Below, piece after piece: positions 1 through 64,000 of a DNA stretch of 64,000 nt. The translations under genes and the position numbers were made by a program. How positions within the stretch are numbered: position 1 is the first letter of the stretch; the number at the start of each line of letters is the position of its first letter. The stretch comes from a virus. Its lineage: Duplodnaviria; Caudoviricetes. Below the pieces are notes generated by a model, which searched no databases, was not told where the DNA came from, and saw nothing but the letters and a program-made list of their open reading frames with translations. Where the stretch lies: the IMG/VR virus record IMGVR_UViG_3300021387_000688; one strand, given 5' to 3'.

Positions 1-119
1 TCTCCGTCTTCGTGAGTTTTTTGAAATTGAACTAAAGTAACACTTGCATTTTCTAATGCCTTTAAGAAATCTAACAATGCCTGAAAAATTCCTGAATCAT
101 ATTTAGTAACTCCGTCCAT
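1..119 (-). CDS. hypothetical protein, runs off window start
   Basis: ATG at 119 overlaps the stop of ORF 119..376; open to the window edge (MDGVTKYDSGIFQALLDFLK...). Confidence 0.55.
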   Translation of the reverse strand, partial: MDGVTKYDSGIFQALLDFLKALENASVTLVQFQKTHEDG

Positions 120-376
120 TATGATCTCCTTATCCAATCCTCTGTTTTTTCAGGATAACCTTTATATGTCATAACTTCTTTCAATTGAAGATTCTTTTCA
201 ATAATTTCTTTCAATTCTTTTGCAGGTTTGTCTACCCAATATCTTTGGTTTCTACCAGTAGTTATAATAGAACAATCTTTCATTCCTCTCTGGTAAGGTT
301 CAACTAATACAATATCCTGTGCTGCTACATAAAATGTCTTTACTGTAGAGTGCGTATCCTGATGTGCTTCAATCAT
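119..376 (-). CDS. hypothetical phage protein
   Basis: ORF track, GGAG RBS, tightly packed operon. Confidence 0.7.
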   Translation of the reverse strand: MIEAHQDTHSTVKTFYVAAQDIVLVEPYQRGMKDCSIITTGRNQRYWVDKPAKELKEIIEKNLQLKEVMTYKGYPEKTEDWIRRS

Positions 377-400
377 TTAAGATTCTCCGTTTGTTTCTCT

Positions 401-682
401 TTAGTTATGGCATCGTCCATAACTAACCCCTCTATCAAAAGCTAACTTCGCGATCATTTTTTCTCTAGGAGAAAGGGGTTCTTCAAAACCTTCCTCCATA
501 TCTTTAATCCAACTCTTAATTACATCTTTTTCTTGATGTTCTTTTTCTTCTTTAAACTCTTGCATCATTTCCATAAAGTCAGAAATATTTTGTTGCATTC
601 TTTTTGCCTCTATATGTGCACGGGCTTCCTTTATTTTGAGTTGTCTTTTAAATTCTTTATAAGAGTCTTCTTTTTCTTTCAT
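401..682 (-). CDS. hypothetical protein (charged, coiled-coil-like)
   Basis: ORF track, 4-nt overlap with upstream gene. Confidence 0.7.
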   Translation of the reverse strand: MKEKEDSYKEFKRQLKIKEARAHIEAKRMQQNISDFMEMMQEFKEEKEHQEKDVIKSWIKDMEEGFEEPLSPREKMIAKLAFDRGVSYGRCHN

Positions 683-1044
683 TCTTGATTTACCACATAT
701 TTATAAGATTCCCCAAATCCGTTTTCTTCATGATCCGAATGATTTGGAAGGGTTCTTACTAGACCATATTCTTCAAATACAATACAAGGACTGCATTCGC
801 AAGGTTGAACTTCTTTACAATAATCGGGATCGAAAAATCCTGCACCTACCATATAATCCCCGCGTCTTCGATAAGTACCTTTTGTTCCAGGTTTTTCAGG
901 AGGGATATATTCTTCATCATGATTTATAGCAGTGCGAGGTTCAAAATGTTCCTCTACAACATAATAACTATGATACTTACCATCTACTCGAAAATCCGGT
1001 TGCTGAAATTTACCTACGTATACTTTTAGTTTTCCTGTTTTCAT
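679..1044 (-). CDS. hypothetical protein
   Basis: ORF track, GAGGA RBS. Confidence 0.7.
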   Translation of the reverse strand: MKTGKLKVYVGKFQQPDFRVDGKYHSYYVVEEHFEPRTAINHDEEYIPPEKPGTKGTYRRRGDYMVGAGFFDPDYCKEVQPCECSPCIVFEEYGLVRTLPNHSDHEENGFGESYKYVVNQE

Positions 1045-1067
1045 AAATCCTCTTGTAAATAATATCG

Positions 1068-1538
1068 TTAGAAAGCAGAACCAAGTTTACGAATATATTT
1101 TCCTTTTTTAGGCTCAACAACCTCTTCTGTTTTTGGATTCCATTTTACTTTCTTAGGAACATACTCTACTCTTAATTGGGTTTTAGATTGCATATTGCAA
1201 TCGGAAGATTCGCTTCCAAACCAAGTTCGTAAATGTTTGTCCCAATGCCAATTACAAGAAGGACATTCAAGGGTTGCATAGATTCCATTATTAGAATGGA
1301 TTTCATCTCCAAAATAACCTCCCTTAGAATAGTTGGTTACCATAAACTGCTTTGCAACATAAACTTCTTTGAAAAGTTTTTTACATTTTGGACAACGTAT
1401 TGCATCTTTAAGCAGGTTAGTCATGGAGTTTGCTTTCCTTCGAAGGTCTTTTAATTCCTTCTTTTCAATTTCATCAATCCTCTTTTTAGTTTCTTTTAGT
1501 TCCTGTTTAACAGTTTTTTCATCAATCTCTTTTATCAT
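1068..1538 (-). CDS. Zn-ribbon-containing hypothetical protein
   Basis: CPKC and CPSC pairs. Confidence 0.65.
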   Translation of the reverse strand: MIKEIDEKTVKQELKETKKRIDEIEKKELKDLRRKANSMTNLLKDAIRCPKCKKLFKEVYVAKQFMVTNYSKGGYFGDEIHSNNGIYATLECPSCNWHWDKHLRTWFGSESSDCNMQSKTQLRVEYVPKKVKWNPKTEEVVEPKKGKYIRKLGSAF

Positions 1539-1541
1539 AAC

Positions 1542-2816
1542 CTAATCCTCTTCCCATAAATGTTCATCTTCATCTTCTTCAAAATCTTTTGCTACTATTT
1601 TCTTTTGCTCTGTAGTTGCATTCAATTCATTTAATACCTTGGCTGTATTAGGAGGAAGTCTAACAACATCTTCAATAAAAGTCTTAATCAAATGTGCCTT
1701 AAGCGCTTCTTTGAAATTATTTGCTACCCATGGAGTATCTCTCAAAGACATTCTTGCAAGCATCAATACATCGGCATTCTTAAAATAAGCATCTGTTATT
1801 GCTTCTCCATTTTCTTTTACAACAATCTTAATTTCATTTACAAGGCCTCTTGCTATTAAATAATTACCAAGATCTGAACGGGTTCTTGAATCTGAGTATT
1901 CTTTGACTAATACATCTGCTTTAGCTTTAGACCAATTTACTGTAATGTCAACAACTTCACTGTTCCAATCCTTATGGGCTTGAATTACTTCATGATAACA
2001 GAATTGGGTAAGATGAGAATGATTTTTTAGAAAATCTTCAGTATCATCCCGTACTATCTGATTAAACTGGGCCTGTACGTTAACCATTGTGTTTTCTTTT
2101 AGAAGTGCACCTTTCGAATGTTCTTCCATAGCCTGAATCCATTTCTCATAAGAATCTATATAAGTTGTACCTCGAGGATCAAAAGATTGTAAGAGCTTTC
2201 CATCCCTCCAAATCTTGAATCCGATATTAGCTATTTTATTACCCAGGTACTGCCCTTTCAAGTCTACGTCATTAGATTTGAAATGGTATTCTACTTGCAC
2301 GGCTGTTCCGTTTAAGTATGCCATAACAAACTCGATATGATTGGCAGAATCATAAACATGCGTACTAATAGTAAAATCTATTGTGAAGGCTTCAATCACT
2401 CTATCAAATGCAAAATCTTTAATAGTTTTACTTACTTCCTCTCCAAGGGTTGGCGGGGTTGCTTTTCTTTTATTTTTAACAATGTACTTAGTTTCTGCTT
2501 TATTACAATCCTTTCGGATATTGTCAATAGTTCTTGCAGCATCATCTCCATCTTTAAAATTTTCTGCTTCATAAAAATTGAAGTAATAAGGATAATAAAC
2601 AGCCCCTGCATTTACTTTCACCTTTACCCCTACTTTAACAATCAATGAATAAAAACTTGCCCTACCGTTTTTTACTTTTGTCCATAGATCCCTATATTCA
2701 TATCGGTCTCTTAAAGACAACATGATTTCGTAATCAGTGTCGCAAAGGTTCCAAGCGTTCTTGCAAAAAGTTTTTTCAAAATGATATAATTCAGGTGTTT
2801 TCATTATCCTCTCCAT
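1542..2816 (-). CDS. hypothetical protein, member of local paralog family with LPPNT..VLNELNAT.EQK motif
   Basis: long ORF; motif shared with 2804..5023 and 5976..7166. Confidence 0.75.
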   Translation of the reverse strand: MERIMKTPELYHFEKTFCKNAWNLCDTDYEIMLSLRDRYEYRDLWTKVKNGRASFYSLIVKVGVKVKVNAGAVYYPYYFNFYEAENFKDGDDAARTIDNIRKDCNKAETKYIVKNKRKATPPTLGEEVSKTIKDFAFDRVIEAFTIDFTISTHVYDSANHIEFVMAYLNGTAVQVEYHFKSNDVDLKGQYLGNKIANIGFKIWRDGKLLQSFDPRGTTYIDSYEKWIQAMEEHSKGALLKENTMVNVQAQFNQIVRDDTEDFLKNHSHLTQFCYHEVIQAHKDWNSEVVDITVNWSKAKADVLVKEYSDSRTRSDLGNYLIARGLVNEIKIVVKENGEAITDAYFKNADVLMLARMSLRDTPWVANNFKEALKAHLIKTFIEDVVRLPPNTAKVLNELNATTEQKKIVAKDFEEDEDEHLWEED

Positions 2817-5023
2817 TCAATATCTCTACCATATACTTTATAAATTTCAAGCAATATCTTTCTTTTGATTGCTTTTGCTTTAAAAATATCTTCAAGGTAA
2901 TCATCCATTACTTGAACAAACTTACCTTCGTTTTCATCGCACTCCCCGTAAGAAGTATTATGCAATTGTTCTCCTCGTCTGTCAATGGTAAGCTGCCATG
3001 AGTTCAAAGACCTAAAGTCCTTCATGCAAAGCCTTACGATAAAATTATAGTCTTCTGTTGAAAACTCAATTCTATAGCATGAAGGTCTAAAATGTTCTGG
3101 AGGAAAATTAATACAACGATGCAAATCAAAATTAAGAAGATTTAATTCCTTCATTGCATTTTCAACCATTTTTTCTTCTGTAATGGCGTCAATTGTTCCT
3201 TTATAAAAAGGGTTTAATTTACACACTATTTCAAAATCTTCAGCCACCTTAGCTTTCTGCTCATTTGTGGCGTTCAATTCATTCAATACTTCTTTTGTAT
3301 TAGGAGGAAGTTTGAAATCTTCTTTCCAGTAAAGTTTAACTAATTCGCTTTTTACAAATTCCAATAACCCAGTTGCAGAATTTACATCCATCTGTTTTTT
3401 AACATCTTTAACAAATTCACCATCTTCCATTCCGGTTCTTGTATAATCAATTACCTTAGGATTCTTAGGAAGTGCGCATTTAAGACTCCAGTTACCGTGA
3501 ATCCATTTTAAGAGATGACTTCCGAGGTCATCTTTCGTAATATCTAAAGTCGGGTAATATTTAACTCTACTACGGAACCATTGACGTGCAGCGTCTTCCA
3601 TATACTTGTTATCAAAATCGATTCTAACCGTAGCATCCCCATAAAGGGTTGTAGTAGGAGACACAAAAGGCATCATAAAAGTATACTGAATATGACTTTC
3701 TTCTAGAGTTTTTCTCATCCATTCTTTCATAGCTGCTTTTACTTCTTCGGCACGTCGTTCATTTCTCTTTTTCCTAGCCTCTTCATATTCTCTTTCATCA
3801 TTCTTTACGGCCCAACCATTGTATTCGTTTTTAAGTTTTTCAAGTATATTGAATCTAAAATCATCCCAGAAATCTTCGTAATTATTAACAATGTTAAAGA
3901 TATCCCTCATCCTTGGGAAGAAGTTTGCTAGCGATCCCTGATATGGAAGATTTGGAAACTTTTTATCACAAATGCTAGAGATGCTAATATGATCAAAAAC
4001 GTCCCAAACATTCAATCCGCAAAAAGTAATGCCCTGAGGGTGCAAATCAATTTTTAATTTAAACTCTTTTTCTTCTCCGGAGAAGCCCTTAAAAGAAATT
4101 TCTGCATAGCATTCAGGTTCACTACATTCTACAAAATCTATGTGAAGAGAATCTTTATAATATTCAATATGAGTTGGCCACAATCTTTCTATTTCTTCTT
4201 CTCTCCATTCATGGAATTTGTTAACTTCAAGTAAAGATACTTGATACAAGAATTCCTCAACTACTTTCGGTGCATCCATCTTATTCCAATCATTGCCTTC
4301 ATAATCTTGCCAAAGCTGCACCAACTTCTTTTTCAAAAAACAAATATTATCCCCTTTACAAATTGTATAAGGAGGGAACGCATTACTATTAATATTCCAA
4401 TACATCTTTCCTGCAAGTGCTTCAAAGGAATTATGCAGCGTATCGCAAGACTGTTTTTTATTCAATTCAATTACCATACTCACGTCAAAGTAAATTGAAT
4501 TTATAAAAAATCCACCATGTACATGCTCTTCCATAGCTCTGCACTTATCTTCATCTGTACCAGAAGTGTAATTGAAAGATACTTGCCAATTTCTTTCATC
4601 GTAAAGAGGTTCAACAATTTTAGGTTCAGAATTGGTCAACCTGTCATGGTAATTTTTTATTTCAACTTTTAAAGTCTCTATCATTTTGATCCAAAGGTAA
4701 GAAGATAATGGAGTTACATTATCTTTACTGAGCTTCTGCATTTTAAGACCTTTCCAGATTTTTGCATCAATATCTTTATTAAACTTTATATAAAGTTTTT
4801 CTTTACGGGCTGAATCACAAAGGGATTCAAAAACTACTGCATTAGAGTTTTTCTTGTAAAAACTTATTTCAAGCTTCATTGTTTCGATAGCTTTATTATC
4901 CCATTCTTCAATCAAACCAGATTCCATAGAATCTATTGTTTCTACAACCCAATGTACAGAGGCTATTTGCCTTGCCCAGTATCCTAAATCTTCTAATCCT
5001 TCAAAGTGTAAATTATAATACAT
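2804..5023 (-). CDS. large hypothetical protein, same paralog motif
   Basis: 739 aa ORF containing LPPNTKEVLNELNATNEQKAKVAEDFE. Confidence 0.75.
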   Translation of the reverse strand: MYYNLHFEGLEDLGYWARQIASVHWVVETIDSMESGLIEEWDNKAIETMKLEISFYKKNSNAVVFESLCDSARKEKLYIKFNKDIDAKIWKGLKMQKLSKDNVTPLSSYLWIKMIETLKVEIKNYHDRLTNSEPKIVEPLYDERNWQVSFNYTSGTDEDKCRAMEEHVHGGFFINSIYFDVSMVIELNKKQSCDTLHNSFEALAGKMYWNINSNAFPPYTICKGDNICFLKKKLVQLWQDYEGNDWNKMDAPKVVEEFLYQVSLLEVNKFHEWREEEIERLWPTHIEYYKDSLHIDFVECSEPECYAEISFKGFSGEEKEFKLKIDLHPQGITFCGLNVWDVFDHISISSICDKKFPNLPYQGSLANFFPRMRDIFNIVNNYEDFWDDFRFNILEKLKNEYNGWAVKNDEREYEEARKKRNERRAEEVKAAMKEWMRKTLEESHIQYTFMMPFVSPTTTLYGDATVRIDFDNKYMEDAARQWFRSRVKYYPTLDITKDDLGSHLLKWIHGNWSLKCALPKNPKVIDYTRTGMEDGEFVKDVKKQMDVNSATGLLEFVKSELVKLYWKEDFKLPPNTKEVLNELNATNEQKAKVAEDFEIVCKLNPFYKGTIDAITEEKMVENAMKELNLLNFDLHRCINFPPEHFRPSCYRIEFSTEDYNFIVRLCMKDFRSLNSWQLTIDRRGEQLHNTSYGECDENEGKFVQVMDDYLEDIFKAKAIKRKILLEIYKVYGRDIEWRG

Positions 5024-5026
5024 TTT

Positions 5027-5305
5027 TTACCCCGCATTAAATGAACTCAATATAATTGTTGGTTCATTGTATTTTGTTGTTGTTCCAATCTCTTTGACTG
5101 TATACTTTTGATAAGATCTTCTTTCAAAATTATCTTCTCTTTTAAATCTTTGACCTACAATATAAGAATGTGTTTCCTGGTCCCAGATGTCGTTTCCGTA
5201 TTCAGCTAAGTCTTTTGCTTGCGACAGGGATTCAGCTGCAACAATTGCGCTATCAAAATCGTCGTAATCTACATCTGTTAAAGATATCTTAAAAAGTTTA
5301 AGCAT
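5027..5305 (-). CDS. small hypothetical phage protein
   Basis: GGAGG RBS; YDDFDSAIVAAES...SFNAG pattern typical of small phage proteins. Confidence 0.7.
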   Translation of the reverse strand: MLKLFKISLTDVDYDDFDSAIVAAESLSQAKDLAEYGNDIWDQETHSYIVGQRFKREDNFERRSYQKYTVKEIGTTTKYNEPTIILSSFNAG

Positions 5306-5720
5306 TTATATCCACCTCCTTTAATTCTGTAAATTCTTTTATATGTTCTTCATCTACTACAAAAAGTTTTTTACCATCGCACATCAACCAATCATTATGG
5401 AAAAGATATAATGTACCTTCGTAATCATGTGTCCAAGTTCCATCATGATTGTCAAAAGATGTTCCGGCTTGTACAACCATTACTTCTAAAGATTTTTCGA
5501 TTTCTTCTATTGTTTGAGAGATTTGATGGTTTCGGTCAAATGCAATTTTACTATGACCAAATACTGCTTTTAATGCAGTTCCAAAAGAGAGTTGAGTCAT
5601 TATTTTAATGTCGTCAACTATGAAATCCGCAAATTCCCATTCCATAGATTCCTTTACATCTTTACCTGTAAAGCAAGCCCCATGGTACAGAACTTTATCT
5701 TTCATGAATAGTTTTGTCAT
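5298..5720 (-). CDS. hypothetical protein (probably leaderless)
   Basis: CTATATT-N6-ATG upstream. Confidence 0.7.
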   Translation of the reverse strand: MTKLFMKDKVLYHGACFTGKDVKESMEWEFADFIVDDIKIMTQLSFGTALKAVFGHSKIAFDRNHQISQTIEEIEKSLEVMVVQAGTSFDNHDGTWTHDYEGTLYLFHNDWLMCDGKKLFVVDEEHIKEFTELKEVDINA

Positions 5721-5757
5721 GCTAATAATATAGAAAATTGAAGGGATTAATATTTCA

Positions 5758-5979
5758 TTAAAGAGATAAGATTTGAATTAATTTTATATCTTGGATTCGG
5801 ATTCCTTCTTCATTTCCAATATCTAAAAAGTCACCCCAATCCTCATCAGAAAAGCACCCATGCCCATAGCAGCCTCCATCGGGTCTGCATTTAAGGCAAG
5901 GGTTTTTAGAGAAGTATTTAATTTTTTCTACATTAAGGACATCCGAAGTCCCGTTTTTGTATTTTACTAATATCCTCAT
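5758..5979 (-). CDS. hypothetical Cys-rich protein
   Basis: ORF track, ATGA overlap. Confidence 0.6.
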   Translation of the reverse strand: MRILVKYKNGTSDVLNVEKIKYFSKNPCLKCRPDGGCYGHGCFSDEDWGDFLDIGNEEGIRIQDIKLIQILSL

Positions 5980-7166
5980 GATTCACGAGCTTTCTTAAGA
6001 GCATTCGCAATAATATTTACCTGATCTTCTGTTGCATCCAAAGTTGCCAATATTTCAGATACTTCCTTTGGCAAAACTTGATTACTGTACATGCCATCTA
6101 ATACTTTAGTAGTTTCATTTATCCAATCTTTATCGATCTGAAAGTTTGAATCTAATGTCAAGTTTCTCAATACAACAGTTGAAAGATTATGCCAGTTTCT
6201 AATAGATTTTGCATCCAAAATCATATGGAAGGAATCATTCAACATTGAAGATATTTCAATAGTTGGATGGAAATATTTGAAGATATAATTTCCAATACCG
6301 AACAATTGGCTTGATTTTTCGTATTTCTTTATAAGGGCTTTAGCTTCCCCTTCTGTCCAAGAAGTGACTACTTTGTAGTTAGCCATCTGGTAAGTAATGT
6401 ATTTGACTGTCAAATCTTTTGACGCTTCAAGTTCTGCCACTCCTTTAATCTTATTGAAATAATTTCTAGCTATCTGGTTTGCAACTTCATAAGGAGTAGA
6501 ATTGAATTCATTAAGTCTACTCAGTCCATCTGCCAATTCCGAAATCATTGCAGTTAAGTTTTTTCCAAATGGGCAAAATACCTTTATAATTCTATCCCCT
6601 GGTCCCGTCAACTTGAACCCAATATGAGTTACTGTAGTTTTATCTTCAAAATAAGTTTCAAACTTCAACTTGTAAGTATTGCACAACTTGCAATCGATAT
6701 CCAAAACCTTATAATCCCTATTCCAATTTTTACCTGTAATTTCTAAAGATACAGTCAATTCTTTTTTCTCCTTTTCAAACAGCAACGGGAACAATGTTGT
6801 TCTTATTTTACTCTCTAAAATCTTACTTAATGCAGGCATAATCTTATTATAAGAAGTTTTTCCTTCATCTTTTATACCCAGGCTTTTACAAGCCTTGTGA
6901 CCCATAGCAACAATGGCTCCTATAAAGTCACCCCAATATTCATTGTCATTAACTTTATACCATTTAGATGCGAATTCTTCTGTTCTTCCAAAAGGCATAG
7001 TTATAATAACAACTCTGGCTTTTTCTAGAGGTGTAGGATCAAATGCTACTCTAAGATTATCGATGTGATTTGTATTGTGTTGAATTTCAAATTCTGCTTT
7101 CCAAATACCTTCATTATAAAAAGGAAGCAATTCGTCGTACTCTGCAAATTCTATTACAATTTTCAT
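5976..7166 (-). CDS. hypothetical protein, diverged member of paralog family
   Basis: C-terminal LPKEVSEILATLDATEDQ; WTEGEAKALIKKY..GNY resembles WSKAKADVLVKEY..GNY of 1542..2816. Confidence 0.7.
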   Translation of the reverse strand: MKIVIEFAEYDELLPFYNEGIWKAEFEIQHNTNHIDNLRVAFDPTPLEKARVVIITMPFGRTEEFASKWYKVNDNEYWGDFIGAIVAMGHKACKSLGIKDEGKTSYNKIMPALSKILESKIRTTLFPLLFEKEKKELTVSLEITGKNWNRDYKVLDIDCKLCNTYKLKFETYFEDKTTVTHIGFKLTGPGDRIIKVFCPFGKNLTAMISELADGLSRLNEFNSTPYEVANQIARNYFNKIKGVAELEASKDLTVKYITYQMANYKVVTSWTEGEAKALIKKYEKSSQLFGIGNYIFKYFHPTIEISSMLNDSFHMILDAKSIRNWHNLSTVVLRNLTLDSNFQIDKDWINETTKVLDGMYSNQVLPKEVSEILATLDATEDQVNIIANALKKARES

Positions 7167-7816
7167 TATTCTTTTCCTTCTTCAATAATATATGCATAAG
7201 CTCTTACAAGCCAATCTTTTTCGAAGTTGTCTGTATAGAATATTTTCTTATGACCTTCTTTCTGTCCCCAGATTTCTCTAGAGAAATACTTTTTAGGTTT
7301 TACCCGGCACTGTTTTTCATATTCTTTATATTCTGCTTTTTCTTTTTTGGACATAGCTTTATATTCAAAACCGTTCCATTCTTTCTTGAAACAATCTTTA
7401 CAAAGATTTGCAATCCATCCACCTGTCTGCCAAATAATATGATTGCCTTTTGAATCTCTAGGAACTTTTCCACAATGCTGGCAAGTTACAGAAGAAAGCA
7501 TGTGAAGAATGGATTCTGCTTCTTGCATCCCGTCTGTATATCCTGAAAGAGAAACCCTTAGCGTACCGTACTTTTCTTTTGTATCGTAAATAGCAAAATC
7601 CTTTTTAGCGGCATCAGGAAGCTTATCATACTCTTTAAAGATTTCTTGCATAAATCTCTTCCAAAGCTTTTCCCAACCGCAACCATCCCAGGCAACATAC
7701 CAGTTGTGCTCTAGATCCTCTTCTTCGGTTTTGAAAGATTTTTCTCCGGAGAAAACATTTCGATAAGTGAGGAAAGGATACTTCTCAAGAAGTTTTTTCA
7801 TTTCTTCTTTTTCCAT
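7166..7816 (-). CDS. conserved phage protein (KEKYGTLR + CxxC family)
   Basis: DTKEKYGTLR, TCQHCG, LCKDC motifs. Confidence 0.65.
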   Translation of the reverse strand: MEKEEMKKLLEKYPFLTYRNVFSGEKSFKTEEEDLEHNWYVAWDGCGWEKLWKRFMQEIFKEYDKLPDAAKKDFAIYDTKEKYGTLRVSLSGYTDGMQEAESILHMLSSVTCQHCGKVPRDSKGNHIIWQTGGWIANLCKDCFKKEWNGFEYKAMSKKEKAEYKEYEKQCRVKPKKYFSREIWGQKEGHKKIFYTDNFEKDWLVRAYAYIIEEGKE

Positions 7817-7817
7817 T

Positions 7818-8039
7818 TTAATGCCCCTTTGAAAATTTTTCTGCTTGAGGGAAGTTTATATCTCCAGCTTCAGGTATTGGTACTCCTTTGAAAACTAGCA
7901 TTTCGTTTTCTGTACCACAATATAATTCCTTTGTTTCATTATTAAGGTAAAGTTCCCCGTCCCTGAGTTTTTCAATATTTTCTTTCTTCAAGTAGGTTTG
8001 AAAACCTTTTGTAGTTCCTCTTGCAATTCTAACTGTCAT
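7818..8039 (-). CDS. small protein resembling the N-terminal module of tail fibre/tropism proteins
   Basis: VRIARG...LRDGELYLNNETKELYCG pattern. Confidence 0.45.
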   Translation of the reverse strand: MTVRIARGTTKGFQTYLKKENIEKLRDGELYLNNETKELYCGTENEMLVFKGVPIPEAGDINFPQAEKFSKGH

Positions 8040-8042
8040 TTT

Positions 8043-8297
8043 TTACAACCTTACAATGTTTGTAATATAGGTGCTAACATTGTCATAAAATTCGACATCG
8101 GTTTCTAAGAATTCTTTTGCAAGTTCCGTTTCTAGAGATTCCAACCAATTGTATACTTCATCTTCAGATTCCATATCAGTTGGAATCTCTTTTACAACGC
8201 GTCTATGTAATTCATGGCGCTGCATCAAATCAGATTTTGCGGACCAATAAATTGTATAATAAATAATTACAAACTTCTGCATTAGAGTTCCTCCCAA
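8043..8297 (-). CDS. hypothetical protein
   Basis: ORF track; real start may be the second Met. Confidence 0.6.
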   Translation of the reverse strand: MGGTLMQKFVIIYYTIYWSAKSDLMQRHELHRRVVKEIPTDMESEDEVYNWLESLETELAKEFLETDVEFYDNVSTYITNIVRL

Positions 8298-9112
8298 TTA
8301 ACAATGAAAGAACCATATTGTAAAATTCCTGGGCAAGGAATCATACAAGGGCCACTTTTGAATTCAACTTCTTTTACTTCGTAACCTTTATTTGTTAACC
8401 AAGTGGCTAAAGATTTTGCAAATTCGTTTGGATTTCCTTTAATACAATTTTTATCTACAAGTACATGGAAACCACCGTTTGTAGAAACAACCATTCCTTT
8501 TAAGTTTACAAAAATCTTTGATTCTTTAAAGAAAGGTTTAATATAAACATCCTTAACTGTAGTTCTATCGAAGGTTTCAAGATTCTCAATATCAATATCA
8601 AAATCGATCCACTTTGTGCGGTTACATTCCATTCGTTCTGAACGGAAATCTGAATTTGTATGTGCAAGCTGGTTTTTACCATCTGCTCCACCATCATTAG
8701 ACAATACGATATTCTTTTGGATATCATTAACAGCAGAGAGATGCTTTAAAGCAACTTTTCTTTCATCTGAAGGGTTGCAGCAAATAAATGTAGTCATTGC
8801 TTTCTGAGGGAGCGCGATTTCGTTTTCAGTACCTCTATTGAAAGTTAAACATTTAATAGGTACTTCAAGTTCGTACATTTTCTGAAGAGCGTTTTCTGAA
8901 TTAACTCTGCATCCGTCAGAACCCCGAATTGTTTTTGTTAAGTAAACCTCTCGGTTTCTTGCACCTAGCATTTTTCTTTCTTCGTCTGTAAGTTTCTTAG
9001 AACGGAATGCGGTATTTACAAGATATGTTTCGTAAGGAAAAATATCCCCTAATCTTTCGAGAAATGTTAAAAATTGATTTTCATCTACTAATACTTTGTA
9101 TGTTTCGCTCAT
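8282..9112 (-). CDS. AEP/PrimPol-like protein
   Basis: WIDFDID (DxD) and STNGGFH (motif II-like). Confidence 0.45.
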   Translation of the reverse strand: MSETYKVLVDENQFLTFLERLGDIFPYETYLVNTAFRSKKLTDEERKMLGARNREVYLTKTIRGSDGCRVNSENALQKMYELEVPIKCLTFNRGTENEIALPQKAMTTFICCNPSDERKVALKHLSAVNDIQKNIVLSNDGGADGKNQLAHTNSDFRSERMECNRTKWIDFDIDIENLETFDRTTVKDVYIKPFFKESKIFVNLKGMVVSTNGGFHVLVDKNCIKGNPNEFAKSLATWLTNKGYEVKEVEFKSGPCMIPCPGILQYGSFIVNWEEL

Positions 9113-9138
9113 GTAAATAATATAGAAAAAATAGGAAT

Positions 9139-9498
9139 CTACTTTTTCTTAAAATCTACATAAACTTCATATCTAACTTCATCTTTATACCAATGTACTA
9201 CTTTTTCACTAATAGTTCTGTCCAAATTATTTTCTTTACAGAATCGTTTAATAACATTAAAAACTGTAGTCATGGCTTCCGATTCCTTATAGAAATCAGG
9301 GTGACAAATATATTTTACGCGCATGCAATTGTATTGCTCGTAGTATATTGTAATTACTTTAACGTCTTTTGCAGTCTCATGGCTTTCTGGAAAAACATTT
9401 CCCAAATCTGTTATCTTAGGCTCTAAATTACTTTTTGGTACAGAGAAAGCAAATACGCACATTAAATACATTAATATGATGCAAATTCTCTTTTTCAT
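9139..9498 (-). CDS. exported protein with signal peptide
   Basis: MKKR + hydrophobic stretch + AFS cleavage-like site; GAGGTG RBS. Confidence 0.65.
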   Translation of the reverse strand: MKKRICIILMYLMCVFAFSVPKSNLEPKITDLGNVFPESHETAKDVKVITIYYEQYNCMRVKYICHPDFYKESEAMTTVFNVIKRFCKENNLDRTISEKVVHWYKDEVRYEVYVDFKKK

Positions 9499-9509
9499 AG
9501 GGTCACCTC

Positions 9510-10484
9510 TTACACCATTGTTACTGGTATAGCTCTTAACGTTCTTTGGTTTTCTTCTCCTTTACTCTTAAATGTTTGCAACAACTTTACTATTGGTTTA
9601 GGGAATAAACTAAAGTCGTATTTTCTTTTCATAAAAGACCTAATCATCATTGAACTGAAGCATGCACTAAATTGAGTGGCTTCTTCTTCAGTCTTTCCAT
9701 AGGCAATACTGTAATCGTGTAATTGTTTAACTAGAAAATTTAGTTCAATAACTCTTACAGGGGCCTCATCTAAAACATGCGCCAATTCCTTCATAACAGG
9801 GGAAGCGTCTTTAAGAAGTCCTTTTGGAGGAGTCAATAAAATATTTTCTTTACGATGCTTGAACAAATTGTCTATCTTAATAAATAATACTTTTCTGTGG
9901 GACCAATACTTTCTAAAATACACAATTACCAAATTGGTCCAAGCAATTAAAACTATTAACAACCCCATCAACCCTATTACAAAAGAATGGTGAGTTTCTA
10001 GACTTAAATAATAGTTTGGATTTGTTTCATCTGGAAGAATCAAATAATCCAAAATCATATAAGCCACTATATATACGCAATCTAATACTTGGTACATCAT
10101 AAAGTGGCCTCCATATATATTACCATTCTTTAAATCAAATATTTTTACAAACAAAAACATTCCAATACTTATAACATACATAAGTATTTGGGATGCTACT
10201 TTAATATGTTGTCCATATATACTTATACTTCCTGAAAAGTACATAGCTGCTAAACAAGCATCTAAACTTAAGAATAAGTAAAACACTCCCAGTAAGAAAT
10301 GTCTTAAGTTTGCATTCCATACCTTATCCATAACTATGTGTAAGAACATTCTACTAAACAATATAAATACTAAACACAAAGAAATTGTAGCGTTCATAAC
10401 TTCGTTAGTAAAGTCTGGGTACGAATGTTTAACTATCATGTTGGTTAGAAAGTATCCGATTAATGCTAACATCTCAACAATCAT
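9510..10484 (-). CDS. multi-pass membrane protein with soluble C-terminal domain
   Basis: about 6 hydrophobic segments in the first 190 aa. Confidence 0.7.
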   Translation of the reverse strand: MIVEMLALIGYFLTNMIVKHSYPDFTNEVMNATISLCLVFILFSRMFLHIVMDKVWNANLRHFLLGVFYLFLSLDACLAAMYFSGSISIYGQHIKVASQILMYVISIGMFLFVKIFDLKNGNIYGGHFMMYQVLDCVYIVAYMILDYLILPDETNPNYYLSLETHHSFVIGLMGLLIVLIAWTNLVIVYFRKYWSHRKVLFIKIDNLFKHRKENILLTPPKGLLKDASPVMKELAHVLDEAPVRVIELNFLVKQLHDYSIAYGKTEEEATQFSACFSSMMIRSFMKRKYDFSLFPKPIVKLLQTFKSKGEENQRTLRAIPVTMV

Positions 10485-11283
10485 AAAGCCACCTCAAATC
10501 TTTAAAGGAGAATGCATTGATAGATAAAGTTACCAACTGGGCAACACGTATAAGCAAGAATGGTCCCATTAATAACATCTTGTAAAGGTCTTGCAAATCT
10601 CCAAATCTAGTAGGGTCTAAATTAACCATAATAGATAATAAATAACTGAAAGGTATTACGATCGCACTAAAAGCTATAAATACCGTCCAAGTATATAAAA
10701 GGTTTCTACAACCTGTAGAATGCTTGCATAAAAGTATCATGCTTGTTAGAGATATAAGGGTCCCCAATAAAGGACCTGTACCTACATAAATCAAGTATAT
10801 GGACAAAGGAATCATGCCTATCATTAAAGCTTGTATAAATGATATTACAGAACTTCCTATATAAATGGCCAATTTTGAAACTTTATTATCTCTTTGTTTT
10901 TTAGCTACATCCCCTGTATAAAAGTTTGTAGTAGGATTATCCATTGCAGTCTTATAGCAGAAAATCATTAAACAGGGAAAAGAACTCATAAAGAAAATAT
11001 TTTTGAAATAGTCGACTAAAATAGGGTTGAATTTTGGGCGACACATTATATCAATAGGTCCTTCGAAATAAAGATTCTTTATTAAATGTATTATTACGTA
11101 AATCAAATAAAACAATGCAAAATGGAAATAAAACCAATAACCTTCTTTAATATTTTTCTTTTTGAAGCCCCTAATAATTATCGTACTTATAAAGATTTTC
11201 ATGAATAAGAAAGCTGCGGCTAATCCTTCCAACATTAAAATTATTGTTTTTGGTTGTACTGGGAAATCAATAAATGATATCAT
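10474..11283 (-). CDS. multi-pass (about 7 TM) membrane protein
   Basis: hydrophobic segments; start placed at 11283 (TAATG coupling, GGAGG RBS) rather than 11337. Confidence 0.7.
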   Translation of the reverse strand: MISFIDFPVQPKTIILMLEGLAAAFLFMKIFISTIIIRGFKKKNIKEGYWFYFHFALFYLIYVIIHLIKNLYFEGPIDIMCRPKFNPILVDYFKNIFFMSSFPCLMIFCYKTAMDNPTTNFYTGDVAKKQRDNKVSKLAIYIGSSVISFIQALMIGMIPLSIYLIYVGTGPLLGTLISLTSMILLCKHSTGCRNLLYTWTVFIAFSAIVIPFSYLLSIMVNLDPTRFGDLQDLYKMLLMGPFLLIRVAQLVTLSINAFSFKDLRWLYDC

Positions 11284-12143
11284 TATTGGCCTCCTGCTAC
11301 AGAGTTTGGAGGAATAGTAGATTGGTCTTCTATCCAAGTACTTGGCATCAACTCATGGATTCTGGTATCTGTAAAGTATACTTTCAAAGCATTATTGATT
11401 TTTAAGTTAAATGATTGATTGTTTTCATGTACTTCGTGTAAATACTTAACAGCTTCGTCATGCGCGAATTCCAAAGAATCTACAATGGTCTTTTTGAACA
11501 AATCTTTCCTGTCATCCAAACTTGCTAATATTGCTTCTGAAGAGAAAGAAACTTTGTTTCCTTCAGAAGATACTGTAGCTAATAAACTTTGCAACTCTTG
11601 CCTTACTTTAGGGTAAGAAGTAGATATGAAAGGACGGTTTTGTTCAATCACAGCGTCCTTTGTTTTTTCAGCTAACCTATCTTGTACGCATATATGTCTT
11701 AAACCTGATAATACAATTTTCTCCAAACAATATTTAACTAATACTCTAACAATGGAAGCTTCCCCGTGGCATTTTTCCTGATAAGATTCCAATATGAAAG
11801 TTAACAACATATCGAAGTTATCTTTTATCTGAGACATTTGCGCATCAAACAACTGCTGTCTTTTTTCACTATTAGAATAACCTGCTTGAATAGAAAAGTT
11901 TACAACTTGGTTTATAGTAGAAAAGAATTTCGTTACATTAGCTGCATCATCGTCATTATTATTAGAAGGAATAGCATCCTTAGGGGGCTTATCCTCTCCA
12001 AAATCCACAGGCCCTATTTTCTTTGCGCGTTTGGCTAATATGATAATTCCCACCACTAACGTTACGACTAGTATACCTAAGAATGCTACTAGGGTTGCAA
12101 CAAGGACTGGGTGGTTAAGTAATTCTGTTAAAAATGAGTCCAT
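11283..12143 (-). CDS. single-TM membrane-anchored protein
   Basis: N-terminal hydrophobic helix followed by basic residues and a helical domain. Confidence 0.7.
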   Translation of the reverse strand: MDSFLTELLNHPVLVATLVAFLGILVVTLVVGIIILAKRAKKIGPVDFGEDKPPKDAIPSNNNDDDAANVTKFFSTINQVVNFSIQAGYSNSEKRQQLFDAQMSQIKDNFDMLLTFILESYQEKCHGEASIVRVLVKYCLEKIVLSGLRHICVQDRLAEKTKDAVIEQNRPFISTSYPKVRQELQSLLATVSSEGNKVSFSSEAILASLDDRKDLFKKTIVDSLEFAHDEAVKYLHEVHENNQSFNLKINNALKVYFTDTRIHELMPSTWIEDQSTIPPNSVAGGQ

Positions 12144-12249
12144 CTAAACGTTCCCCATGTCTTTAATTAGTTAATTCAAAAATATTACAAAGTTTCGAGT
12201 TTAATATTTTTTCTATTGGGTCTAATTATATTTCAGAGACGTACTAGGA

Positions 12250-12864
12250 ATGGGTAGAATAAATAAGATTGAGAATATCATATCCTACAGCATATTACTA
12301 TTTGGCGTTATGGCAAACTTATTGGGTTTCGTAACTTGTTTTAATCATTTCGATCCTACTAATATTGACCACATTGCCAATATGCTATTCTCGGGTTCAA
12401 GTTTTATAATAGTATTATTATTTACTATTTTAGCATTCCTCATCCCTTCTAAAATTACCACATTCACTTATTTCATGATTTTATTTACAGCCTTCACTTC
12501 TTTCCCAACAATATTGTTTACCAGTAAAGGATTAGCATTCATCCCTTACTTAGGAATACAAGGAGTGTTATTTGGAATCACTTCAAAAGGGAAAACTAGA
12601 AATCTAATCATAGGTGTTTTACCTTTAATATTAGATATTGTTTTAATGTATCTTAAAGTTAGGATGGAAATAAACTTAGGGGATGATGGGCAGTTGAAAA
12701 GCCATTTACTTACATTGTCGATGGGAATTTCTACAAGTTATTTATTCAACTTATTTGTAACCTTTGTTTCCATGAAAGGTATTTACACTGCGGACAAAGA
12801 TAAGTACTTAAATATTTCAAAATCTCTTCCGGGCTTCAAGAGCCCTTTGGAAGATAAGAGTTAA
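12250..12864 (+). CDS. multi-pass (about 6 TM) membrane protein
   Basis: hydrophobic throughout; divergent from the 11283..12143 operon. Confidence 0.7.
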   Translation: MGRINKIENIISYSILLFGVMANLLGFVTCFNHFDPTNIDHIANMLFSGSSFIIVLLFTILAFLIPSKITTFTYFMILFTAFTSFPTILFTSKGLAFIPYLGIQGVLFGITSKGKTRNLIIGVLPLILDIVLMYLKVRMEINLGDDGQLKSHLLTLSMGISTSYLFNLFVTFVSMKGIYTADKDKYLNISKSLPGFKSPLEDKS

Positions 12865-13505
12865 ACCATATCAAAAAGAAATCCTTCATTGGCGGCCTGA
12901 TTCAAAACCTGTTGCATTGCATCTGGTGCATTAGGATCAACGTTGCAAATATTAAACATTGTTACTGCATTTCTATCATCCTGACATAACTGCATAATCT
13001 GCTGGCCGAGAGTATTCCAATATGCAGGGGTTTGACCTTTAATATCAGCTTCCGCAAAAAGTAATTTATTTTCAGAGTTACACATTTCTGAAGTTTTCTT
13101 ACCAGTAAACAATTTGATAAGTTCAGAAAATCGTTTAGGGTCTGTAACCTTTACCAACTTTTTATAAGAGGTTGGAGCGGCTTTAGTATTCTTTCTAGCT
13201 TTCTTCCACTCCATAAATTCTTTCCATTCATTATTCTGTGCAGATAAGTAAGCTTCTAAATCCTCTGGATGAGTTGCATAGAAATGAGTTTTCTCTTTAT
13301 CATAAACAAGGTTGCCTTTCTTATCCAATGCAGTGAAATAAATTTTAGGCTTACAATCTTCCTTCACTGGCTCTGTAGGCTTATGATAAAGAGAATCAAT
13401 GAATCCCATAATTTCAGGACCGACTTCCTGTTCTTCGAATTTGCTTCTTATATAAGAAAAAGCTTCATTATAACCTTTCTCAAAATCTGTTTCTTCTTTC
13501 TTCAT
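12861..13505 (-). CDS. hypothetical protein
   Basis: ORF track, GAGGA RBS. Confidence 0.7.
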   Translation of the reverse strand: MKKEETDFEKGYNEAFSYIRSKFEEQEVGPEIMGFIDSLYHKPTEPVKEDCKPKIYFTALDKKGNLVYDKEKTHFYATHPEDLEAYLSAQNNEWKEFMEWKKARKNTKAAPTSYKKLVKVTDPKRFSELIKLFTGKKTSEMCNSENKLLFAEADIKGQTPAYWNTLGQQIMQLCQDDRNAVTMFNICNVDPNAPDAMQQVLNQAANEGFLFDMV

Positions 13506-13506
13506 T

Positions 13507-13896
13507 TTATTCCTCGTTAGTACTATTGGCGTTACGAATTATTTCTGCATCATCTACGATTTTCAATTTCCAATCTTTTCGCTGAGCCATCTTTTTGTAA
13601 ATATCCTTTTTGTTTTTCTTATAAAGATATTTAAAAGTTTTATATGCAGCTTTGGTGCAAGTAATTGTTACAGCATCTATTTCAGAAGAACCAAACTCGC
13701 AAGGAGCCTTGAATCGATCTGAATAAAATACTACCAAACCTACATACTTACGATAAGTAGGTAGGTATTTAAAATGAGGATAGTTAATAAACAAATCCTC
13801 CAGTGATGTGTATTTACCTTTAGTAATTGCTATTACTATTTCATTCAAAGGTGCAGTAGGTTTTGAAAACTTTGTAGCCCATTTTGCTAATGCCAT
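13507..13896 (-). CDS. hypothetical basic protein
   Basis: ORF track, AGGAG RBS. Confidence 0.7.
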   Translation of the reverse strand: MALAKWATKFSKPTAPLNEIVIAITKGKYTSLEDLFINYPHFKYLPTYRKYVGLVVFYSDRFKAPCEFGSSEIDAVTITCTKAAYKTFKYLYKKNKKDIYKKMAQRKDWKLKIVDDAEIIRNANSTNEE

Positions 13897-13908
13897 ATAT
13901 TCTCCTTT

Positions 13909-14625
13909 TTATTTTACGTTACGGAAAGAAATCTTTTTATCGAATCCATGGTTTACAGCCTTGTCAACATCTGTTAAACCCTCACTCTCTTGGTCGACGT
14001 CATTGTGTTGAGCAATAAGCCATTCCTCAATTGCATAATAAGCGTCCCAAGCAGGTACATATTTTGGAATCCAAGTATTTTTAAGGATAGGTACTTTGTA
14101 AGGACCGCCCCCGAAAACATCCTTAAACTTCCAGTTTGCAATGTTACCTGTTTTGTACTCATTGAGGATAAATTCCTCATTCTTTTTAGAGGCGTTATAA
14201 TTTTTCCAATCTTTCCAAGTATTCAATTTCCAATTGTCAAACTCAAAAAGATTTGTTTTGATATAAACAAACTCAATAGGATTTTGATGAGTTACATTAT
14301 ATTCTTTACGAGTTGCTATCAACTCTGCATTCCAATCGAATCCTGGTTTCAAAAAGGTGCCCATTACGTTACGTGTCCATCGATTTGGATCTGCCCAGAT
14401 TTTGAAAATGTAAAGATTGAATCCAATCCAAACTCCTACAACGGCCCCTTGAGGACAACCATCTGTAAGACTAGATACAAAGTTCTCAATACCTCTCCCA
14501 TTGTAATTTTGGCCCTGCTCAATCATGTCCATGTCACGTCGGTCAAAAGTAATGTCGTCTCCGTCGTAACCATCTTTATATCCTATGTAATCGTAATAGT
14601 CTTTCTCTTTGCATAAAATACGCAT
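13909..14625 (-). CDS. conserved phage protein (KDYYD ... HGFDKKISFR family)
   Basis: start moved to ATG 14625 after GAGAGG RBS; characteristic termini. Confidence 0.65.
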   Translation of the reverse strand: MRILCKEKDYYDYIGYKDGYDGDDITFDRRDMDMIEQGQNYNGRGIENFVSSLTDGCPQGAVVGVWIGFNLYIFKIWADPNRWTRNVMGTFLKPGFDWNAELIATRKEYNVTHQNPIEFVYIKTNLFEFDNWKLNTWKDWKNYNASKKNEEFILNEYKTGNIANWKFKDVFGGGPYKVPILKNTWIPKYVPAWDAYYAIEEWLIAQHNDVDQESEGLTDVDKAVNHGFDKKISFRNVK

Positions 14626-14680
14626 AATTGTAACCTCTCTAATAATATAGAAAATATTGGAATACAATTTTGCCAAAAAG

Positions 14681-14706
14681 AAAGCCCCTTATGATAAGGG
14701 GCTTTT
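14681..14706. terminator. intrinsic terminator (bidirectional-looking)
   Basis: AAAGCCCCTTA-TGA-TAAGGGGCTTTT hairpin. Confidence 0.75.
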
Positions 14707-14708
14707 AA

Positions 14709-15023
14709 TTACTCCTGTTCTGTAGGTGCAGCTGGAGGAATCATTGTCAAGAAGCTTCCATCCTCAGGTGCTTCATAATTCCATCCCTCATCGTACATTT
14801 CGTGAACCATCTTTTCAAAGATTTCTTTTCTCTCTTTAGAGAAATTAGATTCTGGATAGTAGATAGTAACGCACTTAGTAGCATCAGGGTTTTTCAAAGA
14901 AGGAAGATCGATTGGCATGTTTACCATTTCTTCTTTCAACTGTTCCATTGAAGGTCCGTTATCTGCGATCCTACCTTCAAGCTCTCCAGGTTTAACTTCT
15001 GTCCATTCAATTGCAATTCTCAT
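14709..15023 (-). CDS. hypothetical protein
   Basis: ORF track, AGGAG RBS. Confidence 0.7.
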   Translation of the reverse strand: MRIAIEWTEVKPGELEGRIADNGPSMEQLKEEMVNMPIDLPSLKNPDATKCVTIYYPESNFSKERKEIFEKMVHEMYDEGWNYEAPEDGSFLTMIPPAAPTEQE

Positions 15024-15060
15024 AAGAATGAACTCCTAATAAAAATAAGATAATAGAGGG

Positions 15061-15678
15061 TTAACAACCCATATTCTTTAAAACCTCTAAAGGTTTCTTA
15101 GTTTTCTTCATGTAACAATCTGCACATAAACAAGAATATTGTCCATGGTCAATTACAGATTTCTTTCCGTTAAAGTCTCCTGTATCTCCGCTGTAATAAG
15201 AATACTGCGCAGGTTTACCACACTTCATGCAAATGGCTACGTCCTTTTCGATAGCATCCATAAATGGAAGAATTTCAATACTTGTAGGAAATAATTCTGC
15301 TGACCAAGAATATATAATACCTGCAAATACTAAAGGAATCTTTGAATACTTTGAAGCGTTATAATCATAAAAGAATTGGCGCTTAAAAGGAATCATAAAG
15401 AATTCGTCTATAAAAATACATTCTGGATCAACCCAATTATCCTTCAAAAGTGAAAAAATCTCTTCTGGTTTTTCAATTTGAAAAGAATGTACATAAGGAG
15501 ATTCCTTCAATTCTTTCATTCGTAAGGAAGTAGTACTTTCGTGACTGCCTCCCCTATCATCCATTTTAGGTTCGAACCAGGCAATATGTTTTTTGGCCAA
15601 AACATATTTTTCAAGTTTACCTACTAACTTTGTAGTTTTACCTGAAAACATTGGGCCTGTAATAAGAGTACAATACAT
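15061..15678 (-). CDS. tdk: thymidine kinase (TK1 family)
   Basis: GPMFSGKTT P-loop, IFIDE, C-terminal CMKC...CADC zinc site. Confidence 0.9.
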   Translation of the reverse strand: MYCTLITGPMFSGKTTKLVGKLEKYVLAKKHIAWFEPKMDDRGGSHESTTSLRMKELKESPYVHSFQIEKPEEIFSLLKDNWVDPECIFIDEFFMIPFKRQFFYDYNASKYSKIPLVFAGIIYSWSAELFPTSIEILPFMDAIEKDVAICMKCGKPAQYSYYSGDTGDFNGKKSVIDHGQYSCLCADCYMKKTKKPLEVLKNMGC

Positions 15679-15681
15679 TAA

Positions 15682-16245
15682 TTATTCCTCCACTTTTATA
15701 TCAGGGAAAGGACCGTACAATTCAAATATAACCATATCAGGCCTTAATTGAAAGTTTCTAACTTCGTATTGCATTTTATGAGCGAGGCAATCTACAAACA
15801 TCTTAACTTGATATTCGTGGCAATGCATACCCCAGTTAGTTTTCATATTGATAGGTATCCTGTTTAGCTTAATTTCTTCTGGAGCAGAAACAGCAATATC
15901 CTTTCCTTTTGGCTTTGATAAATTATAGGCATTGGATACGATGTCTGCAATAGAATTCGCCATATCCGTTGCATCTAAAGGTTTAGGGGCTTTCTTAGCT
16001 TTAGAAACAGCGGCATCTTTTCTAGCAAGTCTTTTAGAAGCTGCTTCTGCTATAGTCTCCTCTTCTTTTTTATCTTCTACCTCTTCTACCTTTTTGGTAG
16101 ATTTTTTTAACGTAGTGTCCTTTTTGGTAGTTGTCTTTTTTGTTTTTGTTGCAGTAGGTTTCTTCGAACCAGTTCCAGTAACCTTCTTCTCTTTCTCTGA
16201 AGGCTTTTTGGACTTCGAGGTAGTTGACTTTTTTGTGACAGCCAT
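15682..16245 (-). CDS. Lys/Thr-rich N-terminus, histone-like DNA-binding candidate
   Basis: KKSTTSKSKK...TKKTTTKK low-complexity basic tail. Confidence 0.6.
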   Translation of the reverse strand: MAVTKKSTTSKSKKPSEKEKKVTGTGSKKPTATKTKKTTTKKDTTLKKSTKKVEEVEDKKEEETIAEAASKRLARKDAAVSKAKKAPKPLDATDMANSIADIVSNAYNLSKPKGKDIAVSAPEEIKLNRIPINMKTNWGMHCHEYQVKMFVDCLAHKMQYEVRNFQLRPDMVIFELYGPFPDIKVEE

Positions 16246-16666
16246 TTATTAAATCTCCTTTAATTTGAGTAGGATTTCTTATTTCCTTATGTACCCGGTT
16301 TAATGATTCTTCCGGTTGATCCCAACCCATTAATAAATCATCTACTTTAACAGCCAATACGTCATTTACCTTATCGTAGGTTTCTTTATTCCAAACGCAT
16401 TTTATTTTTCTGGCAGGAATTAAATCACATTCTACTTTATAGAATGGTATATAAAGCGGATTAGTTTTTTGTTTATAATTCCTAATGAGTTTACCAATTT
16501 TAGAATCAGCGGAATGTTCTAAATCTAATATGTAATCTTTCAAAGGGAGTGGATAACTTTTATATCCATCTCCTTTGAAATACATAATGGCGTCCCATAA
16601 TTCTCTGTTTTTGATTTTATGGATAATTGCGTAAATTCTATTAGGAATCCATTTTCGTAATTTCAT
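16070..16666 (-). CDS. hypothetical protein (3' end overlaps next gene)
   Basis: CTATAAT-N6-ATG start; 176-nt overlap with 15682..16245. Confidence 0.55.
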   Translation of the reverse strand: MKLRKWIPNRIYAIIHKIKNRELWDAIMYFKGDGYKSYPLPLKDYILDLEHSADSKIGKLIRNYKQKTNPLYIPFYKVECDLIPARKIKCVWNKETYDKVNDVLAVKVDDLLMGWDQPEESLNRVHKEIRNPTQIKGDLINGCHKKVNYLEVQKAFREREEGYWNWFEETYCNKNKKDNYQKGHYVKKIYQKGRRGRR

Positions 16667-16685
16667 ATTGGTATTATAGAAAAGA

Positions 16686-17441
16686 TTACATCCAAACGTC
16701 CATTTTTTGGAAACATCTGTTAACAGGTTCGTAGGATTCCCCGGCTTTACTACCGTACATATCTATAGGGTATACACCATTACGTAATTGGTTTCTTCCC
16801 CATCTTCCAATATTATGGAACATTGTAACACCCACATTATAAGCTATGTACGCGTCCCTCATTTTAGTAAACTCAGAAGTTCTGGTTATATAACCATAGT
16901 ATTTATCATAATGTGTTAATATTCTATTATAATACCAGAAACCTACTTCGAGATTCAATGCAGGGTCTAACATATCTTCTATAGTGTAAGTCGTACTATG
17001 TACTTCATTATACTCTCTTAAACAAACGGGAGTAACTTGAGTTACACCCCAAGCATCCCCTGTTTTATTATGGGCATTGATTTTAAAATCAGATTCTACA
17101 TGGCATATAGAAAAACCTTCTGATATTTTTAGATTGTTTCGAATTGCGGCACTTATGATTTCATCTACTAACCAATCAACTGTTTCTGCGTTGTATGATC
17201 CCCAAGATGCTTTTGTAGCTTCGTTAATCTTGTCTGCATAATTTACATTAACTACTAAAGGGGTATTGAATGTTATTTCATCGTTTGCAATAATTACTAA
17301 AGAATTTTCAATATTTATTTTTGGTTCAGGTGTTGATACTTTTCTAATTGCTGCGTCTACTCCAAATACTATAAATCCTAAGAACAAACAAATACCCAAT
17401 ACGTAAAGTAACTTTTTTAATAATTGTTCTTCTTTTTTCAT
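16686..17441 (-). CDS. lytic transglycosylase (SLT domain) with N-terminal TM anchor
   Basis: HVESDF catalytic Glu, GVTQV, AYIAYNVG motifs. Confidence 0.85.
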   Translation of the reverse strand: MKKEEQLLKKLLYVLGICLFLGFIVFGVDAAIRKVSTPEPKINIENSLVIIANDEITFNTPLVVNVNYADKINEATKASWGSYNAETVDWLVDEIISAAIRNNLKISEGFSICHVESDFKINAHNKTGDAWGVTQVTPVCLREYNEVHSTTYTIEDMLDPALNLEVGFWYYNRILTHYDKYYGYITRTSEFTKMRDAYIAYNVGVTMFHNIGRWGRNQLRNGVYPIDMYGSKAGESYEPVNRCFQKMDVWM

Positions 17442-17495
17442 GTCTGTAAATAAATTACTTGCGCAAAATATTCTCCTTTATTAAATACTTTCTAT

Positions 17496-17906
17496 TTAAT
17501 TAGTTTTTGGTGCAGATTCTTCTAACTTCTGTTTACCTGCTTTCTTTGCTGCAGGAGTGGGTATATAAGTAAGACATTGCAAAAACTTTACAAATTCCCC
17601 TACACTTGTTTCTACAATTTCTGGGTCTCCCGGCATTGCTACTTTTACAGTATTCTTAGAGTTGTATTTAATGAAACGATAAGTCTGTCCATGAGTCTTA
17701 TCCACTACATGCAATACATGCCTTATGTCGTCCCTGTTTCCAGAAGTTACTACATTACTTGTATGCAAGAATGCAAAATTACCTGACAATGCTTCTTCAT
17801 CTACTTCTGTTATTCCGTTAAAAATCTTCATATGTTTTCCTCCTACTTTCCAACTACGAAATCGATCTTTAAAATATCTACTTGTTATTAATGGTACTTT
17901 CTTCAT
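17496..17906 (-). CDS. hypothetical protein
   Basis: ORF track, AGGAG RBS. Confidence 0.65.
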   Translation of the reverse strand: MKKVPLITSRYFKDRFRSWKVGGKHMKIFNGITEVDEEALSGNFAFLHTSNVVTSGNRDDIRHVLHVVDKTHGQTYRFIKYNSKNTVKVAMPGDPEIVETSVGEFVKFLQCLTYIPTPAAKKAGKQKLEESAPKTN

Positions 17907-18894
17907 TTGTATCTCCTACGTCTTCGTACCAATCTGCTGCTTTGTTTACATAATAGGCAACCTTTCTCAAATCCTGGATTGCCTTCTCTCCTTTTGTTTT
18001 GGCTTTTTCATCCCCAAACTTTCTACCACAACGAAGTACATATTTTAATGCGTCTCCCATTGCCCAAGAAGCCCTAGGATTCAAATTCAAATATTCAAGG
18101 ATTGAAGTAATAATTTCCCAAGCCTCTAATTCTACTACATTTCCATTTCTATCTTTCAAAGGAATGTTTTGATAATGAGGGGCCTTCTGTACAATCTCTC
18201 CTCCATCATTTTTTGTATAAGGTCTAACATCTGCGCCCGTTGAAATTTCGGCCTTCAAATCTGTAAAAGGATTTCCACCTTTATCTATACAATCTTTTAC
18301 CTGTTGCAAAGTTTTCTCATAAGAGAGTTCTTTTACTTTCTTTCTTTTTTCTTCTGCCATTGCCTTTGATTCCTCCATCGAGCAGGGTTCAAATCTTTTA
18401 CCATCATAAAATTCGCAAATGCCTTTATAATTTACACATCTATAAACTTTAGGGTCGTTATGCATTTCTAAGAAATAATGCTCCATGGTGTCAAGCATGC
18501 TTTTAATAAAAGCTTCCCCATAGGCTTCATCAAATCTGGCAGAATAGTTTTCATACAAGCATTTAACTACGTTGTAATTTAAAATCCATAAATTGCGCCA
18601 AGCTTCTTCTATACTAACCTTTTCATTAGGAAGTGGACTATCGAGGCAATGATTCATCCAATGGTTCAATTTCTTTTCCATGAATTGTCTAAAGCCTATG
18701 GCATCTATTGGAGATAAGCATTTTAATATTTTTTCACTTGCTTCTATTAAATAAGAAGGTCTAGTATTGTCCCAGATTTCAAGTAAACTTCCGTAATTGT
18801 AAGTTGGTTTTGGAATAATTTTTTCTGGTACTTCCCAAGGATAACGTTGACCATAAAAAGTACAGATTACTTCTATATTATCTTCTTTTGACAT
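17878..18894 (-). CDS. protein with C-terminal DUF3310-like (putative nucleotide kinase) domain
   Basis: PHYQ...EAWEII...GDALKYVLRCGRK...QDLRKVAYY. Confidence 0.7.
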   Translation of the reverse strand: MSKEDNIEVICTFYGQRYPWEVPEKIIPKPTYNYGSLLEIWDNTRPSYLIEASEKILKCLSPIDAIGFRQFMEKKLNHWMNHCLDSPLPNEKVSIEEAWRNLWILNYNVVKCLYENYSARFDEAYGEAFIKSMLDTMEHYFLEMHNDPKVYRCVNYKGICEFYDGKRFEPCSMEESKAMAEEKRKKVKELSYEKTLQQVKDCIDKGGNPFTDLKAEISTGADVRPYTKNDGGEIVQKAPHYQNIPLKDRNGNVVELEAWEIITSILEYLNLNPRASWAMGDALKYVLRCGRKFGDEKAKTKGEKAIQDLRKVAYYVNKAADWYEDVGDTNEESTINNK

Positions 18895-18965
18895 AATATT
18901 ATTATAGAAAACATTTTTTACAAAAAGACGAAAATGTTGTTTCCAGGTTTGCCTATATTATTAAC

Positions 18966-19352
18966 ATGAGAAATATTTTTGCTAACAGAGTTTATGAATT
19001 CAATCAAACAAAATTGCATCGCCGAGAAGTACAAAGAATTGCTAAAGAACTTGGCTATTCTTTCCCAATGCACGATTTTGTTAAAATGATTAACATCTTA
19101 ATCTTTGGAGACAAAATTGCAACTAAACTTCATCGCCAGTTTTCATCTCATCATAAACATATGTACAGCGATGGAATAAATACATGGTACGATATTCCTA
19201 ATAAAATTGAAGCTGCAATTGATTGGGAATCAGCTCGTTTTACAAAACCTGACAAGCCTCTCAATGCTTATGATACTTGGGTAAAATATTATCCAGATAT
19301 TCCAATGGAATCAACTTTAAGACTTTTAGGCTTTTGGCCGGAGGTAAAATAA
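18966..19352 (+). CDS. conserved phage protein, HD-like His cluster
   Basis: HRQFSSHH, IDWESARFTKPDKPL. Confidence 0.6.
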   Translation: MRNIFANRVYEFNQTKLHRREVQRIAKELGYSFPMHDFVKMINILIFGDKIATKLHRQFSSHHKHMYSDGINTWYDIPNKIEAAIDWESARFTKPDKPLNAYDTWVKYYPDIPMESTLRLLGFWPEVK

Positions 19353-19500
19353 TGACTATTGTAATTTCAAAAGATAAAAACGGTAAGCAGGTATGTAAAT
19401 ACAAAGCAGCCAATGGCTTGATTTTTAACTACAAAGATCACTGCATTATGTATGAAAATAAATACATGGTTTTCTATCCCTGTAAGAAAGGAAAGAATAA

Positions 19501-20085
19501 ATGAGTAAAGAAATTCTATTAACAGTTTTACAATGGATGGCAACAATATTTGGATTGTTGCAGGGCCTCTTAATCCTCTTAAAAAGAAAGGAAAATTGGA
19601 CTTTCCTTTTAGCTCAAAGCGTGACTTATATGGTTTGGGCTTTGGGTTCTAATCTTTACGCAGATGTATTAGAACAAAGTGTTTACATTGTTCTTTCTAT
19701 TTTAGGATTTTCTATTTGGTATCAAAAGTTTAGAGGAAAATTCTTTGATACAAAAATACATCAAATAAGTTTTGCAAATGCAGTTGTAAGTACTGGTGTA
19801 ATGGGAGTGTTGACTATAATCTTCTATTTCTGGTTGTTAAAAACAAATGACCCTTATCCAGAAATGGATGCAATTACAACTGTAATTGGATTCGTAGCTA
19901 CTTTCCTGATGGCTCGAAAGGTTGTAGAATGTTGGGTATTTTGGTTAGTAAGTGATATACTTGGATGTATAATTTATTTTGATATGGCGGCTCCAGGTTT
20001 AACTATCTTAAACTTTGTTTGGATATTTATGGCTATTGGTAGCTTCATAACTTGGTATAAGGCTTCAAAGGAGGTAAAAGAATGA
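19501..20085 (+). CDS. pnuC: PnuC-family nucleoside/vitamin transporter
   Basis: about 7 TM, DAITTV...FLMARKVVECWVFWLVSD signature. Confidence 0.85.
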   Translation: MSKEILLTVLQWMATIFGLLQGLLILLKRKENWTFLLAQSVTYMVWALGSNLYADVLEQSVYIVLSILGFSIWYQKFRGKFFDTKIHQISFANAVVSTGVMGVLTIIFYFWLLKTNDPYPEMDAITTVIGFVATFLMARKVVECWVFWLVSDILGCIIYFDMAAPGLTILNFVWIFMAIGSFITWYKASKEVKE

Positions 20086-20594
20086 TAGTTTATTTCGGAG
20101 GAAAGTTTCCATTTCGTTATAAGGATTTTTCAAAAGAAGCTTTAGAACAAGACTATCGTGCAACTTTAATAGGTGTAGATAAATTGATGAATGAACCTTT
20201 GAACCATCCAGATGTTAAGCCTGGAGTAACTTATGCAGGTCCTTTCTATTTTTACGAGGATGGAATAACTGCAGATAAGGTAGTAGAAAGAGAGGCCTTT
20301 GCAGTTGCTAACGCAGATGCTTGTGTTTTCCTTTTAGACGACGATGCAGCTGTTCCTGGAACTGTTACAGAAATTATCAATGCTTCTATACATCATAAAG
20401 CTGTTTACATTTTCTATGTACGGAAGGATTTAGATAAAGGAGAACCAGAAAGAACTATTACTTCTCCTCTTTGGTATCCTATTTTATTTGCCAACAGATT
20501 TAATAAAGATAGGACTTGGCTTTTTGCTTTTAATTCTTTTGAAGAAGCAAAAATATCATTGTTAAACTTTGTAAACGATTGCTTGGGGGCTTAA
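20082..20594 (+). CDS. nucleoside 2-deoxyribosyltransferase-like protein
   Basis: VYFGG start, ADACVF, PGTVTEI. Confidence 0.6.
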   Translation: MIVYFGGKFPFRYKDFSKEALEQDYRATLIGVDKLMNEPLNHPDVKPGVTYAGPFYFYEDGITADKVVEREAFAVANADACVFLLDDDAAVPGTVTEIINASIHHKAVYIFYVRKDLDKGEPERTITSPLWYPILFANRFNKDRTWLFAFNSFEEAKISLLNFVNDCLGA

Positions 20595-21059
20595 ATGAAT
20601 ATTTATATTGCTTCACCTTTACATACACCTGAATGTAAAAAAGAAATTCAGACGGTTGTAGATTACTTAAGAAATAGAGGGGAAAATGTTTACGCCCCTA
20701 TGGAATTAAAAATTCCAAATGCTTGGGATTTACCTAATCAGGTTTGGGCTAAGAAAGTATACGATAATGACATTGCGCAATTAAATAAAGCAGATTTGAT
20801 TGTTTGTATTTATCGTGGCTTTAAGTTTGCTGGAGGTACAGGTACTGCTTGGGAACTTGGTTATGCAGTTGCTTCTGGAAAAGATGTAATTGTTCTTTGT
20901 ACAGACATTGAATCTAAACAATCTTTAATGATTATTAACAGTGCTCTAGTTGTAGAGCCTTATGAAGATTATGAAAAGGCTTTTGAAGAATACCTTGAAT
21001 ATAAGAAAGGCAATATCATGACGCCTTATATAAATCCTAGACTACAAGATCAGTCATAA
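20595..21059 (+). CDS. nucleoside 2-deoxyribosyltransferase
   Basis: IYIASP, DIAQLNKAD, GTAWELGYA motif. Confidence 0.85.
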   Translation: MNIYIASPLHTPECKKEIQTVVDYLRNRGENVYAPMELKIPNAWDLPNQVWAKKVYDNDIAQLNKADLIVCIYRGFKFAGGTGTAWELGYAVASGKDVIVLCTDIESKQSLMIINSALVVEPYEDYEKAFEEYLEYKKGNIMTPYINPRLQDQS

Positions 21060-21063
21060 AAAT

Positions 21064-21090
21064 AGCCTCCTAGAAATAGGAGGCTTTTAT
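21064..21090. terminator. bidirectional intrinsic terminator
   Basis: AGCCTCCTA-GAAA-TAGGAGGCT between convergent genes. Confidence 0.8.
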
Positions 21091-21106
21091 TTTACCTATT
21101 TAAGAA

Positions 21107-22687
21107 TTATGCACATACACGAGGGATTACATACATTCTTACCCATTTAGAAATCAACTTCTTCATCATATTGTCTTTTACTGTTGGATCTGCATCGTTG
21201 ATACCAGTACCTGTTTCTTCAAACAAAGCGTCATCTACCAATCCTAAATATGCATCTGTTAAGTCAGATACTAAACGGAACTCAAGACCACCCTTCTTAA
21301 GAGTTATTCTCTTTCCGAAGATTGACAATCTCTTGTTTGCAGCTTCAATGATGTTTGTCATTGCTAACATGATAAGAGCTTTTGTATTGCTAATATCTTC
21401 TGGGTTCCATGCACCCTTAATTTCGATCTTTGCAATGATGTCTCCTAAACGAATCATATACTCTTCTGGAGTAAGGTGTAATTCATAGTAGTCACATCTT
21501 GAAAGGATGGCTGGGTTAACCTGAGTTGTTACCAAGTTAGATACGAAAATGATCTGTGCGTTGTAGTCCCAATCTGAAGGAAGTTTTTCCTTATCTACAG
21601 TATCCAACATTGTTTCTTCGTCACTATCTTCATTTCCACCAAAGTCCAAATCTAAGTCTAAATCTGCATCTTCATCTTCTGCTTCGAAAAGTTTGTTACC
21701 TTTGTGAGCTGCATTTTCTTTCATAGCATCAAGGAACTTCTGAGCTTTAGCTTGAATAGTTGGAGAAATATGTACGTGGTGTCTATCTGGGTCCATTGCA
21801 CCCTTCAACATGTTAGATACGTTCATATCAACGTCTCTCATGATCATTGTATCACAGTCGTCCAAAATTACAACGTCTTTATCTTTTGTAGTCCACAAGA
21901 AGTAAGCTACAGCTGACTGGTTTGTACCAATAGAACCTGTAATGGTTTCTGTGTCGCCCATTCCCAATTTGTCAAGTGTTTCACGCAAGATATAAGATTT
22001 ACCAATACCTGCATCACCCATCAACAAGAAGTAGTTCTTAGAAGATTTCTTCTGTAATACTCTTCTTAATTTACCATTGATAGAACGATACTTATCTCTT
22101 ACTGCATCTGCTGCGTTGTAAGCAATTTCAGTACCTGCATCAATCATATCCATGAAACTCCTAAGAGATTCAGATGGTTCTTCTACTGGAGCTACTGGTT
22201 CGAATATCTTAGCTGCGGCGGTTGCTCCATTTGAATACTGACGATACTTTGTATTGAATGTGCCTCTTGGTGTGTTAGCGGCTGCGTCATCTCTTCCATT
22301 CTGCTGACACCAATCAAGGAAGTCTTCATAAGACTGAGCTCCGCCCTGTGCAATATAAGCTTTAACAGCTTCAGATGTTCCTACACCTTCTTTCAAAGCT
22401 CTGCTTCTTTTTACAGATTCTGCCAATTCACCTGTTGTATCATCAAGATCGTCTTCACTTACATCCATCTCAATGTTTGCATCTGTAAAGAATTCATTTG
22501 GAACTGGTGGAAGGTCCATAGTCTGGATGTTATCCAAAAGTTCACGAGCTGGCTTAACGAGTTCAGCGAATGTTAAGTTTTCACCTTCAGATTCCCTGAT
22601 AAGTCTCTTAGCTCTCTTTACAGCTTCTTTATAATTCTTGAGACCTAACTTTTTCAAGTTTGTGTTTTTATTTTTAGTTACTCTCAT
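21107..22687 (-). CDS. AAA+-type ATPase
   Basis: Walker A GDAGIGKS, Walker B VILDD, IFVSN, AILSR. Confidence 0.8.
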   Translation of the reverse strand: MRVTKNKNTNLKKLGLKNYKEAVKRAKRLIRESEGENLTFAELVKPARELLDNIQTMDLPPVPNEFFTDANIEMDVSEDDLDDTTGELAESVKRSRALKEGVGTSEAVKAYIAQGGAQSYEDFLDWCQQNGRDDAAANTPRGTFNTKYRQYSNGATAAAKIFEPVAPVEEPSESLRSFMDMIDAGTEIAYNAADAVRDKYRSINGKLRRVLQKKSSKNYFLLMGDAGIGKSYILRETLDKLGMGDTETITGSIGTNQSAVAYFLWTTKDKDVVILDDCDTMIMRDVDMNVSNMLKGAMDPDRHHVHISPTIQAKAQKFLDAMKENAAHKGNKLFEAEDEDADLDLDLDFGGNEDSDEETMLDTVDKEKLPSDWDYNAQIIFVSNLVTTQVNPAILSRCDYYELHLTPEEYMIRLGDIIAKIEIKGAWNPEDISNTKALIMLAMTNIIEAANKRLSIFGKRITLKKGGLEFRLVSDLTDAYLGLVDDALFEETGTGINDADPTVKDNMMKKLISKWVRMYVIPRVCA

Positions 22688-22744
22688 TTCGATTCTCCTT
22701 AAAATCCTTTTTAATCTAAAAGTTGGCTTTCGCCAACTTTTTTA

Positions 22745-25039
22745 TTATCTGAACATCTCTGCTAAGCTCTCAGGAGCATCGCCGCGGTTGTTATTGATGC
22801 TTTCGCGTTCAATTTCAGCTTCTTCGCTCAACAAGTCGTTAGAGAACAAGTACTTGTCCTGAGCTTCTCTTAATGTCTTAGAGTTTCCGATGGACTCTTT
22901 CAACTCTGCATTTCCGTCAATTCTATCAAGGAATGTAGAGATTTCATCTGACTCTTTGAACAAGTTGTCTCCGTGGAGTGTTGCACCATCGATTGTATGA
23001 AGTGCCCTTCTTTCATTTCTTTCGGCAATCTTTCTAGCACGGTTCATGTGATCAAGACGAGCTTCACTTACTTTCTGTTTTGCACCAGATACTCTAACTT
23101 TAGAGCTCAATTGTTCAATTGTCTTATCTGCTTCTTCAAGCAAAGACTGTAATTGTTCATTCTGTTCTCTAAGCTTTCTGTTCTTTGCGATAACATCATT
23201 TTTAGCTCTTTCAGCCAAGATTCTATCGTGATTTGCAGTTTTCAAAGACTCGCTCATTTCATTCAACTTAGATCTTAAATTATTAACTCTTGTTGTAGCC
23301 TTGTCTAAGCTTTCATGTAATTCAACGTTTTTCTTTCCAGTAGAGATTGCAGAAAGATGAGCCTTTCTCAATTTCTCATTAAGAGTAGATTCTACATCTT
23401 TGAAGTTCTTTACAGATTCCTGCAAGCCCTTGTTCTTTGATTTCAACTCTTTGATTTCATTTTCCTGGATGTAGTTTTCTTTAGCTTCTTCAGTCATTGA
23501 GTTTACTTTGTCTTCATAAAGTGCCTTATACTTTTCAGCTTCTTTTGTAGCCTTATTCAAACACTCTTCCAAAGCTCCAAAGTCTTCAATCTTTTCTCTA
23601 ATACCATGTAACTTAGAAAGATTAGAGATTTCTAATTCTTCACAAAGTTCACGTGCTTCAAAACCTTCCTGAATAGCTTTAGAAGTATCTTTCATAATAG
23701 AGTCAATTGTATTCTGGATTGTTTCGTTCAATGTCTTCTTAGATTTAACTCCAAGAGATTCTTTCTTCAATTTTGCAATTAATGATTCTAATTCATTAAT
23801 CTTTTCTTCCCACAATTTATTAGACTTCTGCCCGATAGTCTTAACTGCTTCATTATAGTGGTCTACAAGAAGTTGTTCAGAAAGAGTTGTTTCCTCTTCT
23901 TCAGATTCTTCCTCATCGCCATCGTCGCCATCGTCGCTATCCTCATCGTCTTCAGGATCGTCTTCTTCTAACTTCTGACCTTTGTCTTTTGGCTCGTCAT
24001 CGTCATCAGAGTTTTCTTCAACTTCTTCGTCATCGTCATCTGTATCATAAACATCTTCTGGAATTTCTACAGACTTAACTCCATCGAATTTTTCAGATTC
24101 TTCACCTACATAGTGATCTTCAAATTCGCCAACATCGATCTCTTCGAAATCATCTGCATCATCTTTATTCTTAAGTTTATCTTTCAAAACGTCTTTAACG
24201 TCATCGAAGCTCTCAAATTCTTTTGTAGAGTCGTCATCGAAAGTAATCTTGAATACAGATTCATTAAGAGGCTTTTTTGTACTCTCAGTTACTTTAGTTT
24301 TCATATTATTATTCTCCTTTGATTCTCTTTTATAAACAAGATCTTTATGATCTCCATAAACACCTTGGCTTGGATTTAATACTAAATCTGCCAATCTTTC
24401 AATTTCATAATCATTTGGATCTACTGTGATTCCGTCTGCTAAGAAATCGCCATAACCTGAAGAACTAAAACCAATACGTCCACCGCGAGCGATAATCTGT
24501 AATGCAAGTTCTCCTCCAAGACCTACAAATGAACCGATACCATATACTATGCCAGCTTCTTCATCAATGAAGGCGTCCAACCAAACAATTGACTGTAACA
24601 TAAAGTCACCGTCATCATCGTCTGCAGGATGGTTTGCTAATCCTGTTCCGCCTTTCCAGATGTCTTTCTGTTTCTCTATTACGTTCTTCCACAAGTCAAG
24701 ACCATATACACGACCATTAAGGTTTGGTTCTTCTTTTGTATTAATCTTAGATACAGGGAATTGCCATAATTGGAAATCAACATCCAAGCCTTGAGACATC
24801 AAATCTTGAACAATACTATCTGCTACTGAAGGGTCTAGTTCAGACTCTTTCAACAAAGTAGATTCGCGCAGAGTTTTTCTAAGAGCATCTGGATTAACAG
24901 ATTCCCTTAAAGACTTCTTTTTAGAAGTACCCATTGTCTGTTTGAAGGATTCTACAAGAGGTTGATATTTAGGCTCGTTGGTAACGTTCTTATAGAGGGA
25001 ACGAGGGAATGAACACCTTTCTACCAAGTGTTGTCTCAT
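22745..25039 (-). CDS. prohead protease (T4 gp21-like) fused to acidic linker and coiled-coil scaffold
   Basis: NLNGRVY, ANHP, IGFSSSGYG, DLVLNPS correspond to gp21-family motifs; long coiled-coil C-terminal half. Confidence 0.8.
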   Translation of the reverse strand: MRQHLVERCSFPRSLYKNVTNEPKYQPLVESFKQTMGTSKKKSLRESVNPDALRKTLRESTLLKESELDPSVADSIVQDLMSQGLDVDFQLWQFPVSKINTKEEPNLNGRVYGLDLWKNVIEKQKDIWKGGTGLANHPADDDDGDFMLQSIVWLDAFIDEEAGIVYGIGSFVGLGGELALQIIARGGRIGFSSSGYGDFLADGITVDPNDYEIERLADLVLNPSQGVYGDHKDLVYKRESKENNNMKTKVTESTKKPLNESVFKITFDDDSTKEFESFDDVKDVLKDKLKNKDDADDFEEIDVGEFEDHYVGEESEKFDGVKSVEIPEDVYDTDDDDEEVEENSDDDDEPKDKGQKLEEDDPEDDEDSDDGDDGDEEESEEEETTLSEQLLVDHYNEAVKTIGQKSNKLWEEKINELESLIAKLKKESLGVKSKKTLNETIQNTIDSIMKDTSKAIQEGFEARELCEELEISNLSKLHGIREKIEDFGALEECLNKATKEAEKYKALYEDKVNSMTEEAKENYIQENEIKELKSKNKGLQESVKNFKDVESTLNEKLRKAHLSAISTGKKNVELHESLDKATTRVNNLRSKLNEMSESLKTANHDRILAERAKNDVIAKNRKLREQNEQLQSLLEEADKTIEQLSSKVRVSGAKQKVSEARLDHMNRARKIAERNERRALHTIDGATLHGDNLFKESDEISTFLDRIDGNAELKESIGNSKTLREAQDKYLFSNDLLSEEAEIERESINNNRGDAPESLAEMFR

Positions 25040-25137
25040 TATATTACCTATAGACTATTGTACGTTGAATTTCTCGAATACATCGGATATTACAATATTA
25101 AATTAATTAGCGCAATGATTCTATAACTAAATAATTC

Positions 25138-25662
25138 ATGTACGAAAGCATAGAAGTTGAACAAGTTCATACCATGAGGCCTATTAATCCTGTTTGGGAA
25201 ATGAAACAAACTATGAAGACTTTTGAAGAATTACCGACCAATTTAGTTTATAAAGCCGTTACTACTTCTAAATGTGGTTTAGGAAAAACTCAAGGGCAGA
25301 AAGGAGAGTACCATGGAATGTATTTTGATAGCTATTGGGAGTTTGCTTTCTATTTATACTTCTGTGAAATTAAAGGACATTCAGTTGTAAGAAATACTCA
25401 AGACTCTTTTGAATATATAGATGAGAGTGGTAAAGCCGCTAGGTTCTTTCCTGACTTTAAAGTTGATGGGGCCTATCATGAAATAAAAGGTATTTACAGA
25501 CCTAATGATATGTTAAAAAGAGATGCTACTATTGGTTTAGTAACTTTCTGGGGGCCTCAAGAAATGAGACCTATCTTAAAAGCTGTTTATGCTTATGACC
25601 CGAAGTGGAAAGAAAGATATCAAACAGTATTGCCTCATAAAATTGCTTATGGTAAAAAATAA
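25138..25662 (+). CDS. PD-(D/E)XK endonuclease-like protein
   Basis: FDSYWE...FFPDFKV...EIKG. Confidence 0.7.
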   Translation: MYESIEVEQVHTMRPINPVWEMKQTMKTFEELPTNLVYKAVTTSKCGLGKTQGQKGEYHGMYFDSYWEFAFYLYFCEIKGHSVVRNTQDSFEYIDESGKAARFFPDFKVDGAYHEIKGIYRPNDMLKRDATIGLVTFWGPQEMRPILKAVYAYDPKWKERYQTVLPHKIAYGKK

Positions 25663-25686
25663 GGGAGCTATTCGCTCCCTTTTATT

Positions 25687-28245
25687 TTATGCTATTTCAC
25701 AACAAGCATATTCGTAACAATCTTCAATTGGTACATCTGCATGTTCTCTTCGTGCTTCATAGTCTGCCATTCTTGATTGTGCAGCTCCTGTATTTGCATC
25801 TCCGATATATCCGCATACACGACGCCTAATGAACATTTGAGAGGTATCTCTGTTTCTACATGCTGGACATTCCCAAACACGTTTACCATTATCTTTTACA
25901 AGTTTGATTACTCCTCTAAATCCACAACGATAACAAATATCTCTCTTTACATTAATCTCGCAATAAAGGATGTGGTCGTACATAAAGCTTACCATGTCTT
26001 CTACAGCTTTCAAGTTGTTAGACATGTCTGGCAATTCAATATAAGAAATTGCACCACCAGTTGACTTATCCATCATCTTTGATTCTATACAGATCTTGTC
26101 TGCCCAAAGAACATTTGCAGCTGGGTCAATATGATAACTATTAGTTACATAATCGTGATCTGTAACACCTTCTACTACACCGAAGTCTCTCTTCAATGCA
26201 TCGCTAAACTTCTGTACCAAATTCTCTTCTGGAGTACCATATGTAGAAGTGTTCAACCATGAATTAGGATCTTTAGGGTCCATCAATCTTGTATGCCATT
26301 CCTCATGTTTCTTATTGAAGAAGTTTAAGATTTCATTTGCAAATGACTGATCTTCTGTAAGTTTCTTTCCTGTCATGTAAAGTTGTGTTTCCCACAAACC
26401 TACATATCCTAAAGAATAAGTACAGCGTGGACCTACAATAAAATGATTCCAATTTTCATTATCTTGTAATCTCATCAATCCACCAAATTGTCTCAACATT
26501 GGAGCAGCATCACTTGGCGCATCTTTCAATGATTCGTATCTCTTTACTAAAGCTCTATAAGCAAGTTCACAACGTTGATCAAGTATTCTCCAGAACTCGG
26601 CTTTGTTACCATGAGACTCAAGTGCAATGTGAGGAATATTTAATGTTACTACACCGCCATTAAATGCTCCCCAGAACTTAGGTCTACATACGAGTTTGAT
26701 TCTACCATTCTCTTCTTCGAAGTGATCAATCTCGTTAACGTCTCCCTTATAGTAACCTTCATTTCTTAAGAACATTCTATACTTAAGGCCTTTTGGATCT
26801 GTCTTAGAAAGTTCATAAAGACCCTTAACGGTAATTACATCTTTATAACCTCTGTTAAACTTAACTGTTTCATCGTCATAAAGTGCAGGAGGGGTAAACT
26901 GAGTAAAGAAACTTCTACAACCCATACATGGCCAAGAGTAATCTACGTGTTTAACTTTCTTTTGAATTTTTGAAGAAATAAAATCTGGTGCCATTGTTTT
27001 AGCAGCACTTTCTGCAGCCAACTTTGTCAAGTACCAATTTGGAGTACCTTCCTGATAGTTACTCTCATCCAAGAAGTAAAGTAATTTAGGGAATACAACA
27101 GGCACAAGATTTCCATGCCTATCAGGCAATCCTTTAATGCGCTGTCTTAAAACTTCTTCAAATACTTTCTTAGTATCTTCTTCCCATTGTTTGTCCCCTT
27201 CACAATCTTCAAGATTCATAGACATTGAAATGAAAGGAGTCTGTCCATTAGAACAAAGAATAGTAAGTACTTGGTACTGGAATGTTTTAACACCGTTTGC
27301 AATTTCACGGTTAACTCTAATTTCAACTCTATGTTTAAATTTATTTAACCTGTTTTCTGGAATCTTATTAGCCAAGATTTCATAAACTTGATCTACTGTA
27401 ATATCATCAATGTTATAAGACAATACTTCATATTGATCGATATCCCCTTCATACATATCGTACTTAGGCCCAATAATAAAGAAGTCTTCCAATTCACCTT
27501 CATCCAAAAGTTCATTGATAAATCTCATACGAGAAATGTTTACAGATTTTGCAATATGAGCCCAAGACATTGTTTGCCCCCCATATTGCTGTCCAGATAC
27601 TTGTGGCGCAACTTGAGAAGCTAAAGTACAATCTGTTACGAAACCTTTAGTTGTTCTATGGATAGGAGTACCATTTAATTCAAAACCATTTTCGAAGGCA
27701 TCTTTCATGTAAACTAAACAACAGTTTGACATCTTCTGTAAAGGAGAATAGTCCATGTCATGCCAATGTATGATACCTTTATTATGAGCTTCTACTATAT
27801 CTTTTGGCAATTTCTTTTTACCAATTGATTTACAACATTCTCCTGCAATATAATCTCTCTGAACGGAAAGTACACGAGGATTTTTATTTGCATTATCCTG
27901 CTTAACTGCCTCGTTTGTGTAATCACAGGTAGTCATTATCTTTTCTTCTGTTTCTGTATATTTCTTTTGAGCTTTCTTATTTTCACGGAATGTAATAAAT
28001 GAATTTGCAACTTCGAAATAGTTGAAATTCATAAAAGCGTCCCTAATCTTATCTTGAATAGTTTCTACAGAAACTGTACCAAATTGGGAAAGAGATTTCA
28101 TTACGAAATCAAACACTTCTTGTATTTTTTCATCTGATGGGATTCTATCCGTACCTAGAACTGAATTATTTGCGAGACGGATTACTCGCATGATTTTTTC
28201 GGCAGAGAAGTCCTCTTCTTGCCCATTGCGTTTAATTATTTTCAT
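25687..28245 (-). CDS. nrdD: anaerobic ribonucleoside-triphosphate reductase (class III) with ATP cone
   Basis: IIKRNG ATP cone, NCCL, MGCRS, YVTNSYH, CxxC..CxxC, RRVCGYIG glycyl-radical motif. Confidence 0.95.
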   Translation of the reverse strand: MKIIKRNGQEEDFSAEKIMRVIRLANNSVLGTDRIPSDEKIQEVFDFVMKSLSQFGTVSVETIQDKIRDAFMNFNYFEVANSFITFRENKKAQKKYTETEEKIMTTCDYTNEAVKQDNANKNPRVLSVQRDYIAGECCKSIGKKKLPKDIVEAHNKGIIHWHDMDYSPLQKMSNCCLVYMKDAFENGFELNGTPIHRTTKGFVTDCTLASQVAPQVSGQQYGGQTMSWAHIAKSVNISRMRFINELLDEGELEDFFIIGPKYDMYEGDIDQYEVLSYNIDDITVDQVYEILANKIPENRLNKFKHRVEIRVNREIANGVKTFQYQVLTILCSNGQTPFISMSMNLEDCEGDKQWEEDTKKVFEEVLRQRIKGLPDRHGNLVPVVFPKLLYFLDESNYQEGTPNWYLTKLAAESAAKTMAPDFISSKIQKKVKHVDYSWPCMGCRSFFTQFTPPALYDDETVKFNRGYKDVITVKGLYELSKTDPKGLKYRMFLRNEGYYKGDVNEIDHFEEENGRIKLVCRPKFWGAFNGGVVTLNIPHIALESHGNKAEFWRILDQRCELAYRALVKRYESLKDAPSDAAPMLRQFGGLMRLQDNENWNHFIVGPRCTYSLGYVGLWETQLYMTGKKLTEDQSFANEILNFFNKKHEEWHTRLMDPKDPNSWLNTSTYGTPEENLVQKFSDALKRDFGVVEGVTDHDYVTNSYHIDPAANVLWADKICIESKMMDKSTGGAISYIELPDMSNNLKAVEDMVSFMYDHILYCEINVKRDICYRCGFRGVIKLVKDNGKRVWECPACRNRDTSQMFIRRRVCGYIGDANTGAAQSRMADYEARREHADVPIEDCYEYACCEIA

Positions 28246-28555
28246 ATGTCCACCTTCTATTACAACTCCTACTAACTCACATGCATTATATGGATCCGGT
28301 TAGTATTCATTGTTTCAATGTTCGTTTTCAATTAGTGTAAAACATTATAGAGAATGTACATGTGTAAAGGTTTAACATTTTTTCGAAACTTTGTAAAATC
28401 TTTTTCTATAATAAAGACAATAAATAAAAAAGAAGGTTTGTTATCTGCTACTGTTTGCACCGGTGCTATAGCAAACTAGTAGTTAGATAACGCTTTAAGG
28501 GTTGATATTCCGTAAGGCGTATCAACCCTTTCTTTTTGTACTTAGGAGTTGGATT

Positions 28556-30196
28556 TTGCAGTCTGAAGTTAAATTAACAAGATTGACTACATATGCGAAT
28601 ATGGACTATGATGTTATTCAGAATACGGTCGCATTGGCAAAATTTAAAACAATCGAAGATAAGAAATTACCTCAAAATATAACAGAGTTTAGACCTTTAC
28701 TGGCAACTGCAGTAAGTGAAATGTGCGTAGAAGATACTTCATATGATGCTAAAACAAAAGCAGTTGAAACTAAAGAATTACCTCTTGATAGAATTTACTG
28801 CCATCCAAGTAACAATCTTCTTAAAGAAATTGTACAATTGAGTACAGATTGGTATTATAAAGAGTATACAGATAGGTTTAAAGTAGAAAATCCTTTAAAT
28901 GAAAATGTAGTAGAAGGATTGAAAGAATTAAGAAAATGTTGTTTTAATGTGCACGCCCAAGATGTTGATAAGTTTGTTTTGTATTTACTTAAGGGCGTAA
29001 AGTATATTCAGGATTTTGGTAAAACTGGAATTAACAATTCGGGATATCAAAAAGCACTTTTTATTACTTCAAACGTAATGCGTAATGGTAAATCTTCTAT
29101 TATTCAAAGAGTAAGAGAAGGTGCTGAAAGAGCCGGTTATATGACTGAAAGAGATTTAAGAGCTCCATTAGGTTCTTTTGAAAATCCTAAATCAACTTCC
29201 GATGTACATTTAGCTACCGTAGAAGAGATGCGTTATGATAAACAGATTTCTGTAGGAACTGTAATGCATTGGCTTCGTCATGAAATGTTTGATTATTCTG
29301 AAAAGTATGTAATGAAGACTTCTCTTCCTAGTAGAGCTTTTATCCTTGCAGCTGGAAACGGTGAACCATGGGCTAAAGGAGACCCATGTTGGGATATAGT
29401 TCATACTATATCTATGAGGATTGAAGACTTGTTAAATGAAGGAGGAGAAGTAGCAGATATTGTTAAGCGCGGGCAGAATGTACACCTTGAAAAACTTTTC
29501 AGATCTAACAATATTGACAAGGCTATAAAAACTCTTGAGGAGATTGTAAATAACAAAGAAGATGTTAATGTTCCTAAAAATGACTTAACTGAAATAAGAA
29601 GTATTCCTTTTGTAGCTCAATTAATTGATGTTATTCAAACAATGAAAGAGTGCACTATTGATTGGAGCGGAGTATCTATTTCTAAATTGAAAAGGATTTG
29701 GAGGGAGATCGGTAAACCAGAATGGGATGCTTTGAAAATTCAGCAGTTGGGTCGTGTATGCAATAACTTATATTCTAAACGTATTATTAAAAAATGTTCT
29801 AAAGATACGCAAGATGAATATAAGAAATGGGATTTAACTGCTTTGTTAAATTATACAATTGATGACCTTTCTGATAACTCACAGGTTAATGAATCTGCTT
29901 TGGATGAGTTCTGGGCTACACAAAAAGCTTGGGATGAGTTGATTAAGAAAGTAGAAGAAGGGGTTAATATTAGAAACTTGGTATTTGTTATTAAAGATGA
30001 TTTACAAAGTTTAACCGCGGATATAGAAATGCCTTCTAAAGCTTTAGAGTTTTTAGAAAGTGAAGGAAATAAAGTTAACCTAATGACTATTTTGGATAAA
30101 GGTCTTGCTCAGTTTACGGATATACCAATAAATTGGCCGCCAGACTTAATAGATAGAATAAGGAGGATTTTCGTAAATGAATACTTCTTGGAGTGA
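28556..30196 (+). CDS. VirE/SF3-helicase-like P-loop protein (paralog of 58267..59628)
   Basis: RNGKSS Walker A-like, TVEE Walker B-like, EKY...AFILAAGN; TTG start after AGGAG. Confidence 0.55.
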   Translation: MQSEVKLTRLTTYANMDYDVIQNTVALAKFKTIEDKKLPQNITEFRPLLATAVSEMCVEDTSYDAKTKAVETKELPLDRIYCHPSNNLLKEIVQLSTDWYYKEYTDRFKVENPLNENVVEGLKELRKCCFNVHAQDVDKFVLYLLKGVKYIQDFGKTGINNSGYQKALFITSNVMRNGKSSIIQRVREGAERAGYMTERDLRAPLGSFENPKSTSDVHLATVEEMRYDKQISVGTVMHWLRHEMFDYSEKYVMKTSLPSRAFILAAGNGEPWAKGDPCWDIVHTISMRIEDLLNEGGEVADIVKRGQNVHLEKLFRSNNIDKAIKTLEEIVNNKEDVNVPKNDLTEIRSIPFVAQLIDVIQTMKECTIDWSGVSISKLKRIWREIGKPEWDALKIQQLGRVCNNLYSKRIIKKCSKDTQDEYKKWDLTALLNYTIDDLSDNSQVNESALDEFWATQKAWDELIKKVEEGVNIRNLVFVIKDDLQSLTADIEMPSKALEFLESEGNKVNLMTILDKGLAQFTDIPINWPPDLIDRIRRIFVNEYFLE

Positions 30197-30455
30197 TCTA
30201 GAGTTAGACATTATCCATGCTACAGCTGATAGATTATTTAAAAATTATTCAGATTATGAATCTACTGATCCCCTTTCTGTTTTAGCTATTAGAAAGGCTT
30301 TAGCAACAACTGTTAAAGAATTTACACTAAAAGATGAGGAGGGGAATGTAGTAGATTTAACTAAAGAATTTGCTCATCCTTCTGAATATCTTATTAATAC
30401 TATCAAAGAGGTTTGGACTTCTTTGATTAAAAATTCCCCTTGCCCCGCAAATTAA
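30177..30455 (+). CDS. hypothetical protein
   Basis: AGGAGG RBS. Confidence 0.65.
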   Translation: MNTSWSDLELDIIHATADRLFKNYSDYESTDPLSVLAIRKALATTVKEFTLKDEEGNVVDLTKEFAHPSEYLINTIKEVWTSLIKNSPCPAN

Positions 30456-30520
30456 TAATGCAAAAAAATAGTCCAGATTAAACACCTGGACTATTATTTT
30501 GGTTTAAATTAAAACATGTT

Positions 30521-30805
30521 TTAGACAAGGTCCAAGTTAGACCAGAAAGACTGAATAACTAGCATATTTCTAGTTGAATCTACTGAAACAGTTGTAGCTG
30601 CATACGGTTTAGATACATCTGCTGGTGGTTCAGTTGTAGGCTGATTTCCTAAAAACTGCATTTTGAAAGGTTCAAACATTTCCATTTCAACATAGTTTCC
30701 TGCCCCTACATCTTTAATAGTGGCAATAAGATCTGTTCCTTCATAAACTGCCCATTCACATGGCAAGTCTGTATTTTGAAGAACATTAGTAACTTCTAAT
30801 CTCAT
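30521..30805 (-). CDS. hypothetical protein
   Basis: GGAGG RBS and CTATATT upstream. Confidence 0.7.
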   Translation of the reverse strand: MRLEVTNVLQNTDLPCEWAVYEGTDLIATIKDVGAGNYVEMEMFEPFKMQFLGNQPTTEPPADVSKPYAATTVSVDSTRNMLVIQSFWSNLDLV

Positions 30806-30851
30806 AAATATTTTTCCTCCATATAATAATATAGTTTTTTAAGAAATGTAT

Positions 30852-31111
30852 TTTTCAGACCAGGTCTGAAAAATAGGTCTGAAAATTAACCGACTTAATT
30901 CTTTGTATTATATAGAGTTAGGTTTTTCGAAAAATCAGGTCTGAAAATGGGTCTGAAAAATTAGGAGGATTAATTCCTTATATTATAAAGAGTTAGGGAG
31001 GGTGGCACTATTTTTCAGACTTTTCAGACCTAAATTTCAAAAACTAGTAAAGGATTTTATATTAGCTAAAACTTTTTCCAACCGGTCTGAAAAGTCTGAA
31101 AAGTCTGAAAA
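30852..31111. repeat. iteron-like repeat cluster, candidate replication origin
   Basis: 10 copies of GTCTGAAAA (7 forward, 3 reverse) plus two copies of an AT-rich ~28-mer ending AGAGTTAGG. Confidence 0.75.
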
Positions 31112-31181
31112 ATTCTTTCACTTTTTTGAAAGACGAGGGAGAACAAAGTTTATATTATACTATGTTAAGGAGAAAAATAAA

Positions 31182-31613
31182 ATGGCTCAAATAAATCCAA
31201 AAAAGATTTTAGCAGATAAAGTTTTTATCCCTGCTGAAAATTGGGACCCAGAAAAGCAAATTCAGCAAGTAGGAATTGATGTTACTCTTAAGCTAACAGA
31301 ACCTTACGAACTTAAACCTCTATCGTTTGTTAACTTAGATATTAATGAAGGTGTGGACCTTCCAGATAACATTTATTCTACTTTGAATATTCGTTCTTCA
31401 TTTTCAAGAAAAGGTATATTCCAGAGTTCAGGAATATACGATCCTGGCTTTCATGGCACATGTGGTTTATCGCTTTACAATTTGTCAAATAAGCCAATCA
31501 TCTTTGAACCAAATCAGAGAATAGCTCAAATGGTGTTCTTCGATGCAGATGCTGCTTCGGTTTATGACGGTCATTACAATCACACAGACTCAAGTGAGTC
31601 ACAATACAAATAA
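31182..31613 (+). CDS. dCTP deaminase / trimeric dUTPase family
   Basis: GIDV, RSSFSRKG, DPGFHG, RIAQMVF, YDGHY; start moved to 31182 (AGGAG RBS). Confidence 0.85.
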   Translation: MAQINPKKILADKVFIPAENWDPEKQIQQVGIDVTLKLTEPYELKPLSFVNLDINEGVDLPDNIYSTLNIRSSFSRKGIFQSSGIYDPGFHGTCGLSLYNLSNKPIIFEPNQRIAQMVFFDADAASVYDGHYNHTDSSESQYK

Positions 31614-31624
31614 GGAGTTTAATT

Positions 31625-31831
31625 ATGTCAAATATTTCACCTAACAAAAAGTATGTTCTTATTCCACGCGCTGAAGAAAAAGATATGTTGAATAGCAGAT
31701 TGGTTTTTGGTAGAGATTTACTTGAAAGTACAAAGAATGAGGCCGAATGTTCTATTGCACTTGAACGCGGAGATAGGACTATTAACTACAAAGGAAATGA
31801 TTATTTCTTAGACGAAGCATTCGAGGAATAG
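31625..31831 (+). CDS. hypothetical protein
   Basis: AGGAG RBS. Confidence 0.65.
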   Translation: MSNISPNKKYVLIPRAEEKDMLNSRLVFGRDLLESTKNEAECSIALERGDRTINYKGNDYFLDEAFEE

Positions 31832-31832
31832 A

Positions 31833-32099
31833 ATGAACATCTTGACCAGGCTTTTAGATTTCATAAAGAGTAGAAACAAAATTCCAAATGCTGAAAAGGC
31901 AGAAATGGAAAAGTTTATTAGTCAACTCTTAATAGAAGAAAAAATTCAAACTCTCTCAAAACATCAGAAATCTCTAGAAGCCTGGGCCAAGGAGATTTAT
32001 AAGATGATTAAAAATCATCCTGAAATCGATGAAGAGACTGCAATCAATTATATATTATATACATTCGGTTGCATATTGAATAAGGAGAATAAATGTTAG
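31833..32099 (+). CDS. hypothetical protein
   Basis: GAGGA RBS, operon context. Confidence 0.65.
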   Translation: MNILTRLLDFIKSRNKIPNAEKAEMEKFISQLLIEEKIQTLSKHQKSLEAWAKEIYKMIKNHPEIDEETAINYILYTFGCILNKENKC

Positions 32100-32890
32100 T
32101 ATCCCACGAAGTTCCTAAAGCACTTTTGAGTAAAAGTAGAGATTGGAATGATTACGATTATGCACTTTTACATTTAAAACCAAATAAAAAATATTGGGAC
32201 TTTTATAAAGAAAGTGTAGGATTAGGAAGAAAAGTATTACTCGATAATAGTGCATTTGAATTAGGTGCAGGAATGAGTAATGAGAAGTTAGCAGAAGGAA
32301 TTGAAGATTTACATCCAACTTGGTATGTAGTACCAGATACTCTTAATGATTTGCATAAAACAGTTTCATCTTGGGAGTCATGGGAAAAAGATTTTGGCGG
32401 AAAGTATAAAGGTGCTATTGGATGTATCCAGGGTTCTACTTATGAAGAAGTAATTGAATGTTATAAATACTTTTCAGATAAAGCAGATAAAATTGCAATT
32501 CCTGTAGCTGCAGTAAACTATGCAGATAATATGTTCGAAGGAATTGACAGTGCAACTAAAATACTTGAGCGTAGATGGTTAGGAAGAACTTTCCTTATTA
32601 GAGATTTAATGAATAGAGGTATTTGGAATTTTGATAAACCTCATCATTTGTTAGGTTGTACACAAGCCATTGAATTTAGAGATCCAATTTATCAATATCC
32701 ATGTTTTGATACCTTAGATACTTCTAATCCAATTGTAGCTGGATTGGAGGGAGAACCTTATAATCAATTTGGATTACAGAATAAGTCTAAAACAAAACTG
32801 GCAGACTTGATTGAAGCAAAACCAACTGATGAGCAATTAGCTCTTATAGAAGGTAATGTACAAATCTTTAAACACATTATCGGAAGATAA
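32093..32890 (+). CDS. DpdA/TGT-like 7-deazaguanine DNA transglycosylase
   Basis: LLDNSAFE, VVPD, QG, HHLLG, DTS motifs of the TGT-like barrel; upstream of queD/queE. Confidence 0.65.
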   Translation: MLVSHEVPKALLSKSRDWNDYDYALLHLKPNKKYWDFYKESVGLGRKVLLDNSAFELGAGMSNEKLAEGIEDLHPTWYVVPDTLNDLHKTVSSWESWEKDFGGKYKGAIGCIQGSTYEEVIECYKYFSDKADKIAIPVAAVNYADNMFEGIDSATKILERRWLGRTFLIRDLMNRGIWNFDKPHHLLGCTQAIEFRDPIYQYPCFDTLDTSNPIVAGLEGEPYNQFGLQNKSKTKLADLIEAKPTDEQLALIEGNVQIFKHIIGR

Positions 32891-32900
32891 GGAGACGTTT

Positions 32901-33119
32901 ATGGAAACAATATATTGCGTAGTTAATATTTTTTCTGTAGAGGATGGAAGAAAAGTTAAAGTAACTTTTGATGAACCCGCAGATGTAAATGTTTTGAACG
33001 ATATATCTGAATATTTTAGATGTCAGTTAGATTCTTTACAATTGGGCACATATGAAGTATGTTACAATTGTAACACTAGCGATATTAAGATTCAAAGATA
33101 TATTTCAAAAGCACTTTAG
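32901..33119 (+). CDS. hypothetical protein
   Basis: ATG 32901 after AGGAG. Confidence 0.6.
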   Translation: METIYCVVNIFSVEDGRKVKVTFDEPADVNVLNDISEYFRCQLDSLQLGTYEVCYNCNTSDIKIQRYISKAL

Positions 33120-33246
33120 TAAAAGATAATTTAGCAGGACAGTAGAAGATCTCACCTTCTATTGAAAGTTACATATCGGACTTTCTAACTGCTTTATCGC
33201 TAATTAATACAGTGCCGTGAGAAGCACTTAAAAGGAGAATAACGAT

Positions 33247-33891
33247 ATGTTTAATTATGTTCTTAAAGAGGGTTTAACCCTACCTACCAATTTAGAAAAA
33301 TTCTATTACATTTATGAGATTAAAAATCTAAAAAATGGGAAAACTTATATAGGTAAACATGTAAGTAAAAAATTACCAGACAATTATTTTGGAAGCGGTA
33401 TTTATCTTAAAAATTCTATTAAAAAACATGGAATAGAAAATTTTCAAAAAACCATTTTAGATTTTGCAGAAAACTTAGAAGAATTAAGTAAGAAAGAAAA
33501 AGAATGGATAACCATATACAAATCTCAAGGAAAAGCAGAATTTAATCTTACTCAAGGGGGAGAAGGTGGAGATACTTTATCTCAACGTAGAGAAGAAGAT
33601 AATCTAAAACGTTCTCAATCCTTGAAAGAATATTGGACGCCAGATCATATAAGTTCTAGAAATAATAAAATATTCCAAACATGGAATTCTAAAACAGAAA
33701 ACGAATTGAGAACTTTTAGAAAGAACCATAGTAAATATTTATATAAGCGAAAAGGGGTTGAAGAACCTTTTATGACTTTAAGGGAGATATCTGAATTAAC
33801 AGGGTTATCAGTTCATTGTATAAATATGGCTGCAAAAAATAACTCTACTACTAGAAATGGATTAATTTTTGAACGTACTTTGAAATCATAA
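33247..33891 (+). CDS. free-standing GIY-YIG homing endonuclease
   Basis: YIYEIKNLKNGKTYIGKH, YFGSG, FNLTQGGEGG, C-terminal HTH-like segment. Confidence 0.85.
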   Translation: MFNYVLKEGLTLPTNLEKFYYIYEIKNLKNGKTYIGKHVSKKLPDNYFGSGIYLKNSIKKHGIENFQKTILDFAENLEELSKKEKEWITIYKSQGKAEFNLTQGGEGGDTLSQRREEDNLKRSQSLKEYWTPDHISSRNNKIFQTWNSKTENELRTFRKNHSKYLYKRKGVEEPFMTLREISELTGLSVHCINMAAKNNSTTRNGLIFERTLKS

Positions 33892-33905
33892 TCTATAATT
33901 ATATC

Positions 33906-34433
33906 ATGTATAAAATAACAACAGATATAGAATTGCCAATAGCTCACTGCTTATACAGAGGAGCTTACTCAGGTTTGTGTTGCGGTAATGTTTACCGCGA
34001 TTCAAAGAACGATGGAGAAAAAGATAGATACGAATTAGGAGACAAAGTATTACCGGTACTACACGGTCATAATTATTTTGTCACAGTATCTCTTTCGTCA
34101 GAAGAACTAGACAAAAATGGAATGATAGTAGACTTCAAAAAGATGAAAAAAATAATTCATTCGTATTTTGATCAATTTGATCATTCCATGATTCTTACCC
34201 CAGACAATCCTTTAGTTGAAGTTTATAAAAAGAACTTCAAAGAAAACGGGATAGAATTTGAAAGATCTAGAATTTTTGTATGGGATGAAAATCCTACTGC
34301 AGAATACATGTCTCAGTATTGGTTCGAAAAAATGAAAGAATCCTTTATTAATGAAGGACTTAAATTGACACATCTCGCAGTAACTGTAGAAGAAACTTCA
34401 AAAAATTCAGTAACATATGAAGAGGATTTGTAA
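33906..34433 (+). CDS. queD: 6-carboxytetrahydropterin synthase
   Basis: AH, LHGHNY, VDFKKMK, FDHS, NPTAE, VEET. Confidence 0.88.
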   Translation: MYKITTDIELPIAHCLYRGAYSGLCCGNVYRDSKNDGEKDRYELGDKVLPVLHGHNYFVTVSLSSEELDKNGMIVDFKKMKKIIHSYFDQFDHSMILTPDNPLVEVYKKNFKENGIEFERSRIFVWDENPTAEYMSQYWFEKMKESFINEGLKLTHLAVTVEETSKNSVTYEEDL

Positions 34434-35203
34434 TGATTAGGTACAACGAAGAAAAGAAAGCTAATGAAATCTGTTTGATTAATATTTTCAAATCAATCGA
34501 TGGAGAAGCTTTTCATGCAGGACAACCAACAGTATTTGTAAGAACATTTGGATGCAATCTTAGATGCCCTTTCTGTGATACAAAGGAGTGTTGGACAGAA
34601 GAAAACTTCAATAAAGTTTATGAAGGTAAATTGAATTTGTCTTGGATGACGGCAGATGAGATTATTACAAAAGTTGAAGAAATGGAAAAAGATTTTCCTA
34701 ATAAGTCAATTTGTTTGACAGGCGGAGAACCTTTGCTTCCTGAAAATGATCCAGTAACATTTGATCTTGTAAAAAAACTTATTTCATTACATTATGCAGT
34801 TAACGTAGAAACAGATGGCGCAGTAGATTATAAACCTTGGAAAGAAAGGTTTACAAAAATTACAATGAAGGACTATTATGGAAACCGCGAAGGTCTTTCA
34901 CTTATTACAGATTGGAAACTTCCTTGTTCAAAAATGAATAAGAAGATGATTGAATCAAATCTTTCAATATTGGATGAGTTTGATGTAATTAAATGTGTTA
35001 TTACAGATGATCCTGAAGATTGGAAAGAATTTGAAAGGATTTGTAAATCTGGAACAAAAGCAAAACTTTATTTGAGTCCATGTTTTGGTGACGTTACAAT
35101 GAGTAAGATTCCTGAATTTGTAATAGCGCATCCAGAATATCGTATAACGGCGCAGTTACAACAACACAAGTTCTTCTGGTCACCTAGTACCAAGGATGTT
35201 TAA
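34433..35203 (+). CDS. queE: 7-carboxy-7-deazaguanine synthase (radical SAM)
   Basis: SIDGE, FVRTFGCNLRCPFCDT, TGGEP, QLQQHK. Confidence 0.9.
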   Translation: MIRYNEEKKANEICLINIFKSIDGEAFHAGQPTVFVRTFGCNLRCPFCDTKECWTEENFNKVYEGKLNLSWMTADEIITKVEEMEKDFPNKSICLTGGEPLLPENDPVTFDLVKKLISLHYAVNVETDGAVDYKPWKERFTKITMKDYYGNREGLSLITDWKLPCSKMNKKMIESNLSILDEFDVIKCVITDDPEDWKEFERICKSGTKAKLYLSPCFGDVTMSKIPEFVIAHPEYRITAQLQQHKFFWSPSTKDV

Positions 35204-35320
35204 ACATCTTTTATTGATGCCCTCCAGTAAATCTAACTTTTAGATTCCAAAGCTCCTTCGAAAGAGGGGGCTTTTTTATTTTTACCATTACCTTACTATA
35301 TTAAAGTAGAAGGAGAACAC

Positions 35321-36085
35321 ATGAGAAAGAATATTTGCGAATATGATGATTACTATCCAAAACCTCAAGCTGTTAATAATCCATTAAAGATTATTGAAGG
35401 ACCTGACGGTAGAATTATTGACTATTGGCTTATTGATCCAATCGAAGATTTGAATGATTATATAGATTTTCTTAGAGAAGTAGATAATGCAAAAACTACA
35501 GATACTATAAGAATCCATATCAATTGTTACGGAGGAGATGGTACTGTTGCTTATAACATTGTAGATGCTTTAAGAGAAAGTAGGGCCCAAATTGATATAC
35601 GTATTGAAGGAGCTTGTGCTTCTGCTGCAACCCTTATTATGTTAGCAGGTAATACTTGGTTTATTTTACCACACTCTTATGTAATGGTTCATTCATGGCA
35701 TGGATGGATTGCAGGTAAATGGGCTGAACAAAAAGCTAGATTCCATTACGACGAAGATGTATGTGAAAAGCAATTTAGAGAAATCTATAAAAACTTTATG
35801 ACAGATGAAGAAATTCAACTTTGTTTGGATGGTAAAGATTATTACTTTGATGCAAATGAAACTTTGAAACGTTTGCAGAATTATCAAGCAGATTTAGTAG
35901 CTAAACAAGAGGCTGTGGATAGAGTACAAGCAAAGTACAATGACTTGATGAAGAAAGAAGTTCAAGCAATTCTTGCAGGAGAAGCTTCTACAGAAGAGGA
36001 AAAGAAACCAAAACCAAAAGATAAAGAAAAAACTAAAAGTATAGTATCCGCGATTTCAGCGAAAGTAAAGAATACTAAAAAGTAA
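35321..36085 (+). CDS. clpP: ClpP-like serine protease
   Basis: HINCYGG, GACASAAT (Ser), VMVH (His). Confidence 0.8.
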   Translation: MRKNICEYDDYYPKPQAVNNPLKIIEGPDGRIIDYWLIDPIEDLNDYIDFLREVDNAKTTDTIRIHINCYGGDGTVAYNIVDALRESRAQIDIRIEGACASAATLIMLAGNTWFILPHSYVMVHSWHGWIAGKWAEQKARFHYDEDVCEKQFREIYKNFMTDEEIQLCLDGKDYYFDANETLKRLQNYQADLVAKQEAVDRVQAKYNDLMKKEVQAILAGEASTEEEKKPKPKDKEKTKSIVSAISAKVKNTKK

Positions 36086-36163
36086 TAGCAAAGGCTCCTA
36101 AAAAGGAGCCTTTTTTATTGCAGGAAACCCTTTTCTATATTTTTTTAATTAAAAGGAGCAAAA

Positions 36164-37384
36164 ATGGCTAAAGAAAAGAAAACAAATGCTACAGCAGATG
36201 ACGACTTTGATAAACTCTTAGGTTCTGTAGAAAAAGAATTCGGTGCAGTTTATTCAGGAGAAGCTGCGGCTATTCAGGATGAATATATTCTTTTGGATGC
36301 CCCACGTTTGGCTTGGGCATACGGTGGTAAACTTAAGTTGAATGCTATCCATCGTCTTAATGGTAAAGAGTCTGGTGGTAAAACAACTTTGGCAACTTAC
36401 CTTTGCGGTCAATGTCAGAAACGCAAGTTTGAAAAAGAAGGTAATTATAAAAATGCACACGTGGTTATCATTGATAACGAGCATACATTCGATGTAGTAC
36501 ATGCAAAGGATTTAGGATTACTTCTTAATGATCCTATGACAGGAAAGCCTCTTGTACATATCCTTCGTAATAAATATGTAGAAGACCAGTGCGCGGCTTG
36601 GGAAAAGATTGTAGAGTCTGGAAGAATATGTGCTTCTATTTACGACTCCGATGCAGCCGCTATTAACAAAGCAGAGTTCGATAACGAAATTGGTAAAGCA
36701 AACTTCGGTGCTGGTGCAAAGGCAAACGGTGTAGTTATTAAGAGAATGAACTGGTATGTAGATACTTTCAAGACCCCTTTGTTCTGGATTTCACAGGAAC
36801 GTGCAAATCAGGAATTGATGGCCCACTTGCCAAAACCAACAGGAGGTGAAGCTGTAAACTTCTATCCATCTACTCGTTTCCGTGTAACTCCAAAAGAGTT
36901 TATTACAAAGAGTGGAGAGATTGTAGGTATTACAATGAAGATTAAGAACTACAAGAATAAGACAGGTATTCCATTCCGTGAATGTTTATTGGATGTTTAC
37001 TTCAAAGACGGTCCAGATTATACTCATGGTATTAATGGAGAAGGTCAGTATCTTGATATGTTACTTGAACTTGGAATTATTGCACAGCACGGCGGATGGT
37101 ATTATTTATGGGAAGACCAGCCAGATAAGCTTGTTAAGATGCAGGGATGGGGCGGGGTTCAGAATTGGTTTAATGAACACCCAGATGTATTCCAGGATTT
37201 CAAAACAATGGTAAATGAAAAGATGTCTGGATATGATAGTGCACTTGATAAGAATACTGTAGAGGTAGACGAGGAAGCTGAATTCCAGAAGGAGCAGAAA
37301 GAAGCTTTAGCAAAACGTGAAGCCGCTCAGAAGGAAGTAGAAAGTAGTGAAACCAGTAACGAAGTAGAAAATATTGAGGAGTAA
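36164..37384 (+). CDS. recA: RecA/UvsX-family recombinase
   Basis: GKESGGKTT, IDNEH, YDS, ISQER, PTGGEAVNFY, KNK. Confidence 0.88.
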   Translation: MAKEKKTNATADDDFDKLLGSVEKEFGAVYSGEAAAIQDEYILLDAPRLAWAYGGKLKLNAIHRLNGKESGGKTTLATYLCGQCQKRKFEKEGNYKNAHVVIIDNEHTFDVVHAKDLGLLLNDPMTGKPLVHILRNKYVEDQCAAWEKIVESGRICASIYDSDAAAINKAEFDNEIGKANFGAGAKANGVVIKRMNWYVDTFKTPLFWISQERANQELMAHLPKPTGGEAVNFYPSTRFRVTPKEFITKSGEIVGITMKIKNYKNKTGIPFRECLLDVYFKDGPDYTHGINGEGQYLDMLLELGIIAQHGGWYYLWEDQPDKLVKMQGWGGVQNWFNEHPDVFQDFKTMVNEKMSGYDSALDKNTVEVDEEAEFQKEQKEALAKREAAQKEVESSETSNEVENIEE

Positions 37385-37422
37385 CCACTATCTATAATTA
37401 AATAAAAAGTAGGGGGCTGTGT

Positions 37423-37563
37423 ATGGGATACGAGTCTGCGGATGATGAATTTAATTTGTATGGAGTCATTGCTTCTGACGAAGTGGATGACGATAACTAT
37501 AATGAATCAGCCGAGGCTATGACCTTCGACCCTACTGAAGAATTATTAGACGAAGCAATTTAA
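37423..37563 (+). CDS. small highly acidic protein (46 aa, not in ORF track)
   Basis: MGYESADDEFNLYGVIASDEVDDDNYNESAEAMTFDPTEELLDEAI; AGGGGG RBS, CTATAAT upstream. Confidence 0.6.
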   Translation: MGYESADDEFNLYGVIASDEVDDDNYNESAEAMTFDPTEELLDEAI

Positions 37564-37604
37564 TTACAAATTGCGCTAATTATAAACATTAAGGAATTAA
37601 GGCT

Positions 37605-37706
37605 ATGAAAAACGTATTGAACAGGAGTTTAGTATTATTACAACAACAAATAGCCATAACTTTGCCTTTATATAGAAACAGATATTATTGGAGAGATAAG
37701 GGGTGA
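37605..37706 (+). CDS. leader peptide of tRNA array 1 (33 aa)
   Basis: MKNVLNRSLVLLQQQIAITLPLYRNRYYWRDKG; AAGGA upstream; stop overlaps antiterminator arm. Confidence 0.75.
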   Translation: MKNVLNRSLVLLQQQIAITLPLYRNRYYWRDKG

Positions 37707-37766
37707 GTTGATTCCGAGAGAGTTTAGAATTCAACACCCCTTTAGAGAAATCTAAAGGGGTTTTTT
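37698..37766 (+). promoter_or_regulatory. transcription attenuator (antiterminator/terminator) 1
   Basis: AAGGGGTG-AGTTGA pairs with TCAAC-ACCCCTT, competing with terminator ACCCCTTTAGA-GAAA-TCTAAAGGGGT + T tract. Confidence 0.8.
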
Positions 37767-37847
37767 ATTGGTAGAAAATTTCTAATCTTTTTAGATAAAA
37801 AAGGATCGGGGATTAGCTATATTGAAAAAGTCAGTTAATTAATAATT

Positions 37848-38040
37848 GATAACAATCAAACAAAAGATCCTTACTGAAGTAGGTCGAGTAACTGAGGTAA
37901 CGTTTAGTAAGTGAAAGAATGAGGGCAGTTAAGACTGAGGTAGATACGATCATGAAATAACCGATGTATAGGCGGTGTAAAGATGATTGTTGAAGGTTGG
38001 ATGCAGACGGCAGCGATAAATGCATCAGAGTTTGATTATC
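37848..38040 (+). ncRNA. unassigned structured RNA at head of array 1
   Basis: ends pair (GATAA-CAATCAAAC / GTTTGATTATC); internal hairpins; no plus-strand ORF. Confidence 0.4.
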
Positions 38041-38041
38041 T

Positions 38042-38127
38042 GGGTAGGTGTGCCGAATGGTTTGAAGGCAGCGGACTGTAAATCCGTGACATTAGAAACA
38101 CTGGGGGTTCGAATCCCTCCCTGCCCA
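38042..38127 (+). tRNA. tRNA-Tyr(GTA)
   Basis: cloverleaf, GCGGA-CTGTAAA-TCCGT, long variable arm. Confidence 0.9.
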
Positions 38128-38131
38128 TCAT

Positions 38132-38214
38132 GCGTTCATGACCGGAGATGGCATCGGGCCTGACTGTAAATCAGGTGTATTCGTACATGGGGAGTTCGAG
38201 TCTCTCAGGGCGCA
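38132..38214 (+). tRNA. tRNA-Tyr(GTA), second divergent copy
   Basis: CCTGA-CTGTAAA-TCAGG, TTCGAG T-loop. Confidence 0.8.
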
Positions 38215-38219
38215 CTTTT

Positions 38220-38243
38220 GATCTTTGGCATTATTAAGGAAGG
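38220..38243 (+). promoter_or_regulatory. boxA-like antitermination element
   Basis: GATCTTTGGCA..TAAGGAAGG, repeated at 60866. Confidence 0.5.
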
Positions 38244-38254
38244 ATTTTCTTTAT

Positions 38255-38340
38255 GCACTCGTGGCGGAACTGGTAGACGCCCAGGACTTAAAATCCTGTG
38301 TCGGTTAAACGGCGTACGGGTTCGATTCCCGTCGGGTGCA
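38255..38340 (+). tRNA. tRNA-Leu(TAA)
   Basis: CAGGA-CTTAAAA-TCCTG, variable arm. Confidence 0.92.
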
Positions 38341-38459
38341 CTAATAGTTGCGGCTACACAACTTAAAAAGATACAACCGATCGAAGGGAACTGAGTATGT
38401 CCTTGTTAACGTTGTTATGTAGTGTTTGAAGGTTGCTGCAAACCGCACCTTCGTTTTAT

Positions 38460-38533
38460 GGTCCCGTAGCTTATCTGGATAAAGCATTTGCCTTCTAAGC
38501 AAAGGATTGGGGGTTCGAGTCCCTCCGGGATCA
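38460..38533 (+). tRNA. tRNA-Arg(TCT)
   Basis: TTTGC-CTTCTAA-GCAAA. Confidence 0.92.
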
Positions 38534-38542
38534 CTATTTTAT

Positions 38543-38613
38543 TCTCCCGTGGTGTAGCGGTCGCACATGAGGTTTTGATCCTTACAGGCTGGGTTCGAGT
38601 CCTAGCGGGAGAA
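38543..38613 (+). tRNA. tRNA-Gln(TTG)
   Basis: TGAGG-TTTTGAT-CCTTA. Confidence 0.88.
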
Positions 38614-38618
38614 CTACA

Positions 38619-39445
38619 GGGTTGGTTTCCGATCCTATTAAAAGATAAACGGTGAATACATAAGCCGTGAAAGTCATATTCGTAAAGGTATGGCGGTGGG
38701 AATTTATTTTCCACTCTACGTGAAAACAATGCATCTAACTTGTGATGGCGTTGACCGACGGCAAGTGCTGAGGTTGATAGTTGCAAGGCTCGGTAGTCGA
38801 CGAGCTTGGTTCAAGTTGAGAAGTTGCTTTCTTAATAGCAACTTTGACTACAAGAATGACAGAAGGTGTATTTATCCTCTAAGAAAGAATTGCAAGTTCC
38901 CATAGAGAGGATAACGAACAACGGTAGGTTCTTCAAAGAAATGAGGAGAATTGAAGTCAGTAGATCGAGTAGTTTTTGCAGACGAAAGTAGAAAGGTGAA
39001 GTTTTCTAAACCAGTCAAAAGCTGGCAAGGAACAAGCTAGACCTCATCTTTCAAGGTAGTCAACCGAAATTCTTATGATTAACTCAGTTGGATAGAGTAA
39101 TTGCCTCCTAAGCAATCTGTCGTAGGTTCAATTCCTACATCACAAGCAAAAGTGTCTAGCACAGCCAAATGAAAATGGCGTTATCCAGGTGAAATATACT
39201 GGCTTGGTGAGTACCGCAAGGAAAGTCAAGAATGGAATGAAGTAGTCAACTGGTAAGAGCCCGCAAGCTCTTCAGGCCGCAAGCCGCTAGGGATGAAAAA
39301 GGAAATTATAAGTTTGGTTGTAGTGAGTTCGACAACACTCTTTAAGTTGTTCGCCATGCGTTCTACTATCAGAAATGGTAGTGTGATTGAAGTTCCGAAA
39401 GGGATTAAAATGAACGTTGTTTAGGTCAATAAATCTCAGCCTTTT
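38619..39445 (+). ncRNA. GOLLD-like giant structured RNA with embedded tRNA-Arg
   Basis: about 830 nt without a credible ORF, many GNRA-capped hairpins (GCAA/GAAA), 3' end AATCTCAGCC, internal tRNA, located in a phage tRNA array. Confidence 0.55.
39073..39146 (+). tRNA. tRNA-Arg(CCT) embedded in GOLLD-like RNA
   Basis: ATTGC-CTCCTAA-GCAAT; one acceptor mismatch. Confidence 0.75.
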
Positions 39446-39454
39446 CATTTTTTT

Positions 39455-39526
39455 CAATCTGTAGTTTAACGGATAGAACTTCAGCCTCCTAAGCTGAAAG
39501 TGCGAGTTCAATTCTCGCCAGGTTGA
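39455..39526 (+). tRNA. tRNA-Arg(CCT)
   Basis: TCAGC-CTCCTAA-GCTGA. Confidence 0.88.
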
Positions 39527-39530
39527 CTAT

Positions 39531-39667
39531 ATAGCATAAGTTGTTCCTATTAAGAGCATGACTAAAATCTGCTGGCAATGCGCCGTATGGGTTCGACTCC
39601 CATCGATCCTCTAAAGGGGATTGTGGTGGAATGGTAGACACGGCAGACTCATTATACAACCCGCTAT
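39531..39667 (+). ncRNA. circularly permuted tRNA-Leu-like RNA (YrlA-like) in conserved frame
   Basis: 3' half (39563-39611) precedes 5' half (39616-39649); acceptor stem closed by TAAA; flanks pair. Confidence 0.8.
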
Positions 39668-39676
39668 ATTTTTTAT

Positions 39677-39749
39677 AGGTCCTTAGTGTTAACGGTTAGC
39701 ACGACAGTCTCCAAAACTGTTTGTGAGGGTTCGAATCCTTCAGGGCCTG
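39677..39749 (+). tRNA. tRNA-Trp(CCA)
   Basis: ACAGT-CTCCAAA-ACTGT. Confidence 0.92.
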
Positions 39750-39915
39750 AAACTGAATGGGTAGCCACTGAAAAGTAAATAGACTGTTTATGAAGTAGGG
39801 GTCCAAACAGAGCTTGTCGCTGATTACATATCAAAGAGTTATTAGTCTAGTCAACTAGATTCGGAGATGGTTTGAAGCTAAACAGGATGACAAAGGGCGA
39901 GTCCTGATTTTTTAT

Positions 39916-39999
39916 CGTTCGGTGGCGGAATTGGTAGACGCACTGGACTCAAAATCCAGCGGTGGCAACACCATGAGGGTTCGATTCCCTCCCGGACGA
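39916..39999 (+). tRNA. tRNA-Leu(CAA)
   Basis: CTGGA-CTCAAAA-TCCAG, variable arm. Confidence 0.92.
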
Positions 40000-40129
40000 C
40001 TCAAATCCCTCTTCCTAAAGTTGGGAGAAAAAGTAACTTTCGGATAGCGGTACAGCCGCATCTTTTTTCTATCCAGTATGAAAGTTATGAGGACGGTGAA
40101 AGGCTCCCGTCCATTTTTTTAAGGAAAAG

Positions 40130-40271
40130 AAATTGCACAGAGTGTTCCTATTATTGCTTTGGGAGCCCTGGGTTGTAGGTTCGAGTCCTACCCTGCCAAC
40201 TATTTCAAAAAGTTAAAAACTTTGGCAGGTAGCTCAACTGGTAGAGCAAGGATTTTTACACTTCGCAATTT
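40130..40271 (+). ncRNA. circularly permuted tRNA-Pro-like RNA (YrlA-like) in conserved frame
   Basis: TTGGGA + T-arm + CCTGCCA precede TGGCAGG + D-arm; frame GCACAGAGTGTTCCTAT...TACACTTCGC. Confidence 0.8.
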
Positions 40272-40278
40272 TTATATA

Positions 40279-40346
40279 TGAGGTTTAGCTTAGACTCGGT
40301 TAAAGCAACGTGCACAGAAAGGAGGTTCGATTCCTTCTAACCTCAA
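40279..40346 (+). ncRNA. tRNA-like RNA lacking an anticodon arm
   Basis: intact acceptor (TGAGGTT/AACCTCA), D arm and T arm; only about 14 nt between D and T arms. Confidence 0.6.
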
Positions 40347-40349
40347 GCA

Positions 40350-40791
40350 AAGCCGTAGGGAGTAGGATAACTCTTTAGCTTATAGGTTCAGTACTAACCT
40401 GTGAACTAATCACTCCCGAACTAGGTACAGGAACGAAAACTGAAGTGGGGAAGAAGCGGAGGTTGGATACTGTGGTAATCCTAGAGCATGTGAAAGTAGG
40501 AGAGTTGACTTTGGAGAGTGCCAACTTAATGTTCAACCCTGATCCAAGTATCTCTTCCCTTATAGGAAGGGTACGAAAAATGCATTGGATAGAATTAGAT
40601 GCTCCTACATATAAAAAATGACGATTATCGCACACGAGATGATCAAAAAGGTGCAACAACGGTGGGGAAAGCCCATGCCGGTTAAAAGAGCAGATCTGCG
40701 CGATGTCCTTCGACGGTATCTGCCGTAAGAGGGTAGGGGAACCTTGTAGACAAGGGACTGAAGGGGTGTACTCGATCCGAAAAGTTATCTT
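40350..40791 (+). ncRNA. unassigned large (about 430 nt) structured RNA
   Basis: closing helix AGGATAACT/AGTTATCTT, many internal hairpins, ends in T tract. Confidence 0.55.
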
Positions 40792-40801
40792 TTTTTTTAT
40801 T

Positions 40802-40892
40802 TCAGGATAATTCCTGCAAGGTCCGCGGATGTAGGAAATGGAAACCTTATAGATCAATAAGGAATAGGACGTTCGAATCGTTTGATCCTGAC
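40802..40892 (+). ncRNA. non-canonical tRNA-like RNA
   Basis: TCAGGAT/ATCCTGA acceptor, GTTCGAATC T-loop, 8-bp first arm, CCTTAT/ATAAGG second arm. Confidence 0.5.
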
Positions 40893-41149
40893 TTCACAAC
40901 AGCTGGTGACAATTATCCAGGAACACTTAGAGTCCGCTAAGGTTAGCTGCAACTAACTGGATGCTCAATGTATAGCAAAGACTGTGCAAAGATGACTGGA
41001 AGAAAGAGACACGTGGAAGGGTGTCGGGTAACTTTGCTACCTCCATAACGAGAAACCCGCCGTGATTTGCAGTCAACGATACAGTTTCTCTACTTCCAAT
41101 TTTTGGAGTGATCCATATCGGATTATTAGACATTAAGTCTGAAACATAT

Positions 41150-41232
41150 TGGAGCGTATCTCAGCTGTCTTATAAACAGTCCGGTATAATTCGAGTAATT
41201 GGTGGATGAGGGTTCAACTCCCTCCGCTCCAA
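41150..41232 (+). tRNA. arm-rearranged tRNA-Ile(TAT)-like RNA
   Basis: perfect acceptor and T arm; anticodon arm GCTGT-CTTATAA-ACAGT directly after acceptor; TAATTGGT D-loop-like motif lies 3' of it. Confidence 0.6.
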
Positions 41233-41321
41233 CTATATGTAATGATATCATTACAGGAATAAGATAAAATGGACTACCCCAACATAATCGCGATATGTGG
41301 GTAACGAAAGAGTAGTCAAAA

Positions 41322-41393
41322 TCCGCCGTAGCTCATCTGGTCAGAGCAGCTCTTTTTAAGGGTATGTAGTGGGTTCGACCCCCACCGGTGGTT
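41322..41393 (+). tRNA. tRNA-Lys(TTT), atypical short anticodon stem
   Basis: canonical D and T arms; GCTC-TTTTTAA-GGGT. Confidence 0.55.
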
Positions 41394-41396
41394 TAT

Positions 41397-41693
41397 ATGG
41401 AAAATGCACAGCCAAGAATTAAGTTTAAAAACTTTTGGCTTTGGTTTAAAGATCAAGTAATGCGTAAAAGGGCTTTCTATAATTTCTTTATAAGTAGAAA
41501 TGCTTGGGGAGCTTTTTCTATCAACTCCCACATCAGAGCAAGTACAGGGCAACCAAAAGTAACTTACAATACAGTAGAATCTGCGTTAAGGGCCGCAGAG
41601 AGTATGAGTAAAAAATATAACAAACATTTTTCAACTTATAAATGTTTGTTCTGCGATGGTTACCATGTAGGAAAAAATAGAGATAATAAATAG
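41397..41693 (+). CDS. small basic protein with YxCxxCxxxH motif
   Basis: YKCLFCDGYHVG. Confidence 0.65.
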   Translation: MENAQPRIKFKNFWLWFKDQVMRKRAFYNFFISRNAWGAFSINSHIRASTGQPKVTYNTVESALRAAESMSKKYNKHFSTYKCLFCDGYHVGKNRDNK

Positions 41694-41720
41694 GAGTAGT
41701 TAACAACTACTCCTTTTTTT
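41692..41720 (+). terminator. intrinsic terminator ending array 1 transcript
   Basis: AGGAGTAGTT-AAC-AACTACTCCT + T tract. Confidence 0.8.
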
Positions 41721-41766
41721 ATGCAAATTAAAACTTTTCTACTATATAATTAATAGGAGAATTTAT

Positions 41767-43188
41767 ATGCGTAAGAATTTATTTAAAGAAGCAATACCGG
41801 CAGAAAGGGACCGTAGAGCCGCAGGGGTAAAATACCGCGATTCAAGTGTAATAGATATGCTTCATGTTGAGGATGATACTTCCGGAGCTGCTACTGCTAA
41901 ATTGATTTCTTTCTTAAAGAAAGAAAAATTCAGCGAATACCAAGATTATTTTCGAAAAACAATCAAGCTTTTTGGAGAAAACTATGATGTATATGTTCCT
42001 TATGTATATAAAAAAGGAACATTTACAGTAGTTAGATGGTTTATCGAACCTGGCAAGTACAATAGAACTGCATGGGCGGAATGGTATAATGATGAAGAGG
42101 ATTGGGAATATCTTGATCCATCTTTCGCAAAAATCGTTGAGAGATATGGTCTAAAAAGAATGAAGGCTTACATAGGGGATGATCCTTACTATGGTTTAGG
42201 ACTTCGTATGCAGAATACTGAAATGACTTCTAATGATTTTGTTAATAAATTGTTAGTGGTTTATAATAAACTTGAAAAGGTAAAAGATAGTTACAATACA
42301 ACTAGTCAAATGGATGATAGAGAATACTACACATATAAAGGCAAGTTACCAAATAACAACCTTCAAATAAACGTATTCTATGTAGACGGAGAAAATGGTT
42401 GTACAATTGAATATGATTGTGAAGTATTAGGTGAAGATCTTAAATGCTATGTTGAATCTGAAAATTCTGCAGTCGGTCTAGATCTTAACGAACCTTCTGT
42501 AACAAAACCTTTCTTTGAGGTTTTAGCTGAAGAAGGAATTATTGAAGAGGAAGATGTAGATTCTTTAGCTGAAGAATTTGATAATGGGCCAACTTATAAT
42601 TATCTTCAAATTTTTGATGTAAGTGATTGGCCAAAGTATTTTGAAATGGTAGGGGAATTCTTAAAAGCAGAGGGTTATATAACTGAATACAATGTAGAAG
42701 CTAGTAGAGCCGTAAACTCTCGTAGAAAGAACCGTATTAAGAACAATCCAAATCTTAGACAGCAGTACGAATCCAGAATTTCTAAAATCTCAAGAAGAAT
42801 GAGAGAAGCAGAAGAAGATTGGGATGACCTTGGATACGATGATTCAGATGCAGGTGTAGAAGATTGGGATGATCCTAATGAAGCTTTAGATGGTGAAGAT
42901 TATTTCACTTATGATGATCCTGATTATACAGGAATGAATTCTGGGGAAAGAGCTTATGACCATTACGATTCTGATATGGAAGATGTAATTGCAGATTCAA
43001 TGCCAACCCGTAAAAAGGGATTAGGTATTGGAAAGAAAAGAGGAGACTCTTCATATTTCAATAAGGATTATTTAGACGCCCCAGATATGTGGGATGAAAA
43101 TGGAGACAATGTTCCTGAAGAAATTGAATGGAAGTTGACTAAAAAAGTTGCAGAATCTAAAAAACCTTTCAAAACAAGATTGTATTAA
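41767..43188 (+). CDS. hypothetical protein with acidic C-terminus, possible head-internal protein
   Basis: 473 aa ORF, AGGAG RBS, LFKEA / MREAEE / VAES motifs. Confidence 0.7.
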   Translation: MRKNLFKEAIPAERDRRAAGVKYRDSSVIDMLHVEDDTSGAATAKLISFLKKEKFSEYQDYFRKTIKLFGENYDVYVPYVYKKGTFTVVRWFIEPGKYNRTAWAEWYNDEEDWEYLDPSFAKIVERYGLKRMKAYIGDDPYYGLGLRMQNTEMTSNDFVNKLLVVYNKLEKVKDSYNTTSQMDDREYYTYKGKLPNNNLQINVFYVDGENGCTIEYDCEVLGEDLKCYVESENSAVGLDLNEPSVTKPFFEVLAEEGIIEEEDVDSLAEEFDNGPTYNYLQIFDVSDWPKYFEMVGEFLKAEGYITEYNVEASRAVNSRRKNRIKNNPNLRQQYESRISKISRRMREAEEDWDDLGYDDSDAGVEDWDDPNEALDGEDYFTYDDPDYTGMNSGERAYDHYDSDMEDVIADSMPTRKKGLGIGKKRGDSSYFNKDYLDAPDMWDENGDNVPEEIEWKLTKKVAESKKPFKTRLY

Positions 43189-43274
43189 TAAATAAATTCT
43201 CCAAAGTACCCTCTATCATTGATAGAGGGTTTTTTATTGGCCCCTCTACTATTTTATAGAAAAAGGAGTCTAAT

Positions 43275-43610
43275 ATGGAAAAGGTAGATTTGATTAAAGA
43301 GATTATGGATAGTAATCTTAAAGACGAAACAAAGTTAGAATTGGTAAAAACTTTGATGCTATCTAAAGATGAAGCCACCACTCAGCCCCTCCAAATGCCT
43401 TACGTTATAAGAGAAGTTTATAAAGAAGTTCCAAAACCATGGTGGAACGAAATTACTTGCGGAGATAGTACTTCTAAGAAAACAAATCCTTTAGAACTTT
43501 GGGATGACAGTGGTTGGTGGCAGCAACACTTGAAAGATGCGCAAGCAGATGTAGAATCTATCCTTCATCCTAATGCTACTTGGGGAATTAATACGGTAGT
43601 AAGTTGCTAA
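43275..43610 (+). CDS. hypothetical protein
   Basis: AGGAG RBS. Confidence 0.7.
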   Translation: MEKVDLIKEIMDSNLKDETKLELVKTLMLSKDEATTQPLQMPYVIREVYKEVPKPWWNEITCGDSTSKKTNPLELWDDSGWWQQHLKDAQADVESILHPNATWGINTVVSC

Positions 43611-43617
43611 TTATTTC

Positions 43618-44088
43618 ATGAATGAATGGCAATATAATAAAGGATCGTTTCAAGGATTCTGGTATCTTAGAGATGGAACAATAATTGAATTAGGTGAAGG
43701 AGAAGAACATCTGGAATACTTTCTTCACAATTATAAAGAATTTGGAGTAACCGATCAAGAAATAGAAGACATTTGTAATATTAAAGGAATTACCCTTGAT
43801 TGGGAATTACATCATTTTATGGAAATGTCTGAACGAGAAGTTGACTTCCTTTGCCTGGCACTCAAAAAAGGAAATCTAAGAGTTAGATTATATGATTGTT
43901 TTAACGATCCTTATATTTCTATAGAATATTATGGTCAACGAAATAAAAAATACGTTTGCAATTGTTTAATAGATATGGAAGGGGAATATTTTAGTAAAGT
44001 CCACCTTCCATATTATTTTTATGATTACGAATCCGATTCTGGAATTGATATAAAATCAATAGACAAAGCTATTGTTGAGTTTGCGTAG
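43618..44088 (+). CDS. hypothetical protein
   Basis: CTAATT-N5-ATG start. Confidence 0.65.
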   Translation: MNEWQYNKGSFQGFWYLRDGTIIELGEGEEHLEYFLHNYKEFGVTDQEIEDICNIKGITLDWELHHFMEMSEREVDFLCLALKKGNLRVRLYDCFNDPYISIEYYGQRNKKYVCNCLIDMEGEYFSKVHLPYYFYDYESDSGIDIKSIDKAIVEFA

Positions 44089-44590
44089 GACTCCAAGAAG
44101 CCCACAAAGTAGATTCAGCTCTGTAAATTCTTTCTCGCCATTCATCCCCTTTCAAATTATCTATTTGATACAGGTCTTCATGTTCTGTCACATACTGTTT
44201 AACTTTTTCATCCCAATTAGATTCATTGGCCTTCAAAATATCTTTAATATGGCTGTCCCAAATAACAGGGTAGCAATGAGGATTAATAATATGACAGATT
44301 TTAGAAATTGCAGAAATCTGTCTACCTACTCCCATTCCTATATCTGGCCCACTAAAGATATTTAATTCTCCAGCCGGTATTTCATAACGATGCTGTACCA
44401 ACCAATCACAAGTTGCTTTTCTAAGAGAACCCTTTCTTACAGCCCAACCATTACCTCTATCAGCTACAGCCTGAAAAAGTAAACTCATTGTTTTATCATT
44501 AGCTGTATGCCAATTACTAAAGAGAACATCAAAGCTTTCTTTTTTCCAATTTACAGATCCTTCAATTGAAGGGTTAATTGCTTCACTCAT
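44069..44590 (-). CDS. hypothetical protein
   Basis: SAISKICHIINPHCYPVIWDS motif; CTATATT-N6-ATG. Confidence 0.65.
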   Translation of the reverse strand: MSEAINPSIEGSVNWKKESFDVLFSNWHTANDKTMSLLFQAVADRGNGWAVRKGSLRKATCDWLVQHRYEIPAGELNIFSGPDIGMGVGRQISAISKICHIINPHCYPVIWDSHIKDILKANESNWDEKVKQYVTEHEDLYQIDNLKGDEWRERIYRAESTLWASWSPTQTQQ

Positions 44591-44674
44591 GTTAGTAATA
44601 TAGTTTTCAATTTTTTACCTTTTTCGAAATTATAGTTCCGGGTTTAAGCTATAATATTAGCAAGAGGTGCAAAT

Positions 44675-45394
44675 ATGAATATAGTTAAAACCCTTACTGA
44701 AAACAGAATTAAAGACATCCCTGACTTCCACCGTGTACCTGCTCATGATTTTAGGGACGACGGAAGTACCTTCACCTGCTGGGTATATAAAGGAGTACCT
44801 ATGACTCAGTGCCGTGGAGGTGGACGAACATATCTTTGTCTCAGAACAGACTACATTCCGACTTTGAAAAAGGATGGACTTTCAGATCTTGAATTTAATA
44901 TCCCTTACGACTTCTGGCACGATAACAAAGGAAAAGACGTTGAAGATGTATTTAACGGGGTGCCAGAATTTGATTTTGATCAGCTTCTTAAGAATGTAGA
45001 TACTCTTATCGAACAAATCAAAACTGTAACTGCAAAATTCAACAAAATTGAAATTGAAGAATTCCCAATTGAAGAGCAGTGCTGGAAAGAAGCAAAATTC
45101 CTCAACGATTTCACAGAAGATATTAAAACAAAATTCAACTGGATGGAAGCATCTAACTACGATACAGATCGCTTTAAGGATTATTGGAAATCTCTTAAGA
45201 GATATGCAGAGCAGGCTAACAAACATGCATTTGCATACCGCATGGGTGAAGTTTCAAAGCGCGTGGCTTTTGAAGACAGTAACAGACTTGCAAAGTATGG
45301 TTATGTTACTACTCAGATTACTGATGATGAATTTTACATCAAATCACTTAAAGAAATGGTAGAAAAATATAAATATAAAGGAGTAGCCGCATGA
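44675..45394 (+). CDS. hypothetical protein
   Basis: GAGGTG RBS. Confidence 0.7.
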   Translation: MNIVKTLTENRIKDIPDFHRVPAHDFRDDGSTFTCWVYKGVPMTQCRGGGRTYLCLRTDYIPTLKKDGLSDLEFNIPYDFWHDNKGKDVEDVFNGVPEFDFDQLLKNVDTLIEQIKTVTAKFNKIEIEEFPIEEQCWKEAKFLNDFTEDIKTKFNWMEASNYDTDRFKDYWKSLKRYAEQANKHAFAYRMGEVSKRVAFEDSNRLAKYGYVTTQITDDEFYIKSLKEMVEKYKYKGVAA

Positions 45395-45642
45395 ATTTTG
45401 TAACCAATAAAGTCAAGAAATCTTTGGGAAATTATATTATTTCTCATTATTCAGATCTTAACAAGTGCCGTACTAAGGAAGATGTTAAAAACTTTGTATT
45501 GGCGGGAAAAACAGAAGTCAATGAAGAATACATTGATTCCTTTGTAATTCCTACAATTGATAAACAGCCTAGCGTAGCTAGAGCTATTGATTTTGTTGGA
45601 CGCAACCTTGTGTTGGCTGGTGAAAATATGAGGGCCTATTAA
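45391..45642 (+). CDS. hypothetical protein
   Basis: AGGAG RBS, ATGA overlap. Confidence 0.7.
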   Translation: MNFVTNKVKKSLGNYIISHYSDLNKCRTKEDVKNFVLAGKTEVNEEYIDSFVIPTIDKQPSVARAIDFVGRNLVLAGENMRAY

Positions 45643-45643
45643 T

Positions 45644-46009
45644 ATGAAACTTGAATTTGGAAAATACACAGAAGTTACAAAACTTGCTAAGAAATTAAAT
45701 TCTCCACTCTTCGGATGTTATGAAAAAGTTTACATTTGTCCAGATACACTGAATTGGTGGCTGTCATGTATTCAGAAAGACATCAATGAAGATTATGAAG
45801 AATGCCCAGGTACCTATCTTGTAGAAAGAGATAAAATCGATTATCCAAATTATGACAGAATTCAGGATGCTTATCTTAATGAAGAAACGGTTTCTGAAGT
45901 ACTTGAGGAATGGGCTTGCGAAACTTGGGATTCTGAAGAAACATCTTCTCTTGAAGAAGCTGTCGAAATAGTAGATGGTGGTTATGGAATCATTCCGGAG
46001 GAAGACTAA
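45644..46009 (+). CDS. hypothetical acidic protein
   Basis: operon context. Confidence 0.7.
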   Translation: MKLEFGKYTEVTKLAKKLNSPLFGCYEKVYICPDTLNWWLSCIQKDINEDYEECPGTYLVERDKIDYPNYDRIQDAYLNEETVSEVLEEWACETWDSEETSSLEEAVEIVDGGYGIIPEED

Positions 46010-46341
46010 TGGATTTTACTTTGATGGGAGAAGAATTCCACGTTCGTACAGATAATCTTAAATCTGTTGAACGCTATGGAAATGCAGTAAAGGTTGAATA
46101 TAAAGACGGTTCCTACAATATTTGGGAAGCTAAGAATATCTATCAGGTAAATAAAATCAATCTTTTAGAGATTGTTTTGAAAGCTTTGATGATTGGTTAT
46201 ACCCAAGGCCGCAACGATCTTTATGACGAAGGTAAAGTTATTACAAAAACAATTCAGCAGAAGATTGATGCTTATGACGAATTGGTAGAAGAACTTGAAC
46301 CAAATCCTTATAAAGAATACCACGAAATTAAAATATCATAA
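46009..46341 (+). CDS. hypothetical protein
   Basis: TAATG coupling. Confidence 0.7.
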   Translation: MDFTLMGEEFHVRTDNLKSVERYGNAVKVEYKDGSYNIWEAKNIYQVNKINLLEIVLKALMIGYTQGRNDLYDEGKVITKTIQQKIDAYDELVEELEPNPYKEYHEIKIS

Positions 46342-46422
46342 AACATTCGTTGAATGTGAAAATAAGATTATTGGAATGTGAGTCAGCACGAAAGGACGTT
46401 AAACTGTTGTTGGAGTTTGCAT

Positions 46423-47367
46423 ATGGCAAAGATTGAATTTGGTTTTTCACAGAAGGATGCTTACGATTTCGTTATTAAAACTGAAACTCGGAAGACTACA
46501 AAAGAAAATGGAATGACTGTAACTGAAAAGTTACGTAAGCCAATTTATAAAAACCCCGAGATTGATATGTGGGGTTATACAGATCGAATAACTGCAGAAA
46601 ATGCACCTTCAGTTCTTAAAAATGTAGAGTACTTTACTGCCCCAAATCCTTTTGGAAAGTACGGACTCGGCCACAAATATGAACCTTATGGATGGACATT
46701 GCCAATGGCTATATTGGCTTTCAAGAAAGGTTATATTGATGGATTCCTTTCTCATAAGGGCGGACTTTTTGGATCATTTGGCCAATTATCTACTGAAGGT
46801 ATTATCATTGTTGACCCAATCCAGCGCATCAAAGTTCGTGAATGGATTGAAGAAGAATATAAAGGTTTCTTCGAAAACTGTAAAGAAGAAGACTTTGCAT
46901 ATTCTTTAACAAAGTCTTCAGGGATGAGTTCAAGAATTGGAATGAGCCTTAAAGAAAAGTCTGTAGATGAATTAAAAGAAAACCTTATGAAAGATAAGGA
47001 CTATTCTGCAGAAAACTTCTTCCAAACAGATCGTGAAAAAGAGGCAGTTGAAACTTATGGTTTCTATAAAGTATTTGATGCTCTTGCAAACCTTCTTTAC
47101 TATGATACAGATTTGGTAAGCATTTGGGGTGTACGTACAGCAAGGCCCCTTTTGTTTAATTCTCTTAAAGAAGCAGAGGATTTCAAAGTTCAGTACAAAG
47201 AATGGGAAACAATCTACCGCGATGAATCTAAGGCAGAATGTAATATCATTCCTGTAAATGAAAAGTTTGATGAATATCTTGAGGAACTTCGTAAACCTGC
47301 AAGAGACAAGCTTGAAGAGGAAGTTCAGAAAAGAATTGAAGAAGAAAGAGCCGCTCGTTTAGCCTAA
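46423..47367 (+). CDS. hypothetical protein
   Basis: ATG 46423 after GGAG. Confidence 0.7.
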   Translation: MAKIEFGFSQKDAYDFVIKTETRKTTKENGMTVTEKLRKPIYKNPEIDMWGYTDRITAENAPSVLKNVEYFTAPNPFGKYGLGHKYEPYGWTLPMAILAFKKGYIDGFLSHKGGLFGSFGQLSTEGIIIVDPIQRIKVREWIEEEYKGFFENCKEEDFAYSLTKSSGMSSRIGMSLKEKSVDELKENLMKDKDYSAENFFQTDREKEAVETYGFYKVFDALANLLYYDTDLVSIWGVRTARPLLFNSLKEAEDFKVQYKEWETIYRDESKAECNIIPVNEKFDEYLEELRKPARDKLEEEVQKRIEEERAARLA

Positions 47368-47383
47368 TTATCATAAAGGAGAA

Positions 47384-47800
47384 TTGCAAATGTATACTTT
47401 TGTAAACTTTGATGATCTTGTTAATGAAGATAATGAAATTGAAGCCCCAGAGGGATTGAAAGATTTATTAGATGAACTAGTAAATAACAATTATGCAGAA
47501 GACTTGTTCGGTACCTGGTGGGAAACAGGAGATGGCGACGAAGAAGATTGGCTTATAGAGAAAGGTATCGAAGTCAAAACCATGAAAGAAATTCTTGATG
47601 AAGACCCAGATGCTCGATTCGGCTTCTCTTATGGATCTCCTGATCAACGTCTTGATGTAACTAATGCATCTGGATATATTGAAGATATGGGTGCAGATCG
47701 TGAAGAGTATGGAGTAACGGCAGAAGATCTTGGCATCGAAGATGATGACTGGGATGAAGATTATGACGATGAAGAGTATGATGAGGATGAAGACGAGTAA
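47384..47800 (+). CDS. very acidic protein
   Basis: D/E-rich throughout, AGGAG RBS. Confidence 0.7.
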   Translation: MQMYTFVNFDDLVNEDNEIEAPEGLKDLLDELVNNNYAEDLFGTWWETGDGDEEDWLIEKGIEVKTMKEILDEDPDARFGFSYGSPDQRLDVTNASGYIEDMGADREEYGVTAEDLGIEDDDWDEDYDDEEYDEDEDE

Positions 47801-48050
47801 TTGTAAACTATTACCGGATAATAGATCCTGCTTCGAAAAAGCTTTGGAAGGAATGGAAAAATTGGTAAAACAATATAATGTAACTTTCCTTCCCGTTGGT
47901 GGGTATGATCAAGATTTAGAGGAATTGAAAAGAAAAGCCCTTAAGGAAGATCGTTCCTCAAATCCTTATGAACGTATACCTAAAGAAGCTTTAGATATAA
48001 TTTCTAGACCTTGGTAAAATAAAAGCCTCTCACTAAGAGAGGCTTTCTTT

Positions 48051-49439
48051 TTACTTAAGTTCGTAACTTACATCTTTTTGAATGATTTCTACATTCTTAA
48101 ATCCATTTGTATTTAGATATTTTTGCAAGAAGTCTTGAGCCTCTTTATCACCATGTACTAAGAAAATCTTTTTAAGTTTAGAAGTATCAATTTTCTTTAA
48201 CCATTCTACTTGCTCTTCAAAATCTGCATGAGAAGAAAATGCACTTAAGCTTTGAACCTCTGCATTTAATTTATGCTCATCTCCTTCAATATTTACAATA
48301 GGATTCTTTTCAAGAATATCTCTACCTAAAGTACCTTCTCCTTGATAACCAACTAACAATATAGTATTACGAGGATTAGAAACTCCAAACTGTAAATGAT
48401 TGATGATACGGCCACCTTCACACATACCTGAACTTGCCAATACAATACAAGGCTTTCTACTTCTGGCAACTTCAACACTTTCTTTGAAATCATTTACGCA
48501 ATGTAAACTACCTACAGAGAATGGGTTCTTACCTTTACTTACAAAGTTGTTTTGAATATTTTCATTGAAACATTCTGGGTGAATATTAAATACACCTGTA
48601 GCATTAACAGCCATTGGAGAATCAATATATACAGGTATTCTAGGTATCTTCTCTTCTCTCATTAAGTTCTTCAAATAATAAACTAACTCTTGTGCACGTT
48701 CAATTGCAAAGGTAGGTATAATAACTTTACCACCTCTTTCAATAGTTCTGTTTATAATATTTGCAAACTCTTTTAATGCCAATCCCGCATCTTGGTGTTT
48801 GCGATTTCCATAAGTACTTTCCATTACGATGTAATCTGGTGCAGGGAAAGAAGTCTCCGGAGGATTAGTAATAGGGTTGTTAGCTCTACCCAAATCTCCT
48901 GTAAACAAAATATGCATTGGCGTTTTTAACAAACCGAAAAACTTTTTTCTTTTGATTTCTAAATCTACTAAAGCAGATCCTAAGATATGACCCGCATCGT
49001 AAAAAGTAATTTTTACATTATCATTAAGATGTTTCTCTTTATGATAGAAGTGACATCTAAATTGATTAATAGTTTTTACAACATCACTTTCTTCATAGTA
49101 AGATCCGAGCTTTTCATGTTTTTGAATTTTAGCAGAGTCTAGCATTATGATAGAAGATAAATCTCTCGTGGCTGGAGTAGATCTAATCTTTCCTTCATAA
49201 CCTTCTTTTACAAGTTTAGGTAATAGACCACAATGGTCAAAATGTGCATGGGTTAGAATGATTGTTTCTATATCTTTTATATCTATAGGACAAACAAAAT
49301 CTTTATTCTTTTGCTGATCTTCTTGATTGCCTTGCCATGCACCGTAGTCAATCAAGATATATTTATCATCTAATTTCAAAAAATGCTTAGACCCTGTAAC
49401 TTCGCCTACCGCACCAAAACTTTTTAATTCTACCTTCAA
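48051..49439 (-). CDS. MBL-fold beta-CASP ribonuclease (CPSF/Ysh1-like)
   Basis: GEVTGS, THAHFDH, AGHILGS, FTGD, ESTYG, SSHAD, LVHGD. Confidence 0.92.
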   Translation of the reverse strand: MKVELKSFGAVGEVTGSKHFLKLDDKYILIDYGAWQGNQEDQQKNKDFVCPIDIKDIETIILTHAHFDHCGLLPKLVKEGYEGKIRSTPATRDLSSIIMLDSAKIQKHEKLGSYYEESDVVKTINQFRCHFYHKEKHLNDNVKITFYDAGHILGSALVDLEIKRKKFFGLLKTPMHILFTGDLGRANNPITNPPETSFPAPDYIVMESTYGNRKHQDAGLALKEFANIINRTIERGGKVIIPTFAIERAQELVYYLKNLMREEKIPRIPVYIDSPMAVNATGVFNIHPECFNENIQNNFVSKGKNPFSVGSLHCVNDFKESVEVARSRKPCIVLASSGMCEGGRIINHLQFGVSNPRNTILLVGYQGEGTLGRDILEKNPIVNIEGDEHKLNAEVQSLSAFSSHADFEEQVEWLKKIDTSKLKKIFLVHGDKEAQDFLQKYLNTNGFKNVEIIQKDVSYELK

Positions 49440-49474
49440 GTTGAACTCCTGTAGTAAATTAAGTTTTAATGTAT

Positions 49475-49735
49475 TTAGTCTACTTCCTCTAATAGGTTCA
49501 ATTGTTTCTTACATAAACAATCTTTTACAAAATTATAGTAAGCTCTACATTCTTTAAGTACTTCTTTTTTACAGCTTTCTGTGAATGCGAAATTACGAGA
49601 ACTTATGACCCAACCGGTTGGGTCTAAAGCTATAACGACATGCATAGTTTCTGTCATTTCCGCTATCAGAGCAGTCCCGGCAGAATACTTATGAGATGTG
49701 ATTAATTTCTTACCGAAGTTTAATATGTTCTGCAT
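49475..49735 (-). CDS. hypothetical protein
   Basis: ORF track. Confidence 0.55.
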   Translation of the reverse strand: MQNILNFGKKLITSHKYSAGTALIAEMTETMHVVIALDPTGWVISSRNFAFTESCKKEVLKECRAYYNFVKDCLCKKQLNLLEEVD

Positions 49736-49749
49736 TCTTAAAAAATTAG

Positions 49750-51147
49750 CTAAGCCTCCAATCCTACAAAGTCATCATCCATTCCTATTAAACCATTCAA
49801 CGGAACTGATTGAGGCTCTGGAAGATCTTCTGATTCATTGATTTGACGATTATTCAAATCTTCAGCATTACCTGTTTCTGTGGCTAATGGTAAAGTTTCA
49901 TTTTCCCAGATAGGTGTCGTAAACTTAAGAGGTATAGTATTGAAACCTCCATTAATGTCCCTTGCAACAAACATTACTTCATATTCACTGTTAGGGAACA
50001 TGTCAGGAAGTATAACATGGTTAACGTGACAATCTGTAACATAAATTGCTTGATGACCAGGAATTATAATATCGGTTCTATACCAATATTGATTAGTAGC
50101 CGGCTTAGTTATGAAATCTATATAAACATCTACCTTGCCAGTCTTTGGATCAACTACAGTTTTATCTGCATTATATTTTAACCTATTAAATTGAATTTGT
50201 ACAGGTTGATTAAATAAACCTTCCAACATTTCTACCGCCATTGTAGAAGGGATTACAGATGCAATTTGCTTAAATGTTTTCTCATCGCAATCCTTATATT
50301 GTAACCCACTTAACAATTCTGCTTGTCTTATAGCTACTTCATTTAAAGTAGCTTCTGGGGTATAGCAGTTTTTGAATCCTAATAGTTTTTCTGTAAAAGC
50401 CAATACAGCTTTTTGAGTATAATATTCTGGCTGACCATCTTCCCAAGTATCTTTATTGATAGTAGTTTCTTTCCATTTATAAGGAAGAGGAACTGCATTC
50501 AATCCTCTATGTACATGGCACTGACAAGTTTCTATTTTAAGGGTCAATACCATTGCATGCATATGATTTTCGGACAACCATTGGGTTTCATTTTTACCAA
50601 AATCGTTAGATGTTTTAATATTATCAATAGTTATAAATACTGGGAGCTTTAAAGTTTTATTTCTCCAATAGATATCCTGTAAATATTTTACAGGGAATTT
50701 ACTATGGGATTCTGTTAGAGCAATTCTGTGGGCTACTGCCAAATCATTTGCACCATAGAAGAATAATTGAACTTTAGCTTGCATTTCTACATTCATAAAA
50801 TGTAAATAATCTTCTAGCTCTTCATCGTAGTAACCAACCCATTCAGAAGCAGATACTGATTTTATAATTTTTGGTTCGGAGATAAAATTATAACTTGCAA
50901 AAGGTAATTGCAAATCTGTATATTGTATCCCGCCATTTATTGTCTCTATACCATTAGCTAATGTTTCTAATCTTTTTCTAAATGCATATTCCGGGTTTGT
51001 ATAAATAACTCTGGTAAAATCAATTCCAAAGAACAAATGTGCAATATAATCTGAAATTGCATATCTTACACTGGCCCTTGTATCCATATAGCTTTTACCA
51101 GCTATAATACTGTCATAATATGATTTATATGTTTGCTCAATTCCCAT
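49750..51147 (-). CDS. hypothetical protein, possibly virion structural
   Basis: 465 aa; C-terminal PNSEYEV FN3-like segment; CTAATT-N5-ATG. Confidence 0.6.
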   Translation of the reverse strand: MGIEQTYKSYYDSIIAGKSYMDTRASVRYAISDYIAHLFFGIDFTRVIYTNPEYAFRKRLETLANGIETINGGIQYTDLQLPFASYNFISEPKIIKSVSASEWVGYYDEELEDYLHFMNVEMQAKVQLFFYGANDLAVAHRIALTESHSKFPVKYLQDIYWRNKTLKLPVFITIDNIKTSNDFGKNETQWLSENHMHAMVLTLKIETCQCHVHRGLNAVPLPYKWKETTINKDTWEDGQPEYYTQKAVLAFTEKLLGFKNCYTPEATLNEVAIRQAELLSGLQYKDCDEKTFKQIASVIPSTMAVEMLEGLFNQPVQIQFNRLKYNADKTVVDPKTGKVDVYIDFITKPATNQYWYRTDIIIPGHQAIYVTDCHVNHVILPDMFPNSEYEVMFVARDINGGFNTIPLKFTTPIWENETLPLATETGNAEDLNNRQINESEDLPEPQSVPLNGLIGMDDDFVGLEA

Positions 51148-51206
51148 AAAATAATTAGCCTGGAATTCGAATGCATATACTAATTTTTTAATAAGGAATA
51201 AAACCT

Positions 51207-51641
51207 ATGAAGAAAGAACCTAAAATAAAAACTTTGTTAGGACTCCATGAAGAAGAGTTGTTATTAAAAGAATCTCCTACTACACGCCAACAGAAGAAAA
51301 ATGATAAGAAAGCTGCAGAAGAAAAAGCCAAAAAAGCTGTAGAAGATTCTTCCACAAAAACCGTGACAGAAGAGCCAGAAGAAAAACCTATAGAAGAAAA
51401 ACCTATAGAAGAAAAGCCAGAAGAAAAACCCGCACCTTCTAAATCTAAAGAAGATGAGATTAATGATAAGCTTGAAGGTTTTATTTCTAATATGGTTTTA
51501 TCTGCTTGGAACTTTGAAGAAAATAAAGGTAAAACAGAAATTTTAATAAAAGCCTTGAAGAGGGTATTAAACCTTGCAAACTCATTACGTAAATTAGAAG
51601 TGAAAGAAACAGCTGAGGAGGTGGAAAATGAAAAAGCATAA
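51207..51641 (+). CDS. hypothetical protein with EEKP repeats
   Basis: EEKPIEEKPIEEKPEEKP. Confidence 0.7.
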   Translation: MKKEPKIKTLLGLHEEELLLKESPTTRQQKKNDKKAAEEKAKKAVEDSSTKTVTEEPEEKPIEEKPIEEKPEEKPAPSKSKEDEINDKLEGFISNMVLSAWNFEENKGKTEILIKALKRVLNLANSLRKLEVKETAEEVENEKA

Positions 51642-53730
51642 TAATAAATTAATTAAAAAATTATTAAACCTCAAAGAGGATTATACATTGACCTTGGAAG
51701 AAGGTAAAGATGAAGAGGAATTACAAGTACTTTCCGAACAAATTAATTTTGATGAATACTCTAAATTGCTCGCAATATACGACTCAGAAATTTATCCAGC
51801 AACAATAAAAGCTTTTTCTTCTTTAGAAGAAGTAGTAATTTTAAATGGTATTTCAAAAAACATTTCTGGAAGTGATAAACCTAAAGGTAAAGATTTGAAG
51901 GAATTAATAAACTATCTTGAAAAAGTTTATAAAGAAAACCCCAAGGATTTTAAAAAGGCACTTGAAAGTTTTTTATATACAAAATTTGCAGAATTGTTTG
52001 AAACCCAATATAAACTTTACGACAAAAATAATCCCGGAAAGCTTATCAATAAGAAGAAGAATGGTAATGGAAATGCCCCAGAACACCATGTGGTGCTTCA
52101 AAAATCTCAAACTAAAGAAGGAGGAGTATATGAAGAACCAGACATTACAGATATTTATTTCAAAAAGTTTTTACCGGATTTTAGTAAAAAAATAACAGAA
52201 CAAATTAAAGCTCAATTTGAGAAAAAAGAGCCTAAAAAAGAAGAACCTAAGAAGGATAAAGAAGAAGTTTCTGAAAAAGAACAAGAATTAAAAAACATTG
52301 CAGAAAAATTAGGATTGTCGATTGAAGAACCTTCTACTACTCCAGATAAAAAAGATACTAGCGATTTCCAGAAAAAAGCTAGCGCTTTTGAAAGCTTATT
52401 ACAAAAGCAAAACCCTTTAGATATCACTAATGGTGCAATCAAATTATTGGATGCAGCTTCTGAATGTTTTAATGTAGAGGGTGCTCCAAAATCTATAGAA
52501 AATTCTATAAAACCAATTGTAAAAAATTTAGATGAAATGTTGGAACCTTCTGAAGGAGAATTACTCAACGAGGCCAACCCAGAGGATCAATCTGCTAAAA
52601 GCGATGGCATTGTAAATAAAGGTGGAATGGAAATAAAGGCAGAATCTGAGGCAAGTGGAGAAATTCTTAAATTTGCAAGAGAAGGCAAATATATAGAAAT
52701 CATTAACAAGTTGGAGAGCAAGACTGAATTGCATGCATTGGCTTATGCATTAACACTTCTCAGAATGCTAGTCACCCATCCAGATGCTTTTGGTTCTGTA
52801 GGAAAAGTAATTTCGAAAAATAATGATTTGCACGCGGATATGACAAGCGTGTATGTACATTATATGGCAGTGCTTTTCAAAGAATATTTCCATCCAATTT
52901 TCTACAACCCAGATGGTCAGCTTTCTTTCAATATGCATGATGCAAAAGCAGCTGAAACAGCCCTTATTTCTTTCCAAAAACTGATTCAGGCTTCTGCAGA
53001 CAATTTTCCTATAGGTGCAGAGTTTCTTAGCTTTATAAGTGGTAACGGCATGGCAAGAAGCGATAAAGGTAGTACCGGTACTGCTGCGCAAGATTTATCC
53101 CTTGCAATAACGGGTCTTATGGACGCAGCTACAAATTTAGAAAGGAAAAATTTAGATATAACTTCTAAGAAAGAATTATTAAATTGGAGAAAGAAAGATT
53201 GCAAAGCAGCTCACGAAGCATTTGATTCTCAATTAAAGGAAAAATTGGCAAAATGCTTTGAGGAAATGTTGAAAGCTACTTTTACTGTAAAGAAGGGGGA
53301 TAAAGAAATAGAAGTACCTATTTCAAATTACATGTTTGATGTAGAAATCCCTAGACGTTTTAAGAAATGCTTGAATGCAGGAAATCAGGAATTTGAAGAT
53401 TTCATTAAAGCTTATTACGATGAATCTATTATAAAGGATACTAAATCCAAAATATTGAAAAAATATTTTGATGCAGTGGCTGGAACAAAAGAAGACGCAT
53501 CAATAGCTTATAAAGAAAAGGATGCCAACCAAGCAGCAGAAGACGTGGAGAATGACGAAAAGGATTCTTTAAAAGATTTTATGCTTAAAAATGGCTTCTC
53601 TCCAGAAGATGTAAAAAATTCAGAAAATGAAACAGAAGATGAACCGGAAGAAAAATCTCAAGGAGGGGAAGAAGGATCTGAAAATGAAAAACCTGAAACT
53701 AATGAAACCCCTAAGGAAGAGGGGAAATAA
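51628..53730 (+). CDS. large K/E-rich hypothetical protein
   Basis: 700 aa ORF, GAGGAGG RBS. Confidence 0.75.
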   Translation: MKKHNNKLIKKLLNLKEDYTLTLEEGKDEEELQVLSEQINFDEYSKLLAIYDSEIYPATIKAFSSLEEVVILNGISKNISGSDKPKGKDLKELINYLEKVYKENPKDFKKALESFLYTKFAELFETQYKLYDKNNPGKLINKKKNGNGNAPEHHVVLQKSQTKEGGVYEEPDITDIYFKKFLPDFSKKITEQIKAQFEKKEPKKEEPKKDKEEVSEKEQELKNIAEKLGLSIEEPSTTPDKKDTSDFQKKASAFESLLQKQNPLDITNGAIKLLDAASECFNVEGAPKSIENSIKPIVKNLDEMLEPSEGELLNEANPEDQSAKSDGIVNKGGMEIKAESEASGEILKFAREGKYIEIINKLESKTELHALAYALTLLRMLVTHPDAFGSVGKVISKNNDLHADMTSVYVHYMAVLFKEYFHPIFYNPDGQLSFNMHDAKAAETALISFQKLIQASADNFPIGAEFLSFISGNGMARSDKGSTGTAAQDLSLAITGLMDAATNLERKNLDITSKKELLNWRKKDCKAAHEAFDSQLKEKLAKCFEEMLKATFTVKKGDKEIEVPISNYMFDVEIPRRFKKCLNAGNQEFEDFIKAYYDESIIKDTKSKILKKYFDAVAGTKEDASIAYKEKDANQAAEDVENDEKDSLKDFMLKNGFSPEDVKNSENETEDEPEEKSQGGEEGSENEKPETNETPKEEGK

Positions 53731-53769
53731 GTAACCCAAACTATATTAAAAAATAGGAGTCAACATTTT

Positions 53770-54195
53770 ATGAGTGATAAAGTAACTTACGATGACGTAT
53801 ACCAGATAGCCGCTGAAGTTTGCGAAGATATGATTACAAAGTTTCTTCGCAATTTAGTAAAACTTGTACCAGATGCGGAAGAAGAAGTAGATGATTTACA
53901 AGAGTCTCAATATAGGGAATTGCAGGAGTATAGAGCCCAAGTAGGTAAATCTAAGAAGCAGATGAGAGAAGATCTTGTATATGGCAAGAAACCTACAAAG
54001 TCTGTAGATTATGCTCCAGATGAGATTGTAGAAGAAAATGCAGATGATGAATTTGCAAAAATTGCACACCCTGAAACTGACGGAGAAAATTGGAACCCTA
54101 TGATGGGTACAGAAGATGATATTCTTAATCAAATTCCTTTAAAGACTGGTAACCTTGTAGAAGCTCAGATGAATGCAGCGGGAACAGGAAACTAA
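53770..54195 (+). CDS. acidic hypothetical protein
   Basis: AGGAG RBS. Confidence 0.7.
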   Translation: MSDKVTYDDVYQIAAEVCEDMITKFLRNLVKLVPDAEEEVDDLQESQYRELQEYRAQVGKSKKQMREDLVYGKKPTKSVDYAPDEIVEENADDEFAKIAHPETDGENWNPMMGTEDDILNQIPLKTGNLVEAQMNAAGTGN

Positions 54196-54226
54196 CTTAA
54201 TATAAAAGTAAGTTAGGAGATGTACA

Positions 54227-55876
54227 ATGAAACAATCAGATTTAAAGATTCTTATAAAAAAAGTGCAAAACGAATGTGCACTTGAAGAACCTACTAAAAT
54301 AACGTACTATTGGAATGATGATGGAAAATTAGTTTTTAAGCTTTTCTTTGATTCTTTAATTATCCCAGAAGAGCTTATGGTAGATGAGGATAATATTTCA
54401 AAATGCTTCTCTGAACAAAATGTTTATGAATTTGAAGATGACTTTGTAATCAAAGAATTGAATAGAGAAAAAGGCTTTGTAGAAATAATTCCGGACGATC
54501 AGAAGTTTAAAGTTATCAATTCTTATAAGGACTATAACGAAGATGAGAAAGTAGAAAAAGATCATAAAGAAGAATCTGTAGTACGTTTAGCCGGTAATAG
54601 GATTTCAGAAGATTTTGCAAAAACAAAAGGTTTTATTTTGAGAGAATCTGAAGAAGGTGTAGCTGCAAATTCTTATCCATACATTTTCATAGCATTTACA
54701 ATGTATATGTTAAATGATGGTAATAAACAAGAATTTGTAAAATATTTGAATACCCTATTCGAGTTGGCGAAAACGTTTTCAGAAAAGCCAAAATTAAAAT
54801 TAATAATAAATGTACCTCAAACTACAGAACAATTCACTGGGGTAGAAGCCTTTTCGAACTTACCACTCTTGTTTAAGCAAATTGAAAAATTTGAGGACAT
54901 GATTTATATTTTAAATTCAGATAAATGTACAGATATTATAAGAACCGCAGATCCTGCCAAAAGTATATTTTATACTGCGGGTACAGATATGGTATCTTCT
55001 CTACAAAAAGCTGGAGCATCTAAATTTAAAAACAATTCTAAATTATATAATGAAATAGATGAATATTATAAAAAGAATTGTTTAGCAGCTTATAACGCAT
55101 TTTTTGAAAAGAGTAAAAAATCTTATGAAGCAGCTACTAAAGCTGCAGATGCTATAGTAAAAGCCTTTTTGAAGCATTATAATGTCAAAGAACATGCGGC
55201 TCCAGATGCGGTAGCTAAGAAATTTAAAAATTCTCCAGAGTGGCCAAAAGCTTTTGAAGAATATACAGCTATTAAAGATCAGAACCCTCCTTCCGTGGAA
55301 TGGAGGTCTATGCATTTTATAGAGATGTATTTCTCAGAAGGTAAAGATCAAGAACAATTAGAAGATTCTACAGGTTGGAAAGCAGCTCTTAAGGATTTGT
55401 CCAAAATTAATACTAAAGCCATTAAAGACCTTAAAGATTGTTTTAGCAGAGGAACCCCCGTAGGTATAACTACTGTTATGGGTACCTTGGCGAAAGATAC
55501 AGGATCTACTATTGCAAGTTTATTGGCAAATAAGTCAGCCGGGGGGTCTAATAAAAAAGGGGATTATTGGCAAGACGATGGAATGAAGGATGGGGTTTCT
55601 GGAGCGGGTGTAGATTTTGGGGACAAAGAACCTGAAAAGAAAGTAAAAGGAGATTTGATCAATCCTTTATATTTCTTCCTTGTATATATATTCTTTGCAT
55701 CGAATAAAAAACCTTTAAATACCGTAAAAGAAGAATTGACTTTTGATCCTACTAACATAAAGATAAAGAAATCTAGTGAAGAAAATCAATCCAATGAAAA
55801 AGACGCGAACTCTAAAGAAGATACAAAACCTAAAGAACCAACTAAAGATAGAGACGGAAAGAAGGACGAACATTAA
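54227..55876 (+). CDS. large hypothetical protein
   Basis: 549 aa ORF, AGGAG RBS. Confidence 0.75.
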   Translation: MKQSDLKILIKKVQNECALEEPTKITYYWNDDGKLVFKLFFDSLIIPEELMVDEDNISKCFSEQNVYEFEDDFVIKELNREKGFVEIIPDDQKFKVINSYKDYNEDEKVEKDHKEESVVRLAGNRISEDFAKTKGFILRESEEGVAANSYPYIFIAFTMYMLNDGNKQEFVKYLNTLFELAKTFSEKPKLKLIINVPQTTEQFTGVEAFSNLPLLFKQIEKFEDMIYILNSDKCTDIIRTADPAKSIFYTAGTDMVSSLQKAGASKFKNNSKLYNEIDEYYKKNCLAAYNAFFEKSKKSYEAATKAADAIVKAFLKHYNVKEHAAPDAVAKKFKNSPEWPKAFEEYTAIKDQNPPSVEWRSMHFIEMYFSEGKDQEQLEDSTGWKAALKDLSKINTKAIKDLKDCFSRGTPVGITTVMGTLAKDTGSTIASLLANKSAGGSNKKGDYWQDDGMKDGVSGAGVDFGDKEPEKKVKGDLINPLYFFLVYIFFASNKKPLNTVKEELTFDPTNIKIKKSSEENQSNEKDANSKEDTKPKEPTKDRDGKKDEH

Positions 55877-56103
55877 TGTTTATAGAATACAAATGCAAGA
55901 AATGCGGGGCAGAAAGATGTTTTTCTGCCGTACAGAAAGATAAAGTGATTTGTAAAAAATGTGGCAATGAAATGGAGTCGACTCAAGACAATATTAGCAT
56001 TGACCAGTATACTACTCCAGAGGCCAGATATTTGGCAGATGAAGCAATCTATAATACAATAGGAGATAGGTATTCACAGAAGCATAGATTAGAGCATCTG
56101 TAA
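55876..56103 (+). CDS. zinc-ribbon (FmdB-like) protein
   Basis: EYKCKKCG...CKKCG. Confidence 0.7.
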   Translation: MFIEYKCKKCGAERCFSAVQKDKVICKKCGNEMESTQDNISIDQYTTPEARYLADEAIYNTIGDRYSQKHRLEHL

Positions 56104-56114
56104 CTATATAATAT

Positions 56115-58199
56115 ATGGCAAACGATTTAGAAGGACATGACAACAGTAAATTAGCTGATGAAATAAGGAGAACTTCCAGGGTTGGATTATTCCAACGTTT
56201 GGCAGCTCGTTTTGGTTTTGGCGTTAGAAAAGTAGCACCGAAATCTAAACAATCGGATATTAAACTTATTCAGAGGCCAACAGATCAACAACTCAATGTT
56301 AAGAACAGTTCAGAAGAATTGGAACTTATAAGTAAGTTAATGAAAGGCGGGCACATGAGTTCGTCTGTACAAGACTTGTTCCAAGAATGGATGAACGATA
56401 CTCAAACTTCTTATGCAAACATTGAAGAAAGAGAAGAAAGATTAAATGCATTAACTCATATGATCGACAACGATGTATATGCAATGGCTGCAGTAGAACT
56501 TGTTGCAGCTGAAGTTGCTATGTTAACTGAGAATGATGTATTTACTGTTTTAAGTGAAGATGAAAAATGGCAAGAAGAAACTAACAACTTGCTAAACAAT
56601 GTTTGGGGATTTGAACAACCAACTATTTATTCTTTGGCATGGGATTTATTTGCATATGGAGAAGCCTTTCAAGGTAATGAAGTTTCTAGTGCAGGTATTG
56701 TAAGTTTTCAACCACTGAAAACAAACGAAGTTGTAGAGCGTCTTGAATTTAAGCCTATGGAAGTTGCAGACTTCGTAGCACAGATGAATAACTCTCCTCG
56801 TAGTACAGGATTTGCTTTTAGTATTCAAAATGCGTACCAAGGTACTTTTGAAAATACCAACTTGCAATTCAATTGGGGTAACCAATCTAAACATTATCAA
56901 TCGAAGAGTGAATTATTGAAGAATTATCTTACAAACTTAAGTGATACAAGTGCTAATGAATTCTTTACCCCTCACTTACTTGGTTATAGATTATACAATG
57001 ATGAAATGGTAGGTCCATGGCAGATCGTGCACTATAGATATCAAGCAGATACTTCAGAGTTTAAGCCATATGGTAGACCTCCTTTACTTTCTTGTTTGTC
57101 TGCTTTCAAACAGATGCAGAGGCAATTAGGATTGGACGATTTAAGGCAATTACTATCTTTCCCTATTACTCAGTTTGTAGTAAATACAGGTAACACTACA
57201 ACCGCACGTGCATTTGATATAGTAAATACTGTGAAGGAAGAATTTGAAAACGTAGGATTGATGTCTTATTCTTCAGGTATGGAGGGTCCTAGCCTTTGTA
57301 CAAATATTTGGACTTCTAATGACTTACTTGAAATTAAAAAGACAGAAGGAAGTAACCCTTCAGATGCAGGTACAACAGATAAATTAAAATTCTTCCAGGA
57401 CAGGGTAGTAGTAGCTTCTGGTGTACCAAAAACATATTTGGACCCAACTTCAGAAGGTTTCCAGATGTCGGGAGTTGCATTAACAGCTTTGTTCCAGCCA
57501 TTTAGGACAAAGATTGAAACTATTAGACATATCATCTTGGCAGAAGTAGAAGATAGAATTAGGTTGCATTATTCTATTCTTAATAGAGAAGTACCTGATT
57601 TCGTTATTACAATGAATGTATTGAATCCGGTAGCTACAGATGACATGGGTCAAAAGTTGCAATTGGCAGATTCTATTTTGGAAGCAGTTGCAGGATTGTT
57701 ACAAGTAGAAAAAGAAGCTTTACCTCAAGAAGTTAAGAAAGATGTTTTGATGAAATATGCAAACTTCTCTGAAGCCGAATTGGATAAGTACATTGATACT
57801 CTTAAGAAAGAAGGTCCAGAAGAACCTCCTGTAGATAGTGTAAGTGAAGAAGAAGCTGAAACCGGTTTTGGGGATGCAGGTTTCGAAGAGGAAGGTGGTT
57901 TCGAAGAGGAAGGCGGAAGTGAAATGGGTGGAGAAGAAATGGGAGAAAGTTTCTCTACTAGAAGTTATAATAACATAAAACGCCACTTAATCGAAAAGAG
58001 ATATAAGGCTCATAGCGAAGGCGAAATGTTGTATTACTTGACAGAATCTTTAGGTTCTTTGCAAACCCGAAAACATACATGTCACTATTGCCATAAATTC
58101 AATAGCCCATTTAACGAAGAAGCTTCTAATTTTATTAAATCTAAGAAACTTACAAAGCAGAAGTTAACTGAACGTTCTAAAAAAAGTTCTAAAAAATAA
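56115..58199 (+). CDS. portal protein (T4 gp20-like)
   Basis: YGEAF, QIVHYR, PYGRPPL, FFQDRVVVASGVPKTYL; acidic Gly-rich C-terminal extension. Confidence 0.75.
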   Translation: MANDLEGHDNSKLADEIRRTSRVGLFQRLAARFGFGVRKVAPKSKQSDIKLIQRPTDQQLNVKNSSEELELISKLMKGGHMSSSVQDLFQEWMNDTQTSYANIEEREERLNALTHMIDNDVYAMAAVELVAAEVAMLTENDVFTVLSEDEKWQEETNNLLNNVWGFEQPTIYSLAWDLFAYGEAFQGNEVSSAGIVSFQPLKTNEVVERLEFKPMEVADFVAQMNNSPRSTGFAFSIQNAYQGTFENTNLQFNWGNQSKHYQSKSELLKNYLTNLSDTSANEFFTPHLLGYRLYNDEMVGPWQIVHYRYQADTSEFKPYGRPPLLSCLSAFKQMQRQLGLDDLRQLLSFPITQFVVNTGNTTTARAFDIVNTVKEEFENVGLMSYSSGMEGPSLCTNIWTSNDLLEIKKTEGSNPSDAGTTDKLKFFQDRVVVASGVPKTYLDPTSEGFQMSGVALTALFQPFRTKIETIRHIILAEVEDRIRLHYSILNREVPDFVITMNVLNPVATDDMGQKLQLADSILEAVAGLLQVEKEALPQEVKKDVLMKYANFSEAELDKYIDTLKKEGPEEPPVDSVSEEEAETGFGDAGFEEEGGFEEEGGSEMGGEEMGESFSTRSYNNIKRHLIEKRYKAHSEGEMLYYLTESLGSLQTRKHTCHYCHKFNSPFNEEASNFIKSKKLTKQKLTERSKKSSKK

Positions 58200-58266
58200 T
58201 TTCATACCTTAATCTCTTTGCTATAATTAAAAGCATAACAAAGAGATAAGGATGAGGTTACAATAA

Positions 58267-59628
58267 TTGAATCAGTCAATTCCAGAAAACATTAAAACCA
58301 GTTTTGAAACTGCTAACGAATTTCGAATGTTAGCCCCTCTTTCCGTAGCTCAGGGTATGGTTTTAATGGCAGATAATGACTACGAAAACGAAAGCAATCA
58401 AAGACAAAACGCCGCATATATGATGGATCTTATCGCTAATAACGTTCCTCAAATAGAGGAAACTAAAACTTCTAAGAGTGGTAAGAAAACAGTAGAATCT
58501 TATAATAAATATTCTCCAGTATTTACAGAAGCAATGATCAAAGAAATAGAAGCAAAGTATAAAGAGTTGTCTGTTTCTGATGCACATGAATATAGATTCA
58601 AACAAGCTTTGGAGTATATGAAAAACTTCAAGCCTACAATTTCATTAGGTGAAGCATTATATAGACTTTCTTTCTATTTGATTTGTAATGAAAATAACTT
58701 GGCAAAATCTACAAACAATCTTATCCTTTTCGTTCAAAGAATGTTTAGAGATAAAGCAAACAATATGTTAGTAGACTCTGCTATTTTACAAGGTGGACAA
58801 GGTAAATCTACTATACAGAAAGGTTTCTTGCAAGCCGCCAAAGAGATTGGGTTTAATTCTTCTGAATGTCATTTGCCATCTATTTCAGGTGGAGTTCAGG
58901 AAGCATTTGTAAGAAATGAAGTTTGCGTAGATGAGGAAACTCATTTTAGTGCAATTGATATTGACTCATTAAACCGCGTGCTTGATAAATCTGTAGTTAC
59001 CATTAAAGGTAAATATATAAAAGAATGGTCTGCTAAGTCTACAGCGAATGTTTTAGTAGGTACAAACTTTTTGCCAAACGATGTTAATGCAAGACGTTAT
59101 TCAGTTCGTATGGTAGATGAAAATTTCAGGTTGAATGAAAACTTTGGTAGATGGACTATCCCAGGTACTTTAGGGGATATGTATGGAGATAGTTATGATA
59201 GGGTTATTGAATGGACTAAAGAAGGTTGGCTAAATCTTTTCTATTATTGTAATAAATATGATATCAAACCTATTCCATTTACTGAAACTTCTTTCAACTA
59301 CAACCTCCAGTATAGATTAAAAAGAACATTAGATGAAAGCGGCCAATATGAATTAACTATTCAAGATGTTATTAAGTTGTTGGAATTAACTGAAGGTGAT
59401 AGGTTCGATTATAAGAGTAAGCAGCAGTTAAGAAATCAATTGTATATTTTAGCAAATCAGCTTGAACTTCCTATCATCGAAAGGCATCATAACACATATT
59501 CTAAATATGATTGGCATAAAGCTTTGGAGATCGATGAAACTTATTTCGATAAAGATACATTGGAAAAAGTATTCTGTTTCTTCCATCACGAAAGATTCAA
59601 CACCCCAGAATTCGAATCTGTAGTATAA
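58267..59628 (+). CDS. VirE/SF3-helicase-like P-loop NTPase
   Basis: LQGGQGKST, CVDEE, KGKY...ANVLVGTN, ARRY. Confidence 0.65.
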   Translation: MNQSIPENIKTSFETANEFRMLAPLSVAQGMVLMADNDYENESNQRQNAAYMMDLIANNVPQIEETKTSKSGKKTVESYNKYSPVFTEAMIKEIEAKYKELSVSDAHEYRFKQALEYMKNFKPTISLGEALYRLSFYLICNENNLAKSTNNLILFVQRMFRDKANNMLVDSAILQGGQGKSTIQKGFLQAAKEIGFNSSECHLPSISGGVQEAFVRNEVCVDEETHFSAIDIDSLNRVLDKSVVTIKGKYIKEWSAKSTANVLVGTNFLPNDVNARRYSVRMVDENFRLNENFGRWTIPGTLGDMYGDSYDRVIEWTKEGWLNLFYYCNKYDIKPIPFTETSFNYNLQYRLKRTLDESGQYELTIQDVIKLLELTEGDRFDYKSKQQLRNQLYILANQLELPIIERHHNTYSKYDWHKALEIDETYFDKDTLEKVFCFFHHERFNTPEFESVV

Positions 59629-59641
59629 CACTAAATTAAAT

Positions 59642-60490
59642 ATGCGTAAACATTTATTCGAATTTACCTTAATGGATATGGATATATCAGGAGTTACTAG
59701 AAAAGCCATCGAGAAAGATGGATTAGGTAAACTCCGTCTTATTAATGCCAATGTATATGGGGACGATCTAGAACTTTTGTTTGAAATGGAATCTAGTCAC
59801 GATGCTCCTAAACACGTAGATATGCAAGGTAAAGAAAAGCCAGGGTTGAAATATGGTTACGCTTGCGGTATCCGTTTCTTAAAAGCAACTAAAGTATTAA
59901 AGAAAGATGAAAAGTTTGATGAAGATAATTTAAAAAAGGTTTTCGATAAGTGCGATGTTCAAGTGCATTGTGACTGCCCTGCTTTCTACTGGCAAGGAAT
60001 GCATCAAGATGATTCTGCTAACAAGACTGCAAAATATAAATTCCAAGGTACCCCAGGTAATCATAAATGGACTTTAATTCATGCAGATAAAGGAGGAAAA
60101 ACAGGACAAGCTTTATGTAAGCATTTATTCAAATGCCAAGAATGGACTTATGAGCATATACCAGAAGTGTTGGAAAAACTTTCTCTTAAGGAAGAGTTAG
60201 TTGATCCAGAAATACAGCAAGGGATATTAGATAGACTTAGAGAAGTAGAAGATGATATTTGGTGCAAAGATGTAGATGTACCTACAATGGTTGGGTTAGC
60301 ATATGGAAACCTTTTAGGAACAGCCGCCTTTAATATTGTTCTTAATTGGATTGAAGAGAATGCAAATCCAATGGATGAATATCAGGATCAGGATGAGTAT
60401 GTAGATTATTTAAGATCTTTGATAGATCAAATATTGGCTACTTTACCTGAAAGTACTGCAGAAATAATTGCAAAATATTTGTCAAAGTAG
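59642..60490 (+). CDS. SWIM zinc-finger protein
   Basis: VHCDCPAFYW...LCKHL. Confidence 0.75.
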   Translation: MRKHLFEFTLMDMDISGVTRKAIEKDGLGKLRLINANVYGDDLELLFEMESSHDAPKHVDMQGKEKPGLKYGYACGIRFLKATKVLKKDEKFDEDNLKKVFDKCDVQVHCDCPAFYWQGMHQDDSANKTAKYKFQGTPGNHKWTLIHADKGGKTGQALCKHLFKCQEWTYEHIPEVLEKLSLKEELVDPEIQQGILDRLREVEDDIWCKDVDVPTMVGLAYGNLLGTAAFNIVLNWIEENANPMDEYQDQDEYVDYLRSLIDQILATLPESTAEIIAKYLSK

Positions 60491-60560
60491 TTAGAAAACT
60501 CTCCCAGTTGCACTAACTATATTCATTATATAAGATTTATTAGAAAGGAGATTAAATTCA

Positions 60561-60680
60561 ATGTTATCAACTTTAAGAAACATAGCAATTGTAAGTATCA
60601 TTGAATGCGACAGTCCAGTTGTCGTAGCTCCTATTGCATGCGCAGAAGAAATTGCGGATGATGAACCTGATAAAAGTTGA
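60561..60680 (+). CDS. leader peptide of tRNA array 2 (39 aa)
   Basis: MLSTLRNIAIVSIIECDSPVVVAPIACAEEIADDEPDKS; AAGGAG RBS; stop overlaps antiterminator arm. Confidence 0.8.
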   Translation: MLSTLRNIAIVSIIECDSPVVVAPIACAEEIADDEPDKS

Positions 60681-60734
60681 GCCTTATAGTTTTTGTAAAT
60701 TGTAAGGCTCTTCAGAAATGAAGAGCCTTTTTTT
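60679..60734 (+). promoter_or_regulatory. transcription attenuator (antiterminator/terminator) 2
   Basis: GAGCCTTATA pairs with TGTAAGGCTC, competing with terminator AAGGCTCTTCA-GAAA-TGAAGAGCCTT + T tract. Confidence 0.8.
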
Positions 60735-60865
60735 ATCCGATTTTTAATTTTCGGGTAGGAAATAAAAAAGAAAAAGTTTTTTTAACTTTTTCGAAAAAGA
60801 AGGAATTGAAAATTCCTATATTATTAACATAAGAAACAATTAATTAAAAGTTAAAAGTTTCTTAA

Positions 60866-60888
60866 GATCTTTGACAATTTAAGGAAGG
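60866..60888 (+). promoter_or_regulatory. boxA-like antitermination element
   Basis: GATCTTTGACAA-TTTAAGGAAGG just before the first tRNA. Confidence 0.55.
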
Positions 60889-60898
60889 TAAATTATTT

Positions 60899-60971
60899 GC
60901 TCCGTTAGCGCAGTTGGTAGCGCAGCACCCTTACAAGATGACGGTCGGTGGTTCGAGTCCATCACGGAGCA
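60899..60971 (+). tRNA. tRNA-Val(TAC), weak anticodon stem
   Basis: GCTCCGT/ACGGAGC acceptor, CTTACAA loop. Confidence 0.75.
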
Positions 60972-61038
60972 CTTCAATAGTTTGGAAGCAGGTTAGCTTG
61001 AGTCGAAAGATAGAAATAGCAATCGTCCAAACAATTAT

Positions 61039-61110
61039 GGGGCTATAGATCAGTGGTAGTATCGCGACCCTTTCAAGGTTGAGACGCAGGTTCAACTCCT
61101 GCTAGCCCTA
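61039..61110 (+). tRNA. tRNA-Glu(TTC)
   Basis: CGACC-CTTTCAA-GGTTG. Confidence 0.88.
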
Positions 61111-61169
61111 ATAAAAGGCATACGGATAATTCCTTTCCTAGTAATAGGTTCCTTATATCCATAATATTT

Positions 61170-61243
61170 GGTCCTTTGGAGGAGCGGTTTTCTCTCGCCA
61201 CGTTGTCAGCGTGGAGAAACGGGTTCGATTCCCGTAAGGACCG
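61170..61243 (+). tRNA. tRNA-Asp(GTC)
   Basis: CCACG-TTGTCAG-CGTGG. Confidence 0.88.
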
Positions 61244-61244
61244 T

Positions 61245-61316
61245 AGAGGTAAATTGTTGGATCCGTGAAGCCCACAAGGCTGGAGTAACGGCAAGGTTCA
61301 AGTCCTTGTTATCTCT
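61245..61316 (+). ncRNA. degenerate tRNA-like RNA
   Basis: AGAGGTAA/TTATCTCT stem plus CAAGG-TTCAAGT-CCTTG T arm; no recognisable D or anticodon arm. Confidence 0.4.
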
Positions 61317-61327
61317 TTTTATTTTAT

Positions 61328-61401
61328 GGGGGCGTAACTCAGTTGGCTAGAGTGTCAGCTTTGCAAGCTGAAAGTCGAGAGTTCAAATCTCTCCGCTTCC
61401 A
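61328..61401 (+). tRNA. tRNA-Ala(TGC)
   Basis: TCAGC-TTTGCAA-GCTGA, G3:U70. Confidence 0.92.
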
Positions 61402-61585
61402 CTCAGGTTAGTTTCTATGCGACAAGAGAACCTTCTAACCTAGCGAACAGCTAAAATAAAAAAGAATCCGATCTTGAGAGTCTAGTAACTTCGGGCCGGA
61501 AGCCCCATAAGTGAACCAACTCGAAATAATTGATTGATTGACAAGTGTACATAGTCTTTCAATTGATTATTATTTTTAATTACAT

Positions 61586-61662
61586 TGGGGCGTATACCCT
61601 CAGTCTGATAAACTGCAGAAAGGTTAATTGGTTACATGGTGGTTCAATTCCACTCGCCCCAA
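61586..61662 (+). tRNA. arm-rearranged tRNA-Ile(GAT)-like RNA
   Basis: same topology as 41150..41232; anticodon and T arms nearly identical to canonical Ile at 62055. Confidence 0.6.
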
Positions 61663-61664
61663 CT

Positions 61665-61738
61665 AGGCTCGCGACATTGCCGATGTAGTGACTGGTCTGC
61701 AAAACCAAGTGGCGGGGTCTGACTCCCCGGCGGGCTTC
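61665..61738 (+). tRNA. non-canonical tRNA-Cys(GCA)
   Basis: TGGT-CTGCAAA-ACCA; 8-bp acceptor, TCTGACT T-loop, 3-nt-loop first arm. Confidence 0.55.
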
Positions 61739-61749
61739 TTTTAATTTAT

Positions 61750-61821
61750 CGGAAAGTGGATCAAGGGTTGATCGCTTGTTTTGGGAACAAGTCCATGCAG
61801 GTTCGAGTCCTGTCTTTCCGA
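61750..61821 (+). tRNA. tRNA-Pro(TGG)
   Basis: CTTGT-TTTGGGA-ACAAG. Confidence 0.88.
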
Positions 61822-61882
61822 CTCAAAAGTAGTAGTAGTGGTTGCAAACATGAACCTATTGTAGGAAGTTCGAAATTCCTAT

Positions 61883-62045
61883 CGATTGTATAGTGTATGG
61901 AGCACAGGGGCCCCGAGTACTTGACAATAGGGCCTGACGATAGCTTACGACCTAGCGTGGCTAGACGACGGGGTGACAATAAGGCCTGACGATAAAGGAA
62001 ACAGGGCGCCAGGGTGAGTTAAGGTTCGATTCCTTCGTACAGTTG
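61883..62045 (+). ncRNA. tRNA-like RNA with ~100-nt insertion replacing the anticodon loop
   Basis: CGATTGTA/TACAGTTG acceptor, D arm, GGTTCGATTCC T arm; internal 21-nt direct repeat. Confidence 0.55.
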
Positions 62046-62054
62046 TATTTTTAT

Positions 62055-62128
62055 TGTCCAGTAGCGCAAACGGTTAGAGTGTCAGTCTGATAAACTGAAG
62101 GTTGGTGGTTCAATTCCACCCTGGACAA
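62055..62128 (+). tRNA. tRNA-Ile(GAT)
   Basis: TCAGT-CTGATAA-ACTGA. Confidence 0.9.
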
Positions 62129-62271
62129 CTGGGTGCAGCAACGTCTTGGATAGCACGTTACGAGAGCTAACCTAATTGTATAAAGGAGTTAGCTAGAGGA
62201 TATGGTAACATACCTCGTTCTAAGACTAGAGTGTTGGGCGGATAGGGCCGATGGAAGACACTCAATGTTAT

Positions 62272-62345
62272 GGGGCTATAGTGAAGATGGTTATCACGCA
62301 GCACTGTCACTGCTGAGATCGCGGGTTCGAATCTCGCTAGTCCCG
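62272..62345 (+). tRNA. tRNA-Asp(GTC), second copy
   Basis: CAGCA-CTGTCAC-TGCTG. Confidence 0.9.
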
Positions 62346-62446
62346 CTAAAAAAGTATTCGGTTAGATGAAATTGAGTTAAGCTTTCTCAAACTGATTAGA
62401 GTAAACGATAGGTAGGTACCTACTATATCACATCTAACTTGTTTAT

Positions 62447-62518
62447 GGGCCGGTAGCCTAATTGGTAAGGCGCCTGATTTGCACTCAGGTCTATCGGGTT
62501 CGAGTCCCGCCGTGTCCA
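62447..62518 (+). tRNA. tRNA-Ala(TGC), second copy
   Basis: CCTGA-TTTGCAC-TCAGG; irregular acceptor. Confidence 0.8.
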
Positions 62519-62601
62519 CTAAAAAATGGTTAATCTTTGTAAGTTTGACCGCCTTTCCCTACTATACTAGTTCTGAGGGTTTTGGATTGACTTACAAATA
62601 T

Positions 62602-62673
62602 GGGGCTATAGATCAGTGGTAGTATCGCCTCCCTTTCAAGGAGGAGACCCAGGTTCAACTCCTGGTAGCCCTA
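62602..62673 (+). tRNA. tRNA-Glu(TTC), second copy
   Basis: CCTCC-CTTTCAA-GGAGG. Confidence 0.9.
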
Positions 62674-62716
62674 ATCAAAGTTTTCCGGAGCCTTTCTAAT
62701 GGAAAAAGGTCCACCA

Positions 62717-62790
62717 CGGGCAGTAGACCAGCTGGTTAAGCCGCTGCGCCTGGGACGCAGAGATCGGGGGTTCGATTCCCTCCTGCCCGA
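62717..62790 (+). tRNA. tRNA-Pro(TGG) with C33
   Basis: CTGCG-CCTGGGA-CGCAG. Confidence 0.8.
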
Positions 62791-62909
62791 CTAACGTACC
62801 TGATAAGTTTTCTTACGTAAAGGTTGATTGTAACAAGAAATGTAGTTACATCGTAAAAGTGATGAAGGAAGGCCCGCTAACAGCTTAATAATTGATAGCG
62901 GATCCATAT

Positions 62910-62982
62910 GGGCTTGTAGCTCAATAGGTAGAGCGTTTGAATGGCATTCAAAAGGTAGTCGGTTCGAAGCCGATCAGGTCCA
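62910..62982 (+). tRNA. tRNA-Ala(GGC)
   Basis: TTTGA-ATGGCAT-TCAAA, G3:U70. Confidence 0.88.
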
Positions 62983-63204
62983 CGAAAGCTAAGCTGTAAA
63001 GTTCCCTGCAGACTTGGCAATATTGTTTGACGGTATCAAGTGTGAATACTTCGCACAAGTCAAAACCGAAAAGAGTAATTTGCTTTTCAACTTTGATAAA
63101 AACCGGCCTTTCGTAAGCGCCTACGAATAGAAAAGGGAACACCTTTTTTGAAAATATTTGGATATGTATGCTATATTACAAATCCAAATTATAATAGAAC
63201 GTTT

Positions 63205-63278
63205 CGATCCTTAACTCAATTGGCTAGAGTGCCTCTCCTACACGGAGGAAGTTCTAGGTTCAAGTCCTAGAGGATCGA
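63205..63278 (+). tRNA. tRNA-Val(TAC) with C33
   Basis: CCTCT-CCTACAC-GGAGG. Confidence 0.82.
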
Positions 63279-63280
63279 CT

Positions 63281-63356
63281 AGCGGGCGAGTGAAACGGAA
63301 TTATCATGCTAGCCTCATAAGCTAGAGATACTGGTGTTCGACTCCCAGGTCCGCCA
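63281..63356 (+). tRNA. tRNA with CAT anticodon (Met or Ile2)
   Basis: CTAGC-CTCATAA-GCTAG; 1:72 mismatch. Confidence 0.75.
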
Positions 63357-63363
63357 TATACAT

Positions 63364-63437
63364 TTCGGGGTTGTACAGTTGGCTAGTATGTCGGGCTCAT
63401 AACCCGAAGGTCAGTGGTTCGAGTCCACTCCCCGAGT
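63364..63437 (+). tRNA. tRNA-Met(CAT), initiator-type anticodon stem
   Basis: TCGGG-CTCATAA-CCCGA (three G:C pairs). Confidence 0.85.
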
Positions 63438-63484
63438 CTATATCCGTTACTTTATTACTAAGTAAAGTAATAGGAGAGAGTTTT

Positions 63485-63880
63485 ATGAAAAAGTTTTTAA
63501 CAATTGTTTTTGCATTTATTCTTACCGCAACTGTTTTTGCTGAAACTTATAAAGTAAAAGAAGTTTACGGTAAAGTAATGTTCGAAGACGGTACCAGGAT
63601 CTTTGAAGGACAAGAATTGGAAGGAGAAGCTTCTATTAAAGTGTTCCCTCAATCCCATATTATCCTTGTACAGGATGGCAAGATTAGAAAAATTAATGCT
63701 AGTCAAAATGGTACAGTAAATGAACTTTATGCAAAAGCATTTAAGTCTAACGGACTTAAGAAAATGAAAATTGCAGATGCAAGTCATATTGCACCTCCTT
63801 CTGAAGGTACAAGAAAAGGAGTAGCAACTGCAGCTTCAAGGGCTTCTGAAGCAAAAGAAGACTTTGAATGGGATGAATAA
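63485..63880 (+). CDS. exported protein with signal peptide inside tRNA array 2
   Basis: true start MKKFLTIVFAFILTATVFA after GGAGAG; beta-rich FecR-N-like segment. Confidence 0.7.
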   Translation: MKKFLTIVFAFILTATVFAETYKVKEVYGKVMFEDGTRIFEGQELEGEASIKVFPQSHIILVQDGKIRKINASQNGTVNELYAKAFKSNGLKKMKIADASHIAPPSEGTRKGVATAASRASEAKEDFEWDE

Positions 63881-63889
63881 GTAAAAAGT

Positions 63890-63946
63890 AAACGCACAAA
63901 GTGTTCCTATTTTATACATGATTTGGTTTGTATACACTTCGCGTTT
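63890..63946 (+). ncRNA. third copy of the GTGTTCCTAT frame, lacking a tRNA-like insert
   Basis: AAACGCACAAAGTGTTCCTAT...TACACTTCGCGTTT. Confidence 0.7.
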
Positions 63947-63954
63947 TTTTGTTT

Positions 63955-64000
63955 GGAGGAGTGGCCCAGTGGTTACGGCGGGTGCCTGCTAAGCATCTGG
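63955..64000 (+). tRNA. tRNA-Ser(GCT), truncated by window end
   Basis: GGAGGAG-TGGCCCAGTGG..., GGTGC-CTGCTAA-GCATC. Confidence 0.85.

Follow-up and report, generated by a model that had tools for sequence, protein, structure and literature searches.

The DNA examined here, hereafter the window, is a stretch of 64,000 nucleotides with a GC content of 35%, and its source is a very large phage of the animal gut or rumen. Its RecA-like protein, encoded at 36164–37384, has relatives (50–98% identical) only in gut metagenome contigs from ENA and Logan, which reach up to 415 kb, and shows at most 30% identity to proteins of the named-phage collection. Near-identical DNA is present in sheep and bovine gut runs. 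Adjoining ClpP and RecA are 7-deazaguanine (queuosine-precursor) genes (33906–35203, + strand), which are PTPS/QueD-like and radical-SAM QueE-like; in relatives, QueC and GTP cyclohydrolase I are present as well (8391–12846 in contig L002). These pathway genes suggest deazaguanine modification of DNA or tRNA.

Downstream of recA lies a small open reading frame, leader ORF 1 (37605–37706, + strand), which starts with ATG at 37605 and comprises 33 codons plus a TGA stop at 37704–37706 (32 sense codons). The ORF and its 33-residue peptide are as given in the preliminary description, and a Shine-Dalgarno sequence, AAGGA, can be read at 37591–37595 (+), 9 nt upstream of the ATG. The peptide matches no family in Pfam or PHROG. 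The first tRNA gene of a large cluster, array 1, lies 335 nt downstream of the ORF on the same strand.

Two promoter-like sites are candidates for the start of the leader 1 transcript. The first is a -10 motif of the CTATAWT family, CTATAAT at 37392–37398 (+), upstream of a 46-aa ORF; the second is a sigma-70-like site (CTGACG, 17-nt spacer, TATAAT) at 37475–37503 (+), inside the same 46-aa ORF, which has its -10 element within another CTATAAT copy and the best score of the region (10/12). A scan of terminator-like hairpins found no terminator between the end of recA (37384) and position 37736, so that read-through from recA may also feed leader 1. The 46-aa ORF itself (37423–37563, +), situated between recA and leader 1, encodes a very acidic peptide without a Pfam or PHROG family.

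Array 1 (38041–41394, + strand) contains the genes presumed to be regulated: tRNA-Tyr(GTA), Leu(TAA), Arg(TCT), Gln(TTG), two Arg(CCT), Trp, Leu(CAA), and Lys(TTT), together with GOLLD-like and YrlA-like RNAs. The tRNA list drawn up initially is correct, with the qualification that two members are recovered only at relaxed thresholds. These are a second tRNA-Tyr (38132–38214, +; Rfam only, 31 bits) and a tRNA with a long variable arm and the anticodon UAU (about 41140–41233, +; 35 bits in Rfam, and relaxed ARAGORN). The latter reads ATA, but its variable arm is of the class-II type, an unusual feature in a tRNA-Ile, and its amino-acid identity is uncertain. A possibly missed tRNA-Asn was not found: the search of array 1 returned no more than a tRNA-like fragment at 40280–40345, which lacks an anticodon arm, and relaxed ARAGORN matches there were rejected as junk.

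Several other RNA features lie in or before the array. A match to the full GOLLD model covers 38991–39442 (+; 97.8 bits, E = 1e-25, under the gathering score of 150), with tRNA-Arg(CCT) at 39073–39147 embedded in it. The array's 1.1-kb gap holds a match to YrlA, a Y RNA-like RNA (40151–40274, +; 43.8 bits, E = 1e-7), and the tRNA-like element at 40280–40345 (26.8 bits) lies directly 3' of it. In the D-arm region of the first tRNA-Tyr (38049–38070), about 18 clustered differences occur in the 98.6% identical relative L007 and in RNA contigs; comparison of the sequences suggests that this D-arm replacement is due to recombination between tRNA-Tyr variants. The region 37767–38045 has a modest folding z-score (-2.6) and no Rfam family was found in it. 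Within it, a 39-nt stretch between the terminator and tRNA-Tyr (37887–37925, +) recurs with one mismatch in two rumen metatranscriptomes, where the copies belong to RNA contigs of other organisms and have different flanks with similar GAGGTAGATA repeats. The stretch could be an RNA motif conserved in array precursors.

The window contains a sister unit (60517–60735, + strand) in front of a second group of tRNA genes, array 2 (60899 to at least 63438, +). It consists of a CTATATT promoter (60517), an AAGGAG sequence (60545–60550), the 39-codon leader ORF 2 (60561–60680), an antiterminator (60679–60710), and a GAAA-loop terminator (60704–60729) followed by a T-tract. The two leaders were scored against both arrays, using as codon sets the codons readable by the tRNAs of each array. 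The gene background was taken from 45 long ORFs of the window (15,289 codons), in which array-1 codons make up 28% and array-2 codons 37%.

Each leader matches its own array only, which is what the cross-scoring check proposed in the preliminary description had anticipated. Leader 1 has 21 array-1 codons and 5 array-2 codons among its 32 sense codons, and leader 2 has 5 and 25, respectively, among 38 (Fisher's test on two leaders and two codon sets, p = 2e-6). Leader 1 is thus enriched in array-1 codons over the 0.28 seen in genes (p = 1e-5) and depleted in array-2 codons (p = 0.007). The 13,804 stretches of 32 codons taken from real genes contain no more than 17 array-1 codons each and so never reach 21, and in a ranking of 674 small ORFs (20–70 codons, all six frames) leader 1 is first for array 1 and leader 2 is first for array 2. 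The match is specific to the reading frame, with 21 codons in the ORF frame of leader 1 against 10 and 9 in the other two; for leader 2 the corresponding counts are 25, 8, and 3. It persists when the uncertain UAU tRNA is left out (19/32, p = 8e-5) and when only codons 2–27 are counted (17/26, p = 8e-5). In the same ranking, the 46-aa ORF at 37423–37563 is second of 674 for array-2-type codons (27/45); it may serve as another sensor or as an acidic peptide associated with RecA, or have neither role.

The codon content of leader 1 was described from the outset as matching array 1 down to synonymous choice, and this is confirmed: all 6 Leu codons are TTA or TTG, all 4 Arg codons are AGA or AGG, and both Ile codons are ATA, in addition to three tandem CAA, three TAT, TGG, AAA, and AAG. 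Only CCT, listed with them, does not belong, as it is a Pro codon served by array 2. The combined probability of the synonymous choices (6/6 Leu TTR, 4/4 Arg AGR, 2/2 Ile ATA) is about 0.001, and this agreement is weak on its own. Two caveats raised at the same time remain valid. Three AAC (Asn) codons lack a partner tRNA in array 1, as do Ser, Thr, and Gly codons of the leader, and AT-richness explains part of the codon excess. A first-order Markov model built on the leader's own bases raises the expectation to 13/32, yet 21 is reached in only 0.28% of stop-free simulations (p = 0.003). Under a model of local intergenic composition, 0.04% of simulations reach 21 array-1 codons (p = 4e-4), and for leader 2 the observed match is reached in at most 0.004% of simulations in the composition models (4e-5).

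The leader is followed by an intrinsic terminator (37736–37766, +), which begins 30 nt past the stop codon and has an 11-bp stem (37736–37761), a GAAA loop, and T6 (-17 kcal/mol); the proposed end of transcription is at 37762–37766. The competing structure is an antiterminator, whose 5' arm (37698–37711, +) reads AAGGGGT, a GA bulge, and GTTGA, and whose 3' arm (37731–37742, +) reads TCAAC and ACCCCTT. AAGGGGT at 37698–37704 pairs with ACCCCTT at 37736–37742, and GTTGA at 37707–37711 pairs with TCAAC at 37731–37735, giving 12 bp with a 2-nt bulge (-15.4 kcal/mol), which is the minimum-energy fold once the 3' arm of the terminator is omitted. The terminator and antiterminator are mutually exclusive because they share 7 nt, which form the end of the antiterminator 3' arm and the beginning of the terminator 5' arm. 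Forced folds of the full leader differ by about 4 kcal/mol (-36.6 with the terminator, -32.4 with the antiterminator). The TGA at 37704–37706 lies inside the antiterminator 5' arm, in agreement with the earlier claim of a stop codon in that arm followed by a GAAA-loop terminator with a T-tract. By geometry alone, a ribosome at the stop codon sits in the arm 37698–37711, and codons 2–27 lie outside it, at least 13 nt upstream.

The strength of such alternative pairing can be expressed as the free energy gained if the 5' arm of a terminator is allowed to pair with the 60 nt upstream. Among 19 terminator-like hairpins of the window, the largest gains are those of leader 2 (-15.0 kcal/mol) and leader 1 (-9.0 kcal/mol); the third largest (-8.6 kcal/mol) is an antisense artefact inside a tRNA gene, and ordinary gene terminators gain 0 to -4.5 kcal/mol. 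Dinucleotide shuffles of the upstream 60 nt reach the observed gain in 24 of 1000 cases for leader 1 (p = 0.024) and in 2 of 1000 for leader 2 (p = 0.002). Taken alone, the antiterminator of leader 1 is only moderately unusual. The terminator-state fold of leader 1 contains only a weak helix (37655–37705), and a clear anti-antiterminator (1:2) helix was not seen in it.

Leader 2 has the same architecture as leader 1, as had been noted, with the stop in or at the antiterminator arm and a terminator with a GAAA loop. Its stop codon is at the first base of the antiterminator 5' arm, and a clear 1:2 helix is formed by 60587–60595 with 60682–60691 (codons 9–12 against the antiterminator arm). In L022, a 95% identical strain, leader 2 has five changes, three of them non-synonymous, and only a single loop base differs in the antiterminator and terminator. 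This pattern fits a sensor whose peptide sequence does not matter. A dedicated promoter, ribosome-binding site, and terminator for an unconserved 39-aa peptide are difficult to explain except as a sensor.

The leader 1 locus was found only in relatives that are 95–99% identical. In L001 (95% identical overall), the 162 nt of 37605–37766 have 1 change where 6.5 are expected (p = 0.011), and the adjoining 46-aa ORF has 8 changes in 141 nt. The sole change in the leader and switch converts TTA to TTG, which is still within the range of the array-1 Leu tRNAs; an identical single change is present in L007. No relative was found in IMG/VR, and a scan of JGI metagenomes returned only an identical short contig. 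RecA relatives at 60–72% identity have no tRNA array beside recA, contigs with relatives of the downstream 473-aa protein (65–71% identity) break inside the array, and relatives of the 282-aa protein preceding leader 2 are followed by other genes. Evidence of covariation is therefore lacking, because only near-identical relatives were found, and those at about 70% are non-syntenic or on contigs broken at the array. At 170–874 (- strand) of L019, a 314-kb relative, tRNA-Gly(TCC) and tRNA-Leu(TAG) follow a Fic-domain gene after a gap of 19 nt without a terminator. A leader unit is not a feature of all tRNA blocks in this group of phages.

Between terminator 1 and array 1, a CTATATT motif is present at 37817–37823 (+). 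It was listed as a caveat in the preliminary description, and the caveat stands, since the site is a genuine and complete occurrence of the promoter motif of this phage and resembles the copies that precede ordinary genes. Further CTATATT copies are found between terminator 2 and array 2 (60816) and before leader 2 (60517). The general motif, a T-rich stretch followed by CTATAWT (CTATATT or CTATAAT), precedes many genes of the window (e.g., 5733-, 9125-, 18953+, 44603-, 60816+) and typically lies just past the terminator of the preceding gene (e.g., 35249/35296 and 36090/36135). CTATAWT copies often precede ATTAACATG, whose position right after the motif implies mRNAs that begin with the ATG and lack a leader; elsewhere the motif is followed by an AAGGAG leader. 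Several copies have a TTTTCGAAA box upstream. The terminator at 37736 is also the end of the recA unit, being the first terminator past recA. With a genuine motif copy at 37817, the attenuator may be just one of two inputs to array 1, which might then be independent of read-through, and both arrays probably have a second, attenuator-independent promoter. This promoter weakens the case for the attenuator as sole control, but the reciprocal codon matches and the antiterminators are not explained away by it.

Assembled contigs of four gut and rumen metatranscriptomes were compared with 37300–38200. One RNA contig of 1,950 nt runs from the end of recA to tRNA-Tyr, spanning 37300–38093, and contigs of the three other studies extend from 37684 to 38132, from 37702 to 37920, and from 37707 to 38088, all passing through the terminator. 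None of the contigs in the four metatranscriptomes begins just past the 37817 motif. All that this shows is that molecules linking the switch and the array exist in RNA preparations, as would be compatible with read-through; the true ends of transcripts cannot be read from assembled contigs, and carried-over DNA is not excluded. Uncovered stretches and the depth figures of the contigs were left out of the evidence. The clustering of contig starts near 37700 hints weakly at a 5' end that is either processed or primary.

Given the observed anatomy, codon statistics, alternative structures, and RNA contigs across the terminator, leader 1 is interpreted as a ribosome-mediated transcription attenuator of the trp/ilv style, exerting negative feedback on the supply of array-1 tRNAs. 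We assign this reading a probability of roughly 0.7 in the absence of any experimental test. It is the interpretation proposed initially, and it is supported in silico, with every computable prediction turning out as expected. The attenuator would gate read-through from upstream promoters into array 1 by sensing how fast array-1 codons are decoded. The promoter in use is inferred, and leader-carrying transcripts may start near 37392 or 37497 or run on from recA. Translation of the leader and the coupling of stalling to termination are likewise inferred. If Leu-TTR, Arg-AGR, Gln-CAA, Tyr, Ile-ATA, Lys, and Trp codons are decoded fast, the ribosome would reach the TGA at 37704 and cover 37698–37711, the GAAA-loop terminator would form, and transcription would end at 37762–37766. 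Scarcity of any one of these tRNAs would make the ribosome stall within codons 2–27, leaving the 5' arm free to pair with 37731–37742; with the antiterminator formed there would be no terminator, and RNA polymerase would continue into array 1. The biological trigger can only be inferred, and host codon bias, host shut-off, and tRNA-cleaving defence nucleases are possible causes of scarcity. The new tRNAs would relieve the stall and close the negative-feedback loop.

One alternative is that the recA unit ends, at leader 1, with a small gene of no special kind or with a chance ORF that is not translated, followed by its normal terminator. Array 1 would then be transcribed solely from 37817, and the codon match and the alternative hairpin would be coincidental. 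Intergenic regions of this phage are as a rule built of a terminator and then CTATATT, recA and 37736 have no terminator between them, and TTA, AGA, CAA, TAT, AAA, and ATA are all favoured at 35% GC, as the Markov expectation of 13/32 reflects. The coincidence would, however, have to be a joint one and to have occurred twice, with opposite codon sets, exactly at the two arrays, and at ORFs each ranking 1/674. It would also have to produce a match confined to one frame and exceeding that of the leaders' own composition (p = 0.003 and 4e-5), and to place the two strongest antiterminators of the window at these two sites. Leader 2, moreover, has its own promoter and ribosome-binding site and evolves freely in amino acids (3/5 changes non-synonymous) with the RNA switch fixed, and the RNA contigs cross the terminator rather than begin after 37830. 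We regard this explanation as unlikely.

Two further explanations were considered. The leader could be translated and codon-tuned and yet control the stability or processing of the precursor RNA, the hairpins being a processing or stability element, or its peptide could act in trans. RNA contigs of three studies start at 37684–37707, the foot of the structure, and coverage of the leader ORF is lower, a pattern that fits a stable processed 5' end; a promoter motif exists downstream, and trans-acting leader peptides are known, an example being peTrpL (PMC7298713). Against such roles, exclusive pairing and the position of the stop codon are specific requirements of attenuation, and the hairpin at 37736–37761 with T6 is a canonical intrinsic terminator; the leader 1 peptide is without a family, and the sister peptide is not conserved in amino acids. 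This possibility is held to be slightly more doubtful than simple coincidence. Alternatively, the contigs beginning at 37702 and 37707 in two studies could reflect transcripts started near 37695 by an internal promoter (GATATT/TATTAT, 37682–37688), with the structure, free of ribosomes, acting as a constitutive 5' stem of the array precursor and with an incidental ORF. ATATTATT at 37683–37690 does match the core of the phage motif CTATATTATT, but it lacks the motif's CT and the T at -12, one RNA contig starts at 37684, upstream of the putative start, and another spans the whole leader. As an internal promoter also leaves the frame-specific codon match and the parallel leader 2 unexplained, it is considered very improbable.

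An independent case of this architecture is found in LR756511.1, an uncultured phage of 595 kb with 60 tRNAs. A 27-codon ORF follows a GAAAGGAA site and precedes an array of four Ser, five Leu, and two Tyr tRNAs. Of its 26 sense codons, 15 are Ser, Leu, or Tyr codons (p = 3e-5 at a background of 20%), with all six Ser codons in use, and a strong 17-bp terminator after the ORF ends 37 nt before the first tRNA. As in leader 1, a small ORF with a ribosome-binding site and rich in the amino acids of the following tRNAs is succeeded by a GAAA-type terminator and the array; unlike in leader 1, the sequence is unrelated and the codon set is different.

Phage tRNA genes are usually discussed as a means of codon-usage compensation or of escape from tRNA-targeting defences, and to our knowledge the control of their expression is largely unknown. 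The present window holds two proposed sensors with complementary codon sets. We lean towards the view, without treating it as established, that giant phages hold each tRNA block under its own closed-loop control, with a multi-codon leader that opens the terminator only on slow decoding of exactly those codons that the block serves. If true, tRNAs would be replaced on demand, e.g., after cleavage of host tRNA by anticodon nucleases or after host shut-off. An attenuator tuned to an array would be a direct sensor of tRNA supply and would extend the trp/ilv logic from biosynthesis to the decoding machinery. Such elements would yield compact, programmable, codon-specific sensors for synthetic biology, and in annotation they could be used to recognise the tRNA blocks that a phage treats as units. 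Full-text literature searches found no account of tRNA genes, or of tRNA arrays in phages, being controlled by a leader peptide or an attenuator.

Among known systems, T-boxes work without translation and recognise uncharged tRNA by direct binding, for which they use a specifier codon and the conserved T-box sequence. They share with the mechanism proposed for leader 1 a terminator/antiterminator switch responding to tRNA status and are common in Firmicutes, a plausible host group here because of the AAGGAG ribosome-binding sites. In leader 1, in contrast, the proposed sensor is a translated ORF, and a search of the window for the T-box riboswitch (RF00230) gave no match, either at the gathering cutoff or at E <= 1. 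Judged by its sequence, the leader 1 element is not a T-box. The pheM leader of pheST, which encodes Phe-tRNA synthetase in Escherichia coli, mediates attenuation in response to the supply of charged tRNA and resembles the mechanism proposed for leader 1 in that a component of the translation machinery is controlled through a leader peptide, but it concerns a synthetase gene and one amino acid and is chromosomal. A Phe-rich leader of the E. coli tRNA-Phe gene pheV was considered as a precedent and rejected, the 100 nt before pheV in MG1655 being without such an ORF.

The closest resemblance is to the leader-peptide attenuators of enterobacteria, which include ilvGMEDA (Ile, Leu, and Val codons), thrL (Thr and Ile), trpL, hisL, pheL, and leuL. 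Attenuators of the ilvGMEDA/thrL type have, like leader 1 as interpreted here, a short translated ORF enriched in the sensed codons, several amino acids per leader, and a terminator with an overlapping, exclusive antiterminator that is blocked by the ribosome finishing at the stop codon. They regulate biosynthetic enzymes, whereas the presumed targets of leader 1 are tRNA genes, and they contain runs of codons for 1–3 amino acids, whereas leader 1 matches the isoacceptor-specific, synonymous codons of 7–8 tRNA species. Unlike them, leader 1 is phage-borne, has a promoter-like site past its terminator, and has no evident 1:2 helix. What would be new relative to classical attenuators is the regulation of tRNA genes and the sensing of 7–8 tRNA species at the isoacceptor level; the anatomy itself is classical.

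Follow-up and report, generated by a model that had tools for sequence, protein, structure and literature searches.

The tRNA genes of this uncultured phage (genome of about 398 kb) are arranged in at least four transcription units as predicted from the DNA, each opening with the anatomy of a leader-peptide attenuator: a short open reading frame (ORF) followed by two alternative RNA helices, one of which is an intrinsic terminator. The codons of the short ORF match the tRNAs encoded behind it, and the same architecture recurs in other huge phages. By ribosome-mediated attenuation each tRNA block probably receives feedback from the decoding speed of its own codons. Neither control of this kind for tRNA genes nor a regulatory leader for phage tRNA islands was found in the literature searched.

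Partition of the tRNA genes into units

Four units carry about 57 tRNA or tRNA-like genes with 36 anticodons, covering 20 amino acids. The window, i.e. the whole stretch of 64,000 nucleotides analysed, holds by ARAGORN 22 tRNA genes, all on the plus strand, nine at 38041-41394 and 13 at 60899-63438. The Rfam tRNA model confirmed all 22 and added three above its gathering score (38132-38214, a second Tyr-like gene; 41150-41232; 63281-63356, CAU) as well as, at a permissive threshold, three more (Cys-like 61665-61737, truncated 40280-40345 and end-cut 63955-64000). A preceding sequence-only reading had described two nearly non-overlapping arrays, and the two same-strand clusters of the window indeed have no anticodon in common; all nine anticodons present twice have both copies inside one cluster, and the only shared amino acid is Ile, with an AUA reader in one cluster and an AUY reader in the other. 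The tRNA identities given at that time are correct on sequence reading, except that the list includes five weak or non-canonical ones; the identity of the GAU-like element 61586-61662 comes from reading by eye alone. The non-canonical tRNA with a UAU anticodon close to the end of unit 1 occupies a slot which in sister strains is taken by a canonical CAU tRNA. An RNA ligase gene is located between the two arrays.

The second cluster runs on past position 64000. Contigs extending the window contain, 8-12 kb further, all of the Gly, Thr, His, Phe and Asn tRNAs that had been expected beyond 64 kb, and these families sit in two more blocks, units 3 and 4, each with a leader ORF and terminator of its own, as had been anticipated for further arrays. 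The notion of separate leader-controlled modules is thus upheld, while their number has to be raised from two to at least four, a lower bound with about 310 kb of the genome outside the scan. All four blocks open with a promoter-like motif, which presumably acts as promoter, an ORF of 33-41 codons with a ribosome-binding site, an antiterminator and a strong intrinsic terminator (Table 1). In 84 kb the exact promoter-like 16-mer has three sites, all of them in front of a leader (units 2-4), and it also precedes one unit of the relative G001. Public gene calls include the unit 2 leader as a 39-aa gene. Over the four units, 13 of 16 multi-copy anticodons are restricted to a single unit (random placement, P about 5e-5), and of the three codon bases only the first is associated with unit membership (permutation P 0.0046; second base P 0.74, wobble base P 0.23).

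Table 1. Features of units 1 and 2 in the 64-kb window.
Unit	Feature	Position	Strand	Description
1	Promoter-like motif	37571..37586	+	Regex and alignment with units 2-4; diverged, 4 mismatches to the 16-mer
1	Leader ORF	37605..37706	+	33 codons plus stop; AAGG ribosome-binding site
1	Antiterminator	37698..37742	+	5′ arm 37698-37704, 3′ arm 37736-37742
1	Predicted intrinsic terminator	37736..37768	+	11-bp stem, GAAA loop, T tract; hairpin −16.9 kcal/mol
1	Second promoter-like block	37769..37860	+	Between terminator and first tRNA; possible unattenuated entry
1	tRNA genes	38041..40000	+	Tyr, Tyr-like (weak), Leu(UUA), Arg(AGA), Gln(CAA), Arg(AGG) x2, Trp, Leu(UUG)
1	GOLLD-like RNA	38991..39442	+	Rfam RF02032; Arg(AGG) tRNA 39073-39147 in variable linker
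1	Framed module, permuted tRNA-like domain	39531..39669	+	Sequence reading; T arm, loop-capped acceptor stem, D arm
1	Framed module, YrlA-like (Y RNA-like) match	40132..40278	+	RF02553, 43.8 bits (gathering score 69), E 1.6e-7
1	Truncated tRNA-like element	40280-40345	+	Directly after the 40132..40278 module
1	End of unit	41150..41394	+	UAU-anticodon (Ile-AUA-like, non-canonical) tRNA 41150-41232; tRNA-Lys(UUU) 41321-41394
2	Promoter-like 16-mer	60508..60523	+	Sole match in the 64-kb window at <=3 mismatches
2	Leader ORF	60561..60680	+	39 codons plus stop; AGGAG ribosome-binding site
2	Antiterminator hairpin	60679..60710	+	5′ arm from inside the stop codon; 3′ arm overlaps terminator stem
2	Predicted intrinsic terminator	60704..60736	+	11-bp stem, GAAA loop, T tract
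2	Second promoter-like block	60737..60898	+	Alignment; ends a few bases before tRNA-Val
2	tRNA genes	60899..63438	+	Val, Glu, Asp, Ala, GAU-like odd element, Cys-like element, Pro, Ile(AUY), then Asp, Ala, Glu, Pro, Ala(GCY), Val, CAU (weak), CAU
2	131-aa ORF in tRNA region	63485..63880	+	Open reading frame
2	'Empty' framed module	63891..63950	+	Lone stem-loop, T-run end
2	tRNA-Ser(AGY), 5′ part	63954..64000	+	Cut by window end; identity from extending contigs

The blocks also contain RNA elements other than tRNAs. The GOLLD-like RNA of unit 1 matches RF02032 over model positions 1-416 with 97.8 bits (gathering score 150; E 1.7e-25 over 37000-42000, 5e-26 over a shorter stretch). Framed modules are present in about ten copies, some of them empty. 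In the module that matches RF02553, the alignment runs in the order T arm, acceptor hairpin and D arm; the module at 39531..39669 appears YrlA-like by architecture and has no Rfam match at E<=1. No Pfam family matches the 131-aa ORF of unit 2. Terminator-like hairpins and framed modules with T-run ends lie upstream of the last two tRNAs of unit 1, and tRNA-Ser(AGY) of unit 2 follows an ORF and a module, so that co-transcription of all members of a unit is putative.

Leader codons and alternative helices

Codons read by the tRNAs of their own unit account for 21/32, 23/38, 15/38 and 34/40 codons of leaders 1-4, with an increase for leader 2 from 23 to 26/38 if Ser(AGY) is included, compared with 1-15 codons read by the tRNAs of other units (4, 1 and 6 for leader 1; 5, 1 and 3 for leader 2). 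The sole tie is leader 3, with 15/38 codons for unit 3 and 15/38 for unit 4, and its match to its own unit is restricted to the second half. Against the codon usage of the phage, the own-unit match has binomial P values of 4e-5, 1e-3, 2e-5 and 7e-13 for leaders 1-4, and windows of equal length from real genes reach the observed match in 0/13755, 88/13515, 14/13515 and 0/13435 cases. The correspondence extends to synonymous codons, as leaders 1-4 together contain 45 Leu, Arg, Ser, Gln and Ile codons, of which 37 fall to the isoacceptor of the own unit, with the choices UUR versus CUN, AGR versus CGU, CAA versus CAG, AGU versus UCN and AUA versus AUY tracking the unit. In leader 1 all Leu codons are UUR, all Arg codons AGR, all Gln codons CAA and all Ile codons AUA, and four strains are identical here except for one synonymous UUA/UUG change; in leader 2, Ser is AGU in three of four and Ile AUY in five of six codons. 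The matching fraction is 0.62 in the frame of the ORF versus 0.20 and 0.24 in the other two frames; it is highest (0.78-0.84) at 7-16 codons before the stop codon and drops to 0.23 over the three codons closest to the stop, in or beside the antiterminator arm.

The region of the stop codon pairs with the 5′ arm of the terminator with −10.4 to −15.8 kcal/mol in the four units of this phage and the two units of G001, at a background fraction of <=0.003 in five of these six units and 0.04 in one. Computed folds of the nascent RNA give the antiterminator in all six, and masking by a ribosome at the stop codon gives the terminator in its place. In unit 1, the 5′ arm reaches from the last sense codons into the first base of the stop codon, and the terminator stem begins with the 3′ arm; here the antiterminator duplex has −14.2 kcal/mol (reached by 0.2% of background windows) and the nascent fold −15.4 kcal/mol; the values for unit 2 are −15.1 kcal/mol (0.3%) and −19.4 kcal/mol. 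A clear 'protector' (1:2) hairpin was not shown.

Eight more units with this architecture are present in five other huge-phage contigs (G001/L003, L207, L213, L212 and L214). All eight possess the antiterminator fold, and outside G001 the stop-region duplex beats 1% of background in only three of six units. The comparison with related phages suggested by the sequence-only reading finds codon matching in six of the eight, but only weakly in both G001 units (4/35, P 0.11; 38/46 against a background of 0.69, P 0.03). In one foreign unit, a leader of 22 codons with many Asn, Thr and Pro codons precedes an array of two Asn, three Pro and two Thr tRNAs. In a matrix of leaders by arrays for the 12 units, the diagonal is 0.585 versus 0.271 off the diagonal (shuffling P 5e-5, with the same P for the eight non-window units alone), and in three homologous leader pairs the presence of Tyr/Trp, Cys or Val codons in the leader goes with that of the matching tRNA in the array (11/222 vs 2/222, Fisher P 0.010). 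Leaderless arrays or unmatched leaders, which the sequence-only reading had named as evidence against separate modules, are absent from units 1-4, and the relative G001 has leaderless arrays and leaders with only a weak match.

Proposed control and competing explanations

Fast reading of the leader codons would bring the ribosome to the stop codon, where it would cover the 5′ arm of the antiterminator, so that the terminator would form and the tRNA block would not be transcribed. If any leader codon is read slowly, the presumed trigger being scarcity of matching charged tRNAs, the ribosome would stall upstream, the antiterminator would form and RNA polymerase, in the coupling of transcription and translation that this design implies, would continue into the tRNA genes. 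More of exactly the matching tRNAs would speed up translation of the leader, a negative-feedback loop for each codon set. With a matched test gene and a switchable stop before the block, the block is probably made when its own codons are read slowly; without translation the design would default to read-through, and extra tRNA would be of no help if the shortage concerned amino acids rather than tRNA.

It is known that phages can make up for tRNA cleavage by defence systems with tRNAs of their own (PMC10264068), and the circuits could accordingly be a specific counter-defence against host anticodon nucleases in which each unit answers the target set of one nuclease. While the RNA ligase gene, the divergent Lys genes (up to seven) and the several divergent copies of further isodecoders speak for such a role, we consider it unlikely, as the known target sets do not map onto the units. 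Lys is found in units 1 and 4, Arg in units 1, 3 and 4, and the target set of colicin E5, i.e. Tyr, His, Asn and Asp (PMC1669751), is split over units 1, 4 and 2; with Lys, Arg, Tyr, His, Asn and Asp tRNAs dispersed over all four units, the layout gives no support, and host shut-off, tRNA turnover or late-gene demand would trigger the sensor just as well.

The partition could alternatively reflect genome history, i.e. local duplication, arrival of blocks and inserted modules that split an island, with incidental ORFs and terminators. Duplicated anticodons do lie in the same array, the two Glu genes of unit 2 are 88-92% identical, with compensatory stem changes as the differences, and array content varies between relatives: Glu, Asp, Ala, Met and Arg(AGA) tRNAs occur in both G001 arrays, contigs of relatives whose proteins are 65-69% identical carry different tRNAs at their ends, upstream of a shared gene, and array 1 of one strain is interrupted by an endonuclease-like ORF. 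Same-anticodon copies within a unit, however, are 44-66% identical except for one pair at 92%, so that recent tandem duplication does not explain their co-location, and genes with different anticodons are hardly more similar within units (0.496) than between them (0.483). As history can explain neither a match of ORF codons to the block that is frame-specific, reaches down to synonymous choice and keeps a fixed distance from the antiterminator, nor recurrence with covariation in other phages, we regard this explanation as improbable.

Held equally improbable is that real attenuators merely trim expression or stop upstream transcription, the units being driven mainly by second blocks or internal promoters, which would leave the regulons little physiological meaning. 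The segment of 160-270 nt after the terminator in units 1 and 2 aligns between the two units and with the regions upstream of the leaderless G001 arrays, where it stands alone, and may therefore hold a second, unattenuated promoter; an exact 10-mer of the unit 2 block has one other site, at 38234 upstream of the internal tRNA-Leu of unit 1. Units 3 and 4 and seven of the eight foreign units, on the other hand, have neither room for nor sign of such a block, their first tRNA beginning no more than about 10-110 nt past the terminator, and codon matching and helices are kept by selection across lineages. Direct, translation-independent sensing of tRNAs by the leader RNA, whether T-box-like or through anticodon pairing, is hardly conceivable despite the many leader triplets complementary to downstream anticodons, as neither the T-box nor another riboswitch family gives a match even at permissive thresholds, the matching triplets occur in one reading frame only, with an ATG behind a ribosome-binding site, and in 12/12 units the end of this frame lies on the 5′ arm of the antiterminator or no more than about 15 nt from it.

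Relation to known systems

The closest known systems to the attenuation proposed here are the enterobacterial leader-peptide transcription attenuators trpL, hisL, thrL, leuL, pheL and the multivalent ilv leaders, as well as pheST. Examples of the pheL and his attenuators are contained in PMC3082878 and PMC4046918. The phage units share with these a short ORF, predicted to be translated, that is enriched in the sensed codons, mutually exclusive antiterminator and terminator helices with termination favoured by a ribosome at the stop codon and, as in the ilv and thr leaders, several amino acids per leader. They differ in their leaders of 22-47 codons, in sensor codons for 5-10 amino acids, with a choice among synonymous codons and a scatter across the middle of the ORF instead of a short run, in the lack of a clear 1:2 hairpin and in the presence of several units with complementary codon sets in one genome. 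Moreover, control would be exerted on tRNA genes instead of biosynthetic or synthetase genes, so that the loop would act back on the decoder itself.

T-box leaders, tRNA-sensing riboswitches of Gram-positive bacteria, likewise report on a specific tRNA pool through an antiterminator/terminator switch, but bind one uncharged tRNA directly without translation and control synthetase or amino-acid genes, whereas the phage units have no match to a T-box model and their signal would be a translated frame. GOLLD RNAs of phages are known to lie close to tRNA islands and in some cases carry a tRNA in the linker (PMC12286853), and YrlA has a tRNA-like domain with the same arm order as the unit 1 modules (PMC4201824); unit 1 matches both (RF02032, RF02553) below the Rfam gathering scores, and none of the ORFs tested is a Ro60/TROVE gene. 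The tRNA islands of T4, T5 and huge phages have been interpreted as codon compensation or counter-defence (PMC10264068, PMC11025619). The present island resembles them in its many clustered same-strand tRNA genes, with small ORFs between them and isodecoders of divergent bodies; unlike the islands in the literature searched, it is divided into units with matched putative sensors.

tRNA complement and organization of the four units

Twenty-two tRNA genes, all on the plus strand, were called by ARAGORN in the window, nine at 38041-41394 and thirteen at 60899-63438, and all of them were confirmed by the Rfam tRNA model, which placed three further tRNAs above its gathering score; a permissive scan added three elements, while an additional element with a GAU anticodon was identified by eye only (see the table). 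By their anticodon loops, as read in the sequence, the tRNAs of cluster 1 decode Tyr, Leu(UUR), Arg(AGR), Gln(CAA), Trp and Lys codons and AUA, while those of cluster 2 decode Val, Ala, Asp, Glu, Pro, Ile(AUY), Cys and Ser(AGY) codons and include two with a CAU anticodon. These identities agree with those of the sequence-only reading, five genes being weak or non-canonical, and its description of the clusters as nearly non-overlapping holds, as they have zero anticodons in common and Ile as their sole common amino acid.

The window is phage DNA; its genes include those for a RecA/UvsX-like protein, a ClpP-like protease, an anaerobic ribonucleotide reductase and a beta-CASP RNase, and there is a weak match to a T4-type portal. 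Exact-protein matches assign it to metagenome contigs of 355-398 kb, which come from several assemblies and include two of 397.6 kb; by calculation it extends across the ends of one of the latter, as would fit a genome that is circular or circularly permuted. The contig loci L005 and L010 add 19.8 kb past the window (L010 position + 63535 gives the window-equivalent coordinate). Past 64 kb, the completed Ser(AGY) tRNA is followed by two lone tRNAs amid small ORFs, a GGDEF gene and an RNA ligase gene, and 27 further tRNA genes lie at window-equivalent 72.1-76.4 kb. The families missing from the window had been predicted to be encoded beyond it, and Gly, Thr, His, Phe and Asn tRNAs are all present in this region, as are Leu(CUN), Ser(UCN), Gln(CAG), Arg(CGN) and five to six Lys genes, the latter in a row with pairwise identities of 49-80%. 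Window and extension together hold 57 tRNA or tRNA-like genes with 36 anticodons for all 20 amino acids, tRNA genes being absent from window positions 1-38000 and from the 7 kb past the last block.

The tRNAs of the extension form two blocks, each opening as the window clusters do, so that the predicted further arrays with leaders of their own were found, each with a leader ORF and a terminator. In each of the four units a 16-nt motif is followed by a ribosome-binding site and short ORF, a strong hairpin with GAAA loop and T tract, and the tRNA genes. One exact copy of the 16-mer lies in the 64-kb window and two lie in L010, all of them upstream of a leader-type ORF, and the motif of unit 1 is a diverged copy. 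The four leader ORFs comprise 33-41 codons behind AAGG or AGGAG sites, two of them being also listed in public gene calls, and all four are followed by terminators that have T tracts and stems of 9-12 bp including G+C pairs. A mechanical scan of window and extension for a terminator with a preceding small ORF before tRNAs recovered exactly units 1-4. Past the terminator, units 1 and 2 possess a second promoter-like block, which aligns with regions upstream of leaderless arrays of G001, a relative phage fragment, and which could bypass the switch described below. Unit 1 contains terminator-like hairpins internally, and the Ser(AGY) tRNA is preceded by an ORF and a hairpin with a T run. A generic sigma-70 promoter scan performed at chance level, and a 10-mer common to two tRNA-proximal sites showed no over-representation. 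Among nine ORFs in or beside the arrays, eight had zero Pfam matches and the ninth a weak endonuclease match.

Coordinates of features in the window, in L010, which extends it, in L013, a sister-strain locus, and in L211 and L212, loci in other huge-phage contigs
Feature	Sequence	Position	Strand	Details
Unit 1 leader ORF	window	37605-37706	+	codons read by own unit 21/32; by other units 4, 1, 6
Unit 2 leader ORF	window	60561-60680	+	codons read by own unit 23/38; by other units 5, 1, 3
Unit 3 leader ORF	L010	8411-8530		codons read by own unit 15/38; by other units 7, 7, 15
Unit 3 leader, first half	L010	8411-8470		
Unit 4 leader ORF	L010	10681-10806		codons read by own unit 34/40; by other units 10, 7, 1
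Three tRNAs added by Rfam	window	38132-38214, 41150-41232, 63281-63356		
Cys-like element	window	61665-61737	+	permissive scan
Truncated tRNA-like element	window	40280-40345	+	permissive scan
Ser(AGY) tRNA, 5' part	window	63955-64000	+	permissive scan; cut at window edge, completed in extension
tRNA-like gene, Ile anticodon UAU	window	41150-41232		
tRNA-like gene, Ile anticodon GAU	window	61586-61662		
GOLLD-like RNA (RF02032)	window	38991-39442	+	97.8 bits vs gathering score 150; E 1.7e-25; all 416 model positions
Arg(AGG) tRNA, linker copy	window	39073-39147		
Arg(AGG) tRNA, second gene	window	39455-39527		
Frame copies	window	39531, 40132, 63891	tRNA strand	
Frame copies	L010	356, 558, 1124, 2085, 10970, 12445, 12726	tRNA strand	
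Class-I tRNA, UAA anticodon	L010	1158-1231		74 nt
Lys genes in a row	L010	11787-12343		
tRNA with eight-base anticodon loop	L010	12270-12343		ARAGORN call ACTT
RNA ligase gene (PF09414)	L010	4048-4713		window-equivalent ~67.6-68.2 kb
beta-CASP/RMMBL RNase gene	window	48051-49439	-	
220-aa ORF	L013	13389-14051		
19-codon leader-like ORF	L212	10836-10953	rc	
19-codon leader-like ORF	L211	13031-13148		

Leader codons and the predicted switch in this and other phages

Leader codons were counted as matching when readable by the tRNAs of a unit under standard wobble rules. Against the codon usage of the phage, the own-unit counts of leaders 1-4 give binomial P values of 4e-5, 1e-3, 2e-5 and 7e-13, and they were attained by 0, 88, 14 and 0, respectively, of ~13,500 equal-length windows of real genes. 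Synonymous choice follows the same lines: in leader 1 every Leu codon is UUR, every Arg codon AGR, every Gln codon CAA and every Ile codon AUA, leader 3 keeps to CUN, CGU, CAG and UCN, and leader 2 encodes Ser as AGU in 3/4 codons and Ile as AUY in 5/6, with 37 of the 45 split-box codons in the four leaders fitting the own unit. The match is 0.62 in the ORF frame versus 0.20 and 0.24 in the other two frames; it is highest 7-16 codons upstream of the stop (0.78-0.84) and drops to 0.23 in the last three codons, which agrees with their location in or beside the antiterminator arm, where they would be unable to sense. At full length, leader 3 fits units 3 and 4 equally well, its first half consisting largely of unit 4 codons (Phe, Asn, Thr, His, Met) and its second half of unit 3 codons, an arrangement that might couple these adjacent units. 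Leaders are nearly identical, and the comparison hence uninformative, across strains.

In each of six units, units 1-4 and two of G001, the 5' arm of the terminator is complementary to sequence on or just past the leader stop codon, with duplex energies of -10.4 to -15.8 kcal/mol that at most 0.3% of background windows equal in five of the six units and 4% in the sixth. Folding predicts that the nascent RNA of these units forms an antiterminator hairpin of -15 to -25 kcal/mol before the 3' arm of the terminator emerges, while the terminator folds once a ribosome footprint is masked at the stop codon. In the folds some leaders contain small hairpins, which are unpaired with the antiterminator arm, and no clear protector (1:2) hairpin is apparent. 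In 12/12 units, folding predicts an antiterminator that is mutually exclusive with the terminator and would be covered by a ribosome at the stop codon; among the six outside units 1-4 and G001, three have stop-region duplexes no better than ~7-18% of background windows. Control by a T-box or other riboswitch was rejected: neither the window nor the extension, nor either array when searched at E<=1, gave a T-box match in Rfam.

Megablast of 24 kb against GenBank phages gave zero matches and blastn of units 3 and 4 single-tRNA matches only, and in IMG/VR zero matches were obtained for an exact Ser-tRNA fragment and for the RecA-like protein. By protein similarity, one 453-aa protein led to G001 as the sole IMG/VR relative, a 140-kb fragment (57% identity in one protein; CheckV 35% complete) with 37 tRNA matches in two arrays plus one lone tRNA on the opposite strand. 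In one of these arrays the exact 16-mer is present along with two leader ORFs and two attenuators, the latter abutting tRNAs directly. All others of the 55 IMG/VR loci with the exact 16-mer are chance matches without tRNAs, and for a 17-mer in metagenome contigs tRNAs lie downstream of the motif only in the record of G001 among the matches listed. Contigs of relatives identified via a 473-aa protein end inside the array upstream of that gene, and relatives identified via the RNA ligase had zero tRNAs within 10 kb.

With a frame motif that recurs inside the arrays as probe, tRNA arrays were recovered from huge-phage contigs of up to 415 kb, and these contain six more leader-attenuator-tRNA units. 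A 22-codon leader rich in Asn, Thr and Pro precedes two Asn, three Pro and two Thr tRNAs, leaders rich in Ala, Glu, Phe and Val precede Glu, Ala, Phe and Val tRNAs, and homologues of leaders 3 and 4 are among these units; the eight leader ORFs in other phages comprise 22-47 codons. Over all 12 units the mean match is 0.585 for the own unit versus 0.271 for other units, and upon shuffling of the leader-array assignment P is 5e-5, equally so for the eight units of other phages alone. The agreement of leaders and arrays is borne out in these phages; in G001, codon matching is weak or uninformative and the second array is leaderless. Between homologous leaders, Tyr and Trp codons accompany the entry of Tyr and Trp tRNAs into the block, Cys codons go with the presence of a Cys tRNA, and Val codons are more numerous where the array has Val tRNAs (pooled leader/array covariation 11/222 vs 2/222, Fisher P 0.010). 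In L212 and L211, a 19-codon leader-like ORF with the terminator of the Glu/Ala units is followed by ~2 kb in which ARAGORN calls no tRNA; it could represent a decayed unit or one with another target of control.

RNAs, unusual tRNAs and genes in and around the arrays

Array 1 harbours a GOLLD-like RNA, the linker of which contains a complete Arg(AGG) tRNA; a second Arg(AGG) gene, only 45% identical to the linker copy, follows directly. The presence of GOLLD near phage tRNA islands is already known (PMC12286853), as are tRNA-like Y RNAs (PMC4201824). A YrlA-like match (RF02553) in unit 1 reaches 43.8 bits against a gathering score of 69 with agreeing domain order (T arm, capped acceptor stem, D arm), and none of the 29 ORFs scanned has a TROVE/Ro60 domain. 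Sequences of this kind reside in a conserved frame, in which a variable insert is flanked by an 18-nt 5' motif and a complementary 3' motif, with a T run at the end, and which encloses permuted, YrlA-like tRNA-like domains in some copies and a short hairpin alone in others. About ten copies are present in this phage and seven in G001 (its loci L002 and L003); an exact 18-mer is common to this phage and G001 and recurs in huge-phage contigs of up to ~500 kb, in several cases adjoining tRNA arrays. The frame may be a protein-binding or processing module and could act as a terminator.

The two related non-canonical tRNA-like genes with Ile anticodons lack nearly all of the D arm, and a D-loop-like motif follows their anticodon arm. 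The slot of the UAU gene is occupied in three sister strains (loci L013, L015 and L017) by an unrelated canonical CAU tRNA, and as the two AUA codons of the leader are kept despite this exchange, both occupants probably decode AUA. In the extension, one tRNA has an eight-base anticodon loop, and a tRNA with UAA anticodon (which reads UUA) is without the long arm of Leu tRNAs.

Candidate genes for tRNA repair or processing are the RNA ligase gene, located between tRNA blocks and adjoining the GGDEF-domain gene, and the beta-CASP/RMMBL RNase gene between units 1 and 2. Relatives of the ligase with 60-75% identity are encoded on many long contigs, one of them labelled a Paludibacteraceae MAG, a weak hint to the host. 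In one strain, a 220-aa ORF with a weak match to TnsA-like endonucleases has been inserted into array 1 at the place taken in the other strains by the second Arg(AGG) tRNA.

Partition of the tRNAs and proposed function

Multi-copy anticodons are kept to one unit in 13 of 16 cases (P ~5e-5 for random placement), and unit membership is associated with the first codon base (P 0.0046), with no association for the second or the wobble base. First-base association is also observed in two other phages (P 0.014 and 0.004), the grouping into a GNN-type unit, an ANN-type unit and mixed U/C units recurring in three phages. Local duplication followed by anticodon shift is rejected as the cause, as the similarity of genes that differ in anticodon is scarcely greater inside a unit than across units; likewise recent tandem duplication, copies with the same anticodon being mostly only 44-66% identical.

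The anatomy of the units, the codon statistics and the comparative pattern, which are established at the level of sequence, are most likely explained by each unit being a feedback loop on the decoding of its own codon set. Slow reading of the unit's codons would allow transcription to enter the tRNA genes that read those codons, and restored decoding would shut off transcription into the block. We infer for this that the promoter-like motif is used, that the leader is translated and that polymerase and ribosome are coupled. The trigger could be host tRNA loss, cleavage by a host nuclease or the demand of late genes. Colicin E5 cleaves the Tyr/His/Asn/Asp tRNA set (PMC1669751); as this set, Lys and Arg are scattered over all units, the layout gives the nuclease idea no particular favour. 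Beyond this phage, we lean slightly towards the view that many huge phages possess banks of codon-set-specific attenuators which top up the matching tRNAs, with the first-base grouping reflecting pools that fail together in infection.

Phage tRNA genes have been debated for decades with respect to codon compensation, host tRNA loss and escape from tRNA-cleaving immunity; to our knowledge, their regulation has hardly been asked about. The full-text literature searched, of incomplete coverage, contained no report of leader-peptide or attenuator control of tRNA genes or phage tRNAs. If correct, the proposed feedback would be the first translation-coupled attenuation of tRNA genes and a new layer of viral control on host decoding capacity, and it would account for the division of tRNA islands into blocks whose contents complement each other. 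A sensor made up of the very codons that the controlled tRNAs read would tell what the phage 'measures', namely the decoding speed of defined codon sets, whereby the purpose of phage tRNAs becomes testable with simple reporters; compact, programmable codon-specific sensors would also be of use for synthetic biology.

The predicted logic is that of classical attenuators, in which completion of the leader leads to termination and a ribosome stalled upstream to read-through. At the sequence level the phage units have the hallmarks of leader-peptide attenuators, but differ in that the regulated genes are tRNAs; if the reading is true, leader-peptide attenuation would take in the translation apparatus itself in addition to metabolic operons.

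What the first reader, a model, noticed from the sequence alone, without database searches (positions are those of the whole stretch)
40130..40271. Second permuted tRNA mimic (Pro-like) in the same frame
Seen: TTGGGA, then T arm GTAGGTTCGAGTCCTAC and CCTGCCA-ACTA, a ~20-nt AT-rich linker, then TGGCAGG-TAGCTCAACTGGTAGAGC. The 3' half keeps the ACTA trailer found on this phage's normal tRNAs. A different tRNA body sits in the same frame as the Leu-like copy, which suggests repeated capture of tRNA halves, for example from tandem tRNA genes.
Basis: partly seen in the sequence, partly recalled or inferred. Interest (0 to 1): 0.7.

Follow-up and report, generated by a model that had tools for sequence, protein, structure and literature searches.

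The report
Phage tRNA mimic on protein-docking stalk
This 146-base phage RNA gene is a complete proline-tRNA body written back to front and mounted on a conserved two-helix stalk; the same stalk recurs in many huge phages next to one uncharacterised protein gene, so it probably belongs to an undescribed RNA-protein particle that works like the Ro60/Y-RNA particle.

Summary
Window 40128-40273 (+) holds a full tRNA body in permuted order: anticodon hairpin, T arm, loop-closed 7-bp acceptor stem, then D arm. It sits in a two-helix frame: P1, ANA bulge, 6-bp P2, then UCCUAU, with UAC, a C bulge and GC on the return strand.

The frame is real. I found more than 55 distinct copies in unrelated IMG/VR phage contigs, and both helices covary. 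No Rfam family matches the frame. Only the tRNA part gives a sub-threshold YrlA hit (43.8 bits against a threshold of 69).

The cargo is interchangeable: permuted tRNAs of at least eight anticodon identities, tRNA parts, or short loops. The frame also sits inside normal-order tRNA genes like an intron.

No Ro60/TROVE gene was found. The frame instead travels with an unnamed protein of about 600-700 aa, with a helical N-terminal part and a TerD-like domain. That gene starts right after frame arrays and carries a frame in its own 5' leader in 8 of 8 relatives examined for this. It is absent from this window but present in the closest available relative.

Best reading: a stable, protein-docked tRNA mimic analogous to Y RNA. 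Main rival: a permuted pre-tRNA, because removing the frame in silico rebuilds perfect tRNAs. Earlier notes of this scan describe similar stalk RNAs on other DNA.

The parts
40128..40136 (+). Frame helix P1, 5' strand (AGAAATTGC; the inner end GC is near-invariant in the family)
   Evidence: Pairs with 40265-40273. P1 covaries across copies.
40137..40139 (+). Conserved 3-nt bulge ANA (here ACA)
   Evidence: The first A is invariant and the third is at least 90% A in 20 aligned frames.
40140..40145 (+). Frame helix P2, 5' strand (GAGTGT; the last two bases GT are invariant)
   Evidence: Pairs with 40258-40263. P2 is 99% paired, with compensatory changes at its 4 variable pairs.
40146..40155 (+). 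Invariant single-stranded UCCUAU(UA) followed by a 2-nt linker
   Evidence: TCCTAT is invariant in 20 of 20 short frames and 7 of 7 permuted copies.
40156..40169 (+). Upper anticodon stem and loop: GC (tRNA nt 30-31), loop TTTGGGA (anticodon TGG at 40160-40162), and stem 3' strand GCCCT
   Evidence: Joining AGG (40249-40251) to GC (40156-40157) gives the perfect stem AGGGC/GCCCT with a 7-nt loop, U33 and G37. ARAGORN calls the rejoined sequence tRNA-Pro(TGG).
40170..40191 (+). Variable region GGGTT and T arm (GTAGG TTCGAGT CCTAC)
   Evidence: T stem pairs 5/5. Aligned to the YrlA T arm.
40192..40229 (+). Loop-closed acceptor stem: 3' strand 40192-40198, A73 at 40199, AT-rich loop 40200-40222, 5' strand 40223-40229
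   Evidence: 7/7 pairs, plus A40199:T40222. All 7 acceptor pairs show changes on both sides across 7 copies.
40230..40251 (+). U8-A9, D arm (GCTC AACTGGTA GAGC), A26, and lower anticodon stem 5' strand AGG (nt 27-29)
   Evidence: G18-G19 and a possible A15:U48 Levitt pair can be read directly from the sequence.
40252..40273 (+). 6-nt linker ATTTTT, P2 3' strand ACACTT (40258-40263), bulged C (40264), P1 3' strand GCAATTTTT, running into a T-rich tail
   Evidence: The pattern T-AC-N4-C-GC is invariant or near-invariant in the family.
39529..39669 (+). Sister element: permuted tRNA-Leu(UAA)-like body in the same frame, between tRNA-Arg and tRNA-Trp
63890..63946 (+). Third copy of the frame in the window, with only a 27-nt AU-rich loop as cargo
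   Evidence: Frame model R1 scores it 58.1 bits, E 4e-14.

Best explanation
The element is a small non-coding RNA gene. It encodes a correctly folding tRNA body (elbow, closed acceptor stem, intact anticodon hairpin) tethered by two short single-stranded linkers to a conserved two-helix stalk, which I call the frame. I infer that the frame is the docking site of a conserved, so far unnamed protein of about 600-700 aa, with an alpha-helical N-terminal half and a TerD-like beta domain. In other phages this protein's gene lies directly after such RNAs and carries a frame in its own 5' leader.

The RNA would then act as Y RNAs do with Ro60. The constant stalk holds the protein, and the exchangeable tRNA-shaped cargo presents a tRNA surface to some tRNA-recognising factor, either to recruit it or to sequester it.

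Shown here: the anatomy, conservation and covariation of the RNA; the frame's modular cargo; and the genomic linkage of frame and protein. Inferred: binding, stability of the full-length RNA, and the biological target. A role in the phage-host conflict over tRNAs is a guess.
For: RNA anatomy and significance.

The frame is a family:
- 41 distinct copies in the first set of loci and 16 more in a second scan.
- 4-8 short-form copies in each phage record searched.
- In 20 short frames, 90% of cells pair and P2 is 99% paired with double changes at all its variable pairs. None of 500 shuffles reaches the observed covariation score, and slid controls pair only 30-45%.
- Starting from the 5' motif alone, 26 of 42 sites have a perfect 3' partner within 300 nt, against 1 with a shuffled P2.

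The tRNA arms covary in 7 permuted copies: 19 of 28 pairs show changes on both sides, including 7 of 7 acceptor pairs.

Closed acceptor stems look selected. They are 6-10 bp and usually 7+1, with the discriminator paired. Loops include UAAA, UUA, UUAA, UUCG and GUAA. The aminoacylation identity bases are off: U1:A72 here against C1:G72 in the phage's two normal tRNA-Pro genes, and C73/G73 in the Leu-like copies. Normal Pro(UGG) and Leu(UAA) genes exist in the same window.

Other cargoes cannot be tRNA precursors: D plus anticodon arm only, T arm only, an ACCA minihelix, an acceptor-less form.

Protein linkage:
- The ORF beside the single chromosomal frame of a Muribaculaceae genome has homologues (E 1e-42 to 1e-104) starting right after the last frame in 11 phage loci.
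- It is present in 4 of 5 frame-bearing phage records, including both complete ones and the closest relative of this phage.
- Eight homologues examined for this, five of them picked from the database list alone, all have a full or minimal frame 10-30 nt before the start codon.
- The family has at least 1209 members, all unnamed, with no Pfam or PDB sequence match.
- The AlphaFold model is confident (pLDDT 87, pTM 0.82) and contains a TerD-like domain.
Against: - The protein gene is not in this 64-kb window, even with a family profile at E up to 10. The rest of the roughly 389-kb genome could not be read.
- Binding between the protein and the frame is inferred from synteny only.
- Removing the frame in silico and re-permuting gives canonical tRNAs in 7 of 7 cases. 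Three loop-split copies keep C32-U33 on the far strand. RtcB ligase is present in all three near-complete related records. A precursor role is therefore not excluded.
- This copy has a long, trailer-like acceptor loop, unlike most relatives.
Confidence: 0.6

Rival explanations
1. It is a circularly permuted pre-tRNA-Pro. The frame is excised, possibly by the linked protein or another nuclease, and nt 29 is ligated to nt 30, for example by RtcB, giving a circular intermediate. RNase P and 3' trimming then open the acceptor loop to release a decoding tRNA. The frames inside normal-order tRNA genes would be true introns.
For: - Rejoining gives perfect 5-bp stems, 7-nt loops, U33 and R37, and ARAGORN calls tRNAs in 7 of 7 cases.
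- The inferred 5' junction lies 6 nt before P2 in most copies, range 5-7 in the permuted copies.
- The frame occurs as an intron-like hairpin in normal-order tRNA-Glu/Gly, Pro, Lys and other genes.
- RtcB is present in 3 of 3 near-complete records.
- This copy keeps a 7-bp acceptor, A73 and a trailer-like loop. M. smegmatis YrlA is cut by RNase P and receives CCA in vivo (PMC4201824).
Against: - There is no BHB motif, and no EndA gene in the 5 phage records.
- The inferred 3' junction lies 9-18 nt from P2 with no common structure.
- Junction positions wander from 28/29 to 33/34.
- Relatives have tetraloop-capped or over-long acceptor stems.
- Identity elements are wrong for ProRS and LeuRS (identity rules from established knowledge).
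- Normal genes for the same anticodons are present.
- Many cargoes are not whole tRNAs.
Confidence: 0.15
2. It is a genuine YrlA Y RNA that binds a Ro60/Rsr protein, either from the host or encoded elsewhere in the phage.
For: It has YrlA's module order and a full-length hit to RF02553 at E about 1e-7. YrlA genes occur in phage tRNA clusters (PMC4201824). The control search over named genomes found TROVE in Bacteroides thetaiotaomicron, among others.
Against: - The score is below the gathering threshold and comes from the tRNA part. The middle helix of the model is deleted in the alignment.
- The GNCGAAN0-1G motif is absent.
- No TROVE domain was found in the window's ORFs of 300 aa or more, or in 5 related records including two complete genomes.
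- The frame travels with a different protein.
- YrlA lacks an anticodon loop (bioRxiv 10.1101/312249); this RNA has one.
Confidence: 0.05
3. The frame is mainly a cis-acting element, such as a translational operator, terminator or processing stem. The tRNA pieces in its loop are incidental passengers picked up in tRNA arrays, with no function of their own.
For: A frame sits in the 5' leader of the protein gene. Many copies carry only AU-rich loops and are followed by U runs. Frames also lie outside tRNA arrays.
Against: The tRNA cargo is kept intact by compensatory changes, with closed acceptors and complete elbows. Permuted cargoes recur with at least eight different anticodon identities in unrelated phages.
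Confidence: 0.1
4. It is a decayed remnant of two tandem tRNA genes, with no function.
For: The linker resembles an inter-tRNA spacer with the native A-CTA trailer. The two halves best match different tRNAs.
Against: - The acceptor, T and D stems are perfect, and the split anticodon stem is perfect.
- The same architecture and frame occur in unrelated phages with covariation.
- The element is identical in a second assembly of the same phage, although that comparison carries no informative variation.
Confidence: 0.02

Closest known systems
YrlA-type bacterial and phage Y RNAs with Ro60/Rsr (Rfam RF02553; Chen et al. 2014, PMC4201824; Wang et al. 2018, bioRxiv 10.1101/312249)
   Same: - A terminal protein-binding stem carries a tRNA-like module in the order T arm, loop-closed acceptor stem, D arm.
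- The acceptor length varies between copies.
- Several related RNAs with fuller or partial tRNA cargo lie side by side, as YrlA and YrlB do.
- The RNA genes lie on the same strand next to the partner protein gene, often inside phage tRNA clusters.
   Different: - The stalk sequence and structure differ: GC/ANA/6 bp/UCCUAU against the GNCGAANG helix.
- The score is below Rfam's threshold.
- The anticodon hairpin is retained here.
- The linked protein has no TROVE or vWA match and carries a TerD-like domain instead.
- The same stalk also occurs inside normal-order tRNAs.
Circularly permuted tRNA genes of Cyanidioschyzon merolae and other algae/archaea (review PMC3978253, listed; details from my own knowledge)
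   Same: The 3' half lies upstream of the 5' half, joined by a short linker. Leader and trailer pair with each other. Rejoining gives a canonical tRNA. An intron-containing form and a permuted form of the same structure coexist.
   Different: There is no bulge-helix-bulge motif and no splicing endonuclease gene. The organism is a bacterial virus. Many relatives have tetraloop-closed acceptors and non-tRNA cargo. No circular intermediate has been shown.
Two-piece (permuted) tmRNA
   Same: A permuted gene order in which the T arm and acceptor 3' strand precede the acceptor 5' strand, with an intervening segment between them.
   Different: There is no G3:U70 pair (here G3:C70) and no tag reading frame or pseudoknots. 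Rfam tmRNA models score only 13-25 bits here and on the related loci.
Phage T4 stable RNAs species 1 and 2 (rnaC, rnaD) in the tRNA cluster
   Same: Non-decoding, tRNA-related stable RNAs encoded inside a phage tRNA cluster, of unknown function.
   Different: No sequence or structure comparison was made here. No conserved stalk or linked protein is known for them.

Membership tests
YrlA (Rfam RF02553) | tRNA-like module in the order T arm, closed acceptor stem-loop, D arm, enclosed by a terminal stem | tested here: met
YrlA (Rfam RF02553) | Score at or above Rfam's gathering threshold (69 bits) | tested here: not met
   43.8 bits. Relatives score 33.8-40.4 bits.
YrlA (Rfam RF02553) | Ro60-binding module with the GNCGAAN0-1G motif on the 5' strand (PMC4201824) | tested here: not met
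   No such motif in 40128-40160 or 39529-39560. The family consensus there is GC-ANA-NNNNGU-UCCUAU.
YrlA (Rfam RF02553) | Encoded within about 4 kb of an rsr (TROVE) gene on the same strand | tested here: not met
   No TROVE domain in the window's ORFs of 300 aa or more, nor in 5 related phage records. The rest of this genome could not be searched.
YrlA (Rfam RF02553) | No anticodon loop; the anticodon stem continues into the protein-binding stem (bioRxiv 10.1101/312249) | tested here: not met
   A complete 7-nt loop TTTGGGA closed by GC/GC lies at 40156-40166. The stalk is attached by 6-nt and 10-nt linkers.
Circularly permuted tRNA genes (BHB-dependent) | The 3' half lies upstream of the 5' half, and rejoining gives a canonical tRNA | tested here: met
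   ARAGORN calls tRNA-Pro(TGG) after in-silico rejoining; 7 of 7 family members behave the same way.
Circularly permuted tRNA genes (BHB-dependent) | Bulge-helix-bulge motif (3-nt bulge, 4-bp helix, 3-nt bulge) at the leader-trailer junction | tested here: not met
   The junction has 6-nt and 10-nt single strands and then a 6-bp P2. No 3-4-3 motif can be read from the sequence.
Circularly permuted tRNA genes (BHB-dependent) | Splicing endonuclease (EndA, PF01974) available | tested here: not met
   0 of 5 related phage records, while the archaeal controls matched. Bacterial hosts lack EndA (established knowledge).
Circularly permuted tRNA genes (BHB-dependent) | Circular RNA intermediate and mature tRNA in vivo | not testable with these tools
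Frame ('stalk') RNA family defined here | P1 ending in GC, 3-nt ANA bulge, 6-bp P2 ending in GU, UCCUAU, cargo, U-AC-N4, bulged C, GC | tested here: met
   All features are present at 40128-40273. The consensus comes from 20 short and 7 permuted copies. Model R1 cannot span this copy because the insert is too long.
Frame ('stalk') RNA family defined here | Linked gene for the helical + TerD-like protein of about 600-700 aa in the same genome | tested here: inconclusive
   Absent from the window. Present in the closest relative G001 and in 4 of 5 related records.
Ro60 (TROVE + vWA) as the fold of the linked protein | HEAT-repeat ring and vWA domain | tested here: inconclusive
   No Pfam or PDB sequence match. 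The C-terminal domain matches TerD (3ibz, E 4e-4, prob 1.00), not vWA. The N-terminal domain gives only generic helical-repeat matches at Z 5.8 or less, including a phage Ro60 at Z 4.5, which is within noise.

The most novel reading that the evidence does not exclude
The frame is a splice and permutation signal, and the linked helical/TerD-like protein is the machine that recognises it, with RtcB as the ligase. On this reading, huge phages of gut and rumen bacteria express some tRNAs from intron-split and circularly permuted genes through circular intermediates. That would be a protein-dependent tRNA splicing system in bacterial viruses, independent of the archaeal/eukaryotic BHB-EndA system.
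Probability: 0.12. Interest if true: 0.95.

Novelty: new variant of a known kind. Interest (0 to 1): 0.8.

Why it matters
Ro60/Y RNA is so far the only described bacterial or phage particle in which a constant protein-binding stem carries a tRNA mimic, and the role of that mimic is still unknown. Here a second, apparently unrelated stem-and-protein pair does the same thing. It does so modularly, showing whole tRNAs, elbows, anticodon arms or ACCA minihelices, and it appears in many huge phages: at least 1209 protein homologues, on contigs up to 377 kb.

This convergence suggests that presenting tRNA shapes on a protein handle is a general strategy in phage-host conflicts over tRNA. The family gives a large natural series of cargo variants for finding out what the tRNA mimic binds. 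It also flags unannotated RNA genes and a sizeable protein family with no name. If the rival reading is right, it would be the first permuted or split tRNA gene system in bacterial viruses.

Tried and rejected
- Similarity to known phages: megablast of 39000-42000 and tblastn of the portal protein against 50,697 phage records found nothing.
- The 473-aa ORF just downstream (41767-43188) as a hidden Ro60: no Pfam, PHROG or PDB match; only 7 close homologues; poor ESM Atlas model; absent from related records. Dropped as a partner candidate.
- Orthologue comparison: the only contig reaching the element (L122) is the same phage and is identical apart from one extra T in the tail. More distant contigs end before the array.
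- Host RNA hypothesis: the frame is rare in bacteria. Of 37 genome hits, 3 are true frames, and one of those is probably a mis-binned phage contig. The rest are mostly chance matches inside genes, including one conserved coding sequence in Bacteroidota genomes. Frames were found in 0 of 120 other Bacteroidales genomes sampled, under strict filters.
- Rfam at permissive E-values on five frame-rich loci and on the chromosomal copy: no family matches the frame.
- K-turn, BHB, hammerhead, hairpin, twister and attC-like readings of the frame, and the resemblance of GAAGTTCCTATT to the Flp FRT arm: considered by eye and rejected. The variable P2 bases covary as RNA pairs and the required partner motifs are absent.
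- A pseudoknot between the ANA bulge and UAU of UCCUAU: rejected, because the middle bulge base varies while its would-be partner is invariant.
- All-against-all BLAST of ORFs around frames found only a homing-endonuclease-like family, judged to be unrelated mobile genes.
- Model R1 cannot span inserts longer than about 125 nt, so it misses both permuted copies in the window.
- Literature searches found no description of this frame or of the protein.

Full report
**The observation.** Window 40128-40273 (+) reads, in order:
- an outer-stem strand (40128-40136);
- the bulge ACA;
- an inner-stem strand GAGTGT;
- single-stranded TCCTATTA;
- GC, then the 7-nt loop TTTGGGA, then GCCCT;
- a 5-nt variable region;
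- a perfect T arm;
- CCTGCCA, then A;
- a 22-23 nt AT-rich loop that begins CTA;
- TGGCAGG;
- TA and a perfect D arm;
- A, then AGG;
- six U-rich bases;
- ACACTT, a bulged C, GCAATTTTT, and a T-rich tail.

ARAGORN finds 22 tRNAs in the window but none here. Rfam's only hit is YrlA (RF02553), matched over the full model at 43.8 bits with E about 1e-7. The gathering score is 69. In the alignment the T arm, acceptor hairpin, D arm and outer stem match, but the model's middle helix is deleted. Head-to-tail pairs of ordinary tRNAs in related loci score only 24-28 bits on the same model, so the hit is more than a tRNA-dimer artefact. The stretch folds better than all 200 shuffles, z = -3.1. One amendment: only the 3' half is specifically Pro-like, while the 5' half has a generic Lys/Ala-type D arm.

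**The anticodon arm is complete.** AGG (40249-40251) can pair with CCT of GCCCT. The GC at 40156-40157 closes the loop on the GC of GCCCT. Joining nt 29 to nt 30 gives the stem AGGGC/GCCCT with loop UUUGGGA. After in-silico removal of the frame and re-permutation, ARAGORN calls tRNA-Pro(TGG). The same operation gives canonical tRNAs for all seven permuted elements then in hand: Pro, Leu twice, Met, Asn, Thr and Ser anticodons. The junction lies between nt 28/29 and 33/34, depending on the copy.

**The frame is a family.**
- A pattern taken from the two window copies found real relatives among 72 IMG/VR hits.
- Scanning those loci gave 41 distinct frames. A second pattern gave 16 more.
- Consensus: P1 whose inner end is G-C then C-G, a 3-nt ANA bulge, a 6-bp P2 ending in G-U, invariant UCCUAU, the cargo, then U, AC-N4, a bulged C, and GC.
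- In 20 short copies, 90% of cells pair. P2 is 99% paired with double changes at all four variable pairs. None of 500 shuffles reaches the observed covariation score, and slid controls pair only 30-45%.
- My regex required pairing, so I also started from the 5' motif alone. Of 42 sites, 26 have a perfect 3' partner within 300 nt, against 1 with a shuffled P2. Most of the remaining sites are 5/6 matches or the intron-like form.
- Rfam at permissive thresholds has no family for the frame.
- A covariance model of the short form (R1) finds 4-8 copies in each phage record searched and a third copy in the window at 63890-63946. It cannot span the long inserts of the two permuted copies.

**The cargo is interchangeable.** One 750-nt array (L046) holds eight frames, carrying:
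- a bare loop;
- an ACCA-ended minihelix;
- a permuted tRNA-Thr-like body;
- two hairpins;
- an extended T arm;
- a second permuted tRNA;
- a D arm plus anticodon arm;
- a hairpin.

Other loci add an acceptor-less T+D form and normal-order tRNA-like inserts. The same frame, with P1 closed by a small loop such as GUAA, also sits inside otherwise normal tRNA genes on the 5' side of the anticodon arm. Rfam reports these as tRNAs of 112-119 nt. The permuted and intron-like forms are circular permutations of one secondary structure.

**The tRNA parts are under selection.** In the seven aligned permuted copies, 19 of 28 pairs show changes on both sides, including all seven acceptor pairs. T stems are 97% paired. 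Across 11 cleanly parsed copies, the acceptor hairpin is fully paired and 6-10 bp long, usually 7 plus a pair between the discriminator and base -1. Loops are mostly 3-6 nt, including UUCG and GUAA tetraloops. The window's Pro-like copy (22 nt) and one other (19 nt) are the exceptions.

**What it is not.**
- No TROVE/Ro60 domain was found in the window's ORFs of 300 aa or more, or in five frame-bearing phage records, two of them complete genomes of 411-424 kb.
- No EndA gene was found in those records.
- RtcB is present in the three near-complete records.
- The Ro60-binding motif GNCGAAN0-1G of YrlA (PMC4201824) is absent.
- YrlA has no anticodon loop (bioRxiv 10.1101/312249).

The element therefore has YrlA's architecture but fails its defining features.

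**The partner.** Earlier notes of this scan, on other genomes, said that stalk RNAs travel with an uncharacterised protein. I tested that idea on my own data.
- One true frame lies in an ordinary chromosomal neighbourhood of a Muribaculaceae genome (alanyl-tRNA synthetase, RecF, DciA, a thioesterase). It sits 10 nt upstream of a 609-aa ORF with no Pfam family.
- That protein has strong homologues (E 1e-42 to 1e-104) in 11 of my frame-bearing phage loci. Each homologue starts directly after the last frame on the same strand.
- It is present in 4 of 5 phage records. These include both complete genomes and G001, the closest available relative of this window's phage (beta-CASP nuclease 54% identical). 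Only an 18-kb fragment lacks it.
- The family has at least 1209 members. All are unnamed, and they lie on contigs up to 377 kb.
- Reverse test: I took five homologues chosen from that list alone, plus the genes in G001, G004 and G005. Every one has a full or minimal frame (ANA, P2, UCU or UCCUAU ... AU, P2', C, G) ending 10-30 nt before the ribosome-binding site and start codon. This arrangement is typical of an RNA-binding protein that regulates its own mRNA through a copy of its ligand.
- The AlphaFold model is confident (pLDDT 87, pTM 0.82). It shows a helical N-terminal half, a beta domain that matches TerD (3ibz, E 4e-4, probability 1.00), and C-terminal helices.
- The N-terminal domain folded alone gives only generic helical-repeat matches at Z 5.8 or less, among them a phage Ro60 at Z 4.5, which is within noise. 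There is no Pfam or PDB sequence match.
- The gene is not in this window, even by family profile. The rest of the roughly 389-kb genome was out of reach.

**Weighing the mechanisms.**

For a stable, protein-docked mimic:
- the frame-protein linkage and the leader copy;
- acceptor stems closed by tight loops, with the discriminator paired;
- wrong identity bases (U1:A72 here against C1:G72 in both normal tRNA-Pro genes; C73/G73 in the Leu-like copies against A73 in the normal Leu genes);
- normal genes for the same anticodons in the window;
- many cargoes that are not whole tRNAs.

For a permuted precursor:
- the perfect rejoined arms;
- retention of C32-U33 on the far strand in three loop-split copies;
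- the roughly constant 6-nt spacing of the 5' junction from P2;
- the intron-like forms;
- RtcB;
- this copy's 7-bp acceptor with A73 and a native A-CTA trailer.

Against the precursor reading, the inferred 3' junction has no fixed distance (9-18 nt) or structure, and the junction position wanders.

I put 0.6 on the mimic, 0.15 on the precursor, 0.1 on a purely cis-acting frame with passenger cargo, 0.05 on a true Ro60 partner and 0.02 on a dead scar.

**Origin.** Its trailer and AT-rich spacer resemble those between the phage's tRNAs. It is neither shown nor general. Relatives have minimal loops, and the two halves here do not match the same tRNA.

**Limits.** Binding is inferred from synteny. 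The orthologous copy available is identical and therefore uninformative. Literature searches of the held library found no description of the frame or the protein; a jumbo-phage survey mentions only TROVE proteins with tRNA-like partners (PMC7824862). Earlier first-reader notes of this scan report the same frame elsewhere in this genome, and follow-up reports on other genomes describe similar stalk RNAs with an unnamed protein. I used these as leads only.

Noticed in passing
window 38991-39442 (+): Sub-threshold GOLLD RNA match (RF02032, 97.8 bits against a gathering score of 150, E 1e-25, full model), with tRNA-Arg(CCT) at 39073-39147 embedded in it.
   Followed up: no
window 40280-40345 (+): tRNA-like RNA directly after the element. 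It has an acceptor stem with one T-T mismatch at its inner end and good D and T arms, but only 8 nt (ACGTGCAC) where the anticodon arm should be. RF00005 scores it 26.8 bits, below threshold, and ARAGORN does not call it.
   Followed up: partly
window 40346-41149: About 800 nt with no convincing ORF, between the armless tRNA-like RNA and the next tRNA-like gene. Possibly another large structured RNA. No Rfam hit at E of 5 or less.
   Followed up: no
window 41150-41232, 38132-38214, 63281-63356 (+): Three tRNA matches found by Rfam only (35.4, 31.0 and 31.7 bits) that ARAGORN does not call. They are probably aberrant or rearranged tRNA-like genes.
   Followed up: no
L016 (-) about 500-640 and 4301-4414; L013 3740-3850 and 8850-8990; L069; L002; L065 467-585: Normal-order tRNA genes (Glu/Gly, Pro-GGG, Lys and others) that carry the frame as a roughly 45-nt intron-like hairpin on the 5' side of the anticodon arm. 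The anticodon differs between homologous copies (UUC, CUC, UCC).
   Followed up: partly
L084 4417-4470 and 4480-6309 (Muribaculaceae MAG); identical in L093: A single frame plus the linked protein gene, in an ordinary bacterial chromosomal neighbourhood (AlaRS, RecF, DciA, thioesterase). Frames were not found in 120 other Bacteroidales genomes sampled.
   Followed up: partly
L193 about 1440-1490, L200 about 3950-3990, L201 about 3955-3995, L198 about 3945-3985: Minimal frames (ANA, 6-bp P2, UCU...AU loop, C, G) that abut the ribosome-binding site of the linked protein gene. They look like translational operators.
   Followed up: partly
L013 about 8740-8790; L069; L068 (upstream of solo frames): A repeated near-consensus sigma-70-type promoter (TTGACA, about 17 nt, TACTAT) fires directly into a solo frame followed by an intron-type tRNA. 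Frame and tRNA therefore form one transcription unit, repeated in tandem.
   Followed up: no
L129:4689-5429, L132:3644-4369, L126:2205-2723, window 25138-25662 (+): A weakly endonuclease-I-like / DUF7487 protein family lies next to solo frames in two phages and is also present in the window. These are probably free-standing homing nucleases.
   Followed up: partly
window 48051-49439 (-): Beta-CASP/RMMBL RNA nuclease (RNase J / CPSF73-like), 54% identical to a protein of the related phage record G001.
   Followed up: partly
window tRNA genes, e.g. 38341, 38534, 38614, 39527, 40000, 62791: The phage's tRNAs encode no CCA. Most are followed by CTA or CTC right after the discriminator, which may be a shared 3'-processing signal.
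   Followed up: no
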